DNA from: Desulfatiglandales bacterium | Lineage (GTDB): Bacteria > Desulfobacterota > DSM-4660 > Desulfatiglandales > HGW-15 | DNA: 64,000 nt | Assembly (NCBI GenBank): GCA_963665715.2 | Contig: CAXXPR010000001.1 | Location: 868,550 to 932,549 of the forward strand | Reading direction: 5' to 3' | Shown here: one piece after another, positions 1 through 64,000 of the stretch | How positions within the stretch are numbered: the first letter of the stretch is position 1 | How the letters are laid out: the number at the start of each line of letters is the position of its first letter | Position numbers and translations under genes: made by a program | Notes under the pieces: generated by a model | The model's database searches: none | What the model was told of the DNA's origin: nothing | Seen by the model: only the letters and a program-made list of their open reading frames with translations

Positions 1-82
1 CACCCTTATTTACTTTGATGGATACGCCTTTGAGGACATCATGTCCTCCAAAGGATTTGTGTATGTTATTAAGCTCAATCAC
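1..82 (-). CDS. ABC transporter ATP-binding protein (MlaF-like), N-terminal fragment running off the window
   Basis: The reverse complement of 1-82 starts with GTG and reads (M)IELNNIHKSFGGHDVLKGVSIKVNKG. This is a typical ABC ATPase N-terminus. It begins 8 nt after the stop of the MlaE-type permease. Confidence 0.5.
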   Translation of the reverse strand, partial: MIELNNIHKSFGGHDVLKGVSIKVNKG

Positions 83-90
83 GATTTACC

Positions 91-867
91 TTAAAATAAA
101 AAAGATGTCATAAAATAGTTCCATACAAGGATCATCACTGCTGAAAGTACAACCGCCCGGGTTGTTGATTTGCTGACGCCTTCAGCTCCAAATCCCGATG
201 ACCCTGTGTAATAGCCCATATAGCAGGAGATCCATGTGATAATGATTCCGAAGCTCATGGATTTATAGATGCCTTCCATCATATGGTCCACCCTTACATA
301 GGTGGTTATTTCACCAAAAAAGGTTGCGTATTCGAGCCCCAGTATTTTTACCCCTACAAGGTAGCCTCCAATTATACCTATTGCGTCGAACATACCTGTT
401 AAAAGCGGAAGGGATATAAGTCCTGCTATTATATTGGGTACTACCAGGTAGCGGAAGGGGTTAAGACCCATCATTTCAATGGCGTCTATCTGGTTTGTTA
501 TTCGCATTATGCCTATTTCGGCAGCGATCGCCGAACCTGCACGGGCTGTTACCATAAGCCCTGTAAGAACAGGCGCCATTTCTTTCATTATTGAAAGAGC
601 TACCATAGGGCCTAAAAAGGCTTCTGAGCCCAGTCTGTTAAGAGTATGAAACCCCTGAAGCCCTAAAACCATTCCTGTAAAGGCCCCTATGAGCAGCACA
701 ACGAGAGTTGACTGCGCCCCGATAAACCTGATCTGTTTGAGGATGCGTTCTACTTTGAATGGAGGCGTAAGAGAAAAATAGATTGAACAGGCAAGAAAGT
801 TAAAAATTCTTCCGATCCTGGTTAATATATCTATTGATTCTCCGCCGATATGTCTTACAAAATCCAT
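91..867 (-). CDS. mlaE: MlaE-family ABC transporter permease
   Basis: 258-aa polytopic membrane ORF with the MlaE/Ttg2B-like stretch GPMVALSIMKEMAPVLTGLMVTARAGSAIAAEIGIMRITNQIDAIEMMG. An ABC ATPase start lies immediately downstream. Confidence 0.85.
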   Translation of the reverse strand: MDFVRHIGGESIDILTRIGRIFNFLACSIYFSLTPPFKVERILKQIRFIGAQSTLVVLLIGAFTGMVLGLQGFHTLNRLGSEAFLGPMVALSIMKEMAPVLTGLMVTARAGSAIAAEIGIMRITNQIDAIEMMGLNPFRYLVVPNIIAGLISLPLLTGMFDAIGIIGGYLVGVKILGLEYATFFGEITTYVRVDHMMEGIYKSMSFGIIITWISCYMGYYTGSSGFGAEGVSKSTTRAVVLSAVMILVWNYFMTSFLF

Positions 868-1082
868 ATGAACCTGTACTTAATTAATTATTCACATATC
901 ACTACTGTATCAGTCGTAAATTACCTGATATTTATACAAATAAAATGATGTGTACGTGAAATAGAAATGAAAAAAACATGAAATCTCTTGAGCCGGTCTA
1001 AAAACAAAAAAGTTTTAACCTGCTGCTCTTGCTGATATGTTTAATTCAGTGCTCCCCCTGAAGCTTCTGCAATGCTGATGTT

Positions 1083-1991
1083 TTAATCCTGATCAATAAA
1101 TGCGTCAACCCTTAATGCAAGGGCTTCGGTATCAAATTCTGCCTCAACACCAAAGGGCAGAGGGTAATTGTCTGTACCGTGCCCGGCCGGAAACCCGGAA
1201 TACATAGGGTAATCCCCCTCCAGGTTTTCAAGCAGCAGTTTATTGATCTCATCTGCATCTCCGCAGTTTTTAAAATCTCCGGCGAGTATCCCCCGTACTC
1301 CCTTCAATATACCGGCAAGTCTCAACTGAGTAAGTGTCCTGTCTATCCTGTAAAGGTGTTCCGCAGTGTCTTCTATAAACAGTATGGAGTCTTTAAATTC
1401 CGGTAAAAAAGGCGTGCCTGCCAGTGAAGAGATAAGTGTAAGATTCCCTCCCAGCAGCTTTCCCCGTGCCTTTCCTTTTTTAAGAACATTTTTTTCTTCC
1501 AAACTTAGTGCTATCTTCCCCCCGGAAGATAACAACCTGATAAGACCTTCAATATTTTTTTCCCGCCCGTCAGGGTTTCTGAGCATTGGACCGTGCCATA
1601 CCGGAATCCCTGTTTTTCGATTCACAGCTAAAAGCAGTGCTGTTATATCACTGAAACCGATAAGCAGTTTCGGGTTTTGTGCAATGATATCAAAGTCTAT
1701 TTTATCGAGAAGTCTTGGTGTCCCGTAACCTCCCCGTGCGCAGATAACCGCTTTGATGCTGCTGTCTTCAAATGCCCTGTGAAGGTCATTCAGCCTGTCA
1801 TGATCGTTTCCGGCAAGGTATCCCTGCCGGTCATACAGGTGTACGCCTTCCTGAATTCTGAATCCCTTCTGTTGTAAGATATCAATAGCAGGCTGGATTT
1901 CATCATGGGTTACAGGCCCGGCAGGAGCTATTATGCCTATAGTATCTCCCTGCTTCAGACCTTTCAGTGCTGATTCAGCGGTTTCTCTCAT
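1083..1991 (-). CDS. ldcA: LD-carboxypeptidase (peptidase S66, muramoyltetrapeptide carboxypeptidase)
   Basis: 302 aa. It has GDTIGIIAPAGPV near the N-terminus, ICARGGYGTPRLL, and the GFSDITALL nucleophile-serine motif typical of S66 enzymes. Confidence 0.8.
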   Translation of the reverse strand: MRETAESALKGLKQGDTIGIIAPAGPVTHDEIQPAIDILQQKGFRIQEGVHLYDRQGYLAGNDHDRLNDLHRAFEDSSIKAVICARGGYGTPRLLDKIDFDIIAQNPKLLIGFSDITALLLAVNRKTGIPVWHGPMLRNPDGREKNIEGLIRLLSSGGKIALSLEEKNVLKKGKARGKLLGGNLTLISSLAGTPFLPEFKDSILFIEDTAEHLYRIDRTLTQLRLAGILKGVRGILAGDFKNCGDADEINKLLLENLEGDYPMYSGFPAGHGTDNYPLPFGVEAEFDTEALALRVDAFIDQD

Positions 1992-2742
1992 ATAAAATTT
2001 TTAAACCATCAAGTGTAAGATTATCATCAATAAAATCGATAGTCTTTGATTCCTTTGCTATAAGAGGGGCAATCCCTCCAGTTGCAATTACCTTTACTTC
2101 ATGGCCTATCTCACTTTTAATACGGGTTACAATGCCGTCAACCAGGCCTGCATATCCGTAAACAATGCCGACATTCATTGCTCCGATAGTGTCTTTTGCA
2201 ATCACATTTTTAGGCACGCTGAAAATTTCAATTCTTGGGAGCTTGCTTGCCTTGGCAAAAAGAGCTTCGCTCGAAATAAACACTCCGGGAGAGATTGCTC
2301 CGCCGATCCATGCGCCGTCTTCTGATACACAGTCAAAGGTTGTTGCTGTTCCGAAATCCACAATGATAAGCCCGCATTTATGTTTTTCGTAGGCGCCTAC
2401 GGAATTTACTATCCTGTCGGCTCCCACCTCCTTGGGGTTGTCATACCTGATGGGCATGCCTGTTTTTAAACCCCGGCCGACAACCATCGGTTTTATATTA
2501 AAATACCGTTTTGAAAGTCCTTCCAGTGCGTTAAGAAGAGGCGGGACAACGCAGGATATTATTATATCGTCTATTTCCTGCATGCTTACCTCTGACGCCT
2601 GGAAAAGATTGCATATCATAATTCCAAGCTCATCGGAAGTGGCGTCCTTTTCGGTTCTTATGCGCCAGTGCCCGACTATATTGTCCTGATCGAGGACTCC
2701 CAATACTATATTGGTATTGCCGACATCAATACAGAAAAGCAT
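1975..2742 (-). CDS. coaX: Type III pantothenate kinase
   Basis: 255 aa. The N-terminus MLFCIDVGNTNIVLGV and the motifs IIVDFGTATTFD and ATGG are characteristic of CoaX. It overlaps the ldcA start by 17 nt. Confidence 0.9.
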   Translation of the reverse strand: MLFCIDVGNTNIVLGVLDQDNIVGHWRIRTEKDATSDELGIMICNLFQASEVSMQEIDDIIISCVVPPLLNALEGLSKRYFNIKPMVVGRGLKTGMPIRYDNPKEVGADRIVNSVGAYEKHKCGLIIVDFGTATTFDCVSEDGAWIGGAISPGVFISSEALFAKASKLPRIEIFSVPKNVIAKDTIGAMNVGIVYGYAGLVDGIVTRIKSEIGHEVKVIATGGIAPLIAKESKTIDFIDDNLTLDGLKILYERNR

Positions 2743-2853
2743 GGTACTGTTTTACTCGCTGTTAAAGGTTTGAAAAAAACCGGCGCAAGGCTCATGGCTC
2801 ATCCGCCGTCGCTAAAGCTTTGGCGCGACAAGAGGCGCAGGGAAAATAAAAAA

Positions 2854-3726
2854 TTAAAGTCCTGTAATTTTACCGGCCAGTATTGCGTCCATGACCTTTA
2901 CTGTTTCCATTGCCATTTTTACATTATGAACTCTTACAATATGTGCTCCGTTCATTATGCCTGCCGCTACAGTAGCCATGGTGCCTGTGTCTCTGTTTTC
3001 GGGCTCCTTGTCCAGTATTTTCCCTATGAAGGTCTTTCTGGATGAACCGAGGAGCAGCGGGAGCCCCAGGCTTTCAAATTCCTTAAGGTCCCTTAAAATT
3101 TCAAGATTGTGATCTGCTGTTTTACCGAATCCTATCCCCGGATCAAGGATGAGCTTTTCCTTTGCAATTCCACCTGCTTCTGCCCTGCTTACGGCCTCAT
3201 TAAAGAAGCTTTTCATTTCACCCATCAGGTCATCATATACCGGGTTATTCTGCATGTCTTTAGGTGTACCCTTTATATGCATCAGTATTACCGGTACATC
3301 TGTTTTTTTTGCAACCGAAACCATATTGCTGTCAAAACTCAGGGCGCTGATATCATTTATAATAGCAGCTCCGGCATCAATTGCCGCTTCTGCCACCTCT
3401 GACTTGTAGGTATCTATGCTGATAGGTGTTTTGACGATTTTGCTTAATTTTTCGATAACCGGCACAACCCGGTCAAGTTCCTGTTCCAGGGTTACTTCAT
3501 CTGCATAGGGCCTTGTTGATTCGCCGCCGATATCAATTATATCGGCGCCGTCTGCTTCCATTGCAAGGGCCTGCTCAACTGCCCTGTCCATTGAGAAATA
3601 ATTTCCTCCGTCCGAAAAGGAGTCCGGGGTTACATTAAGTATCCCCATCACAAGCGTTTTTTCTCCCATATCAAGGGAGTAGCCGCCCCAGTCCAGACGG
3701 AAGCGCTTTCTTTGAAGATCAGCCAA
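2854..3726 (-). CDS. folP: Dihydropteroate synthase
   Basis: 290 aa with the MGILNVTPDSFSDGG and DIGGESTRP signatures. A TTG start directly abuts the ftsH stop, the usual ftsH-folP arrangement. Confidence 0.9.
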   Translation of the reverse strand: MADLQRKRFRLDWGGYSLDMGEKTLVMGILNVTPDSFSDGGNYFSMDRAVEQALAMEADGADIIDIGGESTRPYADEVTLEQELDRVVPVIEKLSKIVKTPISIDTYKSEVAEAAIDAGAAIINDISALSFDSNMVSVAKKTDVPVILMHIKGTPKDMQNNPVYDDLMGEMKSFFNEAVSRAEAGGIAKEKLILDPGIGFGKTADHNLEILRDLKEFESLGLPLLLGSSRKTFIGKILDKEPENRDTGTMATVAAGIMNGAHIVRVHNVKMAMETVKVMDAILAGKITGL

Positions 3727-5544
3727 TTATTCCTGCTCCTCTTCAAATTCAAATTCTTCAGGTTCTATGCCCATGATTTCATCAATTTCTCTTGCATCAA
3801 GGGTTTCTTTTTCGAGCAGTCCCTTTGCCAGTTTATGAAGGGTTTCCATATTATCTTCAATAAGCTTGCGTGTGCTGTCATAGGCTTCGGTAATAATATC
3901 CTTGACCTCTTTATCGATGTTCTGGGCGGTTTCTTCACTGTAGTCACGGTGCTGGGAAATTTCGCGGCCCAGGAATATCTGTTCATCCTTTTTGCCGTAT
4001 GTAAGAGGGCCGAGTTTTTCGCTCATGCCGTATTCGCATACTATTTTTCTGGCAATGTCAGTAGCTCGCTCCAGGTCGTTGCTTGCTCCTGTTGTCTTGA
4101 TATTGAGCACCAGTTCTTCGGCAATACGTCCGCCGAGAAGCCGCCAGATAAAATTAACAAGGTATTCCTTGGGCTGAAGATGTTTTTCATCAACCGGAAG
4201 ATACTGTGTTACACCAAGTGCGCGGCCGTGAGGTATAATTGACACCTTGTGTACCGGATCAGTGTGAGGAAGCAGTTTACCAACAAGGGTATGGCCACCT
4301 TCATGATAGGCAATGATTTCCTTTTCTTCATCACTGATTATCATACTGCGGCGTTCTGTACCCATAAGAACCTTGTCTTTTGCATCTTCAAAGTCCACCA
4401 TTTCAACCTTGTCTTTACCGCGCCTTGCACCCATAAGGGCTGCTTCATTGACCATGTTTTCAAGGTCGGCGCCTGTAAAGCCTGGTGTCCCTCTTGCAAG
4501 TATTTTAAGGTCTACATCGTCGCTTAATATTGTCTTTTTGGTATGTACCTTAAGAATTCCTTCACGTCCTTTTATATCCGGCGGAGGAACAACTACCTGG
4601 CGGTCAAATCTTCCTGGTCTTAAGAGTGCAGGATCAAGAACGTCAGGTCTGTTTGTTGCAGATATAAGGATTACACCCTCATTTGACTCAAAACCGTCCA
4701 TTTCAACAAGAAGCTGGTTGAGAGTCTGTTCTCTTTCATCGTGTCCTCCGCCCAGGCCTGCGCCCCTGTGACGTCCGACAGCATCGATTTCATCTATAAA
4801 GATAATACACGGGGCATTTTTTTTACCCTGTACAAAAAGGTCTCTTACCCTTGATGCACCGACACCGACGAACATTTCCACAAAGTCGGAACCGCTTATG
4901 CTGAAAAATGGAACACCCGCTTCACCTGCAATAGCCCTTGCAAGAAGTGTTTTACCTGTACCCGGAGACCCTACAAGAAGTACACCTTTTGGTATTCTTC
5001 CGCCCAGCCTGGTAAATTTTTTGGGGTCCCGTAAAAACTCTATTATTTCCTGAAGCTCATCCTTGGCTTCATCAATACCTGCAACATCTTCAAATGTTAC
5101 TTTTTCCTGGGCTTCGTTCATGAGCCTTGCCCTGCTTTTTCCAAATGAAAGGGCCTTGCCGCCGCCTGACTGCATCTGGCGCATGAAGAATATCCATACG
5201 GCAACTATCAGTATTATGGGGAAATATGAAAGGATATAGCCGAACCATGGAGAACCTTCAGGTTCTTCAGATTCTATTTTAATACCTTCCTTTGCCTTTA
5301 ACATTCTAAGCAGATCCGGATCGTTAGGTGAATAGGTCCTGAAATTTCCCTGGGCGGATTCACCTGTAATGGTATTACCTTTTATTTTTACGCTGTAGAC
5401 ACTGCCGTTTTCAACCATACTGATAAATTCGCTGTAGGGTTTTGTTGCACTGGCAGTGTTCTGGTTTTTAAATACGTTAAACAGCATGATGATCATGATG
5501 AAAATAACCAGCCAGAGCGCAAGATTTTTATATATTTGGTTCAA
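3727..5544 (-). CDS. ftsH: ATP-dependent zinc metalloprotease FtsH
   Basis: Walker [12 protein letters not shown], the AAA second region of homology, and the HEGGH zinc site. I prefer the TTG at 5544, which follows GGAGG by 7 nt and gives [15 protein letters not shown], like other FtsH N-termini. The ORF-track start at 5598 is the alternative. Confidence 0.93.
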
Positions 5545-6013
5545 TTTAAAGCCTCCTGTTGCTTTAGTTAGGGCTGCGGGCAGGACCTTTTTGTTCAATC
5601 CTTTTGTATAATGTAATTTCGAAGTAATTAGTGCAGAAAGTGAAGTCAGATCGTTTGCAGTAAAAACTCAATGATTTAGCCCTGAATACTTCAATAACCC
5701 TCTGAATCTCCGAATAAAATTTAAAAAACTCTAATTGGATTTTAATAAGCTGTTATGTATAACACTATATTCTTTTTTTGTAAATTTCTATTAACAGCCA
5801 TAACCCGTCATATATTTGATATCCGGTAACCCGGATACAGAAAAAAATAAGCAAAGTTTTGTAAAATTCAATATAAGAATCTTATGGGTTGAAAGATTGC
5901 AAAAAAAATGCCTAAATAGGAAAAGTTGGTTCTGTATATAAATCTATGAGTCTCCAAAAGTCGTTTTTTTGATAAAAATATGTCTTATCTTAAAACCTGA
6001 AGGGAGGTCATAC

Positions 6014-7501
6014 ATGAACTTAGCTTCAATTCTTGAGGATTCTGCCCGCTTTTTTCCTGACAACACTGCCGTAATAGAAGGTGAAAACAGATACACCTAC
6101 AGAGAGTTTAACTGCTATTCCGACAGAATCGCATCTGCACTTTCAGACTATGGTCTTAAACCCGGAGAATTTGTCGGCTTTTGCGCACCAAACAGCTATG
6201 ACTGGCTTGCATTTTATTTTGCCGCATTAAAATGCGGGGCTGCTGCAGTTACATTCTCCTGGCTTTTAACCAGGGACGAGTTTAAAAAGATACTCTTTGA
6301 CAGCCGGCCCAGGGTTCTTTTTACATCATCTTCAAGGCTTTCCGATCTTAATTATACAGATTCAGACTATCATCCCGATCTTGTCATTACCGAAGAAGGA
6401 GATAACTGCTGCAAAAATCTTGCAGAAAGAGGCTGTAATCTGTTTGAAACCGTTGACAGGGACAGGCACGATATTGCGGCAATTTTATATACCGGAGGCA
6501 CAACAGGAACTCCCAAGGGCGCCATGCTTTCCCACCAGAACATACTTGCATCGATATTTAATGTCGCGCACTATGAAAGAAGCAGCGAAAAGGATGTTGC
6601 ACTCTGTTTTCTTCCTCTTAATCATGTGTTCGGTCAGATGCATATTGTTAATTCCACAATCATAAGTTCAGGCGGGCTTGTTATCCAGTCTTCCTTTAAT
6701 ATCGAAAATGTTCTTGATGCCATAGAAAAACATAAGGTGACCAAGTTTTTTGCGGTGCCTACAATATATATCAGAATGCTGCAGGTTCCTGATCTGAAAG
6801 AGAGAATAAAATCCGTCACATACTGTTTTTCTGCTGCTGCAAGCATGGCGGCAGAAGTTGTAAGGGAGTGGAAAGCAAAGACAGGTGTAAATATACACGA
6901 AAGCTACGGAATGACCGAAAGTGCTTCTATTGTCGTATTTAATCATTATCACAGTCATTTGATCGGGTCTGTGGGGACTCCTGCCAACCTTATGGAAGTG
7001 CAGATAAGAGACATGGAGGGAAACAGGCTTAAACAGGGAGAAATCGGTGAGATCTGCATTAGAGGACCTAATATTTTTAAAGGGTACCTTAATAATCCGG
7101 AAGAAACCCGGAGAGCTTTCTGGGGTGAATGGTTCCGGTCCGGAGATATGGGCGTTATTGATAAAGACGGCTATCTCTTTATAGTGGACCGCCTCAAAGA
7201 TATGGTTATAACCGGCGGAGAAAACGTTTATCCAAGGGAGGTGGAAGAGATTTTATATACATGTCAGGAAGTTCAGGAGTGTGCAGTAATAGGTCTTCCG
7301 GACAGGGAATACGGTGAAAGAGTTACGGCATATATAGTGCTCAGGGATGGGTGCTGCCTTGATGCTGCATCTATTAAACAGTACCTTAAAAATCACCTGG
7401 CCGGATTTAAGGTCCCTAAGGAGTATGTTGCAGTTGAAGAACTTCCCAAGAGCGCGGCAGGAAAGATTCTTAAACGGGAATTAAGGCGGCGGATGGTATA
7501 A
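6014..7501 (+). CDS. AMP-dependent acyl-CoA synthetase/ligase (fatty-acid-CoA ligase family)
   Basis: AMP-binding signature YTGGTTGTPKGAM, followed by GMTE, GDMG..DKDGYLFIVDRLKD and a C-terminal GKILKRELR. The ATG at 6014 follows GAAGGGAGG. The ORF-track start at 5969 adds an implausible leader. Confidence 0.85.
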   Translation: MNLASILEDSARFFPDNTAVIEGENRYTYREFNCYSDRIASALSDYGLKPGEFVGFCAPNSYDWLAFYFAALKCGAAAVTFSWLLTRDEFKKILFDSRPRVLFTSSSRLSDLNYTDSDYHPDLVITEEGDNCCKNLAERGCNLFETVDRDRHDIAAILYTGGTTGTPKGAMLSHQNILASIFNVAHYERSSEKDVALCFLPLNHVFGQMHIVNSTIISSGGLVIQSSFNIENVLDAIEKHKVTKFFAVPTIYIRMLQVPDLKERIKSVTYCFSAAASMAAEVVREWKAKTGVNIHESYGMTESASIVVFNHYHSHLIGSVGTPANLMEVQIRDMEGNRLKQGEIGEICIRGPNIFKGYLNNPEETRRAFWGEWFRSGDMGVIDKDGYLFIVDRLKDMVITGGENVYPREVEEILYTCQEVQECAVIGLPDREYGERVTAYIVLRDGCCLDAASIKQYLKNHLAGFKVPKEYVAVEELPKSAAGKILKRELRRRMV

Positions 7502-7604
7502 TTTTCTGTTATTTTCATTTTGACATAAAGAATTCGATTGACCGGATATCTGTTCATATGTTACCGATAACACAACTTGATCAAAAAATAAGGAAGTTAA
7601 TATA

Positions 7605-8204
7605 TTGGAATCATTTGAAACCTTACTTGCGGGTTCTGCAAGGGAACACGGCCATCTTTGTGCAGGGCAGGTTGTGGGAGTACGCATGGCGATGCTCGGC
7701 TGCAGGCTCATAGGTCTGGATAATCCGCACAGCCTTGAACAGCTTAAAAAGCTGATTGTTTATGTTGAAATGGACAGGTGTACTGCTGATGCAGTTGCCT
7801 ATGTTACCGGCGTTAAACTTGGAAGGCGTTCTTTAAAATTTACCGATTACGGCATAATGGCAGCTACTTTTTTAAACCTGGAAACAAGGGAGGCCTACAG
7901 GATTGTCTCAACTGAAGAGAGCCGCGGGCTTGTGGAAGAATATGCCCCGGAGATTTTAAGCAGATCCGAACAGCAGGTGACTGCATATAAAAGAATGCCG
8001 GATAATGTGCTTTTCAAGGTTCAGAAGGTAACAGTTCCATACCAGGAATTTGAAATGCCCGGCCCGAGCAGAAAAAAGGTTTCATGCATAAAATGCGGGC
8101 AGGTAGTAAGGGACAGCAAAGAAGTAATGATAGAGGATGAGCCCTATTGTGTACCCTGTGCAAACGGCGGATATTTTACCGATCCTGTGGATGTGGATAT
8201 TTAA
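7605..8204 (+). CDS. FmdE-domain protein with C-terminal zinc ribbon
   Basis: 199 aa. GHLCAGQVVGVRMA and DRCTADAVAYVTG are typical of the FmdE (formylmethanofuran dehydrogenase subunit E-like) domain. The C-terminus has a CxxC...CxxC ribbon (CIKCG...CVPCA). The TTG start follows AAGGAAG. Confidence 0.7.
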   Translation: MESFETLLAGSAREHGHLCAGQVVGVRMAMLGCRLIGLDNPHSLEQLKKLIVYVEMDRCTADAVAYVTGVKLGRRSLKFTDYGIMAATFLNLETREAYRIVSTEESRGLVEEYAPEILSRSEQQVTAYKRMPDNVLFKVQKVTVPYQEFEMPGPSRKKVSCIKCGQVVRDSKEVMIEDEPYCVPCANGGYFTDPVDVDI

Positions 8205-8342
8205 AACCGGCGCATCCGTCTTGGCTGAAGTTTTGCTGTGACGAGAGGTGCAAGGTACAGGGTTAAAGGTCGGGATATCCAGCAGATACATTATTTTGCT
8301 GTTTTTTCCTTTAAGAATCCTTGGTATATGTTCAGTTCGTTG

Positions 8343-8561
8343 TTAAATAATAGAATCGATATTATCAAAAAATGGCTCGTTTTCGTCCAGCCACCCTTCA
8401 ATATCTCCAGGATGCTGTTCAGGTACTTCAGTTGGGATAAGACGCGCCATAGGTCTTCCTCTTTTTGTAATTATGATCTGTTATTTTCCGTAAGCTACTT
8501 TGCCCAATAATTCGGAACGATTCTTTTTGGTATCTGCAACACTGACTGTCTGTTCGTCCAT
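8343..8561 (-). pseudogene. Phd/YefM-like antitoxin interrupted by an in-frame TAA (orphan, no toxin partner)
   Basis: My own translation of the minus strand gives MDEQTVSVADTKKNRSELLGKVAYGK*QIIITKRGRPMARLIPTEVPEQHPGDIEGWLDENEPFFDNIDSII*. The internal TAA is at 8481-8483. The NRSELLGKVAYGK.QIIITKRGRP..RLIP pattern matches the Phd/YefM antitoxin core. Both halves are under 60 aa, so neither appears in the ORF track. Confidence 0.55.
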
Positions 8562-8617
8562 TAATAACCTTATTATCTCTCTTGACATAACTCTCAGGAT
8601 AAACAATTATTCCCTCC

Positions 8618-9967
8618 ATGAAATTCATAGCCGATCTACACATACACTCAAGGTTCTCCCGTGCGACTTCAAGATCTCTTACTCCTGAATCCCTCTCTTT
8701 ATGGGGACAGAAAAAGGGCATCAAAGTTATTGGTACCGGAGATTTTACACATCCCGAATGGATTCATGAGCTAAAGGAAAAGCTTGAAGAGTCCGAAACA
8801 GGTCTTTTCACTCTTAAGCCTGAATATCAAAAAGAGTTTGAAGGTGAAGTGCCTGCAGGATGCACTGCTGAAACTCTGTTTGTTTTATCGGGAGAAATAA
8901 GCTGCATATATAAGAAGAACGGAAAAACCAGAAAGGTGCATAACCTTATACTTATGCCGGATTTTGAATCTGCAGAAAGGTTTAATGCAGACCTTGACCG
9001 GATAGGCAATATCAAGTCGGACGGACGCCCCATACTTGGCCTTGATTCAAAGATCCTTCTTGAGATGATGCTTGAGGCAAGCGACAGGGGCTTTTTTATA
9101 CCCGCCCATGTGTGGACGCCCTGGTTTTCTCTGTTCGGATCAAAATCAGGTTTTGATGATATAGAAGAATGCTTTGAGGATCTTACTCCTCATATATACG
9201 CCCTTGAGACAGGCCTTTCTTCCGATCCTCCAATGAACCGCCTTTTATCTCAGCTTGATAAATATCTGTTGGTGTCAAATTCCGATGCCCATTCAGCTTC
9301 AAAGCTTGGCAGGGAAGCTAATATTTTTAACTGCGCTCCTGATTATGACAGCATGATAAAGGCGATGAAGGAAAAGGAAGGCTTTGAGGGAACCATAGAG
9401 TTTTACCCTGAAGAGGGTAAGTATCATATGGATGGTCACAGGAAGTGCAACTGTATGCTCCACCCCAATGATACAATCAAAAGAAACGGCATATGCCCTG
9501 AGTGCGGAAAACCTGTTACTGTAGGTGTGTTTCACCGGGTGGCGGAGCTTGCAGACAGGGAAGAACCTGTGCTTCAGAAAAAGTTCCACAGTCTGATACC
9601 GCTGGCTGAGATGCTCTCCGAAATAATCGGTACAGGGCCTGCTACAAAAACAGTCAGCACTGCCTATGAAAAACTTTTAACCGAACTTGGTCCGGAGCTG
9701 GATATTCTTCTTAATCTTGATCTTAAAGATATTGAATCCGCCGGAGGCATACTGCTTTCAAAGGCAATATCAAGGATGAGAACCGGGGACGTTATCAAGC
9801 AGGAAGGCTATGACGGCGAGTATGGTGTAATTAAACTGTTTAATGAATCTGAAAAACATGAGCTCATCGGTCAGAAAAAGCTTTTTAAAGCTGCTGAAAT
9901 AAAACCCGCTAAAAAGAAAAAAGCGGCAGTAAAAAAAAAGTCCGGGACAGTAAAAAAAAAGCCCTGA
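8618..9967 (+). CDS. PHP-domain endonuclease Q-like protein (TIGR00375-type)
   Basis: 449 aa. It has MKFIADLHIHSRFSRA at the N-terminus, VIGTGDFTHPEW, IPAHVWTPWFSLFG, LETGLSSD, VSNSDAHS and a CPECGKPVTVGV zinc finger. These are colinear with archaeal and Bacillus EndoQ as I recall them. The C-terminal tail is lysine-rich (KPAKKKKAAVKKKSGTVKKKP). Confidence 0.72.
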   Translation: MKFIADLHIHSRFSRATSRSLTPESLSLWGQKKGIKVIGTGDFTHPEWIHELKEKLEESETGLFTLKPEYQKEFEGEVPAGCTAETLFVLSGEISCIYKKNGKTRKVHNLILMPDFESAERFNADLDRIGNIKSDGRPILGLDSKILLEMMLEASDRGFFIPAHVWTPWFSLFGSKSGFDDIEECFEDLTPHIYALETGLSSDPPMNRLLSQLDKYLLVSNSDAHSASKLGREANIFNCAPDYDSMIKAMKEKEGFEGTIEFYPEEGKYHMDGHRKCNCMLHPNDTIKRNGICPECGKPVTVGVFHRVAELADREEPVLQKKFHSLIPLAEMLSEIIGTGPATKTVSTAYEKLLTELGPELDILLNLDLKDIESAGGILLSKAISRMRTGDVIKQEGYDGEYGVIKLFNESEKHELIGQKKLFKAAEIKPAKKKKAAVKKKSGTVKKKP

Positions 9968-9999
9968 AGCAGGGTGAGCAGGCTCTATTTCTTGACCCT

Positions 10000-11814
10000 G
10001 TGCTTGATCCCTTAAATGATAAACAGCGAGAAGCTGTTCTTCATAATGGGAATCACCTGATTATAAATGCCGGTCCGGGAACAGGAAAAACTCTTACCCT
10101 CACCCATAAAATAGCGCAGGATATAACGGTTAACGGCATTAATCCTGAAAACCTTCTTGCTCTTACCTTTACCAACAAGGCTGCCGGTGAAATGGCGGAA
10201 CGGGTAAAAAAGCTGCTGCCCGGGAATGCCGGAGCAGGGATAGTTATATCTACATTTCACGGGTTCTGCCTTAAGGTGTTAAGAGAAGAGGGCAGTAATA
10301 CAGGTATTTCATCTGACTTTTCAGTCTGTTCCGAAGCAGATGCTTCATCAATAGCAGAAGATGCTGCAAAAGAGCTGGAAGCTGACAGAACACTATTTTC
10401 AAAATTTAAAAAAGCCCTTCCTGATATCAAACTCATATATGGTGCCGGAAAAGAGCCGAGTGAAGAATACGCGGATGTTATCCCTCTTTATAAAAAATAC
10501 AGTGATAAACTCAAAACACTGAATATGCTGGACTTTGATGACCTTGAAGCTGAGACACTGAGACTTTTTACAGAGCATCCGGATACCTGCCTTAAATATT
10601 CTAATAAATATAAAAGGATTTTTGTGGATGAGTATCAGGATACAAACCATGTTCAATCCGTTATTTTAAAGCTGCTTGTAAAAGAGGGAATAAACTCCAT
10701 TTGTGCTATCGGTGATCCGGATCAGGCGATATACGGTTTCAGGGGTGCTGATGTGGAAAATTTTATGAGATTTTCAGAAGATTTTCCCGGAGCAGATAAA
10801 ATAAGCCTGTCCGTGAATTACAGATCCACAGACAATATACTTGAAACCGCAGCCGCTCTTTTAAATAAGAATACCCTTGAAGGGACAGCTGGGCAGGGTG
10901 ATGCTGTTCGGATACGGGAATGCAGAAGCCCGGGTGAAGAAGCTGAAATGATTGTTGAACAGATAGAAAAGATGCTTGGCGGAACAAGTTATTTTTCTCT
11001 GGACAGCGGCAGGGTGGCATCATACGAAGACGGTGATGACAATACGGGGTTTGGAGATATCGCTGTCCTTTTCAGGGTAAATTCACAGGGAGATGCGCTT
11101 GAAGAGGCTCTTTCACGTGCGGGAATTCCATTTATCAGGTCCGGAGAAAAACCTTTAACGGAAATCTATCCTGTGAATGTTATTATGAGGTATCTTCAGT
11201 CAAAATTTTCTCCTGATAATATTTTTTATGCTGATAAGTATAGACGCCTGCTTGAAAAATATGGCCTTAATGCTGATATTACATCGCCTGACTCTTCGGA
11301 GCAGGAGAATATGTCCGATCTGATAGACTATATTGTTAAGTTACACAATTTTGATTTGACTGAAGATGAATCAAAAAGAGCTGTCAGCAGGCTCAAAGAG
11401 GCTGCCGGCGAAGGAAGTTCAGGCGCTGCGTCACTGGCGGATCTTCTGGCCCTTGAAAGAGGTATAGACAATACAGCACTAAAGGGTGACAGGGTGGCGC
11501 TTATGTCTATTCATGCCGCCAAGGGACTTGAATGGCCGGCAGTATTTATTACCGGGTGCGAGGACAGAATAATCCCGTTAAAAATTTACGGTGACAGTGA
11601 TGATGCAGAGGAAAAAAGGCTGTTTTATGTAGGGATAACAAGAGCCCGGAACAGGCTTGTTTTATCCCATGTGAAAAACAGGAAAGTAAACAATCGCTCA
11701 CTTGATATGAATGTGTCTCCTTTTATCTGTCTTATTCCGGAAAAGAATATCAGGCAGCTTGAGCGGTCCGGGTGGAAGGCAAAAAAGAAGGAGAAACAGT
11801 TAAGCCTGTTTTAA
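10000..11814 (+). CDS. UvrD/Rep/PcrA-family superfamily-1 DNA helicase (short form)
   Basis: 604 aa with a GTG start. SF1 motifs are present in order: AGPGTGKT, TFTNKAAGEM, FVDEYQDTN, GDPDQAIYGFRGA, YRS, VLFR, SIHAAKGLEWPAVFI, RLFYVGITRA. Confidence 0.9.
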   Translation: MLDPLNDKQREAVLHNGNHLIINAGPGTGKTLTLTHKIAQDITVNGINPENLLALTFTNKAAGEMAERVKKLLPGNAGAGIVISTFHGFCLKVLREEGSNTGISSDFSVCSEADASSIAEDAAKELEADRTLFSKFKKALPDIKLIYGAGKEPSEEYADVIPLYKKYSDKLKTLNMLDFDDLEAETLRLFTEHPDTCLKYSNKYKRIFVDEYQDTNHVQSVILKLLVKEGINSICAIGDPDQAIYGFRGADVENFMRFSEDFPGADKISLSVNYRSTDNILETAAALLNKNTLEGTAGQGDAVRIRECRSPGEEAEMIVEQIEKMLGGTSYFSLDSGRVASYEDGDDNTGFGDIAVLFRVNSQGDALEEALSRAGIPFIRSGEKPLTEIYPVNVIMRYLQSKFSPDNIFYADKYRRLLEKYGLNADITSPDSSEQENMSDLIDYIVKLHNFDLTEDESKRAVSRLKEAAGEGSSGAASLADLLALERGIDNTALKGDRVALMSIHAAKGLEWPAVFITGCEDRIIPLKIYGDSDDAEEKRLFYVGITRARNRLVLSHVKNRKVNNRSLDMNVSPFICLIPEKNIRQLERSGWKAKKKEKQLSLF

Positions 11815-11820
11815 TAAAAG

Positions 11821-11912
11821 CAGGGTTCGAGGAGTCGAGGACTCAAGGGGCAAGTGAAAAGATAAAAAACAATACCCCTCGAATCCTCGACCCCTTGAAT
11901 CCTTGAACCCTT
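11821..11912. repeat. Long imperfect palindrome made of short TCGAGG/CCTCGA-type motifs (REP-like element or terminator)
   Basis: The left arm GGGTTCGAGGAGTCGAGGACTCAAGGGG (11823-11850) pairs with the right arm CCCCTCGAATCCTCGACCCCTTGAATCCTTGAACCC (11875-11910). They flank an A-rich loop. The element sits between the helicase stop and the radical SAM gene start. Confidence 0.6.
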
Positions 11913-11924
11913 TATTTAAAGAAT

Positions 11925-12884
11925 ATGAATCATTTAAATCTATTTAATAAATGTGAGTTATGCCCCAGGAGATGCCGGGTAGACCGCACAATCCCCGGTG
12001 CAGAAAAAAAAGCCTTCTGCGGGCAGAGCAGTGAACTGCGTATTGCCCATATGGGGCCTCATTTTGGTGAGGAACCCCCAATTTCGGGAACGCGTGGTTC
12101 AGGGACTGTATTTTTCAGCGGGTGTTCATTAAGGTGTACCTTCTGTCAGAATCATCAGATATCAATGGAAGGGGTCGGAAAATTATATTCTTCGGATGAC
12201 TTCTTCAGTGAAGTGTCCGGTATGATAGATACTTCGGGTGTTCATAATATTAATTTTGTAACCCCTGACCACTTTTTCCCTTATACCTTCAGGCTTGTAG
12301 AAAAACTGGGAAAAAGCGGATACTCAATACCGATTTTATATAATACCTCAGGGTATCAGTCGGTCGAAATACTTAAAGCAGCGGAACAGTATGCTGATAT
12401 TTATCTTCCTGACTATAAATATTCCGACCCGGAAATTGCCGGAACTTTTTCAAAGTGCAGTGACTATCCCGGAAAGGCCCTTGATGCGATCTCTGAGATG
12501 GTAAGGCAGAAGGGATTTCTTGATTCATTTATAAAGGATACCGATATCGCAGCAAAGGGTGTTCTGGTAAGGCATCTGATTTTGCCAGGAAAGGTTGAAA
12601 ATTCCATAAACGCACTTAATTCCCTGTTTCTTGAGTTTGGAGCCAGGCTTCCTGTCAGCCTGATGTCTCAGTATCATCCGGTTTTAAAACATGATGACAG
12701 TGATATGAACAGGCATCTTAATATAGAGGAATTTGAAGCTGTGTATGAACATGCCCTTGAGCTCGGATTTGAAAATATGTTTGCGCAGTTTCCCGAATCT
12801 TTTGAGAGTGAAAACGATGAAGAGCCGGAGTTTCTGCCTGACTTTAGTGAAGAATCACCCTTTAAGGGCAACAGGGGGAAGTAG
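11925..12884 (+). CDS. Radical SAM protein, PflX-like (pyruvate formate-lyase activase homologue)
   Basis: 319 aa. The CSLRCTFCQN motif (CxxxCxxC) lies in the expected N-terminal third. Overall layout resembles COG1313/PflX proteins. Confidence 0.8.
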   Translation: MNHLNLFNKCELCPRRCRVDRTIPGAEKKAFCGQSSELRIAHMGPHFGEEPPISGTRGSGTVFFSGCSLRCTFCQNHQISMEGVGKLYSSDDFFSEVSGMIDTSGVHNINFVTPDHFFPYTFRLVEKLGKSGYSIPILYNTSGYQSVEILKAAEQYADIYLPDYKYSDPEIAGTFSKCSDYPGKALDAISEMVRQKGFLDSFIKDTDIAAKGVLVRHLILPGKVENSINALNSLFLEFGARLPVSLMSQYHPVLKHDDSDMNRHLNIEEFEAVYEHALELGFENMFAQFPESFESENDEEPEFLPDFSEESPFKGNRGK

Positions 12885-12885
12885 G

Positions 12886-13149
12886 CTATTCATAATGGGT
12901 CCACATCCGTAATATGTGAACAACCTTTTTTTCTGCATCAACCGAATGGACCAGGCGGTGTTTAATATTGATTCTGCGGGAGTAGAAACCTTTAAGGTTT
13001 CCAACAGGCTTTTCATATACTGGAGGTGTTTTAAAAGGGTCGTCCTTTAGCAGGGTTAGTATTTTTTGCGCCTGCTTTTTTAGACCGGCCTGTTTTATTT
13101 TATTAGCATCTTTAACTGCATTTTTTGAAAGAATTACCGACCAGGTCAC
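12886..13149 (-). CDS. yoeB: Txe/YoeB-family type II toxin
   Basis: 87 aa. The segment LKGFYSRRINIKHRLVHSVDAEKKVVHILRMWTHYE matches the YoeB pattern (G.WSRRI...HRLVY......RYHY). It overlaps the upstream antitoxin by 4 nt. Confidence 0.85.
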   Translation of the reverse strand: MTWSVILSKNAVKDANKIKQAGLKKQAQKILTLLKDDPFKTPPVYEKPVGNLKGFYSRRINIKHRLVHSVDAEKKVVHILRMWTHYE

Positions 13150-13397
13150 CAGTCCAATTCCTCAAGCGGGGTACCATCTTCTATTGGTTCCCTGGCAGCT
13201 TTATTTATGCTTTCTACAAGACCGGGAAATTGATTAAGGTAGAGTGTTTCCTCTATGGCTTTCCAGTCACTTTCACCAATAACAATAAAATCTTCACCGT
13301 TTCTTCTTTTGATCTTGAGTACCTCATGATTGGCAATGATAGTATCAATCTGAGATTTTAATGTTTTACGAAAGGTATTTGCTGTTGTTTCCGGCAT
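13146..13397 (-). CDS. yefM: Phd/YefM-family type II antitoxin
   Basis: 83 aa. The segment IVIGESDWKAIEETLYLNQFPGLVESINKAARE matches the YefM core (L....Y..L.ET.YLL..P). It has an ATGA overlap with yoeB. Confidence 0.85.
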   Translation of the reverse strand: MPETTANTFRKTLKSQIDTIIANHEVLKIKRRNGEDFIVIGESDWKAIEETLYLNQFPGLVESINKAAREPIEDGTPLEELDW

Positions 13398-13681
13398 TTA
13401 TTAATCTCCATATAATAATTAATTTAATGGTACCGAAAAGCAGTACGCAGGTCATTTTTATTATTTGATATTTCACTGTTAATAAAACTGGATTTCCCGG
13501 TAAAGCCGTGGAATGACAGCCTACCCCCATTGGCATTCTCCGTCTGATCCGCTGTCGTCCAGGGATATGGCGGGACAGGCCGGGTAGTCCAGTAAAAAAA
13601 AGCCTCAAATAAAGATCATGCTGTACTATTCCGTGATATTTTTAAAATTAACGGTGTATCTCCAGCAAGTATAAATTCATT

Positions 13682-14080
13682 CTATTGAGGCGCAGAGCAC
13701 TTATCATGAGCTATTCTGCTCACTTCCTGTATTGCTTCCCTCAGATCCGCAATTTCTTCTTCGGTCGGATCAGTGCGGCTGTATTTATCAATAGAACATA
13801 TGCTCTGAAGGCTTTCATGTTTTAAAATTCTTCCCTTCAATGACTGCTCCAGAGGCGATACCAGTTCCAGTGCTGTAACAAGATCAATAAAAGTATGATT
13901 GTCAGGAAGGGTCCCGTGATAGTCCAGTATTGCCATTGCATAACCTTCAAATGACATTGATAAAAGGTTGTATTGAATATCAGTTCCAAAGCGGCTTTTT
14001 TCGCCCTTTGGCGTTGCGGCTTTAAGATATTGATCCCCGTTTTTAAGCCATGTCTGCCAGTTTAGTTTATTTTCTGCCAT
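13682..14080 (-). CDS. Hypothetical protein (helical, no family recognised)
   Basis: Clean 132-aa ORF with no competing frame. I recognise no diagnostic motif. A loose R..H stretch (RILKH) is not a proper HEPN Rx4-6H motif. Confidence 0.45.
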   Translation of the reverse strand: MAENKLNWQTWLKNGDQYLKAATPKGEKSRFGTDIQYNLLSMSFEGYAMAILDYHGTLPDNHTFIDLVTALELVSPLEQSLKGRILKHESLQSICSIDKYSRTDPTEEEIADLREAIQEVSRIAHDKCSAPQ

Positions 14081-14328
14081 TGTTTACTCCGAGCTGTATG
14101 GTTTTGTATTTTATCAATTTAACAAATTTTGTGTTCATCCAGAATATCTTAATTTCGTACAAGATAAGGTTTTTATACAGGAAATTCAAACCTGTAATTG
14201 AATTATTTATAGCTGTTTTCTAATCCAAAATTAACTTGCTTTTAAATTTCAGTATGTTATGTTCTCCAATTCGCTGGCAGTCGCTCTCAGGCTGTCAATA
14301 GATTAACCTTGAAAGGGAAAATAAGCAG

Positions 14329-14712
14329 ATGATTAAACTTGATTTTTCAAAGGGAAACGGATTGCTGCCGGCTATTGCCCAGGATTATGCAACAGGTAAA
14401 GTGCTTATGCTTGCGTATATAAACCAGGAGTCCTGGGAAAAGAGCCTTGAAACAGGCGAAGTCCATTATTACAGCAGATCAAGAAGCGAACTCTGGCATA
14501 AGGGCGGTACTTCCGGTAACGTTCAGATAATTAAAGAGATATACGCTGACTGTGATAATGATACTGTCGTGTTCAAGGTCGATCAGGTCGGCGGCGCAGC
14601 ATGTCATACCGGTCGTGATACCTGCTTTTATCAGAAAGTGGATTTCAATGGCGAAGTCACAATCGTAGGCGAACAGATGTTTGATCCTGAAGAAGTCTAC
14701 GGGAAAAAATAA
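14329..14712 (+). CDS. hisI: Phosphoribosyl-AMP cyclohydrolase (monofunctional)
   Basis: 127 aa with [33 protein letters not shown] and [10 protein letters not shown] signatures. No fused HisE part is present. Confidence 0.9.
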
Positions 14713-14846
14713 TTCCATCCTGTGGATGGAGCGTTCAGCTTTCAGCACTCAGCTGTCCGCTAAAACTACACAATAAAGTTTTTTGCTAAAAGCTTATGGA
14801 TTGGGTTTAAAAAAGCATAAACTTTTGAATTTTCGTGAGGAAAAAA

Positions 14847-15719
14847 ATGAAAAAATTAAAACTGGGTATCCCTAAAGGGAGCCTTCAGAATTCTACAATA
14901 AGCCTGTTTGAAAAATCAGGCTGGAAAATAAATGTAAACGGCAGGAGCTACTTTCCTGATATTAATGATGATTCTATAGAAGTAACAATCTGCCGCGCAC
15001 AGGAAATGTCCAGATACGTAGAAAGCGGAACAATCGACGCCGGCCTTACCGGCCTTGACTGGACAAAGGAAAATGAGTCGGATGTAGTTGTTGTTGATGA
15101 TCTTATCTACAGCAAAGTAAGCCAGAATCCCGCCAGATGGGTTCTTGCAGTTCCCAATAACTCCGATATCAAGGAACTTAAAGATCTTGAAGGTAAAAAG
15201 ATCTCTACCGAGCTGGTCAATTTTACTAAAAAATATTTCGAAGAAAGAAATATCAATGTTCAGGTTGAGTTTTCCTGGGGCGCTACAGAGGGTAAGGTAG
15301 TATCCGGCCTGGCAGATGCTATTGTTGAAGTAACAGAAACAGGAAGCACCATCAAGGCCCACGGCTTAAAGATCATCTATGAGCTCATGCAGTCCAATAC
15401 TCAGCTTATAGCCAATAAAGAATCCTACAAGGATGAATGGAAGAAAGAAAAAATCGCTCAGATCATTCTTCTTCTCAAGGGTGCTCTCAGGGCTGAAAAC
15501 ATGGTGGGTATCAAGATGAACGTTTCTGAGGAAAATGTGGATAAGGTTATTGACCTTCTTCCCAGCCTTAACGCTCCCACTGTTGCACACCTTTATAAAT
15601 CCACATGGACATCTGTTGAAACTGTTGTGGATGAAAAGGTTGTTAGAGAGCTTATCCCAGAACTTATAAAAGCCGGTGCAGAGGGTATAATCGAATATCC
15701 CCTGAACAAGGTAATATAG
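14847..15719 (+). CDS. hisG: ATP phosphoribosyltransferase, long form
   Basis: The N-terminus [14 protein letters not shown] matches HisG. The length is consistent with the long form carrying the C-terminal regulatory domain. The ATG at 14847 follows GAGG by 6 nt and is preferred over the GTG at 14835. Confidence 0.9.
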
Positions 15720-15738
15720 TAATTTAAGCAGGCTTTCC

Positions 15739-16884
15739 ATGGATCCGGTATCAAGTCGTTCAAAGGATATATCATCGTTTATAGTAATGGATGTTCTTGA
15801 ACGTGCCCAGACCCTCGAAAAAGAGGGCAGGGACATAATTCACCTGGAGGTTGGAGAGCCTGATTTTCCTACTCCCCCGCCCATATCCGAAGCGGCAATA
15901 GAAGCAATTAAGGATGAACAGACTCACTACACACACAGTCTCGGTCTGCTTAAACTGCGGGAGACTGTCAGTGACCATTATCGTAAAACATACGGTGTGG
16001 ATGTTGATCCAGGAAGGATAGTTGTTACATCCGGTACTTCTCCGGCCCTGTTCATGATCTATTCAACCCTGCTTGAGCCGGGTGATGAGATTATACTTTC
16101 AAACCCGCACTATCCCTGTTACCCGAATTTTGCGCTTTTCCTTAAGGCTGTTCCAACTTTTGTGGATGTATATGAAGAGGACGGTTTTCACTACAGGCCT
16201 TTAGAGATAAAGAAGAAAATTACAGAAAAAACAAAGGCTATACTGATAAACAGCCCGTCAAATCCCACAGGCACGCTGCTTGATCCCGAAATAATGAAGG
16301 AGATAGCAGAGCTTGGTCCGTATATTATTTCTGACGAAATTTACCACGGTCTTGTGTACGGCGAAAAGGAACACACCATACTGGAGTATACGGACAGGGC
16401 CTTTGTTGTTAACGGTTTTTCAAAGCTTCATGCCATGACCGGCTGGCGCCTGGGTTATATGATAGCTCCTGAAGAATTTATCAGGCCTGTTCAGAAGATA
16501 CAGCAGAATTTTTATATATCCGCAAGCAGTATTGCCCAGTGGGCAGGTATAGCCGCACTTACAAAGGCGGATGAATATATAGAAAACATGAGATCCGTCT
16601 ATAATGAAAGACGGGTATACATGATAGACAGGCTCAAAAAAATGGGATTTGATATTCCGGTTGAGCCTAAGGGCGCCTTTTATGTGTTTGTAAATGCAAA
16701 ACACATATCCGAAGATTCCTACAAACTGTCATTTGAAATACTTGAAAATGCAGGTGTCGGAGTTACCCCTGGCATAGATTTTGGTAAAAATGCGGAAGGA
16801 TATCTCCGGTTTTCATATGCCAACTCAATAGAAAATATTAAAGAAGGTCTTAACAGGATCGAAAAATATCTGAAGGAAAGATAA
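15739..16884 (+). CDS. Class I/II pyridoxal-phosphate-dependent aminotransferase (aspartate aminotransferase-like)
   Basis: 381 aa with LEVGEPDFPTP, NSPSNPTG and the lysine motif FSKLHAMTGWRLGY, typical of AspC-family enzymes. Confidence 0.85.
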   Translation: MDPVSSRSKDISSFIVMDVLERAQTLEKEGRDIIHLEVGEPDFPTPPPISEAAIEAIKDEQTHYTHSLGLLKLRETVSDHYRKTYGVDVDPGRIVVTSGTSPALFMIYSTLLEPGDEIILSNPHYPCYPNFALFLKAVPTFVDVYEEDGFHYRPLEIKKKITEKTKAILINSPSNPTGTLLDPEIMKEIAELGPYIISDEIYHGLVYGEKEHTILEYTDRAFVVNGFSKLHAMTGWRLGYMIAPEEFIRPVQKIQQNFYISASSIAQWAGIAALTKADEYIENMRSVYNERRVYMIDRLKKMGFDIPVEPKGAFYVFVNAKHISEDSYKLSFEILENAGVGVTPGIDFGKNAEGYLRFSYANSIENIKEGLNRIEKYLKER

Positions 16885-17468
16885 TGGACGTATCATTTGT
16901 TAAAAGCGCCTTTGATGTAAAACATTACCCGCCGCCTGATATGCCTGAAGTAGCATTTGCAGGAAAATCCAATGTGGGTAAATCTTCCCTTATTAATGTA
17001 CTGGTAAACCGCAAAAAACTTGCACGTACCAGCTCCACACCCGGAAGAACCCAGGCTCTCAATTTTTTTAATATTGGAGAAAAACTCTGCCTTGTAGACC
17101 TGCCCGGATACGGTTTTGCAAGGGTTCCCCTTCCGGTAAAGGCTTCCTGGGGCAAAATGATCGAGTCCTACCTCAAGTTTCGCGATAACCTGAAAGCTGT
17201 TATTGTCATTATGGATATCAGAAGAAAGATATCCGATGAGGATAAAAATCTGATCAACTGGCTTTACGAATACGATAAAAAGCTCATTCCTGTTTTTACC
17301 AAGGTGGATAAACTGAACCGCAAGGAAAGACAGGCAAGAACAAAAGAGCTGAAAAATGATTTGAGCCTGATATCAGACGAAAAGCCCATCCTGTTTTCTG
17401 CCCAGACGAGAGAAGGTAAAGATGAGGTCTGGAAGAGGATTGATTCTTTTATTATTGATCCAGGCTAG
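16884..17468 (+). CDS. engB: Ribosome biogenesis GTPase EngB/YihA/YsxC
   Basis: 194 aa with G1 GKSNVGKSSLIN, DLPGYGF and TKVDK motifs. A TAATG overlap couples it to the preceding gene. Confidence 0.9.
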   Translation: MDVSFVKSAFDVKHYPPPDMPEVAFAGKSNVGKSSLINVLVNRKKLARTSSTPGRTQALNFFNIGEKLCLVDLPGYGFARVPLPVKASWGKMIESYLKFRDNLKAVIVIMDIRRKISDEDKNLINWLYEYDKKLIPVFTKVDKLNRKERQARTKELKNDLSLISDEKPILFSAQTREGKDEVWKRIDSFIIDPG

Positions 17469-17506
17469 AACTACTGCCTGATAATGTTTGGCAGTATACT
17501 TTGCAG

Positions 17507-17527
17507 AGACAGGGTTTTAACCTGTCT
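17507..17527. terminator. Hairpin between convergent engB and the response regulator gene (possibly a bidirectional terminator)
   Basis: AGACAGG-gttttaa-CCTGTCT is followed by TAATTTTCTC on the plus strand. On the minus strand it lies immediately after the regulator stop. Confidence 0.45.
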
Positions 17528-18894
17528 TAATTTTCTCTGAAGTCTTCCAGCCCGAATGCCTTGATTTTTTTATGAAGGTTGCTTCTTTCCACTCCGATTG
17601 CTTCTGCTGTCTGGGAGATATTTCCCTTAAATTTTTTAAGTTTTGCCGATATAAAGGATTTTTCAAATATAATCCTTGCATCTTTGTAGGAGTCCACCTC
17701 AATAAATGATGCACATTCATCTTTTTTGACCGGGGTCCGGTTATAGGGTGCAGGTATGTCTTCAATCTTTATAATATCGTCGCTGGACATGATGATTAGA
17801 TTTTCCACCAGGTTTTTCAGCTCACGCACGTTTCCCGGCCAGTTATATTTTTTTAAAAGCTCAACTGCATCTTCGGAAAACCTCTTTTTCTGCCCTGTGG
17901 ATATAAAAGTCTGGTTCATAAAGGTTGATATCAGCTCGGGAATGTCTTCGGTTCTTTCCCTTAAAGGAGGGACATGTATCGGTACTACATTGAGCCTGTA
18001 AAAAAGGTCCTCCCTGAATCTTCCTTCTTCAATCTCATGCATCAGGTCTTTATTGGTGGCGGAAATTATCCTGACATTAACCTTTATTGTTCTTGCTCCG
18101 CCAACCCTTTCAAATTTCTGTTCCTGGAGTATTCTAAGGGTTTTTGACTGGGCTTTGAGGCTCATATCTCCTATTTCATCCAGAAAGAGTGTTCCTTCAT
18201 GGGCTGTATCAAATTTACCTTTCTTTTTTGACCCTGCACCTGTAAAGGCTCCTTTTTCGTGACCGAAAAGCTCGCTTTCTATAAGTTCTTCAGGAATAGC
18301 CGCACAGTTTACCTCTATCATGGGTTTGTGGCTTCTTGTGCTGAGCCTGTGTATGGTATGGGCTACCAGCTCCTTTCCCGTGCCGTTTTCACCTGTTATC
18401 AGGATGCTGGCATTTGTTGGTGCAACTTTTTCCATGTTTTCTTTTAATTTTAATACGGGAGCGCTGCTTCCGGTAATAAAGTAGCGGTTTTTATCTCTTT
18501 CGCGCAGTATGCCGATTTCTTCCTCAAGCTGATAAAAATTGAGAGCATTATTTATGGAAAGCAGGAGCTCTTCCATGGAAAGGGGTTTTTCTATAAAATT
18601 GTAAGCCCCCAGTTTGGTGGCCTTTACCGCTGTTTCGACATCCGCATGACCGGACATCATAATGACCTGAATGTAGGGATATGTTTCTTTAAATTTGACA
18701 AGGGCGTCGATGCCGTTCATGTCAGGCATCCAGATATCAAGGATGACAAGGTCCGGCATCATTTCATCTATTTTTTCAAGGGCGGTCACTGCACTCAGCT
18801 CGCAGTGCACCTCAAATCCTTCATCAGTGAGTATGCCCTCGACAGTCTGAAGAATACTTTTTTCATCATCGATTACTAATATTGTTCTGGCCAT
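17527..18894 (-). CDS. Sigma-54-dependent response regulator (NtrC family: REC + AAA+ + Fis-type HTH)
   Basis: 455 aa. It has a receiver with DLVILDIWMPDMNG, Walker A GENGTGKE, the sigma-54 contact loop GAFTGA (HEKGAFTGAG), and a C-terminal HTH (ISQTAEAIGVERSNLHKKIK). Confidence 0.9.
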   Translation of the reverse strand: MARTILVIDDEKSILQTVEGILTDEGFEVHCELSAVTALEKIDEMMPDLVILDIWMPDMNGIDALVKFKETYPYIQVIMMSGHADVETAVKATKLGAYNFIEKPLSMEELLLSINNALNFYQLEEEIGILRERDKNRYFITGSSAPVLKLKENMEKVAPTNASILITGENGTGKELVAHTIHRLSTRSHKPMIEVNCAAIPEELIESELFGHEKGAFTGAGSKKKGKFDTAHEGTLFLDEIGDMSLKAQSKTLRILQEQKFERVGGARTIKVNVRIISATNKDLMHEIEEGRFREDLFYRLNVVPIHVPPLRERTEDIPELISTFMNQTFISTGQKKRFSEDAVELLKKYNWPGNVRELKNLVENLIIMSSDDIIKIEDIPAPYNRTPVKKDECASFIEVDSYKDARIIFEKSFISAKLKKFKGNISQTAEAIGVERSNLHKKIKAFGLEDFREN

Positions 18895-18937
18895 TTTTTA
18901 CTGCCTTTTAAAAACCCTTTTTGAACTCTCCAGATTA

Positions 18938-20095
18938 TTAATAACCTTTCATCATATCAAATGCTATTTCTGCTGTTCTGGCGGATGCACCCGGTTCTCC
19001 AAGGCTTAGCCTTACTCCTGCCAGCTTTTCTTTTATGGCCGCTTTCTTATCTTCGTTTTCAAGGATTTCAAGACCCTTTTCAGCCATTTTATCTGGAGCA
19101 ACTTCTTCCTGCAAAAGCTCCGGAGCAACTTCTTCACCTGCAACAAGATTGACAAGGCCTGCATAGGGAACCTTGACCACCCGCTTTGCAATAGCAAATG
19201 AGAGGGGTGAAATTCTGTATGTGATAATCATTGGAACGCCCATTATGGCAGTTTCAAGCGTTGCTGTTCCTGATGCCACATAGGCAAGGTCACTTACGGC
19301 AAGGCAGTTATATACTCCTTTGCCTGTAGTTATGACTTTAAGGTCCGAAAGGCCTATTATACTGTCTATAAGTTCAGGAGATATGGTAGGTGCAACCGGA
19401 AGCAGGCACTTTAAGCTTTTTACCCGTTTTGAAATAATTTCTGCAGCGCCAAGCATGTCGGGCAGGAGCTTTTTAATTTCTTCACTTCTGCTTCCCGGTA
19501 AAAGGGCAATTACCGTATCTTCATCCTTTATACCGTAGTCATTTTTTATTTTGGATTTATTAAGATCCAGCGGAACCTGGTCCATCAGGGGATGACCTAC
19601 ATAGTCAACCGGCATTGATGTCCCTGTTTCCTGGTAAAAATCCTTTTCAAATGGCAGGATAACAGCCATCCTGTCCACACGCTGTGATATCTTTTTTACT
19701 CTTCCGCTTCTCCATGCCCAGAGCTGCGGGCTTACATAATACAGCACAGGAATTCCGAATTTTTTTGCGGCTCCTGCAAGGCTGATATTAAATCCCGGAT
19801 AATCAATAAGGATAAGAAGGTCCGGTTGTTCATTTTTAAGGATGGAGCGCAGTCTGAAGTAGGACTTGAGAATAATATTTGATTTTGAAAGAACCTCGGT
19901 AATTCCTACAACCGCCATCTGTGAAGAATGGTCAGTAATGTCTACCCCGGAAATTACCATCCTGTCGCCGCCGATACCCTGGAAAAGGATATCCCGGTCC
20001 ATCTTTTTCATGGCCTTTACCAGGTTGGCCCCGTGAAGATCTCCCGAGGCCTCTCCTGCAACTATCAGTACATGTTTTGCATTAAGTTTTGTCAC
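18938..20095 (-). CDS. lpxB: Lipid-A-disaccharide synthase
   Basis: 385 aa. The N-terminus VLIVAGEASGDLHGANLVKAM and the segment IDYPGFN are characteristic of LpxB. It sits in the lpx cluster. Confidence 0.9.
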   Translation of the reverse strand: MTKLNAKHVLIVAGEASGDLHGANLVKAMKKMDRDILFQGIGGDRMVISGVDITDHSSQMAVVGITEVLSKSNIILKSYFRLRSILKNEQPDLLILIDYPGFNISLAGAAKKFGIPVLYYVSPQLWAWRSGRVKKISQRVDRMAVILPFEKDFYQETGTSMPVDYVGHPLMDQVPLDLNKSKIKNDYGIKDEDTVIALLPGSRSEEIKKLLPDMLGAAEIISKRVKSLKCLLPVAPTISPELIDSIIGLSDLKVITTGKGVYNCLAVSDLAYVASGTATLETAIMGVPMIITYRISPLSFAIAKRVVKVPYAGLVNLVAGEEVAPELLQEEVAPDKMAEKGLEILENEDKKAAIKEKLAGVRLSLGEPGASARTAEIAFDMMKGY

Positions 20096-20137
20096 GGCTG
20101 CCTTATAAAAAAAGCAAGTATTCAGGTTAGTTTAAAC

Positions 20138-21115
20138 CTAGTTAACTGACTGGAATGTACAGCATTCCTTTTGTATCTGCTCAATTACATAAAGCGCAAT
20201 CTTAAGAGCCTTTCTTTCATCACGCTCTTCAGATCCCTGTTTTTTGCCCTGCCTTACAGCTGTTACGAAATGATTTATCTGGTCTGCCAGCGGATCACTG
20301 TTTTCGAATTTTACATTTTCCGTTTTCAGTTCTGCAAGGCTTAACCTGTCTTCGGCCCCTTCATTCAGGCGGGTAACGCTGAACTCCCTCCTGTAGCAGT
20401 TGGCATGAATATAGGCATCCGGCTGAAACACGCGAATCTTTCTTAATGTTTTTTCTGCAATTCTGCTTGCTGTCAGGTTTGCCACTGTACCGTTTTCAAA
20501 AATAATCCTGACATTTGCAATATCGGTTTTATCTGTAATAACACACATGCCTACGGAATGTATTTCCTTGACTTCCGATGTCACAAGGTTAAGGACAATA
20601 TCAAGGTCGTGGATCATAAGGTCCAGCACTACGTCAACATCAGTTCCCCTTTCGGTGAACTTGTTCATCCTGTGGGTTTCAATAAAAAGAGGATTGTTCA
20701 GGTAGTCGGAAATCCTTACAACCGCAGGGTTGAATCTTTCAACCAGTCCTACATGAAGAATAAGTTCCTTTTCCTGTGCAAGATTTAAAAGTGCATCAGC
20801 GCTTTCAAGATCATAGGTGATCGGTTTTTCTATGAGCAGATGCACCCCTGCGTTCAATATGTCTTTAGCTACATCAAAATGTTTTTCAGTGGTAACGGCA
20901 AGGCTTGCAGCATCTACAAGCTTAAGCAGGTCCAGGTGATTCTCAAATACCTTTACATTGTATTTTTCGCCTATTTCCTTTGCTCTTTCGATGTTTACAT
21001 CCGAAACTCCGACGAGCTCAATACCCGATTTGCCTGAATATTTCTGGACATGTTTTTCGCCCATCTGGCCTACGCCGATTACACATACCTTAACTCTTTT
21101 ACTTTTTGTCGTCAT
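20138..21115 (-). CDS. Gfo/Idh/MocA-family NAD(P)-dependent oxidoreductase embedded in the lpx cluster
   Basis: 325 aa with an N-terminal Rossmann motif (VCVIGVGQMGEKH) and EKP in LLIEKPIT, typical of the family. It lies between lpxI and lpxB. Confidence 0.8.
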   Translation of the reverse strand: MTTKSKRVKVCVIGVGQMGEKHVQKYSGKSGIELVGVSDVNIERAKEIGEKYNVKVFENHLDLLKLVDAASLAVTTEKHFDVAKDILNAGVHLLIEKPITYDLESADALLNLAQEKELILHVGLVERFNPAVVRISDYLNNPLFIETHRMNKFTERGTDVDVVLDLMIHDLDIVLNLVTSEVKEIHSVGMCVITDKTDIANVRIIFENGTVANLTASRIAEKTLRKIRVFQPDAYIHANCYRREFSVTRLNEGAEDRLSLAELKTENVKFENSDPLADQINHFVTAVRQGKKQGSEERDERKALKIALYVIEQIQKECCTFQSVN

Positions 21116-21141
21116 ATAACTAAAACCTGGTTTCTGTATTT

Positions 21142-21972
21142 TTATCTTCCATCCTGTAAATTACAGGACATGATAGAGATTTTATTTGAGTTTGCGAGCT
21201 CAATCATTTTTTCCCTGTCAAAAACAAGGGTTTTTCCCGCTTCAACAGCCAGCACCCCGGCCTTTACCTCGATCATTGCTTTTATTGTATCGATGCCTAC
21301 CGACGGTACATCAAACCTCATATCCTGATCCGGTTTGCTAACTTTAACTATGACTGCCCTTTCGCCGGCTATTTTTCCGCCTCTTAAAATTGTTGCGCTG
21401 GTACCGTCAATTGCTTCAAGTGCTAGTATGGTTTTCTTTCTTACAACAGCGCACTGGCCAATGTCCAGTTTTCCAAGTTCTTTTGCGACCTTCCATCCCA
21501 GTTCGATATCTTTTTTTTCTTCTTTATCCGGCTTTCTTTTTGTAAGACAGCCTTCGGGAGCGAGAAGTTCAGGGAGATACATGGTTGAACTGACTATTTC
21601 GATACCTTCACCCTTAAGTTCATCCGCCAGAGCTCTCAGGATATTATCATCATGGAATATTGCAAATTTGGATAAAAATGCAAGTCCTTTTATGTCCGGT
21701 TTTATGTTTCCGAACATTTTACTTTTATTTATCGTGCCGGCCATAAGGGCTTTGGACACATTTCTTTTTTTGAAAGCCTTAATAAGCCTGCCGAGCTGTC
21801 CGAGCCTGATCCATTCTATCTCATCCGCTTTCCGGGCAAGCTGTTCATCAGCCTCACCCTCAAAGGCAACTGCAGTTACCCTCAGCCCCTGCTTTTTAGC
21901 GGCATCGGCAGCTATAAGGGGAAACTGGCCTCCGCCGGCTATAATTCCGATGTTATCCATATCTTCAGCCAT
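21142..21972 (-). CDS. lpxI: UDP-2,3-diacylglucosamine pyrophosphatase LpxI (DUF1009 family)
   Basis: 276 aa. GIIAGGGQFPL, LDIGQCAVV, LEAIDGTSATI and DVPSVGIDTI are colinear with Caulobacter LpxI as I recall it. It occupies the canonical position after lpxA. Confidence 0.8.
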   Translation of the reverse strand: MAEDMDNIGIIAGGGQFPLIAADAAKKQGLRVTAVAFEGEADEQLARKADEIEWIRLGQLGRLIKAFKKRNVSKALMAGTINKSKMFGNIKPDIKGLAFLSKFAIFHDDNILRALADELKGEGIEIVSSTMYLPELLAPEGCLTKRKPDKEEKKDIELGWKVAKELGKLDIGQCAVVRKKTILALEAIDGTSATILRGGKIAGERAVIVKVSKPDQDMRFDVPSVGIDTIKAMIEVKAGVLAVEAGKTLVFDREKMIELANSNKISIMSCNLQDGR

Positions 21973-21975
21973 CGG

Positions 21976-22776
21976 TTACCGGTCTTCGTCCTTTTTGGAT
22001 CCCCTGGCTATACCCCTTGGAGAATCTGCGTTTAAAAAACCCAGCAGAATATCAAGTTCCGGAAAAGTTTCCATTTCATCCTGGACTCTTTTTATACCGT
22101 CTTTAAGCACTGTGCTTTCACGCCATATTATCCTGTATGCTTTTCTTAAGCCTGTGATGGCCTCTCTTGAAAAACCGTTACGTCTTAAGCCCACAAGGTT
22201 GAGTCCGTGAAGTTCTGCCCTCTGCCCTGCGGCCATCATATAAGGCGGTATATCTCTTGGTACCCCGGAGATTCCGCTTACAAAAGCATATGCGCCGACT
22301 CTCAGAAACTGGTGAGTGGCAATAAAAGAGCTCAGTGTAACATGGTCTCCTATGCTTGTATGCCCCCCAAGCGTTGCTGCATTAACCATTATAACATGGC
22401 TGCCAACAACGCAGTCATGGGCAATATGTGAATAGGCCATAATATAATTGTTATTGCCTACCTTTGTTACCCGGTCCTGTTTGGTGGTTGCCCTGTGGAT
22501 TGTGGTGTATTCCCTGATGGTATTATTATTGCCGATAACTACGCGGGTCTCTTCCCCTTTGTATCCGATATCCTGGGGAGGCGCACCGATGGAAACCAGG
22601 TGGGAGATATAATTGTTTTCTCCTATCTCCACATGCCCTTCAATCACGGTGTGCCCGCCGATCCTGGTATTTTTACCAATTTTTACGTGTTCGCCTATAA
22701 TAGCGCAGGGGCCAATTTCGACATCCTCGGATATCTCGGCCCCCGGTTCGACAACGGCTGTTGCATGGATTTTCAT
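21976..22776 (-). CDS. lpxA: Acyl-ACP--UDP-N-acetylglucosamine O-acyltransferase
   Basis: 266 aa. It has N-terminal hexapeptide repeats (MKIHATAVVEPGAEISEDVEIGPCAIIGEHVKIG) and a helical C-terminal domain. Cluster context supports the call. Confidence 0.9.
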   Translation of the reverse strand: MKIHATAVVEPGAEISEDVEIGPCAIIGEHVKIGKNTRIGGHTVIEGHVEIGENNYISHLVSIGAPPQDIGYKGEETRVVIGNNNTIREYTTIHRATTKQDRVTKVGNNNYIMAYSHIAHDCVVGSHVIMVNAATLGGHTSIGDHVTLSSFIATHQFLRVGAYAFVSGISGVPRDIPPYMMAAGQRAELHGLNLVGLRRNGFSREAITGLRKAYRIIWRESTVLKDGIKRVQDEMETFPELDILLGFLNADSPRGIARGSKKDEDR

Positions 22777-22796
22777 TTTCTATTCTTTCTGAAAAA

Positions 22797-23246
22797 TTAA
22801 AGTAACTGGGCAGTCATTTCCGCCTGGGCAGCCAGACTGTCATCAACATAGGCCTTTCCTGCAAGTTTCCATATTTTTGACCCGGTCCTGATTGTCTCGA
22901 CTTCCATTCTAAGCTGATCACCCGGTACAACCTGTCTTCTGAATTTTACTTTATCGATGCCCATAAATATTACGAGCTTTGGCTCCGGTTCGCCCTCTTC
23001 CTCTTCCATCATTGAAAGCCTGGCAAGAATGCCGCCTGTCTGGCCCATTGCTTCTATTATTAAAACCCCCGGCATTACCGGTTCTCCTGGGAAATGTCCC
23101 TGGAAAAATTCTTCATTGGCTGAAACATTTTTATACCCAACTGCCCTTTTGTAGGGTTCAAACTCGGTTACCCTGTCAACAAGCAGGAAAGGGTAGCGGT
23201 GAGGGAGCAGCTGAATGATTTCTTTATATGTTATTGGTAATTCCAT
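22797..23246 (-). CDS. fabZ: 3-hydroxyacyl-ACP dehydratase
   Basis: 149 aa with the LPHRYPFLLVDRV and FFQGHFPGEPVMPGVL signatures. Confidence 0.95.
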   Translation of the reverse strand: MELPITYKEIIQLLPHRYPFLLVDRVTEFEPYKRAVGYKNVSANEEFFQGHFPGEPVMPGVLIIEAMGQTGGILARLSMMEEEEGEPEPKLVIFMGIDKVKFRRQVVPGDQLRMEVETIRTGSKIWKLAGKAYVDDSLAAQAEMTAQLL

Positions 23247-23270
23247 AGATCCTCTCTTTTTCTGTCTGTA

Positions 23271-24299
23271 TTACTCGTTTTCCAGTTCTTTAAGTCTTTT
23301 TTCCATTGCTTTGACTTTTTTATTAAGGTCAGGAAGTTTTTTAATCAAAGCCCTTGTTTCCATCCAGAGTTTTGCGGGCATTGTCGGGTCTCCAAGGACT
23401 ACTTCGCCTTCCGGAATGGATTTGTGTACACCTGCGCCCGATCCTATAACTACACCGTCTCCTATGGTTATATGATCCCTGAATCCGACCTTTCCGCCTA
23501 TAATAACCCTGTCTCCGATCGTAACACTTCCGGATATACCCGACTGTGCTGCCACAACGGTGTGTTCTCCTATGACGACATTATGTGCAACCTGAACCTG
23601 GTTATCCAGTTTTACATCTTTTTTTATCAGGGTAGTGCCGTTGGCTGCCCTGTCGATAACGGTATTTGCACCTATCTCAACATTGTCTTCAATTCGGACA
23701 TTTCCGAGCTGTGGAACTTTTATGTTTCCCTCCCCGCTCTGAATATACCCGAAACCGTCACTTCCGATTACGGTACCTGCATGAACTATTACTTTGGATC
23801 CGATAATGCAGTCATGCATTACAGATACATTCGCGTGAAGAATAGTGTCTTTTCCGACTTTTACGTTGTCGCCAATAAAAACACCCGGAAAAAGAATTGT
23901 ATTGTCTCCTATTTCCGCATTTTTCCCAACATAAACCATAGGGTAGATGGATACATTCTTTCCTGTTTTTGCTGTTTCATCTATTACAGCATCTTTGCTT
24001 ATCCCGTCATATCTAGATACGGAAGGTGCAAAGTGTGCAGCCAGCCTGGCATAGGCAAGCTTGGGATCTTTCACTATTATCTGACTTCCGGAAAAGCCTT
24101 CTATTTTTTCCGAGACCACCAGGGCAGCTGCCTTTGTTTCCATGGCCAGCTGTCTGTAGCGCATGTCATAAAAGAAGGAGAGGTCCTGTTCACCTGCATT
24201 ATCCAGGGAGTTTACCCCTGTAATAATACTTGCTCCGTTTCCTGCGACCTCTCCCTTTATCAGTTCTGCAATTTTATCAAGAGTAAGTTCCAACTGCAA
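23271..24299 (-). CDS. lpxD: UDP-3-O-acylglucosamine N-acyltransferase
   Basis: 342 aa with a long left-handed beta-helix hexapeptide region. It has the canonical position upstream of fabZ-lpxA. Confidence 0.9.
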   Translation of the reverse strand: MQLELTLDKIAELIKGEVAGNGASIITGVNSLDNAGEQDLSFFYDMRYRQLAMETKAAALVVSEKIEGFSGSQIIVKDPKLAYARLAAHFAPSVSRYDGISKDAVIDETAKTGKNVSIYPMVYVGKNAEIGDNTILFPGVFIGDNVKVGKDTILHANVSVMHDCIIGSKVIVHAGTVIGSDGFGYIQSGEGNIKVPQLGNVRIEDNVEIGANTVIDRAANGTTLIKKDVKLDNQVQVAHNVVIGEHTVVAAQSGISGSVTIGDRVIIGGKVGFRDHITIGDGVVIGSGAGVHKSIPEGEVVLGDPTMPAKLWMETRALIKKLPDLNKKVKAMEKRLKELENE

Positions 24300-24339
24300 C
24301 CTCAGCTAATTTTTATAAATATAAAATCTCTGAAACCTG

Positions 24340-24849
24340 TTAAGGTTTAACTTTATTAAGCTCTTCGATTACTTCGCCGGTTATGTCAAGGCCCTCTGAA
24401 TAATAGAGAAGGGTACGTCTTTCGGTAATCATATCAAATTTTTTATTTTTTGCTATTGTTTCAACTACGCCGACTATGAGCTTCAGTAACTCGTTCTGCG
24501 CTTCTGTGCGGAATTTATTCATCTCTTCATTCATGTCCTGAGCAAGATAGGCCAGCTCTCTTTTCTTTTTTTCAAACTCTTTCTGCCTGTCTTCCTTTGC
24601 GTCCATGCTGAGCATAAGGCTCTGTTTTTCAATGTCCTTCTGCATATCAACAAGTTCCTGCTGTTTTTTATCAAGGTCTTTCTGCATTTCTCCGTGCTTT
24701 GCCTTGAGTGATGTATCCAGTTTCTTGCCTTCATTGGACTCTATCATGATTCTCTGCAGATCCAGAACTCCTACTTTTAGTTCCGCAGCTCCAAGTTGGA
24801 AAGAAAAGAATGTCAGTGTTATAAAGATAATACCGGTTAAATATTTCAT
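24340..24849 (-). CDS. skp: OmpH/Skp-family periplasmic chaperone
   Basis: It has a signal peptide (MKYLTGIIFITLTFFSFQLGAA) followed by a K/E/Q-rich coiled coil. It lies between bamA and lpxD. The ATG at 24849 follows AAGGGGA and is preferred over the TTG at 24864. Confidence 0.8.
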   Translation of the reverse strand: MKYLTGIIFITLTFFSFQLGAAELKVGVLDLQRIMIESNEGKKLDTSLKAKHGEMQKDLDKKQQELVDMQKDIEKQSLMLSMDAKEDRQKEFEKKKRELAYLAQDMNEEMNKFRTEAQNELLKLIVGVVETIAKNKKFDMITERRTLLYYSEGLDITGEVIEELNKVKP

Positions 24850-24900
24850 GTTATCCCCTTTCAATTATGTATGTTTTATTTATTAACTTTTTAAAGTATT

Positions 24901-27642
24901 TTAGAAATTTCCACCAATTTTAAATTCGAATCTGCCGTCCTGGTCGTCATTACTGCGTTCATTAAGTTTGAAACCGTATTCCAGTCTCAACGGCCCCATT
25001 GGAGACCTCCATCTTACTCCGAATCCGACAGATGTTCCGGCTCCTGTTTTCCAGCTCTTTTCCTTTGCATAGGCGTTTCCTGCATCAAAGAAAATAAGGC
25101 CGGTAAGACCTTCTCCCTTTACAAGAGGGAATCTGAATTCAAGTTTGTACAGCCACATTCTGTCGCCGCCGATTTCATCATATGTTGTGGGATCAAGGGG
25201 GGAGATTGTTCCATACTCATATCCCCTTACCGTATCTATACCTCCGAGAAGAAATTTTTCATATAACGGAAGCCTGCCGTCAGATCGGCCCTGAACAAGA
25301 CCGATTTCGGTATTAACAACCAGAACCGTTTTCCACATCAACGGCAGGTAAAATGTTGATCCTGCAAGGTACTTGTTGAATGCAACATTACCGCCAAGAC
25401 CGCCGCCTGCATATTCAAAAGATAAATAGCTCAGAGAACCGCTTGATGTGTCCCATACTCTGTCTTTACTGTTGCGTTCAATTCCAAGAGTTACACTGCT
25501 TGTAAGGTGTTTTCCTGCCATATCCTGGATCAATGCAGATGCACCGGAATAAATATCAGTAACTTCCGAGCTGTCATACGAGTATCTTACCGTACCCCTG
25601 GTGTAATCATCCAGTCCCAGAAGAAAAGCCAGACCTGCATTTCCGCCGACACGCTCTCTTGTATATTCATCATAATCAATATCCCAGTTATATAATGATA
25701 TTGATCCTCTTACAGGTTTATCAAAAAGCCATGGTTCGGTAAGAGACAGGTTAAACCTTGTGGTCCTTTTTCCAAGGAGTGCATTGAGTGAAAAATTCTG
25801 ATTTCTTCCCCACATGTTACTGTTTTCATACTGCAGGGCTACCTGAAATTTTTCGTAGCCGCCGTAACCTGCTGAAAATGAAATTGACCTCTGAAGTTTT
25901 TCCTCTCCTTCAATATCAATTACCATTTTGTCATCGCTGCTGCCCCGCCTTGTTTTTACTTCATGGTTTTCAAAAAGGCTTATGCGGTCGAGGTTTTCCC
26001 TGCTTTTTGCAAGTTTGGTGCTGCTGAAATAATCTCCTTCTGCAAGTTTTAACTCTCTTCTGAGAACCTTGTCTTTTGTTATTTCATTTCCGAAAAAGTT
26101 AATTCTTTCTACGCGGACTCTTTTATTTTTCTGTATGGTTAAAATTGCGTCGGCATAATTGGTGCCGGGTAATTTTTTAGCCCGGAAATCTACATCCGTG
26201 TATGCGTATCCCATATCTGCATACAGGTTCTTGATTTGTTCGGTTTCCGTGTAAATGGTAATTGTGCTGAATGGGTCGTCTTTTTTTACTCCAAGGATTT
26301 TTTTAAGTTCTTCAGCCGGTCTCAGCAGATCTCCTTCAAAAATTATATCGTTAACAAGGGACCGTTCACCCTCTGTAATGCTGATGGTAACTATAAGACC
26401 TTCTTCTTTCTCATCATAAACTATTTCGGGAGTTCCGGCGCGTGCATCCATATAGCCCTGGGTGTCGTAGTACTGGACAATTCTTGTGAGGTCAAACTCC
26501 AGCTTTTTTTTGTCCAGAACGCCTGAATCGGTAAACCATGTCAGCCAGCTTTTTTCTTTGGTGATCATGATATCCTTAAGATCATCATCCTCAAATACTT
26601 CGTTTCCTACAAATTGTATTTTCTCAATATATACCTTCTCACCCTCTTCAATTACATATGTGAGAATTACTTCATTATCCGGGAGTTCCTTTACATTGTA
26701 CTTGATATCAACGTTGTAGTATCCGTCTGTCTTGTAGAACTCAAGAAGACGGTTTATGCTCTGCCTTACTTCATTCCTGTTAAGAACCGCATACTGTTTT
26801 ATCCCCAGTTCTTCGAACAGTTTTTCATCTTTTTTTGCATCGTTTCCAAGAAAATCTATTTTTACAATGGTTGGCTTTTCCACAACCGTAAAGGTTATGA
26901 TTTTTCCTTCGGGGCTGTCAGAGGGCTGAACGCTTACATCATCAAAAAATCCCATCTTGTATACGGTCCTGAGATCCCTGTCCAGTCTCTCCTGGTCAAA
27001 TTTATCACCCTTCTGGGTTTCGATAGTATTAATGATAGCGTCATCGCTGACCCGTTTGTTTCCATTGATGCTTATTTCGGATATCAGGATGTTTTCTTTG
27101 ATCTGACTCCCAAGGCTGGCGGCAATTTTGCTGAGAGCTGTCGGAAGATTTTTTTTATCGTTTTCAATCATCATAACCGAAAAGGGGGTTTTTGCTGAAT
27201 CAGGGTCCATTACACTGACATCAAGGTGAATGCTGTCAGCTTTCCGGCTCAAAATTCCCAGTATGATCCAGTCTGCTCCAACAGCTTTTCCCAGAAGGGT
27301 AATGTCCTTTTCCTGCGGAATTTCCGACAGGTTTTCTCCAAGCCTGCTGTTGATCAGTTCATTGCTGATAACCTCATAGCCTGCTTTACTCATATCCTCT
27401 GAAAACAGTTTCTGCAGGTCTGTATTAAGTTTTTCTTCAGGCTCCAGGGAGTTGATTCTGAATGGAAGAACTGCAATTTTGTCCATGCCAAAGGCAATAG
27501 ACGGTCCGGTCAAAAAAGCGGGAAGGAGCACCATAAAAAATAACAGGATGGAATAAATCCGTCCCTTTGCCGCCCTCCGGAAAATATGATTGCTGTTCAA
27601 AGAAAAGTTTCTTTCCGTTCTAATGTAATTTGCCATCGACAA
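24901..27642 (-). CDS. bamA: Outer membrane protein assembly factor BamA with an N-terminal extension
   Basis: 913 aa with POTRA-type repeats starting near ISEISINGNKRVSDDAI. The C-terminal beta-barrel ends in an aromatic residue (FEFKIGGNF). About 130 extra residues precede POTRA1. Confidence 0.9.
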   Translation of the reverse strand: MSMANYIRTERNFSLNSNHIFRRAAKGRIYSILLFFMVLLPAFLTGPSIAFGMDKIAVLPFRINSLEPEEKLNTDLQKLFSEDMSKAGYEVISNELINSRLGENLSEIPQEKDITLLGKAVGADWIILGILSRKADSIHLDVSVMDPDSAKTPFSVMMIENDKKNLPTALSKIAASLGSQIKENILISEISINGNKRVSDDAIINTIETQKGDKFDQERLDRDLRTVYKMGFFDDVSVQPSDSPEGKIITFTVVEKPTIVKIDFLGNDAKKDEKLFEELGIKQYAVLNRNEVRQSINRLLEFYKTDGYYNVDIKYNVKELPDNEVILTYVIEEGEKVYIEKIQFVGNEVFEDDDLKDIMITKEKSWLTWFTDSGVLDKKKLEFDLTRIVQYYDTQGYMDARAGTPEIVYDEKEEGLIVTISITEGERSLVNDIIFEGDLLRPAEELKKILGVKKDDPFSTITIYTETEQIKNLYADMGYAYTDVDFRAKKLPGTNYADAILTIQKNKRVRVERINFFGNEITKDKVLRRELKLAEGDYFSSTKLAKSRENLDRISLFENHEVKTRRGSSDDKMVIDIEGEEKLQRSISFSAGYGGYEKFQVALQYENSNMWGRNQNFSLNALLGKRTTRFNLSLTEPWLFDKPVRGSISLYNWDIDYDEYTRERVGGNAGLAFLLGLDDYTRGTVRYSYDSSEVTDIYSGASALIQDMAGKHLTSSVTLGIERNSKDRVWDTSSGSLSYLSFEYAGGGLGGNVAFNKYLAGSTFYLPLMWKTVLVVNTEIGLVQGRSDGRLPLYEKFLLGGIDTVRGYEYGTISPLDPTTYDEIGGDRMWLYKLEFRFPLVKGEGLTGLIFFDAGNAYAKEKSWKTGAGTSVGFGVRWRSPMGPLRLEYGFKLNERSNDDQDGRFEFKIGGNF

Positions 27643-28282
27643 TCTCCGTTACCTTTGTCATGTTATCTGCCAACTGCTGATTATGGGTTACTATAACCAT
27701 ACTCAATCCTTCTTCATCCCTGATGCGGAGAAGAAGGTCAACGATTTCTTTACCTGTTTTTCTGTCAAGGTTTCCTGTGGGCTCATCAGCAAGAAGAAGC
27801 TTCGGCTGCATCATAAGCGCCCTTGCAATTGCGACTCTCTGCTGTTCTCCTCCGGAAAGTTCTCCGGTCCTGTGACTGAAGCGTTCTGCCAGTCCAACCT
27901 TTGACAGAATCTGTTCTGCTTTTTCCTTTGCTTCCTTAATCCCCATCCTGGCGATCAGGGCAGGCATTATTGTGTTTTCGATCGCATTAAATTCAGGCAG
28001 CAGATGATGAAACTGGAACACAAAGCCTATTTCTTTGTTTCTCAGTCTGCATAAACCTGATTCATCAATATCAGACGTATCTCTGCCCTGAAATGTTACT
28101 TTACCGCCGGTAGGGCGTTCCAGCGCACCCATGATGTTAAGGAGGGTGGACTTACCCGCGCCCGATGCTCCTATAACAGCAAGTGTGTCTCCCTGGTTGA
28201 CCGTAATATCGATACCTTTAAGAACGTCAATAGTGTTGCCGTTGTGTTTGTATGATTTATGAATATTTGTGAGCTTGAGCAT
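27620..28282 (-). CDS. lolD: Lipoprotein-releasing system ATP-binding protein
   Basis: 220 aa with Walker [10 protein letters not shown], the signature [15 protein letters not shown], and Walker [13 protein letters not shown]. It is downstream of the LolC/E-type permease. Confidence 0.85.
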
Positions 28283-28303
28283 TTTCAGTATCCCCGGACC
28301 GTT

Positions 28304-29527
28304 TTATTCATACCTTAAGGTTTCTACCGGATTAAGACGTGATGCGTTCCATGACGGGTAGATTGTTGTAAGAAAAGAAAGCAGCAATCCGGAAACTGCT
28401 ATCAGTAAAACATCAACCCATTCAACAAGTACCGGCAGGTTTGAAAAGGGGTAGATATCTGAAGGCAGCTCAATAAAAATATAATTTTCGAGCAGAAAGC
28501 ATATTCCCAGACCTGCGCAGGTTCCGGCAATTGTCCCGACTACGCCGATAACCATCCCCTGAATCATAAAAACGATCATGATGCTTTTTTTAGTGGCGCC
28601 CATTGTTCTTAAAATGGCGATATCCTTTGATTTTTCTATTACCGTCATGACGAGGACGCTTATGATATTTAGTGCGCCCACCATTACAATCATTACAAGT
28701 ATTACAAACTGGGCGTATTTTTCGAGCTGCAGGGCCTCAAGGAGGCCGCGATACTGGGCCGTCCAGTCCTGAACCCAGTAGCTTCTTCCAAGTTTTTCCC
28801 TGATCGCATTGCCGATAACATCGGATTTTTCCGCATCATCTACTTTTATGTCTATCCGGGTTGCTTTTCCTTCAATGTTTAAAAGCTTCTGAGCTGCAGA
28901 CAGAGATACAAAGGCCAGCCGAAGGTCAAAGTCTATTGAGCCGGATGAATAAATTCCGGTAATCCTGAAAGTCTGTTTTTTAGGTGTTCTGACAAGAGGG
29001 GTCAGTCTCCCGTCAAGTGTATAAACTTTTAAGGTGTCGCCCGTTCCTATTCTTAAACTGTTTGCCAGTTCCTTTCCGATGATTATCCCGGGAAAGTCGT
29101 CATTTGCATTATCAAGGGAATGCAGGTCGCCCTGTTTCATCATGTCGGCAACATTGATGACCTTTGTTATGCTGCCGGTATCAACACCTGCAAGGCGGAT
29201 CAGTGAAGTGTAGCCTGCCGAAAAAATAGCATCTTTATAGACCAGCGGCGAGGTTTCAACAACTCCCTCCACTGTCTTCAGCTCTTTCATAAGCCCGTCA
29301 TAATCGGCAATACTCCCCTCATAGCTTTCTATCTGGATGTGGGATGTAATGCCAAGTGATTTTGAGATGAGCTCGGACCTGAATCCGTTCATAACCGAAA
29401 GAACAACCACAAGCGCCATTACACCAACCATTACACCAAGTACGGAGATGACGGAGATTACGGAAATAAAAGCCTGTTTCCGTTTTGCCTTGAGATATCT
29501 CAAGCTTAAAAAGAGTTCAAATAGCAT
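28304..29527 (-). CDS. lolC: Lipoprotein-releasing system permease (LolC/LolE family)
   Basis: 407 aa with N-terminus MLFELFLSLRYLKAKRKQAF. It has a large periplasmic loop and a C-terminal FtsX-like 3-TM domain. Confidence 0.85.
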   Translation of the reverse strand: MLFELFLSLRYLKAKRKQAFISVISVISVLGVMVGVMALVVVLSVMNGFRSELISKSLGITSHIQIESYEGSIADYDGLMKELKTVEGVVETSPLVYKDAIFSAGYTSLIRLAGVDTGSITKVINVADMMKQGDLHSLDNANDDFPGIIIGKELANSLRIGTGDTLKVYTLDGRLTPLVRTPKKQTFRITGIYSSGSIDFDLRLAFVSLSAAQKLLNIEGKATRIDIKVDDAEKSDVIGNAIREKLGRSYWVQDWTAQYRGLLEALQLEKYAQFVILVMIVMVGALNIISVLVMTVIEKSKDIAILRTMGATKKSIMIVFMIQGMVIGVVGTIAGTCAGLGICFLLENYIFIELPSDIYPFSNLPVLVEWVDVLLIAVSGLLLSFLTTIYPSWNASRLNPVETLRYE

Positions 29528-29571
29528 ATAAATGGAACCCCCGGCTGTTAACCGGGGAGATGCCTTTCATG

Positions 29572-31056
29572 TTATATCTGTTTGTTTCGCATGTGCGGAA
29601 AAAGAATTACGTCCCTGATAGAGGGGGAATTGGTTAATAGCATAACCACCCTGTCAATTCCGATCCCCTGACCCGCTGTCGGGGGAAGTCCGTATTCAAG
29701 TGCTGTAACGTAATCTTCATCCATGAACTGGGCTTCATCGTCACCGGACTCTCTCAGTGCAACCTGTTTTTCAAATCTTCCGCGCTGATCTTCCGGATCA
29801 TTTAACTCCGTAAATGCATTGGCAATTTCTTTTCCTGCAATAAACAGCTCAAACCTGTCAACGATTTCCGGATCTTCGTCGTTCTTTCTGGACAACGGTG
29901 ATATCTCGGTCGGATGATTCACAATAAATGTGGGGTTGATAAGCTGAGGTTCAACAAGCTGATCAAATATTTTTTCAAGGACCTTTCCGTGGCTGTCCGT
30001 TTTAGAGAGCGAGATATTTTTTGATTTTGCAAATTCAACGGCCGCATCAAGGTTTTCAAATACATCATCACCTGCTCCGCCCACTTTTCTGATAGAATCA
30101 TAAAGTGAAATTCTGGGCCAGGGCGGAGTAAAGTCAATCTGTTCTCCCTGGTACTCGATAACCAGTTTTCCGCAGATTTCGGTAAGAAGCTGGCTGAAGA
30201 GATCTTCTGTCAGCTTCATGAGATCTTCATATGTTGCATAGGCCATGTAGAATTCAATCATTGTGAATTCAGGATTATGCTTTACCGAAATACCTTCATT
30301 TCTGAAATTCCTGTTTATTTCGTAGACACGGTCCAGACCGCCTACAATAAGTCTTTTAAGGTAGAGCTCAGGTGCAATCCTGAGATACAGGTTCATTCCG
30401 AGGCTGTTGTGATATGTCTTAAAAGGCCTTGCAGTTGCTCCACCGGGGATGGTCTGCATCATCGGGGTTTCAACTTCAAGAAAATCCTTCGTGTTAAAGA
30501 AGTTTCTAAAAAAGCTTATGATCCTGCTTCTTGTTTTAAAAACGTCTCTTACGTCATCATTCACAATAAGATCAAGATAACGCTGACGGTATCTTGTCTC
30601 TATATCCGTAAGACCATGCCATTTTTCAGGGAGGGGCCTTACCGATTTTGTCAGAAGCTTAATATCCGAGGCAACAACGGTGAGTTCATCGGTTTTTGTC
30701 TTGAAAAAGGAGCCTTTTATTCCGACATAGTCTCCAATATCCATTAATTTAAACAGCTGGTAGCCTTCGTCACCCACTTTGTCTTTTCTGACATAGGACT
30801 GTATCATTCCGGTGCTGTCTTTTATATGAATAAAGGCGGCCTTTCCAAATACCCTCATTGACATAATTCTGCCTGCGAGAGAATATTCCGAGTCGTCTTT
30901 CTCAAGCTCTTCTCCCGGGACTGCTCCAAATTTTTCAATTGCTTCTATTGCCTTGAGATCCAGCTGATATCCTGCCGGATAGGGATTTACGCCCATTTCT
31001 TTTAAACGATCGATTTTTTTCTTTCGATCTTCAATAACAGTACTTGTTTTTTCCAT
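29572..31056 (-). CDS. lysS: Lysine--tRNA ligase (class II)
   Basis: 494 aa with an N-terminal OB anticodon-binding region. Class II motifs are present, including FRNEGIS and [12 protein letters not shown]. Confidence 0.95.
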
Positions 31057-31292
31057 AATATATAAACCGGTATAAGTGTTTAAAAAATATAGTTAATGAT
31101 GATTTTGTTTAATTATTTTAATAATTTGAACAATAACTTTTAGTCTAAAACCCTATGTTAGTCAAGGCAAAAGATGGCGGATAAAAGCCCCTTTCCACCT
31201 TTAGACAAGGTCTGATTTGATTTGTTCCGTAAAATGACAAACAGTTCTGGATATGTCTGCAAAAATTCGGGAACCGGATATTGAAAAATAAA

Positions 31293-31499
31293 TCAGTTTT
31301 CTGCAGGAAAATTGATTTCATCAAGAGTTTCTTTTATTTTTTCAATGGTTGCAGGGCTTTCCCATTCAACGCTGATTTCCTTTGTGTCTGGGCTGCCTTC
31401 TACCTTTGAGACTCCTTCAAGCTCTTCCAGTTCGTTTTTTATGCTGTTTACACAGTGACTGCATGAAATGTTAGGGATTGTAAATGTTATTTTTTCCAT
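31293..31499 (-). CDS. copZ: Heavy-metal-associated (HMA) domain protein, copper chaperone-like
   Basis: 68 aa with the metal-binding CxxC motif at the expected position (NISCSHCV). The length matches a ferredoxin-like HMA domain. Confidence 0.75.
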   Translation of the reverse strand: MEKITFTIPNISCSHCVNSIKNELEELEGVSKVEGSPDTKEISVEWESPATIEKIKETLDEINFPAEN

Positions 31500-31563
31500 A
31501 TTGTTTTCTCCTTTTTATCAATATTGATTAATGAAGAATGCCATACTGCTTTAAGGCACATAA

Positions 31564-31611
31564 AAAGGCCGCAATCCTTTTCTGCATTTATTTATTATGA
31601 TTGCGGCCTTT
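31564..31611 (-). terminator. Intrinsic terminator-like hairpin downstream of the SDR gene
   Basis: A 13-bp perfect stem (AAAGGCCGCAATC / GATTGCGGCCTTT) is followed by TTTTTAT on the minus strand. The loop is long, about 22 nt. Confidence 0.5.
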
Positions 31612-31643
31612 ATTAAGTTTGTAACCTATTGAAATATTATATG

Positions 31644-32405
31644 CTACATTACAGATGCTCCGGAAACATGAAGAACCTGTCCGCTGATGTCAATAGAAAT
31701 GTCTGAAGCAAAGAAAAGTGTGGCGTTTGCGATATCCTGAGCGGATGTTGCTCTTCCCAAAGGCAGCTCTTTTTTAAGAAACTCGATAACAGCTTCTTTA
31801 TCTTCGGCCTTGATAAAGTTGGTTGGAGCAGGTCCTGGAGCTACACAGTTGACCCTTATTTTGTTTGGCGCTTCAGCGGTAGCAAGCTGTTTTGTGAATA
31901 TGTCCACTGCGCCTTTTGCCTGAGCATATACGCTTACACCGTGGCTGTACATGAATGAACTGCCTGAACCTATATTAACAATGGATCCTTTACCTTTTTT
32001 TCTCATGCCCGGAAGAACTGCGGCTGATACATACATGGGGCTGTAGAGGTTGAGAGCAACTTCTTTTTCCCAAACTTTAGGATCATGGTCTTCGAAGGGG
32101 CCTACAGACATGATTGCACCTGCAACATTACAGAGAATGTCTATATCGCCGAATTCGGCGATCACTTCTTTTACCATTGCATTTACTTCTTCTTTGTCTG
32201 TAACATCTGCTTTTACAGCAATACTTTTTGCGCCAAGTTCTTTAACTGCCTCGCAGGTGAGTTTTGCATCATCAAGATTAATATCTGTTACGGCTATTGC
32301 TTCACATCCCTCTCTTGCCAGGGATAATGCGATTTCTTTACCAAAACCAATCTGACTTCCTGCACCTGTTACCAGCGCCACCTGCCCTTTTAATCCAAGA
32401 TCCAT
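31644..32405 (-). CDS. Short-chain dehydrogenase/reductase (SDR) family oxidoreductase
   Basis: 253 aa with cofactor motif TGAGSQIGFG, NVAG, and catalytic YAQAK (YxxxK). Confidence 0.85.
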   Translation of the reverse strand: MDLGLKGQVALVTGAGSQIGFGKEIALSLAREGCEAIAVTDINLDDAKLTCEAVKELGAKSIAVKADVTDKEEVNAMVKEVIAEFGDIDILCNVAGAIMSVGPFEDHDPKVWEKEVALNLYSPMYVSAAVLPGMRKKGKGSIVNIGSGSSFMYSHGVSVYAQAKGAVDIFTKQLATAEAPNKIRVNCVAPGPAPTNFIKAEDKEAVIEFLKKELPLGRATSAQDIANATLFFASDISIDISGQVLHVSGASVM

Positions 32406-32540
32406 GTGTTCCTCCTTTTGATAAATATAGAACCCTTATTATTTGAAAATTAATCCAATATATTGATTTTTGAGCAAAATATTGAGCTATCACAAGTGTT
32501 TTTTTTAATCAAGTCCAGAATGATTATTTGCGGGAGTATT

Positions 32541-33290
32541 TCAGCTGTCGAGGATTTTAATAAACTCTTTCCATGAGGCGGCGTAAGGCACATCTATGTC
32601 CGGTTTCACCGATTCGCTTTGTATGGTCCCTCTTATTACCGGGACATCTTTATCTATAATATATGTGAACCATACTGGCTGTAGTCCGGCCTTTGATGCC
32701 CCGTGTATATCCGGATCAGGGTCATCACCCGTAAAAAGGATACGGCTGTTTTCAATTTTAAGATTTTCTGCAAGTTTATCAAATACAAACCGGTGAGGTT
32801 TTCGGTATCCGATTTCGCCGGATATAATGATTGTATCAAAACAGTCCGCAAGACCGGTTCTTTTAAGTATTTCTCTTGCTGCAGGGGCGTGAGTGAAATT
32901 GGAAAGCAATCCCAGGGGATACTTCTTTTTTAGCAGACGAAGAGTTTCTATTGTGTCAGGAATAACGCTTACACGATCATAAAATTCGGAAAAATAATCA
33001 TCCACTGCCCTGGTAATACTTTCATCTTCGGGCGGGACCGTAATTCCGTAATTTTCAAATACGTGGCTGACCCAGATACTGTTATGGGTTTCTATGCCGT
33101 TTTTTCGTGCCTGTGAGACAAATTTGACCGCAGCATTTTTATAGTCTTTTATATAAGCTGTATCTTCTATCTCAAATCCGCTGTCTCTTAAACTCTTTAT
33201 CATCTTTTTCATTGCGTGGACAAGCGTATCCGGCTCTACAATGATTAGAGTGTTAAAGAGATCAAATCCTATGGCTTTTATATTTTTCAT
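32541..33290 (-). CDS. HAD-superfamily hydrolase (haloacid dehalogenase-like subfamily)
   Basis: 249 aa. Motif I is IGFDLFNTL, with a motif II S/T and a late GDDPDPD acidic motif, in HAD-IA-like order. Confidence 0.75.
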   Translation of the reverse strand: MKNIKAIGFDLFNTLIIVEPDTLVHAMKKMIKSLRDSGFEIEDTAYIKDYKNAAVKFVSQARKNGIETHNSIWVSHVFENYGITVPPEDESITRAVDDYFSEFYDRVSVIPDTIETLRLLKKKYPLGLLSNFTHAPAAREILKRTGLADCFDTIIISGEIGYRKPHRFVFDKLAENLKIENSRILFTGDDPDPDIHGASKAGLQPVWFTYIIDKDVPVIRGTIQSESVKPDIDVPYAASWKEFIKILDS

Positions 33291-33362
33291 ACAGGGAGTA
33301 ATAACTTTATAACGGATGAAAAGTCAAGGAAGGCGGGAAGGTGATTTATGTAGAGAAGGGGT

Positions 33363-33385
33363 GCCCCCGCCCAAAGGACGGGGGC
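33363..33385 (-). terminator. GC-rich hairpin ending the chemosensory operon
   Basis: GCCCCCG-tcctttgg-CGGGGGC (read on the minus strand) lies 15 nt after the cheW stop. No strong T-tract follows. Confidence 0.45.
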
Positions 33386-33399
33386 TCTGTGAAGTGGTC

Positions 33400-33915
33400 T
33401 TACGCTGCTTCTATTTCCTCATCGTCGGTGTCATCCAGACATGCAGTTATCTCATTCCCTGCTTTACCCTTTGAGACGACACTTTCGATGTCGAGGATAA
33501 TTATAAAATGTTCCTCCCTTGTAACAATTCCCTTTGTTAAATCGGAATTGTACTTCTTTGCTACTTTAGGTGGTTCTTCAATCTCATTTTCATCTATGTC
33601 CAGGACTTCTCTTACTGAATCGGCAATTACTCCAAGAACAATGGTTTCTTCTGCGAGCGGTATTTCCGTGACTATTATCCTGGAATTTACATCTTTTTCC
33701 GATTCGGGAATTTCCAGGATAATATGAAGGTTCATTACCGGGACAACGCTTCCGCGGACATTTATTATGCCTTTTAAAAAGTCAGGTTCTCCCGGCACCG
33801 AGGTTATTTTTATAAACTCCAGCACCTCTCTTACATTGCCTACCTTTATGGCAAACAGTTCGCTGCCCAGCTGGAAAGACAGATACTGGGAAATTTGGTC
33901 ACTTGATACACTCAT
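33400..33915 (-). CDS. cheW: Chemotaxis coupling protein CheW
   Basis: 171 aa single CheW-like domain with YLSFQLGSELFAIKVGNVREV and GIINVRGSVVPV. Confidence 0.9.
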   Translation of the reverse strand: MSVSSDQISQYLSFQLGSELFAIKVGNVREVLEFIKITSVPGEPDFLKGIINVRGSVVPVMNLHIILEIPESEKDVNSRIIVTEIPLAEETIVLGVIADSVREVLDIDENEIEEPPKVAKKYNSDLTKGIVTREEHFIIILDIESVVSKGKAGNEITACLDDTDDEEIEAA

Positions 33916-33969
33916 AACACTATTACCCTTTTATAATGTTTATCCATGGAATAACTGATCAGCTGCCTG

Positions 33970-36237
33970 TTAGTACTTTTCGAATTCCGAATCGTAGTCA
34001 TCAAGTCCCCCTGCATCATCTCCCATGTTCAATGAAAAGCCTTTATTATTTCCGCTTTCGATTTTTGAGCCGGGAGCACTTACTGGTTTGAACGAAGCTT
34101 TTTGCGGTGATCCCGAGAAAGCTTTTTTAGGAGCCGGTCTGCCTCCTCTTTTTTTCATTAGAGCGTTATAATCTTCGTTGTCTCCCAAATTAATCTTGAA
34201 AAATCCGATGGAATCCTGGAGCTGCTCTGCCTGGCTTGCGAGTTCTTCGGATGTTGACGCTATTTCTTCAGATACCGAAGCGTTCTGCTGTATTACCTGA
34301 TCAAGCTGCTGAATGGCCTGGTTTATCTGATCTGCTCCTGTAGACTGTTCATTGCTGGCTGCACTTATTTCCTGGACAAGTTCCGCTGTCCTCTGGATAT
34401 CCGGAACAAGTCTTGACAGCATCTCTCCTGCGCTTTCTGCAACCGCAACGCTGGATGATGACAGTTTGCTGATTTCACCTGCAGCCGTCTGGCTTCTTTC
34501 GGCAAGCTTTCTTACTTCAGAGGCAACGACCGCAAATCCCTTTCCATGCTCTCCTGCTCTCGCAGCTTCGATTGCCGCGTTAAGGGCAAGAAGGTCTGTG
34601 GACCTGGCTATTTCTTCGATTATGGTGATTTTTTCCGCAATCTCCTTCATTGCTGACAGTGTTTCCTCTACAGCCTTTCCGCCTTCTTTGGCGTCGGCTG
34701 CGGATTTAATAGCTATCCTTTCTGTCTGTTGTGCGTTGTCAGCACTCTGTCTTATGTTGGCCGCCATTTCTTCAACAGAAGAAGATGCTTCTTCGGCTGA
34801 GGAAGCCTGTTCTGTTGCACCCTGTGACATTTCTTCGCTGCTGGCGCTCAGTTCAAGACTGCCTGCCGCAACGTTGCCTGCCGCGGTCTTAACCTCGGTA
34901 ACTACCATGCCAAGCTTGCTGACCATTGATGCAAGCGCTTTTCCAAGGGTATCCTTGTCTGACAGTACATTAACCTCTACCGTGAGGTCTCCATCGGCTA
35001 TTTCCTCTGCCATCTCGACTGTGCCTTTAAGGTTCCCTACCATCTGGGCCATTGCCTGATTCATTGTGCCGATTTCATTTTTACCTGCATCGGCTGATAC
35101 TTCGACATCGAGATCACCGTCGGAAATTTTTTCCATGTTATCAACAAGGCTTCTGAACTGTTTTGTCATGTAGTGTGTAAATACGTATCCGATAGCTGCT
35201 CCAAGAAGGATTGCTATGACACAAATAGTTATAGTGAGTGTAAGTATTTTATCCAGTCCGTCCAGAAAATCTTCCTGATAGGCAGAAGGTGCAATAATCC
35301 AGTTCCATTCAGGAAAGTAGGAGTAACTCGCAATCTTGAGTCTTGCGTCTGTTTCGCCCGTGTTTTTCCATGGATAATAGATTGTATCCGTTTCGTTTGA
35401 ATTAAGCCCTTTTCCTTTTGAGATGATGCTCTGGATAAAAAGATTCCCGTCCGCATCTTTTGCGTTCCAGATGTTTTCTCCGTCCCGTTCACGGTTTAAT
35501 GAAAGAACATAATTACCTTTTTCATCAAGAATAAAAATATAACCGGTCTTTCCCACAGTCATATCTGCAAGCTTGTTTTTCAGGTTTTCCAGTGCCTTGT
35601 TTCCGTAGTTAATGTCAACCAGCTCATCAAAGTAAACTCCAATTCCAATGATCCTGTTGCGTTCGGGATCGTTGATTAGGGATGCTATCTTGTCTCTGGC
35701 GACTGTCTCACCTGTATTTTTCCAGGGGTATACATGAAATGCAATCTGGTTTCCCGAAAGCTGTCTGCCTTTTCCTATCATTGTCTGCATAAAATAGTTG
35801 CCGTTTGCATCTCTGGACTCCCACAAGCTGTTTCCGACATTTGTTTTGTCCGGTGAAACAAGCAGTTTGCCGTCATAACCCACTGCATATATATACCCAG
35901 ACTCTCCGACTTTCACCTTTGTAAGGAGTTCATCCAGATCTCTTGAAGAGCCCTTCCAGGATGTTATGACTTTGGAGATTGCTTCTGCCTGGGATGCAAC
36001 TATTTTCCTTGCAAGCTCTTCGGAATCCCTCTTGTTGATGTCAATGTCCCTGGCAGTACTTTCTACAAGAAGCTTTACCTGCTGGGCCTGTTCTTTAAGA
36101 CGGCTTTCTATCTGGTCGAAAGTTTCGTTTCTGGTGCTCTGATAACTGAGAATACCCAGTGTAAGTACCGGTACAGCTACCAGAAAAATACAGATCGCAA
36201 GTAATTGCCATTTGATGCTTATATCTTTTATTCTCAT
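33970..36237 (-). CDS. Methyl-accepting chemotaxis protein with a duplicated Cache-like periplasmic sensor and HAMP domains
   Basis: 755 aa with two TM segments flanking a sensor region. The sensor carries an internal duplication (both halves contain YPWKNTGET). A highly conserved signalling hairpin follows ([35 protein letters not shown]). Confidence 0.9.
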
Positions 36238-36338
36238 TTTAAACTCCTTACTTTCCTGTTTGCGTTTGTTACAAAAGCTTAGACTGTTTTATTTACTTAA
36301 CCGGCTGTCTGCCGGATTTTTCCCTCTATAGAATTGTT

Positions 36339-38423
36339 TCAGCACCCGACGGCTGGTTCTATATTTTTATGCTGATCAACAAGCTGGGGCACATCTATTA
36401 CCAGTGCTACTGTGCCGTCTCCAAGTATTGTTGCTCCTGAAAAACTTTTAATATCCTCATAAACCTTTCCCATTCTTTTTATTACAACCTGGCTCTGCCC
36501 TATGAGCCTGTCTACGGCAAGGCCTACTATCCCTCCGTTAACTTCGTTGAAAACCACCTTTTCAATCTCCGGCTGCTCTCCAGGAACATTGAACACTTCG
36601 CGCATGCTGAGGTAGGGGACCGCTTTCCCCATATATTCCATAATACTTCTGTCCCTGGCGATGTTTGCTTCCGAACGGGTCAGTTCAACGCATTTTTCAA
36701 CGGTTGAAAGTGGAATGACATAGTATGTGGTTCCGATATCAACCAGAAGACCGTCGATGATGGCCAGGGTGAGAGGCAGCTTAAGGGTTATTGTGGTGCC
36801 TTTACCCTTTTCGCTTTCTATATCTATGGAACCTCTCAGGTTTTCGAGGTTCTTTCTGACCACATCCATACCGACACCTCTTCCTGAAACATTAGTGACC
36901 TGTTTTGCAGTTGAAAAGCCCGGTTCAAAAATAAGCGCGAATATATCTTTTTTATTCAGGTCTGCGTCCTGACTGATAATCCCTCTGCTCCTTGCCTTTT
37001 GAAGTATCGCTTCTGTATCAAGACCTGCACCGTTATCAGATATCCTTATTAACACCGAGTCACCGGAATGGACTGCGGAAAGATGAACTTCTCCCTGACG
37101 CTTTTTACCTGAAGCTTCTCTTGCTTCAGGTGATTCTATTCCGTGATCAATACAGTTTCTTATGATGTGAACCATTGGGTCATCCAGCGATTCAATCACG
37201 GTTTTATCGAGTTCGGTTTCTCCGCCTTCTGTGGTAAGGACTACATCCTTGCCGAGTGACTGGGAGAGATCTCTTACAAGTCTTTTGAATTTACTGAAGG
37301 TAGTCCCGATAGGAAGCATTCTCATGCTGAGAGCATTGTCCCGCAGGCCTGTTGTAAGGCGTTCCACCTCTTCCGTTATGCCCTTCAGTTCCTGGGTGTT
37401 GTCCCTCATGGCGTACTGAGTCAGTCTTGCCTGTATTGTTACAAGTTCTCCAACAAGATCTACAAGGGCGTCAAGTTTGTCGGAACCAACCCTTATGGAT
37501 GTCATTTTATCCTGGGTTTTCCGTTGTTCCCTCAGCTGCTTTATCTGGGTCTGCTCTTCGATAGCTGCCTTGACCTTTCCTTCATCAACAAGCTTTGATT
37601 CAACAAGTAGCTCGCCAAGCCGTTTCTGCTGTGAAAGAGCCCTGTTCAGATCCTCCGGGGTAAGATCATGCTTTTCCAGCAGAATCTCGCCGAGCTTCAG
37701 ACACTCTTCTTCATAGTCTGTGTCTTCGGCATCTACTTCTTCTATTATTATCTCGCTTTCATCTTCAACAAAGATGAATACATCTTTTATGTGTTCCTCC
37801 GGCTCAGTTGTTGTAATGAAAATATCCCAGTAGAGATAAAAGGTTTCAGGCTCTATCTCGTCAAGGGGAGGTACTCCATCTGTCTGGGGGATGGCTGTAC
37901 ATTTACCCATTTCAGTCAGTTCTTCGATAAGAAGTTTGGGGTTTATCCCCAGTGAAAAAAATTCCGGCTGAGGCCTGAATCTTATCCTGTAGCTGACTTC
38001 TTTTTTGGGTGCTGCAGGTTCTTCTTTTTCACTGCCGCCTGCTACTTCATCTTCTGAATCTGAAGGGACCAGTTCATCAAAATATTCAACCAGCGGGGCG
38101 ACAACTGCATCATCAATCTTTTCCCCTTTCACCATCAGTTTTATCTGGTCGCAGGCAGCGAGGGTTTTACTGATAAGCTCCTCTGTTACCGGAATTTTAC
38201 CTTCCCTGACAAAGTCATATGCTGTTTCTATATTATGGGTAAAAGATACAATATCGGTAAATCCAAACATCCCTCCCGAACCCTTTATTGTATGCATTGC
38301 CCTGAAGACTCTTCCTACCGTTTCCATGTCTTCCGGTGAGGTTTCCAGCTCAAGGAGCGATGACTCAAGCTCGGTGAGCAGCTCACGCGCCTCTTCTATA
38401 AAAGTTTCCTGAAATGGATCCAT
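36339..38423 (-). CDS. cheA: Chemotaxis histidine kinase CheA
   Basis: 694 aa. It has an Hpt P1 domain with the phospho-His motif AMHTIKGSGGMFG, a dimerisation and HATPase core (DNGAGLD, GRGVGMDVV), and a C-terminal CheW-like P5 domain. Confidence 0.95.
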   Translation of the reverse strand: MDPFQETFIEEARELLTELESSLLELETSPEDMETVGRVFRAMHTIKGSGGMFGFTDIVSFTHNIETAYDFVREGKIPVTEELISKTLAACDQIKLMVKGEKIDDAVVAPLVEYFDELVPSDSEDEVAGGSEKEEPAAPKKEVSYRIRFRPQPEFFSLGINPKLLIEELTEMGKCTAIPQTDGVPPLDEIEPETFYLYWDIFITTTEPEEHIKDVFIFVEDESEIIIEEVDAEDTDYEEECLKLGEILLEKHDLTPEDLNRALSQQKRLGELLVESKLVDEGKVKAAIEEQTQIKQLREQRKTQDKMTSIRVGSDKLDALVDLVGELVTIQARLTQYAMRDNTQELKGITEEVERLTTGLRDNALSMRMLPIGTTFSKFKRLVRDLSQSLGKDVVLTTEGGETELDKTVIESLDDPMVHIIRNCIDHGIESPEAREASGKKRQGEVHLSAVHSGDSVLIRISDNGAGLDTEAILQKARSRGIISQDADLNKKDIFALIFEPGFSTAKQVTNVSGRGVGMDVVRKNLENLRGSIDIESEKGKGTTITLKLPLTLAIIDGLLVDIGTTYYVIPLSTVEKCVELTRSEANIARDRSIMEYMGKAVPYLSMREVFNVPGEQPEIEKVVFNEVNGGIVGLAVDRLIGQSQVVIKRMGKVYEDIKSFSGATILGDGTVALVIDVPQLVDQHKNIEPAVGC

Positions 38424-38437
38424 TTGTATTCAGCCTT

Positions 38438-38803
38438 TCATCCAACTATTTTTTTTACTACTGCTACAAGCTGCTCGGGTTTAAAGGGCTTTACTATCCA
38501 GCCTGCAGCCCCGGCTGCTTTTCCTTCGGCTTTTTTCGAGTCCTGTGATTCTGTAGTCAGCATTATTATTGGAACAAATTTGAATTCCGGTTTGGCCTTC
38601 AGCTTTTTTATCAGCCCGATACCGTCCAGGTTGGGCATATTGAGGTCTGTTATTACAAGGTTAACTTTTTTACCTTCAAGCTTTTTTATAGCATCTTCAC
38701 CATCGACAGCGTCCATTACTTCATAGCCTTCCTTGCTGAGGGTAAAGGTTATCATCTGTCTCATGCTTGCGGAATCGTCTACAGACATAATGATTTTTGA
38801 CAT
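38438..38803 (-). CDS. cheY: CheY-like single-domain response regulator
   Basis: 121 aa with an acidic pocket (VDDSASMR), the phospho-acceptor in LVITDLNMPNLDG, and a conserved K in VKPF. Confidence 0.9.
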   Translation of the reverse strand: MSKIIMSVDDSASMRQMITFTLSKEGYEVMDAVDGEDAIKKLEGKKVNLVITDLNMPNLDGIGLIKKLKAKPEFKFVPIIMLTTESQDSKKAEGKAAGAAGWIVKPFKPEQLVAVVKKIVG

Positions 38804-38805
38804 GA

Positions 38806-39114
38806 TTAATTTCCTCTGCTAATCAGTTCGTCAGGGCAGAATCCGAGTTCTGACATTTCTTTGGTTACTGTATCTGTCGCATTCAATATGGAGATTGTTT
38901 TATTTCTGTTTTTCCCATATTTAATGAGGGAAATAAGCATCTGGATTCCTGCTGCGTCGCATTCAGTGACACCGCCCAGATCCAGGTCAAGAGCGTCTTC
39001 TTCTGTTAAAATCTGGAGGATTTTTTCTCGTATCTCCGAGACTTCATGGATCACCAGCTCTTCTCCCGGGTTGAAGCTTTCTGTGTTTTTATTTTTCTTT
39101 AAACGTTTTTCCAT
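38806..39114 (-). CDS. STAS-domain protein (anti-sigma-factor-antagonist fold; possibly CheS-like)
   Basis: About 102 aa from the ATG at 39114, which follows AAGGA. The ORF-track start at 39153 would overlap the upstream gene. The pattern LDLDLGGVTECDAAGIQMLISL...ILNATDTV...GF resembles small STAS/SpoIIAA-like proteins. This assignment is by eye only. Confidence 0.6.
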   Translation of the reverse strand: MEKRLKKNKNTESFNPGEELVIHEVSEIREKILQILTEEDALDLDLGGVTECDAAGIQMLISLIKYGKNRNKTISILNATDTVTKEMSELGFCPDELISRGN

Positions 39115-39133
39115 TCCAGTTCCTTTGATTCCG

Positions 39134-39550
39134 TTAAATATTGTTTGCAACATGATGACTTATTTTACTGCAGTCACCGCTGTACCTGGAACTCAGTTTT
39201 TCGAGCACTGCCTTTACATCATCAAAATCACTGTCCATATAAGCCAGAAAACGGGGGTAAAGTGTAAGCCCCATTGAAACAGTGTCTTTATTCTGGTCAG
39301 GAAGAATCAGGATGATTTCTATTTCGTCGAGAACATCGCTGTACTGGATGATATCAGACAATTGAGAGCTGTTTGTAGCGAGGATAACAGCAACATCAAT
39401 ATTTTTAGGAAAACTGTAGATTCTTTTTCTGAAGTCATCCAGGTTGTCGATAATCTCAATGTGTTCACATGAGAACTTTGAGCATATTTTGTTAAGCAGC
39501 CTTTCTCCGGCTTTCATTTCTTTACCGTTTGTATATAAAATAATGTTCAT
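39134..39550 (-). CDS. Hypothetical protein, possibly a receiver-like (pseudo-receiver) fold lacking the phospho-acceptor Asp
   Basis: 138-aa ORF and first gene after the sigma-54 promoter, with RBS AAGAGGAA. Alternating hydrophobic strands (MNIILYT, VAVILAT, IEIILILP, RFLAYM) suggest a flavodoxin-like fold. The canonical DD...D...K residues are not evident. Confidence 0.45.
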   Translation of the reverse strand: MNIILYTNGKEMKAGERLLNKICSKFSCEHIEIIDNLDDFRKRIYSFPKNIDVAVILATNSSQLSDIIQYSDVLDEIEIILILPDQNKDTVSMGLTLYPRFLAYMDSDFDDVKAVLEKLSSRYSGDCSKISHHVANNI

Positions 39551-39620
39551 TTCCTCTTAAATCCCTGACTGCTGATAATTGAATATTGCTCTGAATCATT
39601 TACCTTTTATTTTTTATTGA

Positions 39621-39635
39621 GCATATTGTGTGCCA
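39621..39635 (-). promoter_or_regulatory. Sigma-54 (-24/-12) promoter of the chemosensory operon
   Basis: The minus strand reads TGGCAC-ACAAT-ATGCT, against the consensus TGGCAC-N5-TTGCW. GG and GC have the exact spacing. It lies about 70 nt upstream of the ATG at 39550 and just downstream of a sigma-54 activator gene. Confidence 0.6.
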
Positions 39636-39740
39636 GAAGGTCGGGAAAATAGGAAATGTAGTTAAAACAGTATGTTGTAGGGTATGGAGTATTGTGTGAT
39701 ATCTGAATTTGCCAGTGTATTCCTAAAAAGAGGAAAATTA

Positions 39741-39760
39741 TTTTCCAGTTTCCTGGAAAA
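39741..39760. promoter_or_regulatory. Perfect 8-4-8 inverted repeat, candidate enhancer (UAS) for the NtrC-type activator
   Basis: TTTTCCAG-TTTC-CTGGAAAA lies about 105-140 nt upstream of the -24/-12 element. This is the usual distance for EBP binding sites. Confidence 0.4.
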
Positions 39761-39874
39761 TGGAAGTCAAAAACAGGTAATATTACGGAAAAATGGGAAA
39801 TAAAACAGCATCACGATAATCTGCTGTTAAGGCATATAATTGGTACTGTTATTCAGCGATGATTTTAAAATGTT

Positions 39875-41308
39875 TCAGGCTGAATGCCCGGCGCTGTCTC
39901 CGGAATAGCTGCTGCTGAAACGGGAGAGGTTATATTTTTTCAGGAGACCGTAGAGTCTGGACTGTGACACTCCGGATACACGGCATGCTTCTCTTCTGTC
40001 TCCGTTGACCCTGTCCAGCAGTTCTATAAGGTAGTTTTTTTCGGTTTTTTCCCTGTAATCGGAAAGAGTTGAAAGTTCGGCATTTCCAAGGCCTGTTTTT
40101 TCAACGGGCCTGCTCGATTCGGTTTCGGTGCTGAGTTTTTCCATTAACCTTGCAGTACGGTATTCTACCGGCAGATGTTTCGGGTAAAGGGTAGGGGCTT
40201 CTCCTGCAGATGCAAGGGCATACTCTATGGCGTTAATTAATTCCCTGATATTCCCGGGCCATTTCTGCATCATGAGAGTATCAAAAAAATCCTGTGAAAC
40301 ACCTTTCATTCCAATGTCGTATTTTGTTGAAAGCTGGTGTATTTTTTCAATAGCAATTTCCTTTATGTCTTCTCCCCTGTCTCTCAGCGGAGGAAGTTTT
40401 ATTTCTATTGCACCGATTCTGTATAAAAGGTCTTCCCTGAACCTGCCTTCTCTTACCAGTTTTTTCAAGTCGCGGTTGGTTGCAGCTACAAGCCTGAAAT
40501 CAACGGATATTTCTTTTTTTGCTCCAAGGGGCAGAATCTTTTTTTCCTGCAGGCATCGTAAAAGGGTTTTCTGGGTGCTCATTGGAAGGTCGCCTATTTC
40601 ATCCAGGAACAGGGTGCCGCCCTTTGCCTGAACAACCAGGCCATATTTTTGGCGATCTGCACCGGTGAAGGCTCCTTTTTCATGGCCGAACAGAATGCCT
40701 TCTGCAAGTGTCTCCGGAAGCGCTGCACAGTCGATAATACAGAAATTCTCCAGAGATCTTCTGCTGTTCTGATGAATTGCCCTTGCAAAGAGTTCTTTTC
40801 CTGTTCCGGTTTCTCCTGTTATCAGAACGCTTGCATCTGTTACCGATGCCCGCGCCGTGCTTTTCAGGCAGTTGCTTATAACTGACGAGCTTCCTATAAT
40901 GCTGTTCTGTTTAAGGATAAGGGGCCTGCTGGCTATCTCTTTTTCCTGGCGGTACTGAAGCGCCCTTGTAATGGGAAGAGAAACATCATGAATGCTGAAT
41001 GGTTTCTGGATGTAATCCCATGCCCCTGATTTAAATGCTATTTCTGCACAGTCAAGATCTCCTGAGCCGGTAATAATTATGACTTCAGGATTTGATGGTG
41101 AATCCAGTATATAAGGCAGCCCCCCCAGTCCGTTTCCGTCAGGGAGCTCAAGGTCAAGCAGTACAAGGTCAAAGCTGCCTGATTCAAGCAGAGCAAGACT
41201 GTCTTTAAGCGTGTGGACAACATCCGCCTCATGCCCGAGCCTTTTACATACTCCTGCCATGGATCGGCAGATATTCTCATCATCATCAATTATTAATAGT
41301 CTATGCAT
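39875..41308 (-). CDS. Sigma-54-dependent response regulator (NtrC family)
   Basis: 477 aa. It has a receiver (DLVLLDLELPDGNG), Walker A GETGTGKE, GAFTGA (HEKGAFTGAD), and a C-terminal HTH (REACRVSGVSQSRLYGLLKKYN). Confidence 0.9.
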   Translation of the reverse strand: MHRLLIIDDDENICRSMAGVCKRLGHEADVVHTLKDSLALLESGSFDLVLLDLELPDGNGLGGLPYILDSPSNPEVIIITGSGDLDCAEIAFKSGAWDYIQKPFSIHDVSLPITRALQYRQEKEIASRPLILKQNSIIGSSSVISNCLKSTARASVTDASVLITGETGTGKELFARAIHQNSRRSLENFCIIDCAALPETLAEGILFGHEKGAFTGADRQKYGLVVQAKGGTLFLDEIGDLPMSTQKTLLRCLQEKKILPLGAKKEISVDFRLVAATNRDLKKLVREGRFREDLLYRIGAIEIKLPPLRDRGEDIKEIAIEKIHQLSTKYDIGMKGVSQDFFDTLMMQKWPGNIRELINAIEYALASAGEAPTLYPKHLPVEYRTARLMEKLSTETESSRPVEKTGLGNAELSTLSDYREKTEKNYLIELLDRVNGDRREACRVSGVSQSRLYGLLKKYNLSRFSSSYSGDSAGHSA

Positions 41309-41578
41309 TTTATCGTTTTTTATCCGGGTTAATAAATTTGTTCCTTTTTTTTAACTTAAATACTCCTATTATGGTGATGTCGGATTTGACGCCATTAAGT
41401 ATTCTAAAAATATGTATAAGTTAGTTAAATTATGCTGTATATATTAACTGCAGCATATGCTCTTTCCTGATAGTAACTTATGCAAATTCAATGCCTTGTA
41501 AAAAAATATTTTATTCCGGGCAGGTATGTGCATGCGCCCGGGTATGATGCAGTATAAAGATCAGATCTGTTAAATGGT

Positions 41579-41608
41579 TTCCGCTGCCTGAAGATTCCGG
41601 CAGCGGAA
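41579..41608 (-). terminator. Hairpin downstream of katG
   Basis: TTCCGCTGCC-N10-GGCAGCGGAA lies about 50 nt after the katG stop. The flanks are A/T-rich but there is no clean T-tract. Confidence 0.4.
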
Positions 41609-41658
41609 AATTAATTTATTTCTATCATATCAAAGAGATATGTGCAAAAAAAATTGTT

Positions 41659-43926
<2,268 letters not shown>

Positions 43927-43990
43927 TTAAATGATTGTTTGCTGCTTATTAGTATTGCTCTGTTTTTATTGATGAAATCTTAATTAAAGA

Positions 43991-44449
43991 TTATTTCTGC
44001 TCACCGGGAAGCTGTTTTCCCTGGCAGTCAGGGCAGATTCCAAAAAAATCCAGGCGGTGACTTGTTATTTTGAATCCTGTCTCATCAACCAGTTCGGCTG
44101 AAATATCTTTAAGGCTGTCGAGATCAGGATCAATTATTTTTTTGCAAACAGTGCAAATCAGGTGTGGATGGGGATCGGGTTTATTTCCGTCATATCTGCT
44201 GCTTTCCGTCCCAAAGCCAAGTTCAAGAACTTCTCCAAGCTCCTTGAGCATTGAAATGTTTTTATAAACGGTTGCAAGGCTTGTTGTCGGGAATTCCTCT
44301 TTGACCTGTTCATAAATACTTTCAACACTGGGGTGTCCTTCACTTTTAGACAGGACGCCCAGAATAGCAATACGCTGGGGTGTTATTCTGCATCCCTTTT
44401 CCCGCATTTTTTGAATCATTGTTTCAAGACGTATTTTATGATCGGTCAT
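43991..44449 (-). CDS. perR: Fur-family transcriptional regulator, PerR-like
   Basis: 152 aa with a winged helix (CRITPQRIAIL) and HPHLICTVCKKIID plus CPDC zinc/regulatory sites. It is colinear with B. subtilis PerR as recalled. It lies directly upstream of katG on the same strand. Confidence 0.75.
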   Translation of the reverse strand: MTDHKIRLETMIQKMREKGCRITPQRIAILGVLSKSEGHPSVESIYEQVKEEFPTTSLATVYKNISMLKELGEVLELGFGTESSRYDGNKPDPHPHLICTVCKKIIDPDLDSLKDISAELVDETGFKITSHRLDFFGICPDCQGKQLPGEQK

Positions 44450-44504
44450 AATACCGAAAATATACTCCTTTTATTAAAATACGTAAAGAGATAATAATTC
44501 CTAC

Positions 44505-44519
44505 CTGATAATTGTTATC
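44505..44519. promoter_or_regulatory. Fur-family 7-1-7 operator box upstream of perR
   Basis: TGATAATTGTTATCA matches the classical TGATAATnATTATCA at 14 of 15 positions. It is 56 nt upstream of the perR start, in the divergent region shared with the first giant gene. Confidence 0.6.
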
Positions 44520-44777
44520 AATAATAATTGGCTTTAATACTGAAGTCAATAACTTCTATGTCAGAAAATTAATTAAAAGAGTTAATTTAATTTATTAAAT
44601 AATAAAAAAAGGCCGATAGAAACCCTGTAAAGATTTCCTGCCACAGGTGCGTCCTGAAATTGGAATTGGTCAGTTTAAATAAATATAAATCGATTAAAGC
44701 TAATTAACAATAATCGGTTAAGCTGACAGGGTTAAGTTGATACTGTTACTATTGATTTTGAATTATCTGGAGGATGT

Positions 44778-47700
44778 ATGGCGAAAAAAAGAAAAAGCAC
44801 GTCTGATAAAAAAAACAGCACATTAAAAAGAACAAATAAGCTTAGATTAGCTCTGGAACCCAGAATCCTGTATGATGCTTCAGGCCTTGCTGCAGGGCTT
44901 GATATAATATCAGATGGAACGGATATCGGAGATCATGCACTGGATAATGCAGATCAGGCAGATACTGTTGAATCCTCCATTTCTATTGACAGTATAAGCG
45001 AATTTATTCCTCCTGCCGTCCAGAATGTGGATGAAATAGTTTTTGTGGATCCCGGTGTAAGAGATTATTCTGAACTCATAAAAAATATTGATTCCGATGC
45101 AACTGTAATAGTGCTGGATCCGGATAAAGACGGTATAAGCCAGATAACAGATATATTAAGCGGATATGAAAATATATCATCCGTTCACATCCTTTCCCAT
45201 GGTAATGAAGCCGGCATTAACCTTGGTTCTGTAGAATTTAACAGCGATGTTATTGATTTTTACAGCAGTTCCCTTAAGGAATGGAAAAACTCTCTTACCG
45301 AAGATGCTGATATCCTGATATACGGCTGTGATGTCGCAAAGGGCGAAGAAGGAAGCGCTTTTATATCAAAAATAGCTGATCTTACCGGTGCCGATATAGC
45401 CGCTTCCACTGATACAACGGGAATAGAAAGGCTTGGAGGGGACTGGGATCTGGAATATCAGACCGGTGATATCGAGGCTGACACACCCTTTGATCCTTAC
45501 GATATTGAAGCATATGATGATGTGCTTGCAGGTCTGGAATATGCCGATTTAAACAACTGGACAGCAGAAGGTGATTCCAGTGCTGACTGGGAAATTGAAG
45601 AAGGGGGAAGAACAGTCGTACAGCACTATAACGGAAGCGCAATGTTTTTTCTTTCGGATGATGCTGCCGCAGTTGATATAGCCATACAGGGAACCCTTCT
45701 CCAGAGTGACACTGATTTTACCACCAATTATTCCGGCGACGGGGACATTATGGGATACGTCTTCGGATATCAGGATTCAAGCAATTACTATGTTTTTGAA
45801 TGGTCCGGTCCGGATTCAGATAATGATATGTATCTCTATAAAGTGACGAACGGAAGTAAAACCATTCTGGATGAATATCATGATCTTGAATGGACCAAAG
45901 ATGTCACCTATGATGTCCGGATACTTTATATGTCCAATACTATTAAAGTTTCGGTAGATGGGGTTAATTACCTTGAAGCATCAGGAACTTTTGCAGCAGG
46001 AAAATTCGGATTTTATAATTATTCCCAGGGCGCTGTACAGTATGGAAATGTCAGGACCGCACCGGGTTCACTGGTCGAAGTCGTTCCTGAAGTAAGTAAT
46101 GATACCTATGGAGTAGATGAAAACACCACGATTAATATCGATCGTTTCAGCGGGCTATTGAGTAATGACTATGATCCGAATCTTGATGTTTTTACTCTTA
46201 CAGTAAACGGAACACTCCTTAACACAGATGATGCATCAACAACATTCGATACAGCCCACGGCCAGGCCACAGTCTATGGTGACGGTCATTTTTCATATAC
46301 TCCGGATAATGATTATACAGGATCGGACACCTTTATATACTATCTTACTGATGATGACGGCAATTCCTATGATGCCACGGTAACTCTTAATATAATGGAG
46401 CCCAATGTGGCTCCAACCGATATAACCATAGACTGTAATACTGTAGAAAGCGGAGTCTCAGACGGAACAGTAATAGGGGCTCTTTCCACGACAGATGGAA
46501 ATACAGATGATGCCCATGATTATATGCTCATAGATAATTCCGGGGGACGTTTCGGGATCAGCGGAAACAATATTACCGTTGCAGACGGATCGCTTATATC
46601 GGAAGGCTCCTATAATATTACGGTCCGTACAACAGACCTCAGGGGTCTTTCATATGATGAAGTAATTACAATAGAGGTGGCTGACGGTGCTCCGACCATA
46701 ACAACCACCGACAGCAGTTCGGTGTGGATAGAAGACGGAGCCGCAGTAATAATTGCACCTGATCTGACCATAACTGATGCGGGCGGCGAAAACATTGAAA
46801 GTGCGAAGGTCACAATCAATAATAAAATAAATGGTGATATACTGTCATTTATCGATCAGAACGGCATTACTGGTGATTATGACAGCTCAACAGGCGTGCT
46901 CACTCTTACGGGTTCTGCATCGATTTCCAGTTATCAGACTGCATTAAGGAGTATTACCTTTAAAAGCTCTGTAGATGAAGTTGATACAACTTCAAGAGAC
47001 ATATCCTTTACAATCGGAAGCGCAATATCCAGTTCCGATACCGGTCACTATTATGAATACATAGACGGCACCTACACATGGAGTGAAGCAAAGGCTGCAG
47101 CAGAGGCAAGGACTCTTTACGGTCTTCAGGGATATCTTGCAACAATAACCTCTCTGGAAGAAAATACATATATACAGGAGAAACTTCAGGCTGATGCATG
47201 GATCGGTGCGTCAGATCAGGATACCGAGGGTGTATGGAAGTGGGTCACAGGACCTGAAGCCGGCACGATTTTTTACATGGATCCGGATAACTTTGCTGAA
47301 AATTCCGGAACTGTTACCTGGGACTACTGGAACTCGGGTGAGCCCAATGATTCTGACGGAAATGAACATTATGCCGAAATATATTCTTCAGGATCAAACC
47401 CCGGTATGTGGAATGATCTTCCTGACTCCTGGGAATTGGGTTATGTAGTGGAATACGGCGGAACTGCGGGTGATCCGGTTCTTCAATTAACCGCAACTAA
47501 AACCGTAAATATTCTATCCTCAAATGATGCCCCTGTACTCAGCGGACTAACATCAAAAACTGTAGATGAAAATGCTGCAGCATCGGTTATTGATGCGGAC
47601 ATTACTTTTTCCGATGTGGATTCCTCTGATCTGGACGGCGGAACAGTAACTGTATCCGGCCTTGATGCAGAAGATATTGTATCAATTGCATCCGGGGTCA

Positions 47701-50700
47701 GCCATTCAGCCGGAGCTGTTCAGCGATCAGGTAATGAGGTACAGATCTCTGACGGTTCATCATGGACAACTATAGGAACAATAGGCACGGATGCAGATGA
47801 GACAGGCGCCGGAGAAACACTTGTTATTACACTCAACAGCAATGCGGATCCGGCAAATGTTGATGCCCTGCTTCAGTCACTTACCTTTTATAACAATGAT
47901 GACACTCCTGCAACAGCCCGTACCCTGAGTATAACTGTAACGGACGGCGACGGCGGCACAACCGGCGCGCAGAATGTTTCCATTTCCATCACACCTGCCA
48001 ATGATGCCCCTTCAGTGGAAACACCGGGCACCATAACCATAACGGATACAGACTCGGCAAATATTTACGGGGATATAACCGGTACAGTAAATGCCTCTGA
48101 CGCAGAAGGCTCTTCCCTGATATACGGTCTGGATGCCGGAGTTGTATCAGGAGGTTTCAGTATACTGGCAGGAACCTACGGTACACTTACAATAGATACG
48201 GCAACCGGTGATTATGTTTACACCCCGGACAATGATGCTGTAAACGGTCTTGATTCGGGTATAACAGAAACCTTTACTGCAACTGTAAGTGACGGCAGTG
48301 TTTCATCAAATACAACCATTACGGTAGATATCAATGCTGTGCCCGAAAGTGTGCAGGGATATGTTGAACAGGACTCTGCCATAACACCTTTAATCAATGC
48401 AACCATAACCACCGAAGGTGATGTATCCTATTCCGGCGGTTACATGGATTTTGAGGTAAACGATTCCGAAAGCAGTGAAACAATAGGCCTTATAAGGTCC
48501 GATACAGCTTCAATAGTAAACGGTGCGGTAACAATAGTAGGAAACGCAGTGTACCTGGGAGACGGAACTACAGCAAAGGTTATAGGAAGTGTAGACGGAA
48601 CCCTGAATGGCGAAAACGGCCAGAAGCTGCGTATAAATTTCAGTGTTGATTTCGAAAACGGAGATTTTGAAGTCGGCGCTAACGGTGATTTAACGGTAGT
48701 TGGCTGGACCATAGTAAATGACAGGGTAATCTTCGGGCAGGATCAGATAGCAGGGCAGGATACTCCAATAGATGCAACTTATCCTGCTAATAATCTTGCC
48801 AAAACGGTAAATGACAACGGTGAGCTTGAATTTCCTGACGGCATAAAAGATATAGGCAACCTTGATAGCGAGAGTTATTCAACAACAGTAATATCGGGAG
48901 CAGAAGCCAACGGTGGAACCGGAAATTCCATAAAGATGAACAGTAACCTTAATTCTGCTGACGGATATGAAGTCATCAGGGGACCTTATATTTACAGTAA
49001 CGGTACGGTTGCTCTTGAAGCCGGAGACTCCGTTTCCTTTTACTGGAAAGCAGAAGGCGGAGGTGACGCCTATGATGTATACGGGTATATAGTAAATGTA
49101 AATACAGGTGAGACCCAGGTCATTCTGGACGAAACGGGAAGCAGCACCTCTGCCACTACAAACTGGGCGCAGGAATCCGTTTCTGTAGCAAATGCAGGGG
49201 AGTACAGGTTTGTTTTTGTTTCCGGTTCCTATGATTATTCTGGCGGCGAAGCTATGGGCGCCCAGCTTTATATAGATGATGTACAGGTAACCCAGGCGAA
49301 TCCTCCGGACGGTGTTTCAGGAGATGCCCTTGAGCAGATAGCAAAACTTGTCACCTATGAAAACAGTTCCGATCTGACTGCAGCCAACGGTACAATAAGC
49401 AAAACAATGACTGTTACAGCCGTTCAGGCCGATAATACATCGGGCAGTTCAGCCCAGGCTATTGAGATAACAGAGGTAAATGATGTACCTTCTGTGGTTA
49501 CACCATCCGTTATTACCATTACAGATACAGATTCAGCCAATATTTTCGGCGATATAACCGGCACAGTAAATGCTTCTGATTTAGATGCAGGCACAGTCCT
49601 TACATACGGGCTGGACAGCGGGACAGTGTCAGAGGGGTACAGTACCCTTACAGGAACATACGGAACTCTTTCAATAAACACTGCTACCGGTGAATATGTG
49701 TATACACCGGATAGTGACGGCATAAACGCTTTGTCATCAGACGCAAATGATCTTTTTACAGTAACGGTCAGTGACGGTACTGCCACTTCAACTACAACCC
49801 TTACGGTAGATATAGACGCCGTGCCTGAAAGTGTTCAGAGTTATGTGGAGCAGGACCCGGCCATAACGCCTCTGAGTAATTCGAGCATAACAGCAGAAAG
49901 CAGCGTGTCCTATTCGGGCGGTTATATGGATTTTGAGGTGAGTGATTCCGAAAGCGGTGAAACAATAGGTCTTATAAGATCCGATACAGCCTCAATAGTA
50001 AACGGCATGGTAAGTATAGTAGGAAACGCCGTGTACCTGGGAGACGGAACCACAGCAAAGGTTATAGGAAGTGTAGACGGAACCCTGAATGGAGAAAACG
50101 GCCAGAAGCTGCGTATAAACTTCAGTGTTGATTTTGAAAACGGAGATTTTGAAGTCGGTTCTAACGGAGATTTAACGGTAGTTGGCTGGACCATAGTAAA
50201 TGACAGGGTAATCTTCGGGCAGGATCAGATAGCAGGACAGGATACTCCAATAGATTCTACATATCCTGCTTATAACGGCACTCTGGAAGACAGCAGCGGC
50301 GGCAGCGGAAGTTATGATACAACGGTTATATCAGGCGCCGAGGCAAACGGTGGTACCGGTAACTCCATAAGAATGCACAGTTCCCTGCATTCAAACAGCG
50401 GATACGCAGTAATGAGAGGGCCATACATATACAGTAACGGTACAGTTGCTCTTGAAGCCGGAGATTCCGTCTCATTTTACTGGAAGGCAGAGGGCGGGAG
50501 TGATGCCTATGATGTTTACGGATATATAGTAAATGTCAACACCGGTGAAGTTCAGGTTATTCTTGATGAAACAGGCGGCAGTACATATGCTACCACAAAC
50601 TGGGCACAGGAATCCATCAGTGTTGCAAGCGCCGGTGAATACAGGTTTGTGTTTGTGTCGGGTTCATATGATTACACCGGCGGCAGGGCCCTGGGTGCAC

Positions 50701-53700
50701 AGCTTTATATTGATGATGTACAGGTAACTCAGGCAAATCCTCCGGACGGTGTTTCAGGAGATGCACTTGAGCAGATAGCAAAACTTGTTACCTATGAAAA
50801 CAGTTCCGACCTGTCTGCCGCTAACGGCACAATAAGCAAAACAATGACCGTGACGACAGTTCAGGCGGATAATACGTCAGCCTCTTCAACCCAGGCAATT
50901 GAGATAACCGAGGTAAATGATGTTCCGGTTATTGAGGGTATAAATATTACATATACTGATTCAGGGGCAGCGGATAATTTTGCGTCATCAACAGGAACGC
51001 TTAATGCTTCCGATGTGGACAGCGGAACAGTGCTTACCTATGATATATCAGGCGGAACTGATAATGGTGACGGTACGGTCAGCATAATCGGAAGCTACGG
51101 TACCCTGACACTTAATCAGACCACAGGGGCTTATGAGTATACACCGGATGATTCAGCCATTAACCTTTTGAACACAGACGCATCCGACACATTTACCCTG
51201 AGTGTAAGTGACGGTGAAGCTGTTGTGACAGAAACATTCACGGTAAATGCAGCCGGTATAAATGAAACTCCGGTTATAACCACAGGCAGTGCCTCAAACA
51301 CAATCCAGGAAGATACTTCCCTTGTATTCGGTATAAACGGTGATAACAGTATAAGCCTTGATGATCTGGATGCAGCTCCGGACGAAGAGCTTGTCATATC
51401 ATTGAATGTTGGAAACGGAACAGTAATCCTGGGCAGTACAACCGGGATAACTGTTACCGGCGGAGCTGACAGTTCAGGCAGCATAGAGATAAAAGGCACT
51501 CTTACCAATCTTAATGCAGCCCTTGAGGGACTGACCTACAGACCGGGAACTAATTACAACGGCAGTGATATTCTTACCATAACTGTTGATGACAGATTCA
51601 ATACAGGAAACGGCAGTGCGGAAACAGTTATAAAAACAGTAGACATTACCGTAGACGCGGTAAATGATATTCCTGTTCTTGACACTCCTGATACTGTAAA
51701 TATTACAGATACATCATCTGCAGATATCTTTGGAGATATTACCGGAACTGCGTCTGCCTCTGATGTTGATGCCGGTACTACACTTGTTTACGGTCTGGAC
51801 GGCGGAGTTATATCCGGCGGGTATTCTTCTGTAACAGGGGCCTACGGAACCATTACAATTAATACGGCAACAGGTGAGTATGTATTTTCACCTGATAATG
51901 AAGCTGTAAACAATCTTGATGCCGGATCCTCTGAGACATTCGCAGTTACTGTAACTGACGGTGATGCCTCGGTAAGTAAAAATATTACCATTAATATACA
52001 GGCAATGGCGGAAAGTGCCTCTGAATACACGGAGCAGGGCGATGCAGTAACACCGCTCAGCAATGTGACAATCAATACCGAAAGCGGTACCAGCTACGCA
52101 GGCGGTTATGTAGACTTCGAGGTAAGCGGATCGGAAAGCTCCGAAACCCTGGGACTTGTAAGATCGGATACAGCATCTGTTGAAGCGGGTGTAGTGACTA
52201 TAGTTGGTAATACCGTGTATCTTGGAGGTGGAACAAACGCCGAAGTAATAGGGTCGGTTGACAGCCTCTACAACGGGGAAAACGGCCAGAAGCTTCGCAT
52301 CAAATTTACCACTGAGTTTGAAAACGGCAATTTTGAACAGGGATCTGCCGGGGATATAACAGTAACCGGCTGGACCATGGTAAATGAGCGTGTAGTATTT
52401 GGACAGGACCAGATAGCAGGGCAGGATACACCCGCAGATTCGACCTATCCGGTACAGAATCTTAACAAAACCGTTAATGATTCAGGCCAGCTTGAGTTTC
52501 CTGACGGTATACAGGATGCAGGAAATGTAGATTATGCAGCATACACATCATCTGTGGTATCGGGAAGCGTTGCAAACGGCGGAACCGGTAATGCAATAGA
52601 GATGAGAAGCTCGCTCAATTCTGCAGACGGTTATGAAGTAATAAGAGGACCATATATATACAGTAACGGTACAGTAGCCCTTGAAGCAGGGGATCAGGTG
52701 TCTTTTTACTGGAAAGCTGAAGGCGGAAGCGATGCCTATGACGTATATGGTTATATAATAGACGTAAACACCGGTGCTATCCAGACAATACTTGATGATA
52801 CAGCGCCAAATGCCAGAACCAATACACCATGGACTCAGGAGTCAGTTACTGTCTCATCTTCCGGCGAATACAGGTTTGTATTTGTGTCAGGATCATTTGA
52901 TGCCACAGGCGGCGAAGCCATGGGTGCACAGCTTTATATAGATGATGTTGAAGTAACACAGGCCAATCCTCCTGACAGTGTGACAGGTAATGCCCTTCAG
53001 CAGATAGCCCGTCTTGTGACCTATGAAAACAGTTCTGATCTGACTGCTGCAAACGGTACAATAAATAAAGCAATAACAGTAACGGCTGTACAGGCTGATA
53101 ATACGGCGGACAGCGCAGTGCAGTCCCTGGAGATAACGGAAGTAAACGATGCACCGGTACTCGATGCTCCGGGTACTGTCTATTATACTGATACTGACGG
53201 TTCGGATTCCTTTGCTTCTTCAACAGGTGTTCTTAGCGCGTCAGATGCTGACAGTGGAACAGTCATTACATACGGAATAACAGACGGTACTGATAACGGT
53301 GACGGAACAGAAAGTATAACAGGGTCATACGGTACTCTGACATTAAACACTTCCACAGGCGCATGGGAGTTTACTCCGGATGATGCGGCTATAAATGCTC
53401 TTACCAGTAATGTAACAGAGACATTTACCTTAAGCGCAGGTGACGGAGAGACTTCAGACAGTCAGACTCTTACAATAGATATATCCTCTGTAAATGATGC
53501 ACCGCTCCTTGGCGGTAATGCTTCAACCGTAACCTTTATTGAAAACGGTTCAGCTGTACAGATAGACCCGACCATAAGCATAACCGACTTTGAAGGAACA
53601 AGTTATGATACAGGTCATGTGACCTTTTCAACGGTTGTAAACGGAGAGTCGAGCGACAGCTTTGTAATAAAGAATGTCGGCGGGATTACGGTTTCCGGAA

Positions 53701-56700
53701 ATGAAGTCAGTTACGGCGGGATGGTAATCGGAACCATAGACAGTGACTATAACGGTGAAAATGGATCAGATCTGAGAATAAATCTTAATTCAAATGCTTA
53801 TTCTCCACAGGTAGAAGCTCTTGCAAGGGCAGTTGCCTTTGTGAACAGTGCTGATGATCTTTCCGATGCATCCAGAACGGTAAGTATACAGGTAAATGAC
53901 GGCGGCAACGGCGGTGAATCAACAGCAAGATACAGCACAAAGAGCGCCACTGTTCAGGTGAACGAAATAAACGATATCCCTGTTATAGATACCGGTGATT
54001 CTCTTCTTGCAACTGAAAAAGTGATCGGCACAAACCCTGACGGAAGTTTTGTAATAGAAGGCCTTTCTGTTTCAGATGCAGATAACGGTATTGTTACGGT
54101 TGTATTTTCCACAAGCAATGCCGGTAACGGAAGTTATGCAGCGCTTACCTTAAGTACTGCTGTTGAAGGAGGAATCACGGAAGGCGACATAACGGGCAAC
54201 GGTACAGGTGAAGTAACCGTAACAGCATCTGTTGATGCAATCAATGCAACCCTTGCAGCAGTTAACGGTCTTACATACTCAGCCGGGGCAGGCAATGATT
54301 TTGTTGCTCCTGGACCTGACACCCTTACCATAACCGCCTCGGATGCAGAGTCAGGAAGTTCTGTATCACAGCAGCAGGTGATTGTAATGCCTGCAGTACC
54401 AAATGCAGACAGCGACAACATGGCTTCCAGGGAAGATACCATTGCAGTTATAGATCTCGGGGGGCTTGTAACGGATATCAATGATAACGGAGGCACATAC
54501 GTATTCGGTACCGGTACTCCTGATGACTCTGACGGAAACGGCGGAAGCCTTACACCTTTCAGCGGAAACGAGATCTACTCTGAGTATGATCTTAACAATG
54601 ACGGCGTTGCCGGAAACGATGTAATAGGTTACAGGCTTGAACATGGAGAGATACGGCTTACTGATGCAACAAAATATATAGGCGAAGGTCAGGACTTTGC
54701 AGAATTTACATTCACTCCTGATGAAAACTGGTCCGGAGTACAGACTTTTCTTTACCAGTATACATCAGGGGGCAGCCAGTCCAGCTATATCGCCCAGATA
54801 GCCTTTTATGTGGCCCCGGTAAATGATGCGCCTGTTGTCAATATTGACAGCTCATCAGGCGCTATAAATGAAGACGGGTCCCTGGTGTTTGGAGACGGCG
54901 GCAGTAATTTTCTTTCTTTTACTGATGTGGATGCAGAAAGTGATGACCTGCTGGACCTGAGCCTTAGTGTTGAAAACGGGACTATTAACCTTGCTTCAAC
55001 AGCCGGTCTTACCTTTTTGAGCGGTTCTGACGGAACTGGGCGTATGGTCATAAGAGGAACACTTGCTGATCTTACAGCTGCAACCGAAGGTTTTACCTAT
55101 AATGCCAACAGTGATTTTAACGGTACGGATACTCTTGATATTACCCTTAATGACGGCGGTAATTCAGGAAGCGGCGGCGCTCTTTCTTACAGTCAGAGTG
55201 TAGATATTTCAATCAGCGCGGTTGATGATGCTCCGGATATATCAAGCAGCATACCTGATATAAACGTGAGCGAGGATGCTGAAAATGTCACCATTGATCT
55301 TACCAGTGTTTTTACGGATCGTGACAATGATGATGCTTTTATTGAAAAGACAATCTTTTCAAACAGCAACCCGGAACTTGCCGGTGTTACCATCAATGGT
55401 AACATACTTACCATTGACCCCAATGCAGACATCCACGGCAGTGCTACTATAGTTTTAAGGGGAACTTCAAACGGACAGACTGTTGATGAGACCTTTACAA
55501 TAAATGTGGCTCCTGTAAATGACACGCCTGTTGTTAATGATTTCAGTTTTGAGGTTGATGAGGATACTCCCTGTGCTATCGACGGATGGGAGTTCTCTGA
55601 TCCGCAGGAGATGACTGCTGACACCCCGGATTTTATAACAATCCTTAATATAGATGATCTTAACGGTACTCTTAAGCTGAACAATGAAATTCTTGAATCA
55701 GGTTCAACTGTAGCATGGGAAGACAGGAATGATATAATCTTCCTTGGTGACTATGATTACTACGGCAATGCCTCCTTTACATACAGTGTAACGGACAGGG
55801 CGGATATAAATCCGGGCACAGCCCTTACAAGTGAAATAAAGACTGTAACTATCAACGTAAGGCCGGTTGAAGACCCGGTTATAGGTGAAGAAACTGACGC
55901 TCCGTCCGGAGAGGAAAGTGACGGATCCGATGCAGCGCCGGTTGACTCAGGTTCCAACGGTACGGATCTTATTACTCTGCCGGAAAATCAGTCGGGCGGT
56001 GAAAACTCAGGCAGCGGAACTGATCTTATAACCGGAAGCGACGATTCAGGTGACAGCGGTTATGATATGGGATCGGACTCAGATACAGGTTTTGATAACG
56101 GATTCGATTCAGGATTTGGTGACTATGATACCGGCTCTGATTATACCGGTGATGATTCATTCTATGATTCAGGATCAGGCGCGGGAGAAAGCGGCTACTC
56201 TTCCGGCTCCGCTGCCGACACAGATACCGGATATGATGCAGGCAGTTCTGACGGATATTCCGACACCGGTTCTGAAGGAGGAGATACCTCATTTGATTCA
56301 GGAGATTCAACCGGTTTAGGTACTGAATCTTCCGGTGAAGGTTCAGGATCTTCATTCCAGTCTGAAGAAGGCGATATGGGGTCAGATGCTGGCTATGAGA
56401 CCGGCGATTCCGATGGATATTCCGATACCGGTTCTGAAGGAGGAGATACCTCATTTGATTCAGGAGATTCAACAGGTTTAGGTGCTGAATCTTCCGGTGA
56501 TGGTTCAGGGTCTTCATTCCAGTCTGAAGAAGGCGGTATGAGTTCAGATTCAGGCTATGAGGCCGGCGATTCAGACGGATATTCCGATGCAGGAACTGAA
56601 GACGGAGATACCTCATTCGGTTCAGGTGATTCGAGTGAATCAGGTGTGGAATCCTCCGGCGATGATTCAGGGTCTTCATTTCAGTCTGGTGAAAGCAGCG

Positions 56701-57587
56701 GCGCAGGAACAGGCGATTCTGCCTCGGGTTTGACCGATAATGGTTCTGATGGAGAAGGTACTTCCTTCGAAGCCGGTGATTCAGGTGCAGATAACGGGAC
56801 AGACTCTTCTGCTGGAGACACAGCCGCAGAAGGCAGTGATGACGGATCAGAAGTAGCGGAACCGGCTGATGATTCCGGCGAGGGAGATTCAGACTCTTCG
56901 GGCAGCGGAGCTCAGGGCGGTTTTCAGGCTGATGGAAACGGTTCAGGTGAAAATGATACGTCTTCTTCCTCCGGAACAGGATTGTCAGGAGGCTCTGATT
57001 CGGACGATTCAGCTTCATCCAGTATAGAGGTTGATTCGGGAATCAATGATGTGTTTATCCCAAAGGGAGAGACTGCAAGCATAGTTATCCCTGAAGATGC
57101 CTTTCTGGTACAGGGAAATTCAGATGAAGTGACATTTGAAGCAACCCTGTCCGATGGAACCGCGCTTCCTGAATGGATAGAATTTGATCCTGGCACCGGT
57201 AATTTTACTATCAATGCCAGCGGGCAGAATATTAATACAGATACAATAGATATCAGCGTAACAGCCCTCGATAAACAGGGAAACAGCGCAACTACAATAT
57301 TCAGAATCGTAATTGACGGTGATGGGGCCGAATCAGGTGATTCTGCTGATCCGGGAGTTGATGCCGAAGATCAGGACACAGGAAGCGAAAGCCTTGAACT
57401 TTCTTCAATTTCGGACAGGATCGGCGGTTCAGTACTGGGAATGGCCCTTGCAGGAAGCCTTGCAGTTAAAAAAGGTATGAAAACCGGTAAGGAGCAGCAG
57501 AAAGAAAATACAGGTTTTTCCGATCAGATTATTAAAGCTGCCTCAAGGTTTGAGAATGAATGCAGAAATTTTATTAATCGTATCTAA
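44778..57587 (+). CDS. Giant (4269 aa) multidomain adhesin-like protein. Domain order: DUF4347, ConA-like/TSP-C-like, cadherin-like, C-type lectin, VCBS-like, CBM-like supermodules, acidic repeats, CADG-like domain, C-terminal hydrophobic segment
   Basis: Single uninterrupted 12.8-kb ORF with RBS GGAGG 6 nt before the ATG. All antisense ORFs inside it are low-complexity shadows. Domain motifs were read directly from the translation (see sub-features). There is no N-terminal signal peptide; the N-terminus is a basic leader followed by [13 protein letters not shown]. Confidence 0.9.
   Translation: [4269 protein letters not shown]
45033..45479 (+). other. DUF4347-type N-terminal domain of giant protein 1
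   Basis: EIVFVD...[14 protein letters not shown]...[15 protein letters not shown]...[38 protein letters not shown]...GGDWDLEY. This pattern is what I recall for DUF4347, found at the N-terminus of very large cadherin/VCBS/RTX-type proteins. Confidence 0.65.
45550..46057 (+). other. Concanavalin-A-like lectin/LamG-fold domain with a thrombospondin C-terminal-like motif
   Basis: NNWTAEG...[12 protein letters not shown]...[25 protein letters not shown]...YDVRILY...IKVSVDG...[19 protein letters not shown]. The core resembles the thrombospondin C-terminal signature DDDYAGFVFGYQ...FYVVMWK as I recall it. Confidence 0.5.
46100..46685 (+). other. Two cadherin-like / bacterial Ig-like repeats
   Basis: First repeat: [14 protein letters not shown]...[11 protein letters not shown]...[37 protein letters not shown]. 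Second repeat: [29 protein letters not shown]...[12 protein letters not shown]...[21 protein letters not shown]. Confidence 0.6.
47043..47462 (+). other. C-type lectin-like domain (cysteine-free, EPN + WND motifs intact)
   Basis: [72 protein letters not shown]...[18 protein letters not shown]...MWNDL...YVVEYGG. The EPN codons are at 47340-47348 and the WND codons at 47408-47416. Confidence 0.75.
48648..49296 (+). other. CBM4_9-like jelly-roll module 1 (gene 1)
   Basis: It begins FENGDFEVG...GWTIVN and ends [10 protein letters not shown]...[13 protein letters not shown]. An NGxFE start and YIDDV end are typical of carbohydrate-binding jelly rolls. Assigned by eye. Confidence 0.45.
50131..50733 (+). 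other. CBM4_9-like jelly-roll module 2 (gene 1)
   Basis: Same motifs as module 1: [23 protein letters not shown] ... [13 protein letters not shown]. Confidence 0.45.
51658..53145 (+). repeat. Third, more diverged copy of the supermodule (gene 1), including jelly-roll module 3 at about 52317-52961
   Basis: Colinear with the units at 47998-50913: [46 protein letters not shown]...[28 protein letters not shown]. Confidence 0.8.
55880..57020 (+). other. Extremely acidic Ser/Gly/Asp/Glu-rich low-complexity region
   Basis: The translation is dominated by D, E, S, G, T and Y with essentially no basic residues (for example [41 protein letters not shown]). Confidence 0.9.
56250..56735 (+). repeat. 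Three tandem 162-bp (54-codon) repeats inside the acidic region
   Basis: Copies begin with GA(C/T)GGATATTCCGA at 56250, 56412 and 56574. The peptide unit is [45 protein letters not shown].GDS. Confidence 0.9.
57021..57315 (+). other. Dystroglycan-type cadherin-like (CADG / putative Ig, He_PIG-like) domain
   Basis: [56 protein letters not shown]...[23 protein letters not shown]. The LPxWIxFDxxTGxF motif is typical of this family. Confidence 0.6.
57420..57467 (+). other. C-terminal hydrophobic Gly/Ala-rich segment followed by a basic tail (possible membrane anchor or sorting signal)
   Basis: [16 protein letters not shown] is followed by [13 protein letters not shown] and a 27-residue tail. 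It is the only hydrophobic stretch I saw in the C-terminal region. Confidence 0.4.
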
Positions 57588-57635
57588 AAAATTACAGAAA
57601 ATATAAATAGCTGTAATATATTAAAGCATATAAAG

Positions 57636-57674
57636 ATCCCCTGTTTTAGGTTTGAAAACACTAATTCAGGGGAT
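57636..57674 (+). terminator. Weak candidate terminator hairpin after giant gene 1
   Basis: ATCCCCTG ... CAGGGGAT is an 8-bp stem with a long loop carrying its own TGTTTT/AAAACA pairing. It lies about 50 nt after the stop and has no clear T-tract. Confidence 0.3.
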
Positions 57675-57961
57675 ATTAATATCAAGTAATTTAAAATATC
57701 TTGTGTCAAAATACCGGCCTTAACAACTCAGCATTTTTTTTAAAATAGACTATTTAGAAAATTTTACTATTTCCTAAAATTTACAGTATGTTCCGATTTA
57801 TAGGAAAAAACCTTCATATTAATTTGTGCTAATAATTTAAAAACAATTAAATTTGTCAGTAAAATTGCCGATGTAGAGCTGTAGGCCGTTTTTTCGGCAG
57901 AGGTGTGTCTGGGGCGTTTAAGGCGAATCATTAGCTTCAATGTTTAAAGTAAATAATTAAT

Positions 57962-57977
57962 TGGCTTAATAATTGCA
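57962..57977 (+). promoter_or_regulatory. Candidate sigma-54 -24/-12 element upstream of giant gene 2
   Basis: TGGCTT-AATAA-TTGCA has the exact GG/GC spacing of TGGCAC-N5-TTGCW. It is 73 nt before the ATG at 58050. The aligned position upstream of gene 1 does not keep the motif, so confidence is low. Confidence 0.3.
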
Positions 57978-58049
57978 GGATTAAGTTAAGTTATTTTTAT
58001 ATCGTTTAAATAATTTAAAGAATTAGTTTTAAAGTTATCAGGAGGATGT

Positions 58050-61000
58050 ATGGGAAAAAATAGAAAGAAAAAGTCTGATAAAAAAAACAGTAAGTTAACC
58101 CGAACTAACAAACTGCAGTTAGCTCTGGAACCAAGAATTTTATATGATGCTTCGGGTCTTGCTGCCGGGCTGGATATATTATCAGACGGAGAGGATGTCG
58201 GTGATCATGCACTTGACAGTACCGACTCAACAGATACTGCTGAATCCTCTATTTCTATTGACAGTATAAGCGGATTTATTCCTCCTGCTGTTCAGGATGT
58301 TGATGAAATTATATTTGTTGATACAAACGTAAGAGATTACAATGCCTTAATCGAAAACATATCTACAGATGCAAGGATAATTGTCCTTGATCCGGACCAG
58401 AATGGAATAGAGCAGATTACGGGCATTCTTTCCGGGTATCAGGATCTTGATGCTGTTCATATCATTTCACACGGAACAGAAGGTCAGATTGTTCTGAGTT
58501 CAGCAGAACTGAATATTGATAATATAGATTCATACAGTCAGCAGTTGTCTCAATGGTCAAAGAGTCTGTCTGCAGATGCAGATATACTTGTATACGGATG
58601 TGATGTTGCAGGAAATGAGCAGGGGCGTGACCTCCTTTCCTCAATTTCGGATCTTACCGGGGCTGATGTTGCAGCGTCGGATGATGCTACAGGTTCGGAT
58701 GATCTTTCTGCCGACTGGGACCTTGAAGTCAGGACAGGTGATATCGAAGCCATTCCGCTGGCAGTAGAAGGTTATAATGATATTCTGGGTGTGCCGTCAA
58801 TTTCAAATCTTGGCAATGCAAGTTATACGGAAAATGATTCTCCTGTGGTTATTGACAGTGATGTGACCTTTTCCAACGGAACCAGTTATTCGGGCGGGTA
58901 TGTAGAGTTTGAACTGACAAACGGTCTGGCCGAAGATAATTTAGGCCTTGTCTATGACAGCAGTATTTCTACAGTAAACGGAGACCTCTCCATTGTTGAC
59001 GGTACAGTTTACCTCGGTAACGGGAGCGATGCAGCGGTTGTTGGAAGTGTTGATGCCACCTATAACGGCCTTAATGGACAGAAGCTTCGAATAAATTTTT
59101 CAAACGAGTTTGAAAATGGAGATTTCAGTGAAGGTTCATCCGGAAGTACCATAATTACAGGCTGGACAGCTGTAAACGCCCAGGTGAAATTTGGGACAGA
59201 TACCATAGCCGGTCTCCCGACTCCTGTTGATACTGTGTGGCCTACAAACTGGTCCGGCACCTATACTGACCAGAATACACCTACTAATCCCGGTACAATG
59301 ACGACAGTATTAAGCGATGTACAGAATGACGGCGCCGGATATTCCGTTCAGATGAAAAGCGCGTCTATGACTACCTATGCAGGGTATGATATTGTACGCG
59401 GCCCATACATATACAGTAACGGCACTGTTTCTCTTTCTGCCAACGACACTGTTTCATTTGAATGGCAGGCCCAGGGCGGAGGAGACGCCTATGATGTATA
59501 CGGATATATTGTTGATGTTAATACCGGGCATATAGAGACTATCCTTAATGAAACAGGGACAAGCACAAGTGCATCAACAACATGGGCAACAGAAACCATA
59601 ACAGTATCACAGGCCGGTCAGTACAAATTTGTGTTTGTATCCGGTACCTATGATTATTCAGGTGGAAAAGCAGCCGGTGCTCAGCTCTATATAGATGACG
59701 TTACTGTTACGCAGGCAGTTGTAGCTGCAACAGTGAATGATTCACATCTCTCAGAAATAGCCAGTCGTGTTACCTATGAAAACACATCGGAAAGTCCCAG
59801 CACAACTACCCGCACTTATCAGATAACAGCAATAAGCGGAACCGGCGATACAGGTACTGCTTCATCCAGTATTTCGGTTATATCGGTTGAAGACGCACCG
59901 GTTATTACAACTACAGGCGGTAATTCAAGCTGGACAGAAGATGGATCCGCTATTGTAATTGATTCAGGCCTAACAATTACCGATGTTGACGGCGGAAATA
60001 TAGACAGCGCAAAGGTTGCAATAAATAATGTAATTGAAGGAGATATTTTATCGTTTGTAAATCAGAATGGCATTACCGGTGACTATGACAGCTCAACAGG
60101 AATTCTCACTCTCACAGGCTCAGCAACTGTAGCCAATTACCAGACAGCATTAAGGAGCGTGACATTTTCGAGTTCTGTTGACGAAGTCAATACAACCGCA
60201 AGAGAAATATCATTTACAATTGGAAGTGCTATTACAAACAGTGAAACCGGTCATTACTATGAATATATTGACGGAGACTATACCTGGACTCAGGCTAGGG
60301 ATGCGGCTGCTGCCAGAACCCTGTACGGCCTTCAGGGATACCTTGCAACAGTTACTTCACTTGCGGAAAATTCCTACATTGAAGATAAGCTGCAGGCGGA
60401 TGCATGGATAGGAGCTGCGGATACAGGAGTGGAAGGCACCTGGAAATGGGTTACAGGTCCGGAAAACGGTACAACTTTTTATACTGATCCTGATAACGGC
60501 GGAAGCGGAACCGTAACCTGGTCCAACTGGAACGATGGTGAGCCAAATGACTCCGGCAGCGCTGAAGATTATGCCGAGATTTATTCAACCAATAACGGTT
60601 TATGGAATGACCTGGGCGCCTCAAGCCAGCTAGGTTACGTGGTGGAATACGGCGGAATGGTAGGCGACCCTGTTCTTCAGCTCACTGCAAGTAAAACGGT
60701 AAATATATTGCCTAATAATGATAACCCGGTTCTCACAGGGCTGACTGCAAAGACGGTTGAGGAAAATGCGGATGCATCAATAATAGATAGTGATGTAACC
60801 CTGTCGGATATTGATTCTTCGGATTTCAGCGGCGGAACAATAACGGTGTCAGGCCTTGATTCAGAAGATACCGTATCAATATCTGCAGATACTTCTCACG
60901 GTGTCAACGCTATAAGACGTTCTGGTAACGATGTCCAGATATCAGACGGAACTGTCTGGACTACCATAGGAACAATAGGCACAGGGGCAGGCCAGACAGG

Positions 61001-64000
61001 CGCAGGTGAAACCTTTATTATTACCCTTAACGGCAATGCTTCGGTGTCAAATGTTGATGCTCTTCTTCAAAATCTGACCTTTTATAATAATGATGATTCA
61101 CCAACCTTAAGCCGTACATTAAATATAACTGTCACAGATGGTGACGGAGGAAGCACAGGCGCACAGAGTGTCACAATATCAATCACTCCCCAGGATGACG
61201 CTCCGGTAATCGCAACAACCGGCGGTGATGCGGAGTGGACAGAGGACGGTTCAGCCATTGTTGTGGATTCAGGTATTACAGTATCTGATGCTGACGGTGG
61301 CAATATCGATAATGCCAGTGTAGTGATAAATAACAAAATAGACGGAGATATATTATCCTTTACTTCCCAGAACGGAATTACCGGGTCATATGATGCAGAC
61401 ACGGGTGTATTGTCCCTAACTGGTACGGCATCAGCTGCAGATTATCAGACAGTATTAAGAAGTGTTACCTATAGAAGTACAATTGATGAAACCAATACAG
61501 CGGCCCGCGATATTTCCTTTACCATAGGAAGTGCAATATCGAGTTCAGATACGGGACATTATTATGAATACATCAAAATAGGAGAGGGTTCTACCTGGGA
61601 AGAGGCAAGGGATGCAGCTGCAGCAATGAGCCTTTACGGGCTTCAGGGATACCTTGCTACCATAACATCCCTGGAAGAAAATGAATATATAAAGGAGAAA
61701 CTTCAGGCAGAGGCGTGGATCGGCGCGACAGACCAGGAGTCCGAAGGTGTGTGGAAATGGGTAACAGGTCCTGAAGCCGGTACAATATTTTACAGAGATC
61801 CGGATATTTTCGGTGTGGGTTCAGGAACTGTAACCTGGGATTACTGGAACTCAGGCGAACCTAATAATAGTGATGGAAATGAACATTATGCTGAAATATT
61901 TTCGTCAGGAGAAAGCCAGGGCAGATGGAATGACCTCCCTAATGCCTGGACACTGGGGTTTGTAGTTGAATACGGCGGAATGGCAGGAGACCCTGTTTTA
62001 CAGCTTTCTGCAAATAAAACTGTAAATATTCTGCCGGTTAATGATGCACCTACACTTTCCGGGCTTACTGACAATACTATTAATGAAAACACCCAGGCTT
62101 TTATTGACAGCAGCCTGAATTTTGCTGATGAGGACACAGGAGACCTCAACGGCGGAACAATAACTGTATCAGGTCTTGATGCCAGTGATGTGATTTCTCT
62201 TTTTACAGGAGTAAATCATTCGGTAAATGCAATTCAGAGAGAAAATAATAATATCCAGATTTCTGACGGATCATCCTGGACAACAATAGCTACTGTAGGA
62301 ACCAATGCAGACCAGACAGGTGTTGGAGAAACACTGGTAATTACCCTGAATGCAAATTCAACAGCAGCCAATGTTGATGCCTTGTTACAGAATCTTACAT
62401 TTTATAACAGCAGCGATAATCCGGTTGCCTCAAGAACTTTAAGCATAACGGTGACAGACGGAGACGGCGGTACAACAGGTGTACAGAATGTAACTATTTC
62501 CGTAACTCCGGTTAATGACGCCCCTGTTTTAAATGATCTTAATCAGATTAATATTACAGACACAGCATCAGGCGATATATACGGAGATATCAGCGGAACA
62601 GCTGTTGCTTCGGATGTTGATAACGGTACAACACTTACATTCGGTACAGACGGAGGTGCAGTATCCGGGGGATACAGTACTCTTGCAGGTACATACGGAA
62701 CCCTGACGATAAATACCTCTACAGGAGAATACATATTTGCTCCTGATAACGATGCAATAAATGCTCTCAGCTCGGATACGGTTGAAACCATCGGTGTTAC
62801 GGTAACTGACGGCGAAGCAACCACAATTAAAAATCTAACCATTGATATTCAGGCAATTGCGGAAAGCTCTTCAGGTTATACCGAGCAGGGAGATGCAGTA
62901 ACACCCCTTGAAAATGTAACAATAACCACGGAAAGCGGTACCAGCTATGCCGGCGGATACATTGATTTTGAGGTGAGCGGATCAGAAAACAGTGAAACCC
63001 TCGGACTTGTAAGGGCTGAAACTGCTTCAATTGTAAACGGTGTTGTTACAATAGTGGGTAACGCCGTATACCTTGGAGACGGAACCAGTGCCAAGGTAAT
63101 AGGTTCTGTTGACAGCTATTACAACGGAGAAAACGGCCAGAAACTCCGTATAAAATTTACCACGGAGTTTGAAAACGGAAACTTTGAGTTGGGATCAAAC
63201 GGTGATTTAACAGTTACCGGCTGGACCATGGTAAATGAGCGCGTAACATTCGGTCAGGACCAGATAGCAGGGCAGGATACCCCGATAGATACCACCTACC
63301 CGGTAAATAACCTTAATAAGCACTATAACGACTCTCACCAGCTTGAGTTCCCTGACGGTATCCTTGATATAGGAAATGTTGATTACGCCACCTATACCTC
63401 ATCAGTAGTGTCAGGCAGTGTTGCCAACGGCGGAACAGGTAATGCCATAAAGATGAGAAGTTCCCTTAACTCCGCTGACGGATATGAAGTAATAAGAGGA
63501 CCCTATATCTACAGCAATGGAACAGTAGCCCTTGAGGCAGGAGATGAAGTATCCTTTTACTGGAAGGCTGAAGGTGGAAGCGATGCCTATGATGTTTACG
63601 GTTATGTAATAGATGTAAACACCGGAGCCACCCAGACCATACTGGATGATACCGGAGCCAATGCCAGGGCAACCACAGCCTGGAGCCAGGAATCCATAAC
63701 CATAAACACCGCTGGCGAGTACAGGTTTGTATTTGTGTCAGGATCATTTGATGCAACCGGCGGTGAAGCAATGGGGGCCCAGCTTTATATAGATGACGTT
63801 GAAGTAACCCAGGCCAATCCTCCTGACAGTGTAACAGGCAGCGCACTGCAGCAGATAGCAAGGCTTGTTACATATGAAAACAGCTCTGACCTTACAGCCG
63901 CAAACGGTACAATAAACAAGGCCATTACAGTAACAGCGGTTCAGGCAGACGAAACAGCAGACAGTACAAGCCAGGGGCTTGAAATAACGGAAGTAAATGA
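58050..64000 (+). CDS. Second giant adhesin-like paralogue, 5' part (at least 1983 codons, continues beyond the window)
   Basis: It is not in the ORF track because it has no stop inside the window. The ATG at 58050 follows CAGGAGGATGT, the same context as gene 1. My translation gives MGKNRKKKSDKKNSKLTRTNKLQLALEPRILYDASGLAAGLDILSDG..., then DUF4347, a jelly-roll supermodule, two CTLD cassettes and another supermodule. The track shows no plus-strand ORF in this frame, consistent with one open frame. Confidence 0.85.
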   Translation, partial: MGKNRKKKSDKKNSKLTRTNKLQLALEPRILYDASGLAAGLDILSDGEDVGDHALDSTDSTDTAESSISIDSISGFIPPAVQDVDEIIFVDTNVRDYNALIENISTDARIIVLDPDQNGIEQITGILSGYQDLDAVHIISHGTEGQIVLSSAELNIDNIDSYSQQLSQWSKSLSADADILVYGCDVAGNEQGRDLLSSISDLTGADVAASDDATGSDDLSADWDLEVRTGDIEAIPLAVEGYNDILGVPSISNLGNASYTENDSPVVIDSDVTFSNGTSYSGGYVEFELTNGLAEDNLGLVYDSSISTVNGDLSIVDGTVYLGNGSDAAVVGSVDATYNGLNGQKLRINFSNEFENGDFSEGSSGSTIITGWTAVNAQVKFGTDTIAGLPTPVDTVWPTNWSGTYTDQNTPTNPGTMTTVLSDVQNDGAGYSVQMKSASMTTYAGYDIVRGPYIYSNGTVSLSANDTVSFEWQAQGGGDAYDVYGYIVDVNTGHIETILNETGTSTSASTTWATETITVSQAGQYKFVFVSGTYDYSGGKAAGAQLYIDDVTVTQAVVAATVNDSHLSEIASRVTYENTSESPSTTTRTYQITAISGTGDTGTASSSISVISVEDAPVITTTGGNSSWTEDGSAIVIDSGLTITDVDGGNIDSAKVAINNVIEGDILSFVNQNGITGDYDSSTGILTLTGSATVANYQTALRSVTFSSSVDEVNTTAREISFTIGSAITNSETGHYYEYIDGDYTWTQARDAAAARTLYGLQGYLATVTSLAENSYIEDKLQADAWIGAADTGVEGTWKWVTGPENGTTFYTDPDNGGSGTVTWSNWNDGEPNDSGSAEDYAEIYSTNNGLWNDLGASSQLGYVVEYGGMVGDPVLQLTASKTVNILPNNDNPVLTGLTAKTVEENADASIIDSDVTLSDIDSSDFSGGTITVSGLDSEDTVSISADTSHGVNAIRRSGNDVQISDGTVWTTIGTIGTGAGQTGAGETFIITLNGNASVSNVDALLQNLTFYNNDDSPTLSRTLNITVTDGDGGSTGAQSVTISITPQDDAPVIATTGGDAEWTEDGSAIVVDSGITVSDADGGNIDNASVVINNKIDGDILSFTSQNGITGSYDADTGVLSLTGTASAADYQTVLRSVTYRSTIDETNTAARDISFTIGSAISSSDTGHYYEYIKIGEGSTWEEARDAAAAMSLYGLQGYLATITSLEENEYIKEKLQAEAWIGATDQESEGVWKWVTGPEAGTIFYRDPDIFGVGSGTVTWDYWNSGEPNNSDGNEHYAEIFSSGESQGRWNDLPNAWTLGFVVEYGGMAGDPVLQLSANKTVNILPVNDAPTLSGLTDNTINENTQAFIDSSLNFADEDTGDLNGGTITVSGLDASDVISLFTGVNHSVNAIQRENNNIQISDGSSWTTIATVGTNADQTGVGETLVITLNANSTAANVDALLQNLTFYNSSDNPVASRTLSITVTDGDGGTTGVQNVTISVTPVNDAPVLNDLNQINITDTASGDIYGDISGTAVASDVDNGTTLTFGTDGGAVSGGYSTLAGTYGTLTINTSTGEYIFAPDNDAINALSSDTVETIGVTVTDGEATTIKNLTIDIQAIAESSSGYTEQGDAVTPLENVTITTESGTSYAGGYIDFEVSGSENSETLGLVRAETASIVNGVVTIVGNAVYLGDGTSAKVIGSVDSYYNGENGQKLRIKFTTEFENGNFELGSNGDLTVTGWTMVNERVTFGQDQIAGQDTPIDTTYPVNNLNKHYNDSHQLEFPDGILDIGNVDYATYTSSVVSGSVANGGTGNAIKMRSSLNSADGYEVIRGPYIYSNGTVALEAGDEVSFYWKAEGGSDAYDVYGYVIDVNTGATQTILDDTGANARATTAWSQESITINTAGEYRFVFVSGSFDATGGEAMGAQLYIDDVEVTQANPPDSVTGSALQQIARLVTYENSSDLTAANGTINKAITVTAVQADETADSTSQGLEITEVN
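58302..58751 (+). other. DUF4347-type domain of giant protein 2
   Basis: EIIFVD...IIVLDPDQNGIEQI...VHIISHGTEGQIVLS...DILVYGCDVAGNEQGRDLLSSISDLTGADVAASDDATG...DWDLEV. Confidence 0.65.
59106..59715 (+). other. CBM4_9-like jelly-roll module (gene 2, first)
   Basis: FENGDFSEGSSGSTIITGWTAVN ... RGPYIYSNGTVSLSANDTVSFEWQAQGGGDAYDVYGYIVDVNTG ... GAQLYIDDVTVTQ. Confidence 0.45.
60249..60655 (+). other. C-type lectin-like domain a (gene 2)
   Basis: GHYYEYIDGDYTWTQARDAAAARTLYGLQGYLATVTSLAENSYIEDKLQADAWIGAADTGVEGTWKWVTGPE...WNDGEPNDSGSAEDYAEIYSTNNGLWNDL...YVVEYGG. Confidence 0.75.
61554..61978 (+). other. C-type lectin-like domain b (gene 2)
   Basis: GHYYEYIKIGEGSTWEEARDAAAAMSLYGLQGYLATITSLEENEYIKEKLQAEAWIGATDQESEGVWKWVTGPE...WNSGEPNNSDGNEHYAEIFSSGESQGRWNDL...FVVEYGG. 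Confidence 0.75.
63165..63813 (+). other. CBM4_9-like jelly-roll module (gene 2, second)
   Basis: FENGNFELGSNGDLTVTGWTMVN ... GAQLYIDDVEVTQ. It is very close to gene 1 module 3 at about 52317-52961. Confidence 0.45.

Follow-up and report, generated by a model that had tools for sequence, protein, structure and literature searches.

The adhesins LapA, SiiE, MpIBP and FrhA are giant, acidic and cysteine-poor proteins that present lectin or other ligand-binding modules on an Ig-like stalk stiffened by Ca2+, and they carry no Sec signal. Other giant secreted proteins, TcdB and MARTX, contain clan CD autoprocessing domains. Among described tandem pairs, Cag_663 and Cag_665 of Chlorobium chlorochromatii are LEPRxLL proteins of 20,647 and 36,806 aa whose genes are separated by a TolC-like gene and which belong to a Ca2+-dependent cell-cell consortium (bioRxiv 10.64898/2026.03.19.712371). 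They are built from hemagglutinin-like beta-helix repeats, no C-type lectin domain (CTLD), jelly-roll or He_PIG modules were reported in them, and a Ca2+-dependent cell-cell adhesion context has been proposed for them (bioRxiv 10.64898/2026.03.19.712371). Finally, the Pseudomonas aeruginosa T6SS effector Tce1 (PA0256) has been proposed to be a cysteine protease in which His186 and Cys240 match the TcdB dyad, and it gave no phenotype in yeast (PMC13323088).

Here we describe two giant genes, g1 and g2, located in a 64,000-nucleotide stretch of DNA from a Desulfatiglandales bacterium (hereafter, the window). Like Cag_663 and Cag_665, they form a tandem pair of giant size, bear an N-terminal LEPRxLL tag, and lack a recognised export signal. 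A TolC-like gene adjoins the giant genes in relatives of g1 and g2, though not in this window. Unlike the Cag proteins, which are compared here by description only, g1 and g2 carry a DUF4347 domain directly after the tag. They share with LapA, SiiE, MpIBP and FrhA their size, acidity, scarcity of cysteine, Ig-like stalk and lectin modules, and a conduit of TolC plus adaptor is implicated for them as well. They differ from RTX adhesins in lacking RTX repeats, in having no adjacent genes for an ABC exporter, adaptor or TolC in the window, and in having relatives that pair with a fusion of an M50 protease and an adaptor. Furthermore, their ligand modules lie in the N-terminal half, and LEPR plus DUF4347 replaces the retention module of the LapA type.

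Two giant genes in tandem

An earlier note on this DNA had described two giant paralogous ORFs separated by 462 nt and sharing a ribosome-binding context, and all of these statements held. The g1 frame is intact at 4269 aa, and g2 stays open for at least 1983 codons. The first 1983 residues of a public library protein of 6118 aa (P0155) are identical to the g2 ORF, and the predicted stop lies about 12.4 kb past the window end. The frames run uninterrupted over 12.8 and 18.4 kb with their modules in register. In the measured spacer (57588-58049), no terminator-like site was found and sigma-70-like sites were not in excess; the spacer has short patches in common with the region upstream of g1, the likeness being limited to these patches. 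The 13-mer GGAGGATGTATGG is present in exactly two copies in the window, at 44769 and 58041, which are the two gene starts. The chance expectation is 0.05 matches, and two copies were reached in none of 100 shuffles. A KatG gene neighbours the pair.

Module-against-protein BLAST returned the order of modules as first described. In g1, DUF4347 is followed by the TSP_C-like domain, two Ig/cadherin-like domains, one CTLD cassette, three jelly-roll supermodules, further repeats and the acidic tail. Within the window, g2 runs from DUF4347 through a supermodule and two CTLD cassettes to another supermodule (Table 1). More than 90% of each protein consists of beta-sandwich or lectin modules. The two proteins contain 15-16% D+E (16.1% in g1), 2.8% K+R, and four (g1) or two (g2) cysteines, an acidic composition typical of Ca2+-binding secreted adhesins.

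Table 1. Features of g1, g2 and the spacer between them, in window coordinates
Feature	Position	Strand	Basis or remark
g1 ribosome-binding/start context GGAGGATGTATGG	44769..44781	+	13-mer, exact match
g1, intact 4269-aa CDS	44778..57587	+	ORF list; identical to library protein P0156
g1 basic N-terminus with LEPR-XLL motif, aa 1-43	44778..44906	+	NCBIfam NF012209
g1 DUF4347, aa 87-250	45036..45527	+	Pfam 197 bits; predicted caspase-like fold
g1 His141	45198-45200	+	DUF4347 conserved pair
g1 Cys184	45327-45329	+	DUF4347 conserved pair
g1 thrombospondin-C/ConA-like lectin-fold domain, aa 251-435	45528..46082	+	Pfam TSP_C
g1 bacterial cadherin-like/Big_9 domain, aa 436-540	46083..46397	+	Pfam
g1 second repeat-type domain, aa 545-636	46410..46685	+	no family match
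g1 CTLD cassette: E module aa 637-747, CTLD aa 748-895, G module aa 896-1078	46686..48011	+	Lectin_C
g1 C-type lectin domain, aa 748-895	47019-47462	+	Lectin_C 38.8 bits
g1 supermodule 1, aa 1079-1571	48012..49490	+	BLAST, AF2, Foldseek
g1 jelly roll 1, aa 1290-1506	48645-49295	+	splits G-type domain
g1 supermodule 2, aa 1572-2050; jelly roll aa 1784-1985	49491..50927	+	BLAST
g1 supermodule 3, aa 2301-2793; jelly roll aa 2513-2728	51678..53156	+	BLAST
g1 further cadherin-like/Big_9 and unassigned repeats, aa 2794-3715	53157..55922	+	BLAST, Pfam
g1 acidic Ser/Gly/Asp-rich low-complexity tail, aa 3716-4079	55923..57014	+	composition
g1 162-nt tandem repeat in acidic tail	56246-56688	+	repeat search
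g1 He_PIG (dystroglycan-type cadherin-like), aa ~4089-4179	57042..57314	+	Pfam 37 bits
g1 C-terminal end	57420..57584	+	hydrophobic stretch, basic patch, terminal helix
spacer g1-g2, AT-rich, 462 nt	57588..58049	.	no ORF
g2, first 1983 of 6118 codons	58050..64000	+	frame open to window end
g2 LEPR-XLL N-terminus (aa 1-43) and DUF4347 (aa 87-246)	58050..58787	+	HMM
g2 His141	58470-58472	+	DUF4347 conserved pair
g2 Cys184	58599-58601	+	DUF4347 conserved pair
g2 supermodule, aa 259-617; jelly roll aa 353-555	58824..59900	+	BLAST
g2 two CTLD cassettes	59895..62525	+	Lectin_C, BLAST
g2 CTLD 1, aa 726-869	60225-60656	+	Lectin_C
g2 CTLD 2, aa 1161-1310	61530-61979	+	Lectin_C
g2 supermodule, aa 1500-1983; jelly roll aa 1706-1921	62547..63998	+	BLAST; first ~1180-aa megarepeat starts here

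The LEPR-XLL tag and the DUF4347 domain

The basic N-terminus ending in RTNKL.LALEPRILYDASGLAAGLDI is present in both proteins, as had been noted. What the first reading missed is that, judged by sequence, this is a tag already known from giant proteins as LEPR-XLL. Both proteins pass the NCBIfam model NF012209 (LEPR-8K) narrowly, with 17.8 bits for g1 and 17.6 bits for g2 at a cut-off of 17, and the motif of about 24 aa is conserved and aligns across relatives. At 4269 and 6118 aa with internal repeats, the two proteins are also very large and repetitive, as LEPR-XLL proteins are.

A DUF4347-like domain had likewise been proposed for both proteins, and PF14252 detects it with 197.1 bits in g1, where the match spans the whole model (positions 1-164 of 164), and with 184.3 bits in g2 (cut-off 24.6). 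Structural modelling gives this domain a caspase-like fold, and one His and one Cys in it form a conserved pair; the first reading missed both. The core of the AF2 model has a pLDDT above 90, and its best Foldseek match is Tce1 (9qpe_G, E 3e-5), followed by legumain (E 3.5e-4), caspase-3, CED-3 and Csx29. The match probabilities are 0.97-1.0, the TM-scores are modest (0.27-0.56), and flavodoxin-like folds are also among the matches. His141 and Cys184 are each kept in at least 90% of 121 sequences, with the His replaced in a few relatives. In the model, strand 133-139 runs into S-H141-G and strand 173-182 into G-C184, the clan CD arrangement of a His and then a Cys that each end a hydrophobic beta-strand.

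The relationship to Tce1 is a distant one. The two share a Pfam family, and the His and Cys motifs of DUF4347 align with THG and YGC of Tce1. This alignment needed a profile search, in which the similarity was weak (profile E 0.0056), and single-sequence phmmer gave no match between DUF4347 and the PDB. Tce1 is a stand-alone Hcp3 cargo of 310 aa, whereas DUF4347 heads a repeat protein of 4-6 kaa with no T6SS nearby, and peptidase activity is putative in both. In lying inside a giant protein, DUF4347 of g1 and g2 resembles the autoprocessing domains of TcdB and MARTX.

Lectin domains that lack cysteine

The ConA/TSP-C-like domain proposed for g1 is supported by TSP_C (PF05735), which scores 28.7 bits in the whole protein and 40 bits on the segment alone (cut-off 25.6), the match being good at model positions 3-71 of 198 only. 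By phmmer, the segment matches COMP and thrombospondin-1 and -2 (E 2.5e-4 to 8e-4). The CTLD calls were also sound. Lectin_C (PF00059, cut-off 22.6) is found once in g1 (32 bits in the whole protein, 38.8 for the domain alone) and twice in g2 (66.9 bits over two stretches), and the phmmer matches of the g1 domain include mannose receptor 2, mincle, DC-SIGNR and mannose-binding protein (MBP). The motifs WIG808, EPN855 and WND878 of g1 recur in both g2 domains, and EPN-E-WND of g1 matches the primary Ca2+/sugar site of mincle and DC-SIGNR at every residue. All three CTLDs keep the residues EPN, Glu and WND of a putative sugar-binding Ca2+ site 2, although EPN by itself is no proof that a domain binds sugar.

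The label "metazoan-type" that the earlier note gave to these modules is overstated. Like mincle, DC-SIGN/DC-SIGNR and mannose-binding protein, the CTLDs have the Lectin_C match, WIG and EPN-E-WND. Unlike animal mannose-type C-type lectins, they lack the defining disulfides, the two at the core that are expected of PF00059, because none of the three contains a cysteine; E-D-C of DC-SIGNR, for example, aligns with E-H-Y in g1. They are also flanked by E and G modules that are bacterial and have no Pfam family, and the cadherin-like repeats come from bacterial families as well.

Repeats, jelly rolls and C-terminus

The repeat chain of both proteins is bacterial cadherin/Ig-like with ND(A/V/I)P junctions, and NCBIfam tandem-95 scores 136 bits for the whole of g1. 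Of two cadherin-like domains claimed for g1, the first was recovered (Big_9 54.5 bits, Cadherin_4 36.5, Cadherin_5 35.8), whereas the second gave no significant Pfam match and no PDB sequence match. The dystroglycan-type cadherin-like module near the end of g1 was recovered as He_PIG.

In the first supermodule of g1, a tandem-95/Cadherin_4-type repeat precedes a G-type domain with an inserted CBM-like jelly roll. Supermodule 2 of g1 is 80-94% identical to supermodule 1 in amino acids and 78% in DNA, and supermodule 3 starts a unit of about 1180 aa that is present three times in g2. Jelly rolls number three in g1 and five in full-length g2. The earlier CBM-like assignment holds for the fold and fails for the sequence family. 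The AF2 model (pLDDT 86) is a beta-jelly roll that Foldseek matches to the hyaluronan-binding module 4d0q of pneumococcal hyaluronate lyase and to CBM4, 22, 61, 16 and 29 (probability 1.0, E 3e-6 to 3e-4), with modest TM-scores of which the highest is 0.61 on the target, for CBM4-2. Pfam returned no family at E values up to 1, and the module belongs to no curated CBM family. Unlike CBMs, the jelly roll is inserted in another domain, and it is common to flagellin, FlgK, FlgL and RTX proteins rather than to glycoside hydrolases. That the module also occurs in RTX proteins, and sits in flagellins, FlgK and FlgL within the middle part exposed at the surface, argues for an extracellular role.

At its C-terminus, g1 has a Gly/Ala-rich hydrophobic stretch (aa 4215-4230, IGGSVLGMALAGSLAV), a basic patch, and a terminal helix (aa 4247-4269, FSDQIIKAASRFENECRNFINRI) that aligns with a family-wide C-terminal motif. 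Full-length g2 ends in the same way, with the hydrophobic stretch and then the basic patch. This conserved helix, which the first reading overlooked, is family-specific. A search with the last 190 aa, made among proteins of similar length, gave no relative.

Relatives and the operon around them

From their sequences, g1 and g2 are paralogous new members of a widespread, uncharacterised family of LEPR-XLL/DUF4347 giant proteins. The combination of modules had been called unusual, yet it recurs, in partly similar order, in at least 12 other giant proteins (P0157-P0164, P0191, P0195, P0201, P0207). The family ranges over Proteobacteria, Desulfobacteraceae, Nitrospirota, Planctomycetota and Cyanobacteria, and its culturable members include Halomonas cupida, Neptunomonas japonica and Marinobacter suaedae. 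In a scan of species-representative genomes, the best N-terminal relative was 42-49% identical, and the closest one found is in a Desulfobacteraceae genome. A metagenome scan with the end of g2 gave a single distant relative (35% identity).

The earlier note had left the export route open. Its supporting observations stand: no signal peptide (no hydrophobic core in the first 80 aa, with a best 17-residue Kyte-Doolittle mean of 0.95), no RTX nonapeptide repeats (one chance match in g1, none in g2, and no HemolysinCabind match), and no T1SS or T5SS genes among the other ORFs of the window. The route itself is much less open, given a dedicated operon around relatives. The order there is TolC-like channel, small adaptor, giant gene, adaptor, and M50-protease-adaptor fusion, with no ABC transporter. 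In all 10 relatives with readable context, the giant gene lies in this operon or beside parts of it; the operon is complete at L083, L086, L087/L088, L089, L090 and L091 and partial at L001, L082, L084 and L085. HExxH is kept in 44 of 45 fusions. In a variant, a short SecA paralogue is part of the operon preceding DUF4347 genes (about 45 of 80 other genomes), and this truncated paralogue is added in many gammaproteobacteria. No ABC exporter was found in the window, in the conserved neighbour clusters of 80 loci, or immediately next to the giant genes of the 10 relatives. The 44.7 kb that precede g1 contain no gene of the operon, nor does the spacer to g2, and g1 and g2 stand alone among the family members examined in missing the channel and small adaptor immediately upstream. 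We claim no link between the LEPR motif, as captured by our own regular expression, and operon presence (p = 0.059, not significant). In the literature on DUF4347, LEPR-XLL and the combination of M50, adaptor and SecA, we found no description of this operon.

Possible functions of the giant proteins

We consider it probable that g1 and g2 are Ca2+-dependent, multivalent lectin-type adhesins on a diderm surface, exported by a type-1-like route encoded elsewhere. A multivalent glycan-binding adhesin, as previously suggested, is the most reasonable inferred function. The repeat chain would form a stalk, stiffened by Ca2+, on which the lectin modules are displayed, and these might bind glycans on neighbouring cells, on a sheath or matrix, on particles, or on a partner organism. 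Export would bypass Sec and use a type-1-like envelope conduit, which we infer because the giant genes of all 10 readable relatives lie in or beside the TolC-like/adaptor/M50-adaptor operon. In the genome of g1 and g2, the operon would have to be located beyond the window, possibly behind g2. DUF4347 could be a built-in cysteine peptidase that removes the LEPR leader or releases the adhesin, comparable to the action of LapG on LapA or to the MARTX/TcdB autoprocessing domain.

Going further, we tentatively speculate that an undescribed envelope-spanning system exports and matures g1, g2 and their relatives as its cargo, recognising them by the LEPR-XLL leader, the C-terminal helix, or both. Such a system would comprise a TolC-like channel, two to three periplasmic adaptors and a fusion of an adaptor with an M50 intramembrane zinc protease, joined in many gammaproteobacteria by the truncated SecA paralogue, with no ABC transporter, and the caspase-like DUF4347 would serve as a built-in protease for maturation or release.

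Perhaps the proteins are instead released from the cell and cross-link extracellular polysaccharide as part of a matrix, a sheath or a "glue", although we regard this as rather unlikely. The lectin and repeat modules suit a matrix scaffold equally well, and the peptidase-like DUF4347 could free the protein from the cell. With a Kyte-Doolittle value of 1.44 over 17 aa, the C-terminal hydrophobic stretch is weak, and close relatives by architecture do not have it. However, g1 and g2 both keep this stretch followed by the basic patch, and in gammaproteobacterial and planctomycete members the C-terminal end is a conserved double hydrophobic segment resembling a membrane anchor.

Lower in our ranking, and improbable, is the view of g1 and g2 as classical RTX adhesins of the LapA/SiiE/MpIBP kind, whose type-1 secretion through an ABC transporter, adaptor and TolC starts at the C-terminus and whose N-terminus acts as a retention plug. 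The general build of g1 and g2, with giant size, acidity, few cysteines and an Ig-like stalk with lectin modules, is that of such adhesins, a conserved helix follows an Asp/Gly/Ser-rich region where T1SS signals lie, and TolC-like and adaptor genes flank the relatives. Some LEPR-XLL proteins elsewhere even carry RTX C-termini (PMC10868602), and the library giant protein P0170 has 33 RTX motifs. Against this, g1 and g2 lack RTX nonapeptides, no ABC exporter appeared at any of the places searched, the inner-membrane partner of the relatives is the M50 protease fusion instead, and the lectin modules occupy the half opposite to that in LapA-type adhesins.

It is very improbable that g1 and g2 are toxins or effector-delivery proteins in which DUF4347 acts as a cysteine-protease warhead or autoprocessing domain and the repeats serve only for targeting. 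The structural matches of DUF4347, first Tce1, itself a proposed cysteine-protease effector (PMC13323088), and then caspase-type peptidases, would fit this idea, but the 4269 + 6118 aa searched gave no domain of a toxin, a pore former or an enzymatic effector, no T6SS genes lie in the window, and beta-sandwich or lectin modules fill nearly all of each protein. Least probable of all, and hardly credible, is that assembly artefacts, chimeras or pseudogenes in decay account for the ORFs: repeats abound in the genes, and a run of 268 identical residues shared by two of the ~1180-aa repeats of full-length g2, partly past the window end, could reflect collapse or mis-joining, but both long frames are open with modules in register, the repeats in the window are easy to assemble because their DNA identity is only 65-78% (85% in the short acidic repeat), both genes retain intact family signatures at the N- and the C-terminus, and relatives share the architecture.

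Implications

Giant surface proteins determine how bacteria stick to one another, to particles and to partners. The g1/g2 pair is a fully readable example with three testable handles, namely disulfide-free CTLDs in which the mannose-type Ca2+ site is kept, a CBM-like module shared with flagellins, and a caspase-like N-terminal domain. The comparative result, which places relatives in an operon for a channel, adaptors and an M50 protease without an ABC transporter, outweighs the two genes themselves, and this link opens the question of giant-protein export to direct genetics in culturable relatives. If our tentative proposal is true, the export system of these relatives would be a new route of secretion, one reserved for giant adhesins.

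Tandem giant genes and their neighborhood

The giant gene g1 and its paralogue g2 were described in the earlier note as a 12.8-kb frame encoding 4269 aa and, after a 462-nt gap, a second open frame of at least 1983 codons. Reading of the ORFs bears this out: no interruption occurs in the 4269 codons of g1, the 462-nt spacer holds no ORF, and g2 stays open through all 1983 codons up to the window end. The proposal that both genes share a start context and N-terminus also holds. The 13-mer GGAGGATGTATGG has exactly two copies in 64 kb (0.05 expected by chance), one at each start, the first 250 residues are ~66% identical, and both basic N-termini end in RTNKL.LALEPRILYDASGLAAGLDI. In addition, the upstream regions share a short block (GCCACAGGTGCGTCC for g1, GGCAGAGGTGTGTCT for g2) ~130-150 nt before the start, which could be a duplicated regulatory site. 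Scans of the g1-g2 spacer found no terminator-like site and no excess of sigma-70-like sites.

In the representative protein library, g1 is entry P0156. Because entry P0155 has 6118 aa, of which residues 1-1983 are identical to g2 of the window, g2 must end ~12.4 kb past the window. Each protein is a singleton at 90% identity among ~15 billion proteins, and both entries share one 1,148,208-bp NCBI/ENA contig. Full-length g2 carries three copies (83-88% identical; aa 1500-5041 of P0155, mostly past the window) of a ~1180-aa unit that comprises a supermodule (a repeat unit bearing a CBM-like jelly roll) and several further modules. There is a single copy in g1 (74-78% identical). The first and third g2 copies share 268 consecutive identical residues, a sign of recent gene conversion or of possible assembly collapse. 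Within the window, DNA repeats are only 65-78% identical (85% in a 162-nt acidic repeat), and therefore mis-assembly of this part of the genes is unlikely. The 162-nt repeat in the g1 tail is likely a length-variable spacer.

Upstream of g1 are divergent fur and katG, a che-like cluster followed by a sigma-54 response regulator, and a set of housekeeping genes, among them lysS, lolCD, bamA, skp, lpxD, fabZ, lpxA, lpxI, and lpxB. The region is chromosomal and comes from a diderm. With fur and its spacer (window 43991-44777) directly before g1, and katG next to fur, control of g1 by iron or oxidative stress is conceivable. A sigma-54 activator is also found just upstream of the operon at L086, a locus of a relative. 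No secretion genes precede g1 in the window, and a domain survey of the other ORFs agrees with the earlier statement that the window holds none.

Coordinates of features in the window and at loci of relatives (L numbers)
Feature	Sequence	Coordinates	Strand	Remarks
g1	window	44778-57587	+	
g2	window	from 58050	+	open at window end
Shared upstream block of g1	window	44640-44660		
Shared upstream block of g2	window	57895-57915		
Jelly roll, ~215 aa, CBM-like	window	48645-49295		four further copies; related: P0128, P0131, P0132, P0135-P0140, P0147-P0152
162-nt tandem repeat	window	56246-56688		g1 acidic Ser/Gly/Asp tail; 2.7 copies, 87% matches
fur	window	43991-44449	-	divergent from g1 over 328-nt AT-rich spacer
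katG	window	41659-43875		adjoins fur
che-like cluster	window	33400-41308	-	CheW, double-Cache MCP, CheA, CheY-like receiver, STAS protein, unassigned 138-aa ORF
ORF, 449 aa	window	8618-9967	+	no Pfam family at E up to 1e-4
ORF, 132 aa	window	13682-14080	-	no Pfam family at E up to 1e-4
ORF, 138 aa	window	39134-39550	-	no Pfam family at E up to 1e-4
Operon	L083	7683-21792		
Operon	L086	2608-18343		
Operon	L087	7170-21847		
Operon	L089	7654-22245		
Operon	L090	7293-28997		
Operon	L091	7459-22678		
Gammaproteobacterial variant	L008	4124-9762		also L037, L038, L047, L057, L058, and others among L001-L080

Domains and lectin modules

When g1 was cut into modules and each was searched against both proteins, the module order previously proposed for g1 and g2 was reproduced. 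The assignment of lectin, cadherin, TSP-C, and He_PIG domains is largely right by HMM, profile, and fold; the exception is the second "cadherin-like" domain of g1 (aa 545-636), which matches no family. Pfam and NCBIfam models identify DUF4347 (197 bits in g1, 184 bits in g2), Big_9, Cadherin_4, Cadherin_5, tandem-95 repeats, one Lectin_C domain in g1 and two in g2, and a He_PIG domain near the C-terminus, recognized at 37 bits. The g1 TSP_C-like segment, which phmmer matches to COMP and thrombospondin-1/-2, scores 28.7 bits in whole g1 and 40 bits when scanned alone, and it qualifies as TSP_C with partial coverage of the model.

All three C-type lectin domains (CTLDs) match the mannose receptor, mincle, DC-SIGNR, and mannose-binding protein. 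Each keeps WIG, EPN, the next Glu, and WND, and in alignments to mincle and DC-SIGNR the last three fall exactly on the primary Ca2+/sugar site. None of the three contains a cysteine, and thus the canonical disulfides are absent. They are Lectin_C members by HMM and Ca2+-site residues, not by disulfides. The EPN motif predicts binding of mannose, GlcNAc, glucose, or fucose-type sugars.

No Pfam family was found for the jelly roll. Its AlphaFold model, built with both flanks (pLDDT 86), matches the hyaluronan-binding module of pneumococcal hyaluronate lyase, CBM4-2 (TM 0.61 on target), CBM22, 61, 16, and 29, and MAM domains. The G module that flanks the CTLD in its cassette is unsplit; the upstream flank of the jelly roll resembles its first two thirds, and the downstream flank its last third. 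We infer from the sequence that each supermodule is probably a G-type domain with a jelly roll inserted.

N-terminal and C-terminal regions

The LEPR tag, DUF4347 fold, cysteine content, composition, and shared C-terminus were not seen in the earlier note. Both N-termini match NCBIfam LEPR-8K, the LEPR-XLL tag of giant proteins, by a narrow pass (17.8 and 17.6 bits versus a cut-off of 17). The DUF4347 core is modeled with pLDDT >90, and the structure closest to it is that of Tce1 (PA0256), another DUF4347 protein, solved by cryo-EM, followed by legumain, caspase-3, CED-3, and Csx29. In the model, strand 133-139 leads into His141 and strand 173-182 into Cys184, which is a caspase-type arrangement. 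Each residue is conserved in at least 90% of 121 relatives, and a DUF4347 profile aligns both motifs to Tce1. The domains of g1 and g2 are of the caspase-like fold with a His/Cys pair. Tce1 has been proposed to be a cysteine protease on the same grounds, and no phenotype was found for it (PMC13323088). Only two cysteines occur in the 6118 aa of g2, and four in g1; Cys184 is among them in both.

The two proteins are strongly acidic (D+E 15-16% versus K+R 2.8%) and have ND(A/V/I)P-type junctions between repeats. Strong acidity and such junctions are typical of Ca2+-binding stalks. The C-termini are alike, running from an acidic Ser/Gly/Asp spacer through He_PIG, a Gly/Ala-rich hydrophobic stretch, and a basic patch to a terminal helix that aligns with the family-wide motif [LF]xEQ[LI]...YGxxLxxLL. 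Complete gammaproteobacterial and planctomycete DUF4347 giants (L012, L027, L030, L033, L034, L046, L056, L077) end in a conserved double hydrophobic motif, ..GYVxWxxRxGxLxxSxxSxxPxWRxxDPLPIL.., which looks like a membrane hairpin, whereas g1 and g2 have one weaker hydrophobic stretch.

The wider family

The jelly roll alone recovers 924 representative clusters at E up to 1e-3 (631 of them at E up to 1e-10) and carries the conserved motif W-K-A-x-G-G-x-D-A-Y-D-V-Y-G-Y. Its best matches are further giants in which LEPR and DUF4347 accompany supermodules, CTLD cassettes, and the C-terminal helix described above. Among these, P0201 and P0207 begin in the g1 order of DUF4347, TSP_C-like, two Ig-like domains, and CTLD cassette. 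The architecture is therefore recurrent rather than singular, and its earlier description as an unusual combination was overstated: g1 and g2 belong to a known but uncharacterized family of giants. Outside these giants, the jelly roll (often together with its upstream flank) occurs in RTX proteins and as the variable middle insert of FlgK, FlgL, and flagellins, in the last of which it separates the N- and C-terminal domains. This distribution supports a probable extracellular role.

DUF4347 N-termini related to that of g1 occur in Gammaproteobacteria, Desulfobacteraceae, Nitrospirota, Planctomycetota, and Cyanobacteria, and a search of 185,579 species genomes gave no match better than 42-49% identity. 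The C-terminal 190 aa have no relative among proteins of similar length, and a metagenome scan with the end of g2 gave one distant relative (35% identity).

An export-type operon around relatives

Gene context was readable for ten family members. Six (L083, L086, L087/L088, L089, L090, and L091) have a complete five-gene operon, and the other four (L001, L082, L084, and L085) show those parts covered by their contigs. The order is a TolC-like channel (514-698 aa), a small adaptor (239-285 aa), the giant gene, an adaptor (446-458 aa), and an M50 intramembrane metalloprotease fused to an adaptor (701-715 aa), except that the small adaptor of L001 is downstream of the giant gene. No ABC transporter is present in the operon of these closest architecture relatives.

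A second survey covered 80 genome loci (L001-L080) recovered with the g1 N-terminus. An M50-adaptor fusion adjoins the DUF4347 gene in 45 of them, usually in the order GAF-adaptor, M50-adaptor, SPOR-adaptor upstream of the giant gene (the gammaproteobacterial variant of the table), and HExxH is kept in 44 of these 45 fusions. Culturable species that carry the operon include Halomonas cupida DSM 4740, Neptunomonas japonica DSM 18939, and Marinobacter suaedae. A TolC-like gene occurs in seven loci of this survey, and a 686-aa truncated SecA paralogue, which is below the NCBIfam SecA and SecA2 cut-offs (571 bits versus 814 for SecA), occurs in 16. No ABC transporter cluster was found among the neighbors of the 80 loci. 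At cyanobacterial and planctomycete loci, the cassette is not nearby. The association between LEPR motif and cassette across loci is not significant (p = 0.059).

The window contains no homologue of the operon or cassette proteins, and g1 and g2 are the only examined family members without the upstream half of the operon. In this genome, such a system would have to be encoded outside the window. A literature search returned no description of this operon-giant gene association.

Possible mechanism and topology

It seems reasonable to propose that the repeats form a Ca2+-stiffened stalk, and that the CTLDs, ConA-like domain, and jelly rolls provide multivalent glycan binding. The proteins would exit the cell without Sec, via the channel/adaptor/M50 system found around all relatives examined, and DUF4347 would process the protein.

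There are two candidate topologies. The N-terminus might be exported first with the C-terminus as an anchor; in favor of this are the SecA paralogue, the location of the lectin modules toward the N-terminus, and the hydrophobic segments at the C-terminus, which in gamma-type relatives form a conserved double segment. Alternatively, the C-terminus might leave first in a type-1-like manner, with LEPR and DUF4347 serving as a retention plug. This order is favored by the RTX C-termini of LEPR-XLL proteins elsewhere (PMC10868602) and by the fact that the conserved C-terminal helix comes after an Asp/Gly/Ser-rich region.

With no RTX repeats, and no ABC exporter in the window, g1 and g2 do not qualify as RTX adhesins, and although they would act similarly to giant type-1-secreted adhesins, they are not classed among them. 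The closest described case is that of Cag_663 and Cag_665 of Chlorobium chlorochromatii, tandem LEPRxLL giants with a TolC-like gene between them that have been linked to Ca2+-dependent consortium adhesion (bioRxiv 10.64898/2026.03.19.712371). The most interesting outcome is comparative: this family has a conserved export-type operon, apparently not described before, and it is conspicuously missing next to g1 and g2.

Follow-up and report, generated by a model that had tools for sequence, protein, structure and literature searches.

Cysteine-free C-type lectin-like domains nested in the stalk repeats of two putative giant adhesins of a Desulfatiglandales bacterium

C-type lectins are seen as an invention of animals and as dependent on disulfides. 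Mannose (Man)-type carbohydrate recognition domains (CRDs) of animals, such as those of MBP-A/C, SP-D, Mincle, DC-SIGN/DC-SIGNR, langerin, CL-K1, and CEL-I, are placed at the end of a coiled-coil neck or on a type II membrane stalk, and changing their EPN motif to QPD is known to switch the specificity from Man to galactose (Gal). Reviews present bacterial C-type lectin-like domains (CTLDs) solely as a compact type in which both the long loop and the Ca2+/sugar site are missing. Examples are intimin and invasin, whose compact CTLDs are reported in reviews to bind no sugar and to have neither Ca2+ site 2 nor the long loop. For the PA14 domains MpPA14 and MhPA14 on very long repetitive adhesins, a Ca2+-dependent and broadly specific recognition of terminal sugars has been described (PMC6650083, PMC8092209). 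Here, we describe three CTLDs in two giant bacterial proteins that share with the animal Man-type CRDs the Pfam family, the long-loop fold, and the WIG, EPN, β3 Glu, and WND motifs in the same register, but are nested in a stalk repeat.

The analyzed window is a 64,000-nt stretch of the genome of a Desulfatiglandales bacterium, and all features given below are on its + strand. BamA, LolCE, and LpxB indicate a diderm host, probably marine and related to Desulfobacteraceae; its LysS shares 90% identity with proteins from Desulfobacteraceae and Deltaproteobacteria MAGs. A six-frame scan with a family HMM yielded exactly three CTLD copies (47043-47468, 60249-60662, and 61554-61985; E-values 5e-52 to 5e-53). 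In-frame translation places the domains at 47043-47462 (copy 1; gene 1, amino acids [aa] 756-895), 60249-60655 (copy 2; gene 2, aa 734-869), and 61554-61978 (copy 3; gene 2, aa 1169-1310), exactly where a preliminary description of this DNA had located them. The copies are 69-79% identical to each other at the protein level and 62-80% at the DNA level. As that description had also claimed, each of them contains no Cys, and all carry the motifs WIGA (47199-47210, 60405-60416, and 61716-61727), EPN (47340-47348, 60540-60548, and 61857-61865), E(H/D)YAEI with its Glu (47364-47381, 60564-60581, and 61881-61898), and WND (47409-47417, 60603-60611, and 61926-61934; the copy 2 position was counted by hand from the translation). 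The β3-Glu motif reads EHYAEI in copies 1 and 3 and EDYAEI in copy 2, EPN is followed by N and not D in copy 3, and copy 2 has an extra, earlier WND (60528-60536) within 'NWNDGEPN'. The preliminary description had staked its proposal on a significant Lectin_C match. All three copies matched PF00059, with 39.0, 42.7, and 38.9 bits (E 1e-9 to 1e-10) at a Pfam gathering score of 22.6 bits, a match far beyond chance that was recovered also when the full host proteins were scanned. Independent short-read contigs from two public runs span 44500-48599 and 56444-62912 with 0 mismatches, showing that the copies are not an assembly artefact.

Sequence matches in the PDB comprised Mincle, MBP-A/C, DC-SIGN(R), SP-D, and langerin. 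The PDB entry 9kpl is a vertebrate Mincle homologue. In the HMMER alignment to Mincle, EPN…E…WND is in register and ungapped, and SP-D and langerin align in the same register, with short gaps that fall between the Glu and WND. The register shared with animal CRDs supports the earlier assignment of EPN and WND to Ca2+ site 2. Among 60 homologues, E220/P221/N222, E228, W243, N244, and D245 are conserved to at least 97% where they are not invariant, and the positions of the Ca2+ site 2 ligands are kept in 58-60 of the 60. As far as the sequence can tell, this site thus retains all its ligands: the E and N of EPN, the β3 Glu, and the N and D of WND, which are E855, N857, E863, N879, and D880 in gene 1. 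The WIG core motif is similarly constant: W173 is invariant, position 174 is I, L, or M, and G175 is present in 59/60. The auxiliary Ca2+ site 1 is, judging from its residues, kept only partly, since position 223 is N in 35/60 and D in 16/60 homologues, and position 229 is D in 32, H in 13, and N in 11 of them. In copies 1 and 3, position 229 is His.

The Glu of EHY aligns with that of the animal EDC motif, with Tyr in place of the β3 Cys and Asp in place of the Cys after WND (HMMER). At the Cys-equivalent positions, the 60 homologues have Y/F (55/60), V (57/60), Y (54/60), and N/D (36/60). According to this alignment, all four canonical Cys are replaced: C1 by Tyr/Phe, C2 by Val, C3 by Tyr, and C4 by Asn/Asp. 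Without Cys, the copies can form neither of the two canonical disulfides. Of the Drickamer signature, they have the Ca2+ site 2 ligands at the sequence level and lack the four Cys with the two disulfides (α1-β5 and β3-post-β4 loop). Since the HMM match and the fold (see below) are those of a CTLD and the cysteines are absent, we class the copies as CTLDs that nevertheless lie outside the classical CRD signature.

An AF2 model of the host module with the CTLD reached a pLDDT of 94.7 and a pTM of 0.90. It contains helices 133-142 and 158-168 and strands in the canonical order. The best 50 Foldseek matches of the model were all animal Ca2+/sugar CRDs with probability 1.00 (E ~1e-8, TM 0.64-0.87 on target length, rmsd 2.2-4.7 Å), although the identity to these CRDs is just 17-28%. 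The model and the matches agree with the CTLD fold, which is defined by two helices, a long loop, and a β1/β5 pairing that joins the termini, and the proposed superposition on animal Ca2+/sugar-binding CRDs was obtained. This long loop with EPN/WND separates the domains from compact CTLDs, in which the loop is absent or replaced and no Ca2+ site exists; intimin and invasin share with the putative adhesins of the window the character of bacterial surface adhesins, with a CTLD fold at the tip. Compared with animal CRDs such as MBP-A, the loop from WKWVTGPE to EPN is ~17 residues longer. The model is least confident at the tip of this loop (pLDDT 78), and the extension could reshape or occlude the predicted site. 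The alignment, DSSP, and model confidence suggest how the five ligands would be arranged and that the closing strand would pair with the host sheet, where the strand at aa 740-746 is the candidate partner.

The preliminary description had seen the CTLD as the middle part of a conserved three-part cassette. Two modules do flank all copies, ~117 aa before and ~160 aa after the CTLD, the latter ending with (I/L)(S/N)ITVTDGDGG. Using jackhmmer and MAFFT, however, we found that the preceding and following modules are, by sequence, paralogues of one stalk repeat, and that the CTLD is nested in the first of them. Once the CTLD is excised, uninterrupted NDAP…NDAP modules can be aligned over their full length with the preceding module and the tail, and a closing strand behind the CTLD aligns with their last strand and NDAP linker. 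In gene 1, the N-terminal part of the host module (46683-47033, aa 636-752) ends with RDISFTI, the closing strand (47463-47537, aa 896-920) reads TAGDPVLQLTATKTVNILSSNDAP, and an uninterrupted stalk module with LSITVTDGDGG…NDAP at its end follows (47523-48014, aa 916-1079). The corresponding parts in gene 2 are at 59889-60239 (aa 614-730), 60657-60731 (aa 870-894), and 60717-61205 (aa 890-1052) for copy 2, and at 61194-61544 (aa 1049-1165), 61980-62054 (aa 1311-1335), and 62040-62534 (aa 1331-1495) for copy 3. The closing strand is modeled with a pLDDT of ~96 (aa 905-913), the N-terminal strands of the host module with a pLDDT >90, and the closing-strand motif GG..GDP.L.I is conserved in homologues. 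Thus, the CTLD is inserted into the last hairpin of the stalk module, and the closing strand would return the chain to the stalk. RTX adhesins may provide an analogy for such split domains. The claim that the following module is a constant companion holds for all three copies in the window, but in other genomes only 3 of 73 units are followed by an uninterrupted stalk module. It is a partner of the CTLD only in the present lineage.

Gene 1 (44778-57587) encodes a putative giant surface protein of 4269 aa. DUF4347 lies at its N-terminus, and the protein further contains a TSP_C-like domain, cadherin-like/Big_9 repeats, stalk modules with nested inserts, and the CTLD; its C-terminus is made up of acidic low-complexity sequence, He_PIG (an Ig domain), and a hydrophobic stretch. 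Gene 2 (58050-64000) continues past the window and encodes a second giant protein of at least 1983 aa with DUF4347 and two CTLDs; the two genes are paralogous in their N-terminus and 5' leader. There are 4 Cys in the 4269 aa of gene 1, and Cys accounts for 0.08% of the two giant proteins vs. 0.89% in 32 neighbouring ORFs, an overall depletion of ~11-fold. No signal peptide was found on the host proteins, and export to the surface is putative, judged from homologues and from the domain context with the uncharacterised DUF4347. Pfam detected no RTX/HemolysinCabind repeats in gene 1, and no T1SS components were among the scanned ORFs of the window. The proteins thus do not qualify as RTX (T1SS) adhesins over the part covered, the C-terminus of gene 2 lying beyond the window. 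The PA14 domains of RTX adhesins (MpPA14 and MhPA14) would be functional analogues of the CTLDs with an unrelated fold, but the adhesins carrying them are marked by RTX repeats and a T1SS signal, and both of these were looked for and not seen in the window proteins. The paper on MpIBP contains no text on split or inserted domains. In a look-up of public sequencing runs, no RNA runs and thus no RNA evidence of expression were found.

Homologues of the domain are widespread: at least 596 homologous stretches were found in prokaryotic species-representative genomes of more than 10 phyla, including an archaeon. The best homologues are mostly 36-47% identical over 79-99% of the 290-aa query. About 70-77% of the family domains contain no Cys, ~85-93% have EPN, and a few have QPD. 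The preliminary description had proposed a disulfide-independent CTLD variant. The absence of Cys and the predicted fold agree with this, but the lack of Cys is not special to this locus: being Cys-free is normal for the host proteins and the rule in a large, already annotated prokaryotic family, and not a peculiarity of the window copies. Like the window copies, the prokaryotic homologues have the host module, CTLD, and closing strand conserved as one unit and are mostly Cys-free with EPN/WND. The units are found in proteins with T9SS sorting domains, CHU_C, fn3, CUB, and Ig-like domains, and the homologues in a listing apparently capped at ~507 aa are mostly shorter, with T9SS or Ig-like tails. 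In contrast, the window proteins are DUF4347-headed giants with up to two units per protein, each with the uninterrupted stalk module behind it that is rare elsewhere (3/73). A literature search found neither binding data nor biochemistry for any family member, and no paper characterising a canonical prokaryotic CTLD.

The three copies are genuine canonical, Cys-free long-loop CTLDs, and we consider it probable that, nested in the stalk of giant adhesins, they serve as Ca2+-dependent lectin heads of the Man/glucose (Glc)/GlcNAc type. Sugar binding is suggested by the sequence and the model. In the two paralogous, almost Cys-free giants, each CTLD sits in the final β-hairpin of a stalk repeat of ~140 aa and, being nested there, would project sideways from the rod. 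The Ca2+ held by EPN/E/ND would ligate two adjacent equatorial hydroxyls of a terminal Man, Glc, or GlcNAc (or Fuc), in the manner of collectins, Mincle, and DC-SIGN; the presumed likeness to the animal Man-type CRDs lies in a Ca2+-mediated binding of sugars that carry equatorial 3-/4-OH. The result would be a low-affinity, multivalent attachment of the adhesin to polysaccharide of other cells, the own matrix, or particles. The absence of disulfides would fit a protein that is exported and folds extracellularly with no thiol oxidation. In place of the disulfides, the packing of aromatic and aliphatic residues where the Cys would be, together with the tethering of both termini in the host module, may stabilize the domain.

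An argument for a sugar site comes from natural variants. QPD, in which the E→Q and N→D exchanges are coupled, was present in 4/101, 3/83, and 2/60 sequences of three homologue sets. Because this coupling mirrors the Man→Gal switch, we argue that selection acts on the site in its role of binding sugar. The same variants bear on two other readings that accept the fold. A real Ca2+ site could serve a physiological ligand other than carbohydrate, such as ice, the surface of a mineral or metal sulfide, or another protein. Reuse of the same face is known from other CTLDs, among them snaclecs and type II antifreeze proteins, and the PDB matches include the type II antifreeze proteins 2zib and 2afp as well as snake-venom CTLDs. 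The family-specific insertion of ~17 residues lies in the long-loop region, and the host probably lives anaerobically in sediment or the sea, where attachment to particles matters. However, CTLDs of this kind usually lose EPN/WND, whereas here the five ligands are near-invariant across phyla and the sole recurrent change is the coupled one typical of sugar specificity, so that we hold a non-sugar ligand to be unlikely. We give still less credit to a purely structural role of Ca2+, with the CTLD acting as a stiffener or spacer of the stalk, comparable to cadherin-like repeat linkers, and binding no ligand. NDAP-type Ca2+ linker motifs are abundant in the proteins and no ligand is known, but a sideways-nested globular domain of 140 aa would be an odd rod stiffener, the same stalk module displays another, payload-like insert, and QPD variants make sense only for ligand specificity.

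Two further readings concern the origin of the copies, and both were rejected. Lectin_C is best known from Metazoa and the solved relatives among the listed matches are all animal, as expected if the copies stemmed from contaminating eukaryotic DNA or had only just been acquired from an animal. Such an origin is highly improbable, because the copies are inside long bacterial ORFs that adjoin BamA, LpxB, LolCE, Fur, and KatG, the GC content is uniform, the independent contigs agree, the identity to animal CRDs is low, and the prokaryotic family is wide. There is next to no probability that the CTLDs are variable targets of a diversity-generating retroelement (DGR). One paper reports that related multicellular Desulfobacterota apply DGRs to CLec-fold proteins, and the DGR variable proteins Mtd and TvpA resemble the window CTLDs in the broad CLec superfold and as bacterial surface or receptor proteins. 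They belong, however, to a different, retroelement-diversified branch without an EPN/WND Ca2+ site, while the window CTLDs show no DGR signature: they match canonical Lectin_C and not the FGE/DGR-type CLec fold, they diverge from each other in DNA, no near-identical template/variable pair is present in 44000-64000, and Pfam/NCBIfam scans of neighbouring ORFs detected no reverse transcriptase.

For the window alone, the CTLD is an ordinary domain that can be annotated from databases; the family is already known and routinely annotated, and the copies are further members of it. If the site works, it would provide a disulfide-free, E. coli-expressible lectin scaffold with a natural EPN/QPD specificity switch, identify ligand-binding heads in giant, otherwise unannotated adhesins of sulfate-reducer relatives, and have a bearing on the origin of metazoan CTLDs. 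A wider proposal, which we regard as rather doubtful, is that the family represents an old prokaryote-wide lineage (more than 10 bacterial phyla and some archaea) of working disulfide-free Ca2+ lectins and a possible source of metazoan CTLDs. If true, this would contradict the textbook picture of bacterial CTLDs as compact non-lectins only, show that the CTLD sugar site needs no disulfides, and leave room for metazoan CTLDs being derived from the prokaryotic lineage and not the reverse.

The nesting further illustrates the display of payload domains by a common stalk repeat that has no Pfam model. Neither the stalk modules nor the second nested insert, one example of which spans 48672-49325, gave a significant match in Pfam or in a PDB profile search. 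This second insert is hosted by the same stalk module and is unrelated to the CTLD, and the arrangement therefore looks like payload display. Its AF2 model, computed from an alignment of its five paralogues only, reached an unusable pLDDT of 48.6.

When all six frames of the window were scanned with a family HMM, exactly three C-type lectin-like domains (CTLDs) were detected, at 47043-47468 (copy 1), 60249-60662 (copy 2) and 61554-61985 (copy 3), with E about 1e-52. Copy 1 is carried by gene 1, an ORF of 4269 aa on the plus strand (44778-57587). Copies 2 and 3 are carried by gene 2 on the same strand, whose ORF (58050-64000, at least 1983 aa) runs off the window. In-frame translation gave the sequences that the preliminary description had reported for the three stretches, and the motifs WIGA, EPN, E(H/D)YAEI and WND were recovered in every copy; as described, none of the three domains contains a cysteine. 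A script found WIGA, GPE, EPN and E(H/D)YAEI in all copies and the WND of copies 1 and 3. In copy 2 the script picked an earlier WND within NWNDGEPN, and the true WND was placed at 60603-60611 by hand count from the translation. The copies share 69-79% protein and 62-80% DNA identity and are therefore old paralogues. Logan contigs from two public runs match 44500-48599 and 56444-62912 with zero mismatches, so each of the three copies has an independent assembly behind it.

Each copy exceeded the gathering score of Pfam Lectin_C (PF00059; 39.0, 42.7 and 38.9 bits against 22.6), in line with the proposed lectin assignment. A phmmer search of the PDB returned CLEC4F, Endo180, Mincle, MBP-A/C, DC-SIGN(R), aggrecan and langerin (E 2e-8 to 1e-3). 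The segment YWNSGEPNDSDGNEHYAEIYSSGSNPGMWNDLPD was aligned by HMMER to Mincle without gaps, and to SP-D and langerin with short gaps. In this register EPN lies over EPN, the Glu of EHY over the Glu of EDC, and WND over WND. The β3 cysteine is replaced by Tyr, which bears out the earlier reading of an E-D-C to E-H-Y exchange, and the post-WND cysteine by Asp; the CLEC4F and family alignments place Tyr at the α1 and Val at the β5 cysteine position. For gene 1 aa 636-925, AlphaFold2 run with 60 homologues gave a model with a mean pLDDT of 94.7 and a pTM of 0.90. All of its best 50 Foldseek matches in the PDB were animal Ca2+/sugar-binding carbohydrate recognition domains (CRDs), including CEL-I, CL-K1, Mincle, SP-D, CD23, MGL, DC-SIGN, snake galactose lectins and MBP, the comparison suggested earlier (E about 1e-8, TM by target length 0.64-0.87, rmsd down to 2.2 Å). 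According to DSSP, the conserved Glu directly precedes β3 and WND lies inside β4, as in canonical CRDs; the geometry of the putative Ca2+/sugar site is inferred from the alignment, these assignments and the model confidence. Judged by HMM and predicted fold, the three domains are almost certainly genuine CTLDs.

Homologues were searched with the preceding module, the CTLD and its tail as query. Among 632 matches, most of the best 120 covered 79-99% of the query at 36-47% identity, and the rest matched a shorter part of it only. Named sources include Maribacter, Muriicola, Flavobacterium, Olleya, Flavisolibacter, Rhodospirillaceae, Nibricoccus, Ilumatobacteraceae, Nostoc and Methanomethylovorans. 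The 101 full domains among these matches comprised 70 without cysteine, 94 with EPN, 4 with QPD and 98 with WND. With one genome scanned per species, at least 596 family stretches were confirmed; the best 80 came from Proteobacteria, Cyanobacteria, Planctomycetota, Myxococcota, Firmicutes, Bacteroidota, Chloroflexota, Deinococcaceae, Acidobacteriota, Cloacimonadota, Ignavibacteriota and the haloarchaeon Natrarchaeobius. These 80 loci contained 83 full domains (64 Cys-free, 69 with EPN, 3 with QPD, 76 with WND). Thus, the domains do lack cysteines as first described, but they are not a special variant: this state is usual in prokaryotic homologues and not special to the window. Homologous CTLDs with 2-5 cysteines were a minority of the loci and proteins compared.

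In a 60-sequence alignment, the Glu, Pro and Asn of EPN, the β3 Glu, W243, N244 and D245 were each kept in 58-60 sequences; every Ca2+ site 2 ligand position is thus retained and conserved. The positions equivalent to the cysteines held Y/F (55), V (57), Y (54) and N/D (36), and the auxiliary site 1 positions were only partially retained. The E→Q and N→D changes always occurred as a pair. Drickamer's mutagenesis of MBP-A reportedly switched specificity from mannose to galactose by changing EPN to QPD; the paired change is the natural counterpart of this classical switch. We regard it as the strongest indication at hand that the site serves in sugar recognition.

Cysteine is rare throughout both giant proteins, with 5 in 6252 residues (0.08%; 4 in 4269 aa of gene 1 and 1 in 1983 aa of gene 2) versus 0.89% in 32 neighbouring ORFs. 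Cys184, within DUF4347, is common to both. Cysteine avoidance is thus a whole-protein trait of the two giants.

The preliminary description had placed each CTLD in a cassette between a preceding and a following module. Both modules are present as described in all three copies, but the cassette does not consist of three separate modules. When the two proteins were searched iteratively, the flanking modules proved to be paralogues of one stalk module of ~140-165 aa with NDAP-type linkers at its borders (46683-47033, 47523-48014, 51261-51686, 53493-53993, 54822-55244 and paralogues). With the CTLD excised, the preceding (host) module and the next 25 residues (…GDPVLQLTATKTVNILSSNDAP) aligned end to end with uninterrupted modules (gene 1 aa 2162-2303, 2906-3072 and 3349-3489, and the three post-CTLD modules). 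The CTLD takes the position of the short DG(D/G)GG… loop that joins their last two strands, and the 25 residues include a closing strand in the two-domain model (pLDDT about 96, pTM 0.90). This homology and the model confidence make it very likely that the CTLD lies nested within the final hairpin of a stalk repeat, which would be topologically easy because the CTLD termini are adjacent.

The unit conserved across phyla consists of host module, CTLD and closing strand (GG..GDP.L.I…). At the 80 foreign loci, a recognisable host module directly preceded the CTLD in 60/83 cases, the closing motif was present in 67/83 and a stalk-type module followed in only 3/73, all being lower bounds from small HMMs; thus, the module after the CTLD is a lineage-specific neighbour. 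At E≤1e-3 a profile of the unit matched 39,874 cluster representatives, of which 5,554 remained at E≤1e-30. The best matches were proteins of 2,000-7,500 aa with up to 44 stretches matching the stalk part. A Pfam scan of the window copies gave no model for the stalk module, which looks like an abundant adhesin repeat outside Pfam coverage.

A second insert of ~190-220 aa occurs five times on the plus strand (48672-49325, 50154-50762, 52338-52991, 59127-59696 and 63189-63836). It sits elsewhere in the same stalk module, with the QKLRINF strand on one side and the helix on the other, and carries the motifs FENGDFE…GWT.VN…RGPYIYSNGTV…DAYDVYGY…GAQLYIDDV. It had no match in Pfam or the PDB, and AlphaFold2 predicted mostly β-strand with a pLDDT of only 48.6. 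It may be a further ligand-binding payload.

Both giants begin with a basic segment, an LEPRILYDAS motif and DUF4347, for which no characterisation was found in literature mentioning the domain. The two genes are 79% identical in DNA over a stretch that spans the start codon (44756-45055 vs 58028-58327), with 22 nt of leader included. No hydrophobic signal peptide was seen in either translated N-terminus. Gene 1 further encodes Cadherin_4/Big_9 repeats and a thrombospondin C-terminal (TSP_C)-like domain (45579-45809, aa 268-344; above the Pfam threshold with 39.9 bits on a sub-fragment), which had no Pfam match in the within-window part of gene 2. Its C-terminus (55875-57587) comprises an acidic, Ser/Gly/Asp-rich region of low complexity (three tandem 162-nt repeats at 56221-56706), a He_PIG Ig domain, the hydrophobic stretch IGGSVLGMALAGSLAV and a basic tail of ~45 aa. 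It resembles a membrane anchor more than an RTX/T1SS signal; Pfam detected no RTX repeats in gene 1, and no T1SS genes were among the window ORFs scanned. Long antisense ORFs at the gene 1 3' end (e.g. 56026-57018, minus strand) are probably repeat-composition artefacts. Short-read contigs from two public runs break repeatedly between 48600 and 56440 (gaps at about 48600-48724, 50082-50206 and 56295-56443; loose ends at 51411, 53590 and 55550). Repeat order and number there rest on the source assembly, and the CTLD regions are unaffected. Upstream of the giants lie genes for Fur, KatG, a σ54 response regulator, CheA, CheW and an MCP.

We consider it probable that the window CTLDs bind sugars in a Ca2+-dependent manner. 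Site 2 would hold Ca2+ and recognise terminal Man/Glc/GlcNAc/Fuc-type sugars via equatorial hydroxyl pairs, the giants, as putative surface proteins, may thereby provide multivalent adhesion, and Tyr/Val packing with two-point tethering could offset the missing disulfides. The full proposal of a nested, Cys-free, sugar-binding CTLD with an adhesion role is likewise favoured. That the same face binds a non-carbohydrate ligand is unlikely, and a purely structural Ca2+ domain somewhat more so.

A eukaryotic contaminant or recent transfer is highly improbable given the homologous stretches in prokaryotic species genomes, the even GC content (41-46%) and the independent assembly of the CTLD regions. 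BamA, LolCE, LpxB, FtsH and LysS are encoded elsewhere in the window, which marks it as part of a diderm chromosome. LysS shares at most 90% identity with database proteins, the named ones being from Desulfobacteraceae, Deltaproteobacteria and Thermodesulfobacteriota MAGs, and 22% of sampled words from the window are common to a marine metagenome. Least plausible of all is a target of the DGR type (CLec); no template/variable repeat was found in 44000-64000.

Compared with animal C-type CRDs, the domains share Lectin_C membership by HMM and fold but lack the four signature cysteines. Reviews describe bacterial CTLDs (intimin, invasin) as compact forms; ours are the opposite type. The PA14 sugar-binding heads of RTX adhesins (PMC6650083, PMC8092209) are functionally similar but differ in fold. 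All PDB matches among the best 60 of 70 by sequence and the best 50 by fold were animal, with no prokaryotic member, and no characterised one was found in the limited literature collection searched. Since Lectin_C is known to Pfam and the family is already named by NCBI, the window copies add to a known, unstudied kind. Three family-wide features, none specific to this locus, may merit specialist attention: the absence of disulfides, the conservation of a sugar site that has natural QPD variants, and the nesting in a stalk repeat without a Pfam model. The QPD-bearing and Cys-keeping minorities could be natural comparison sets for specificity and stability.
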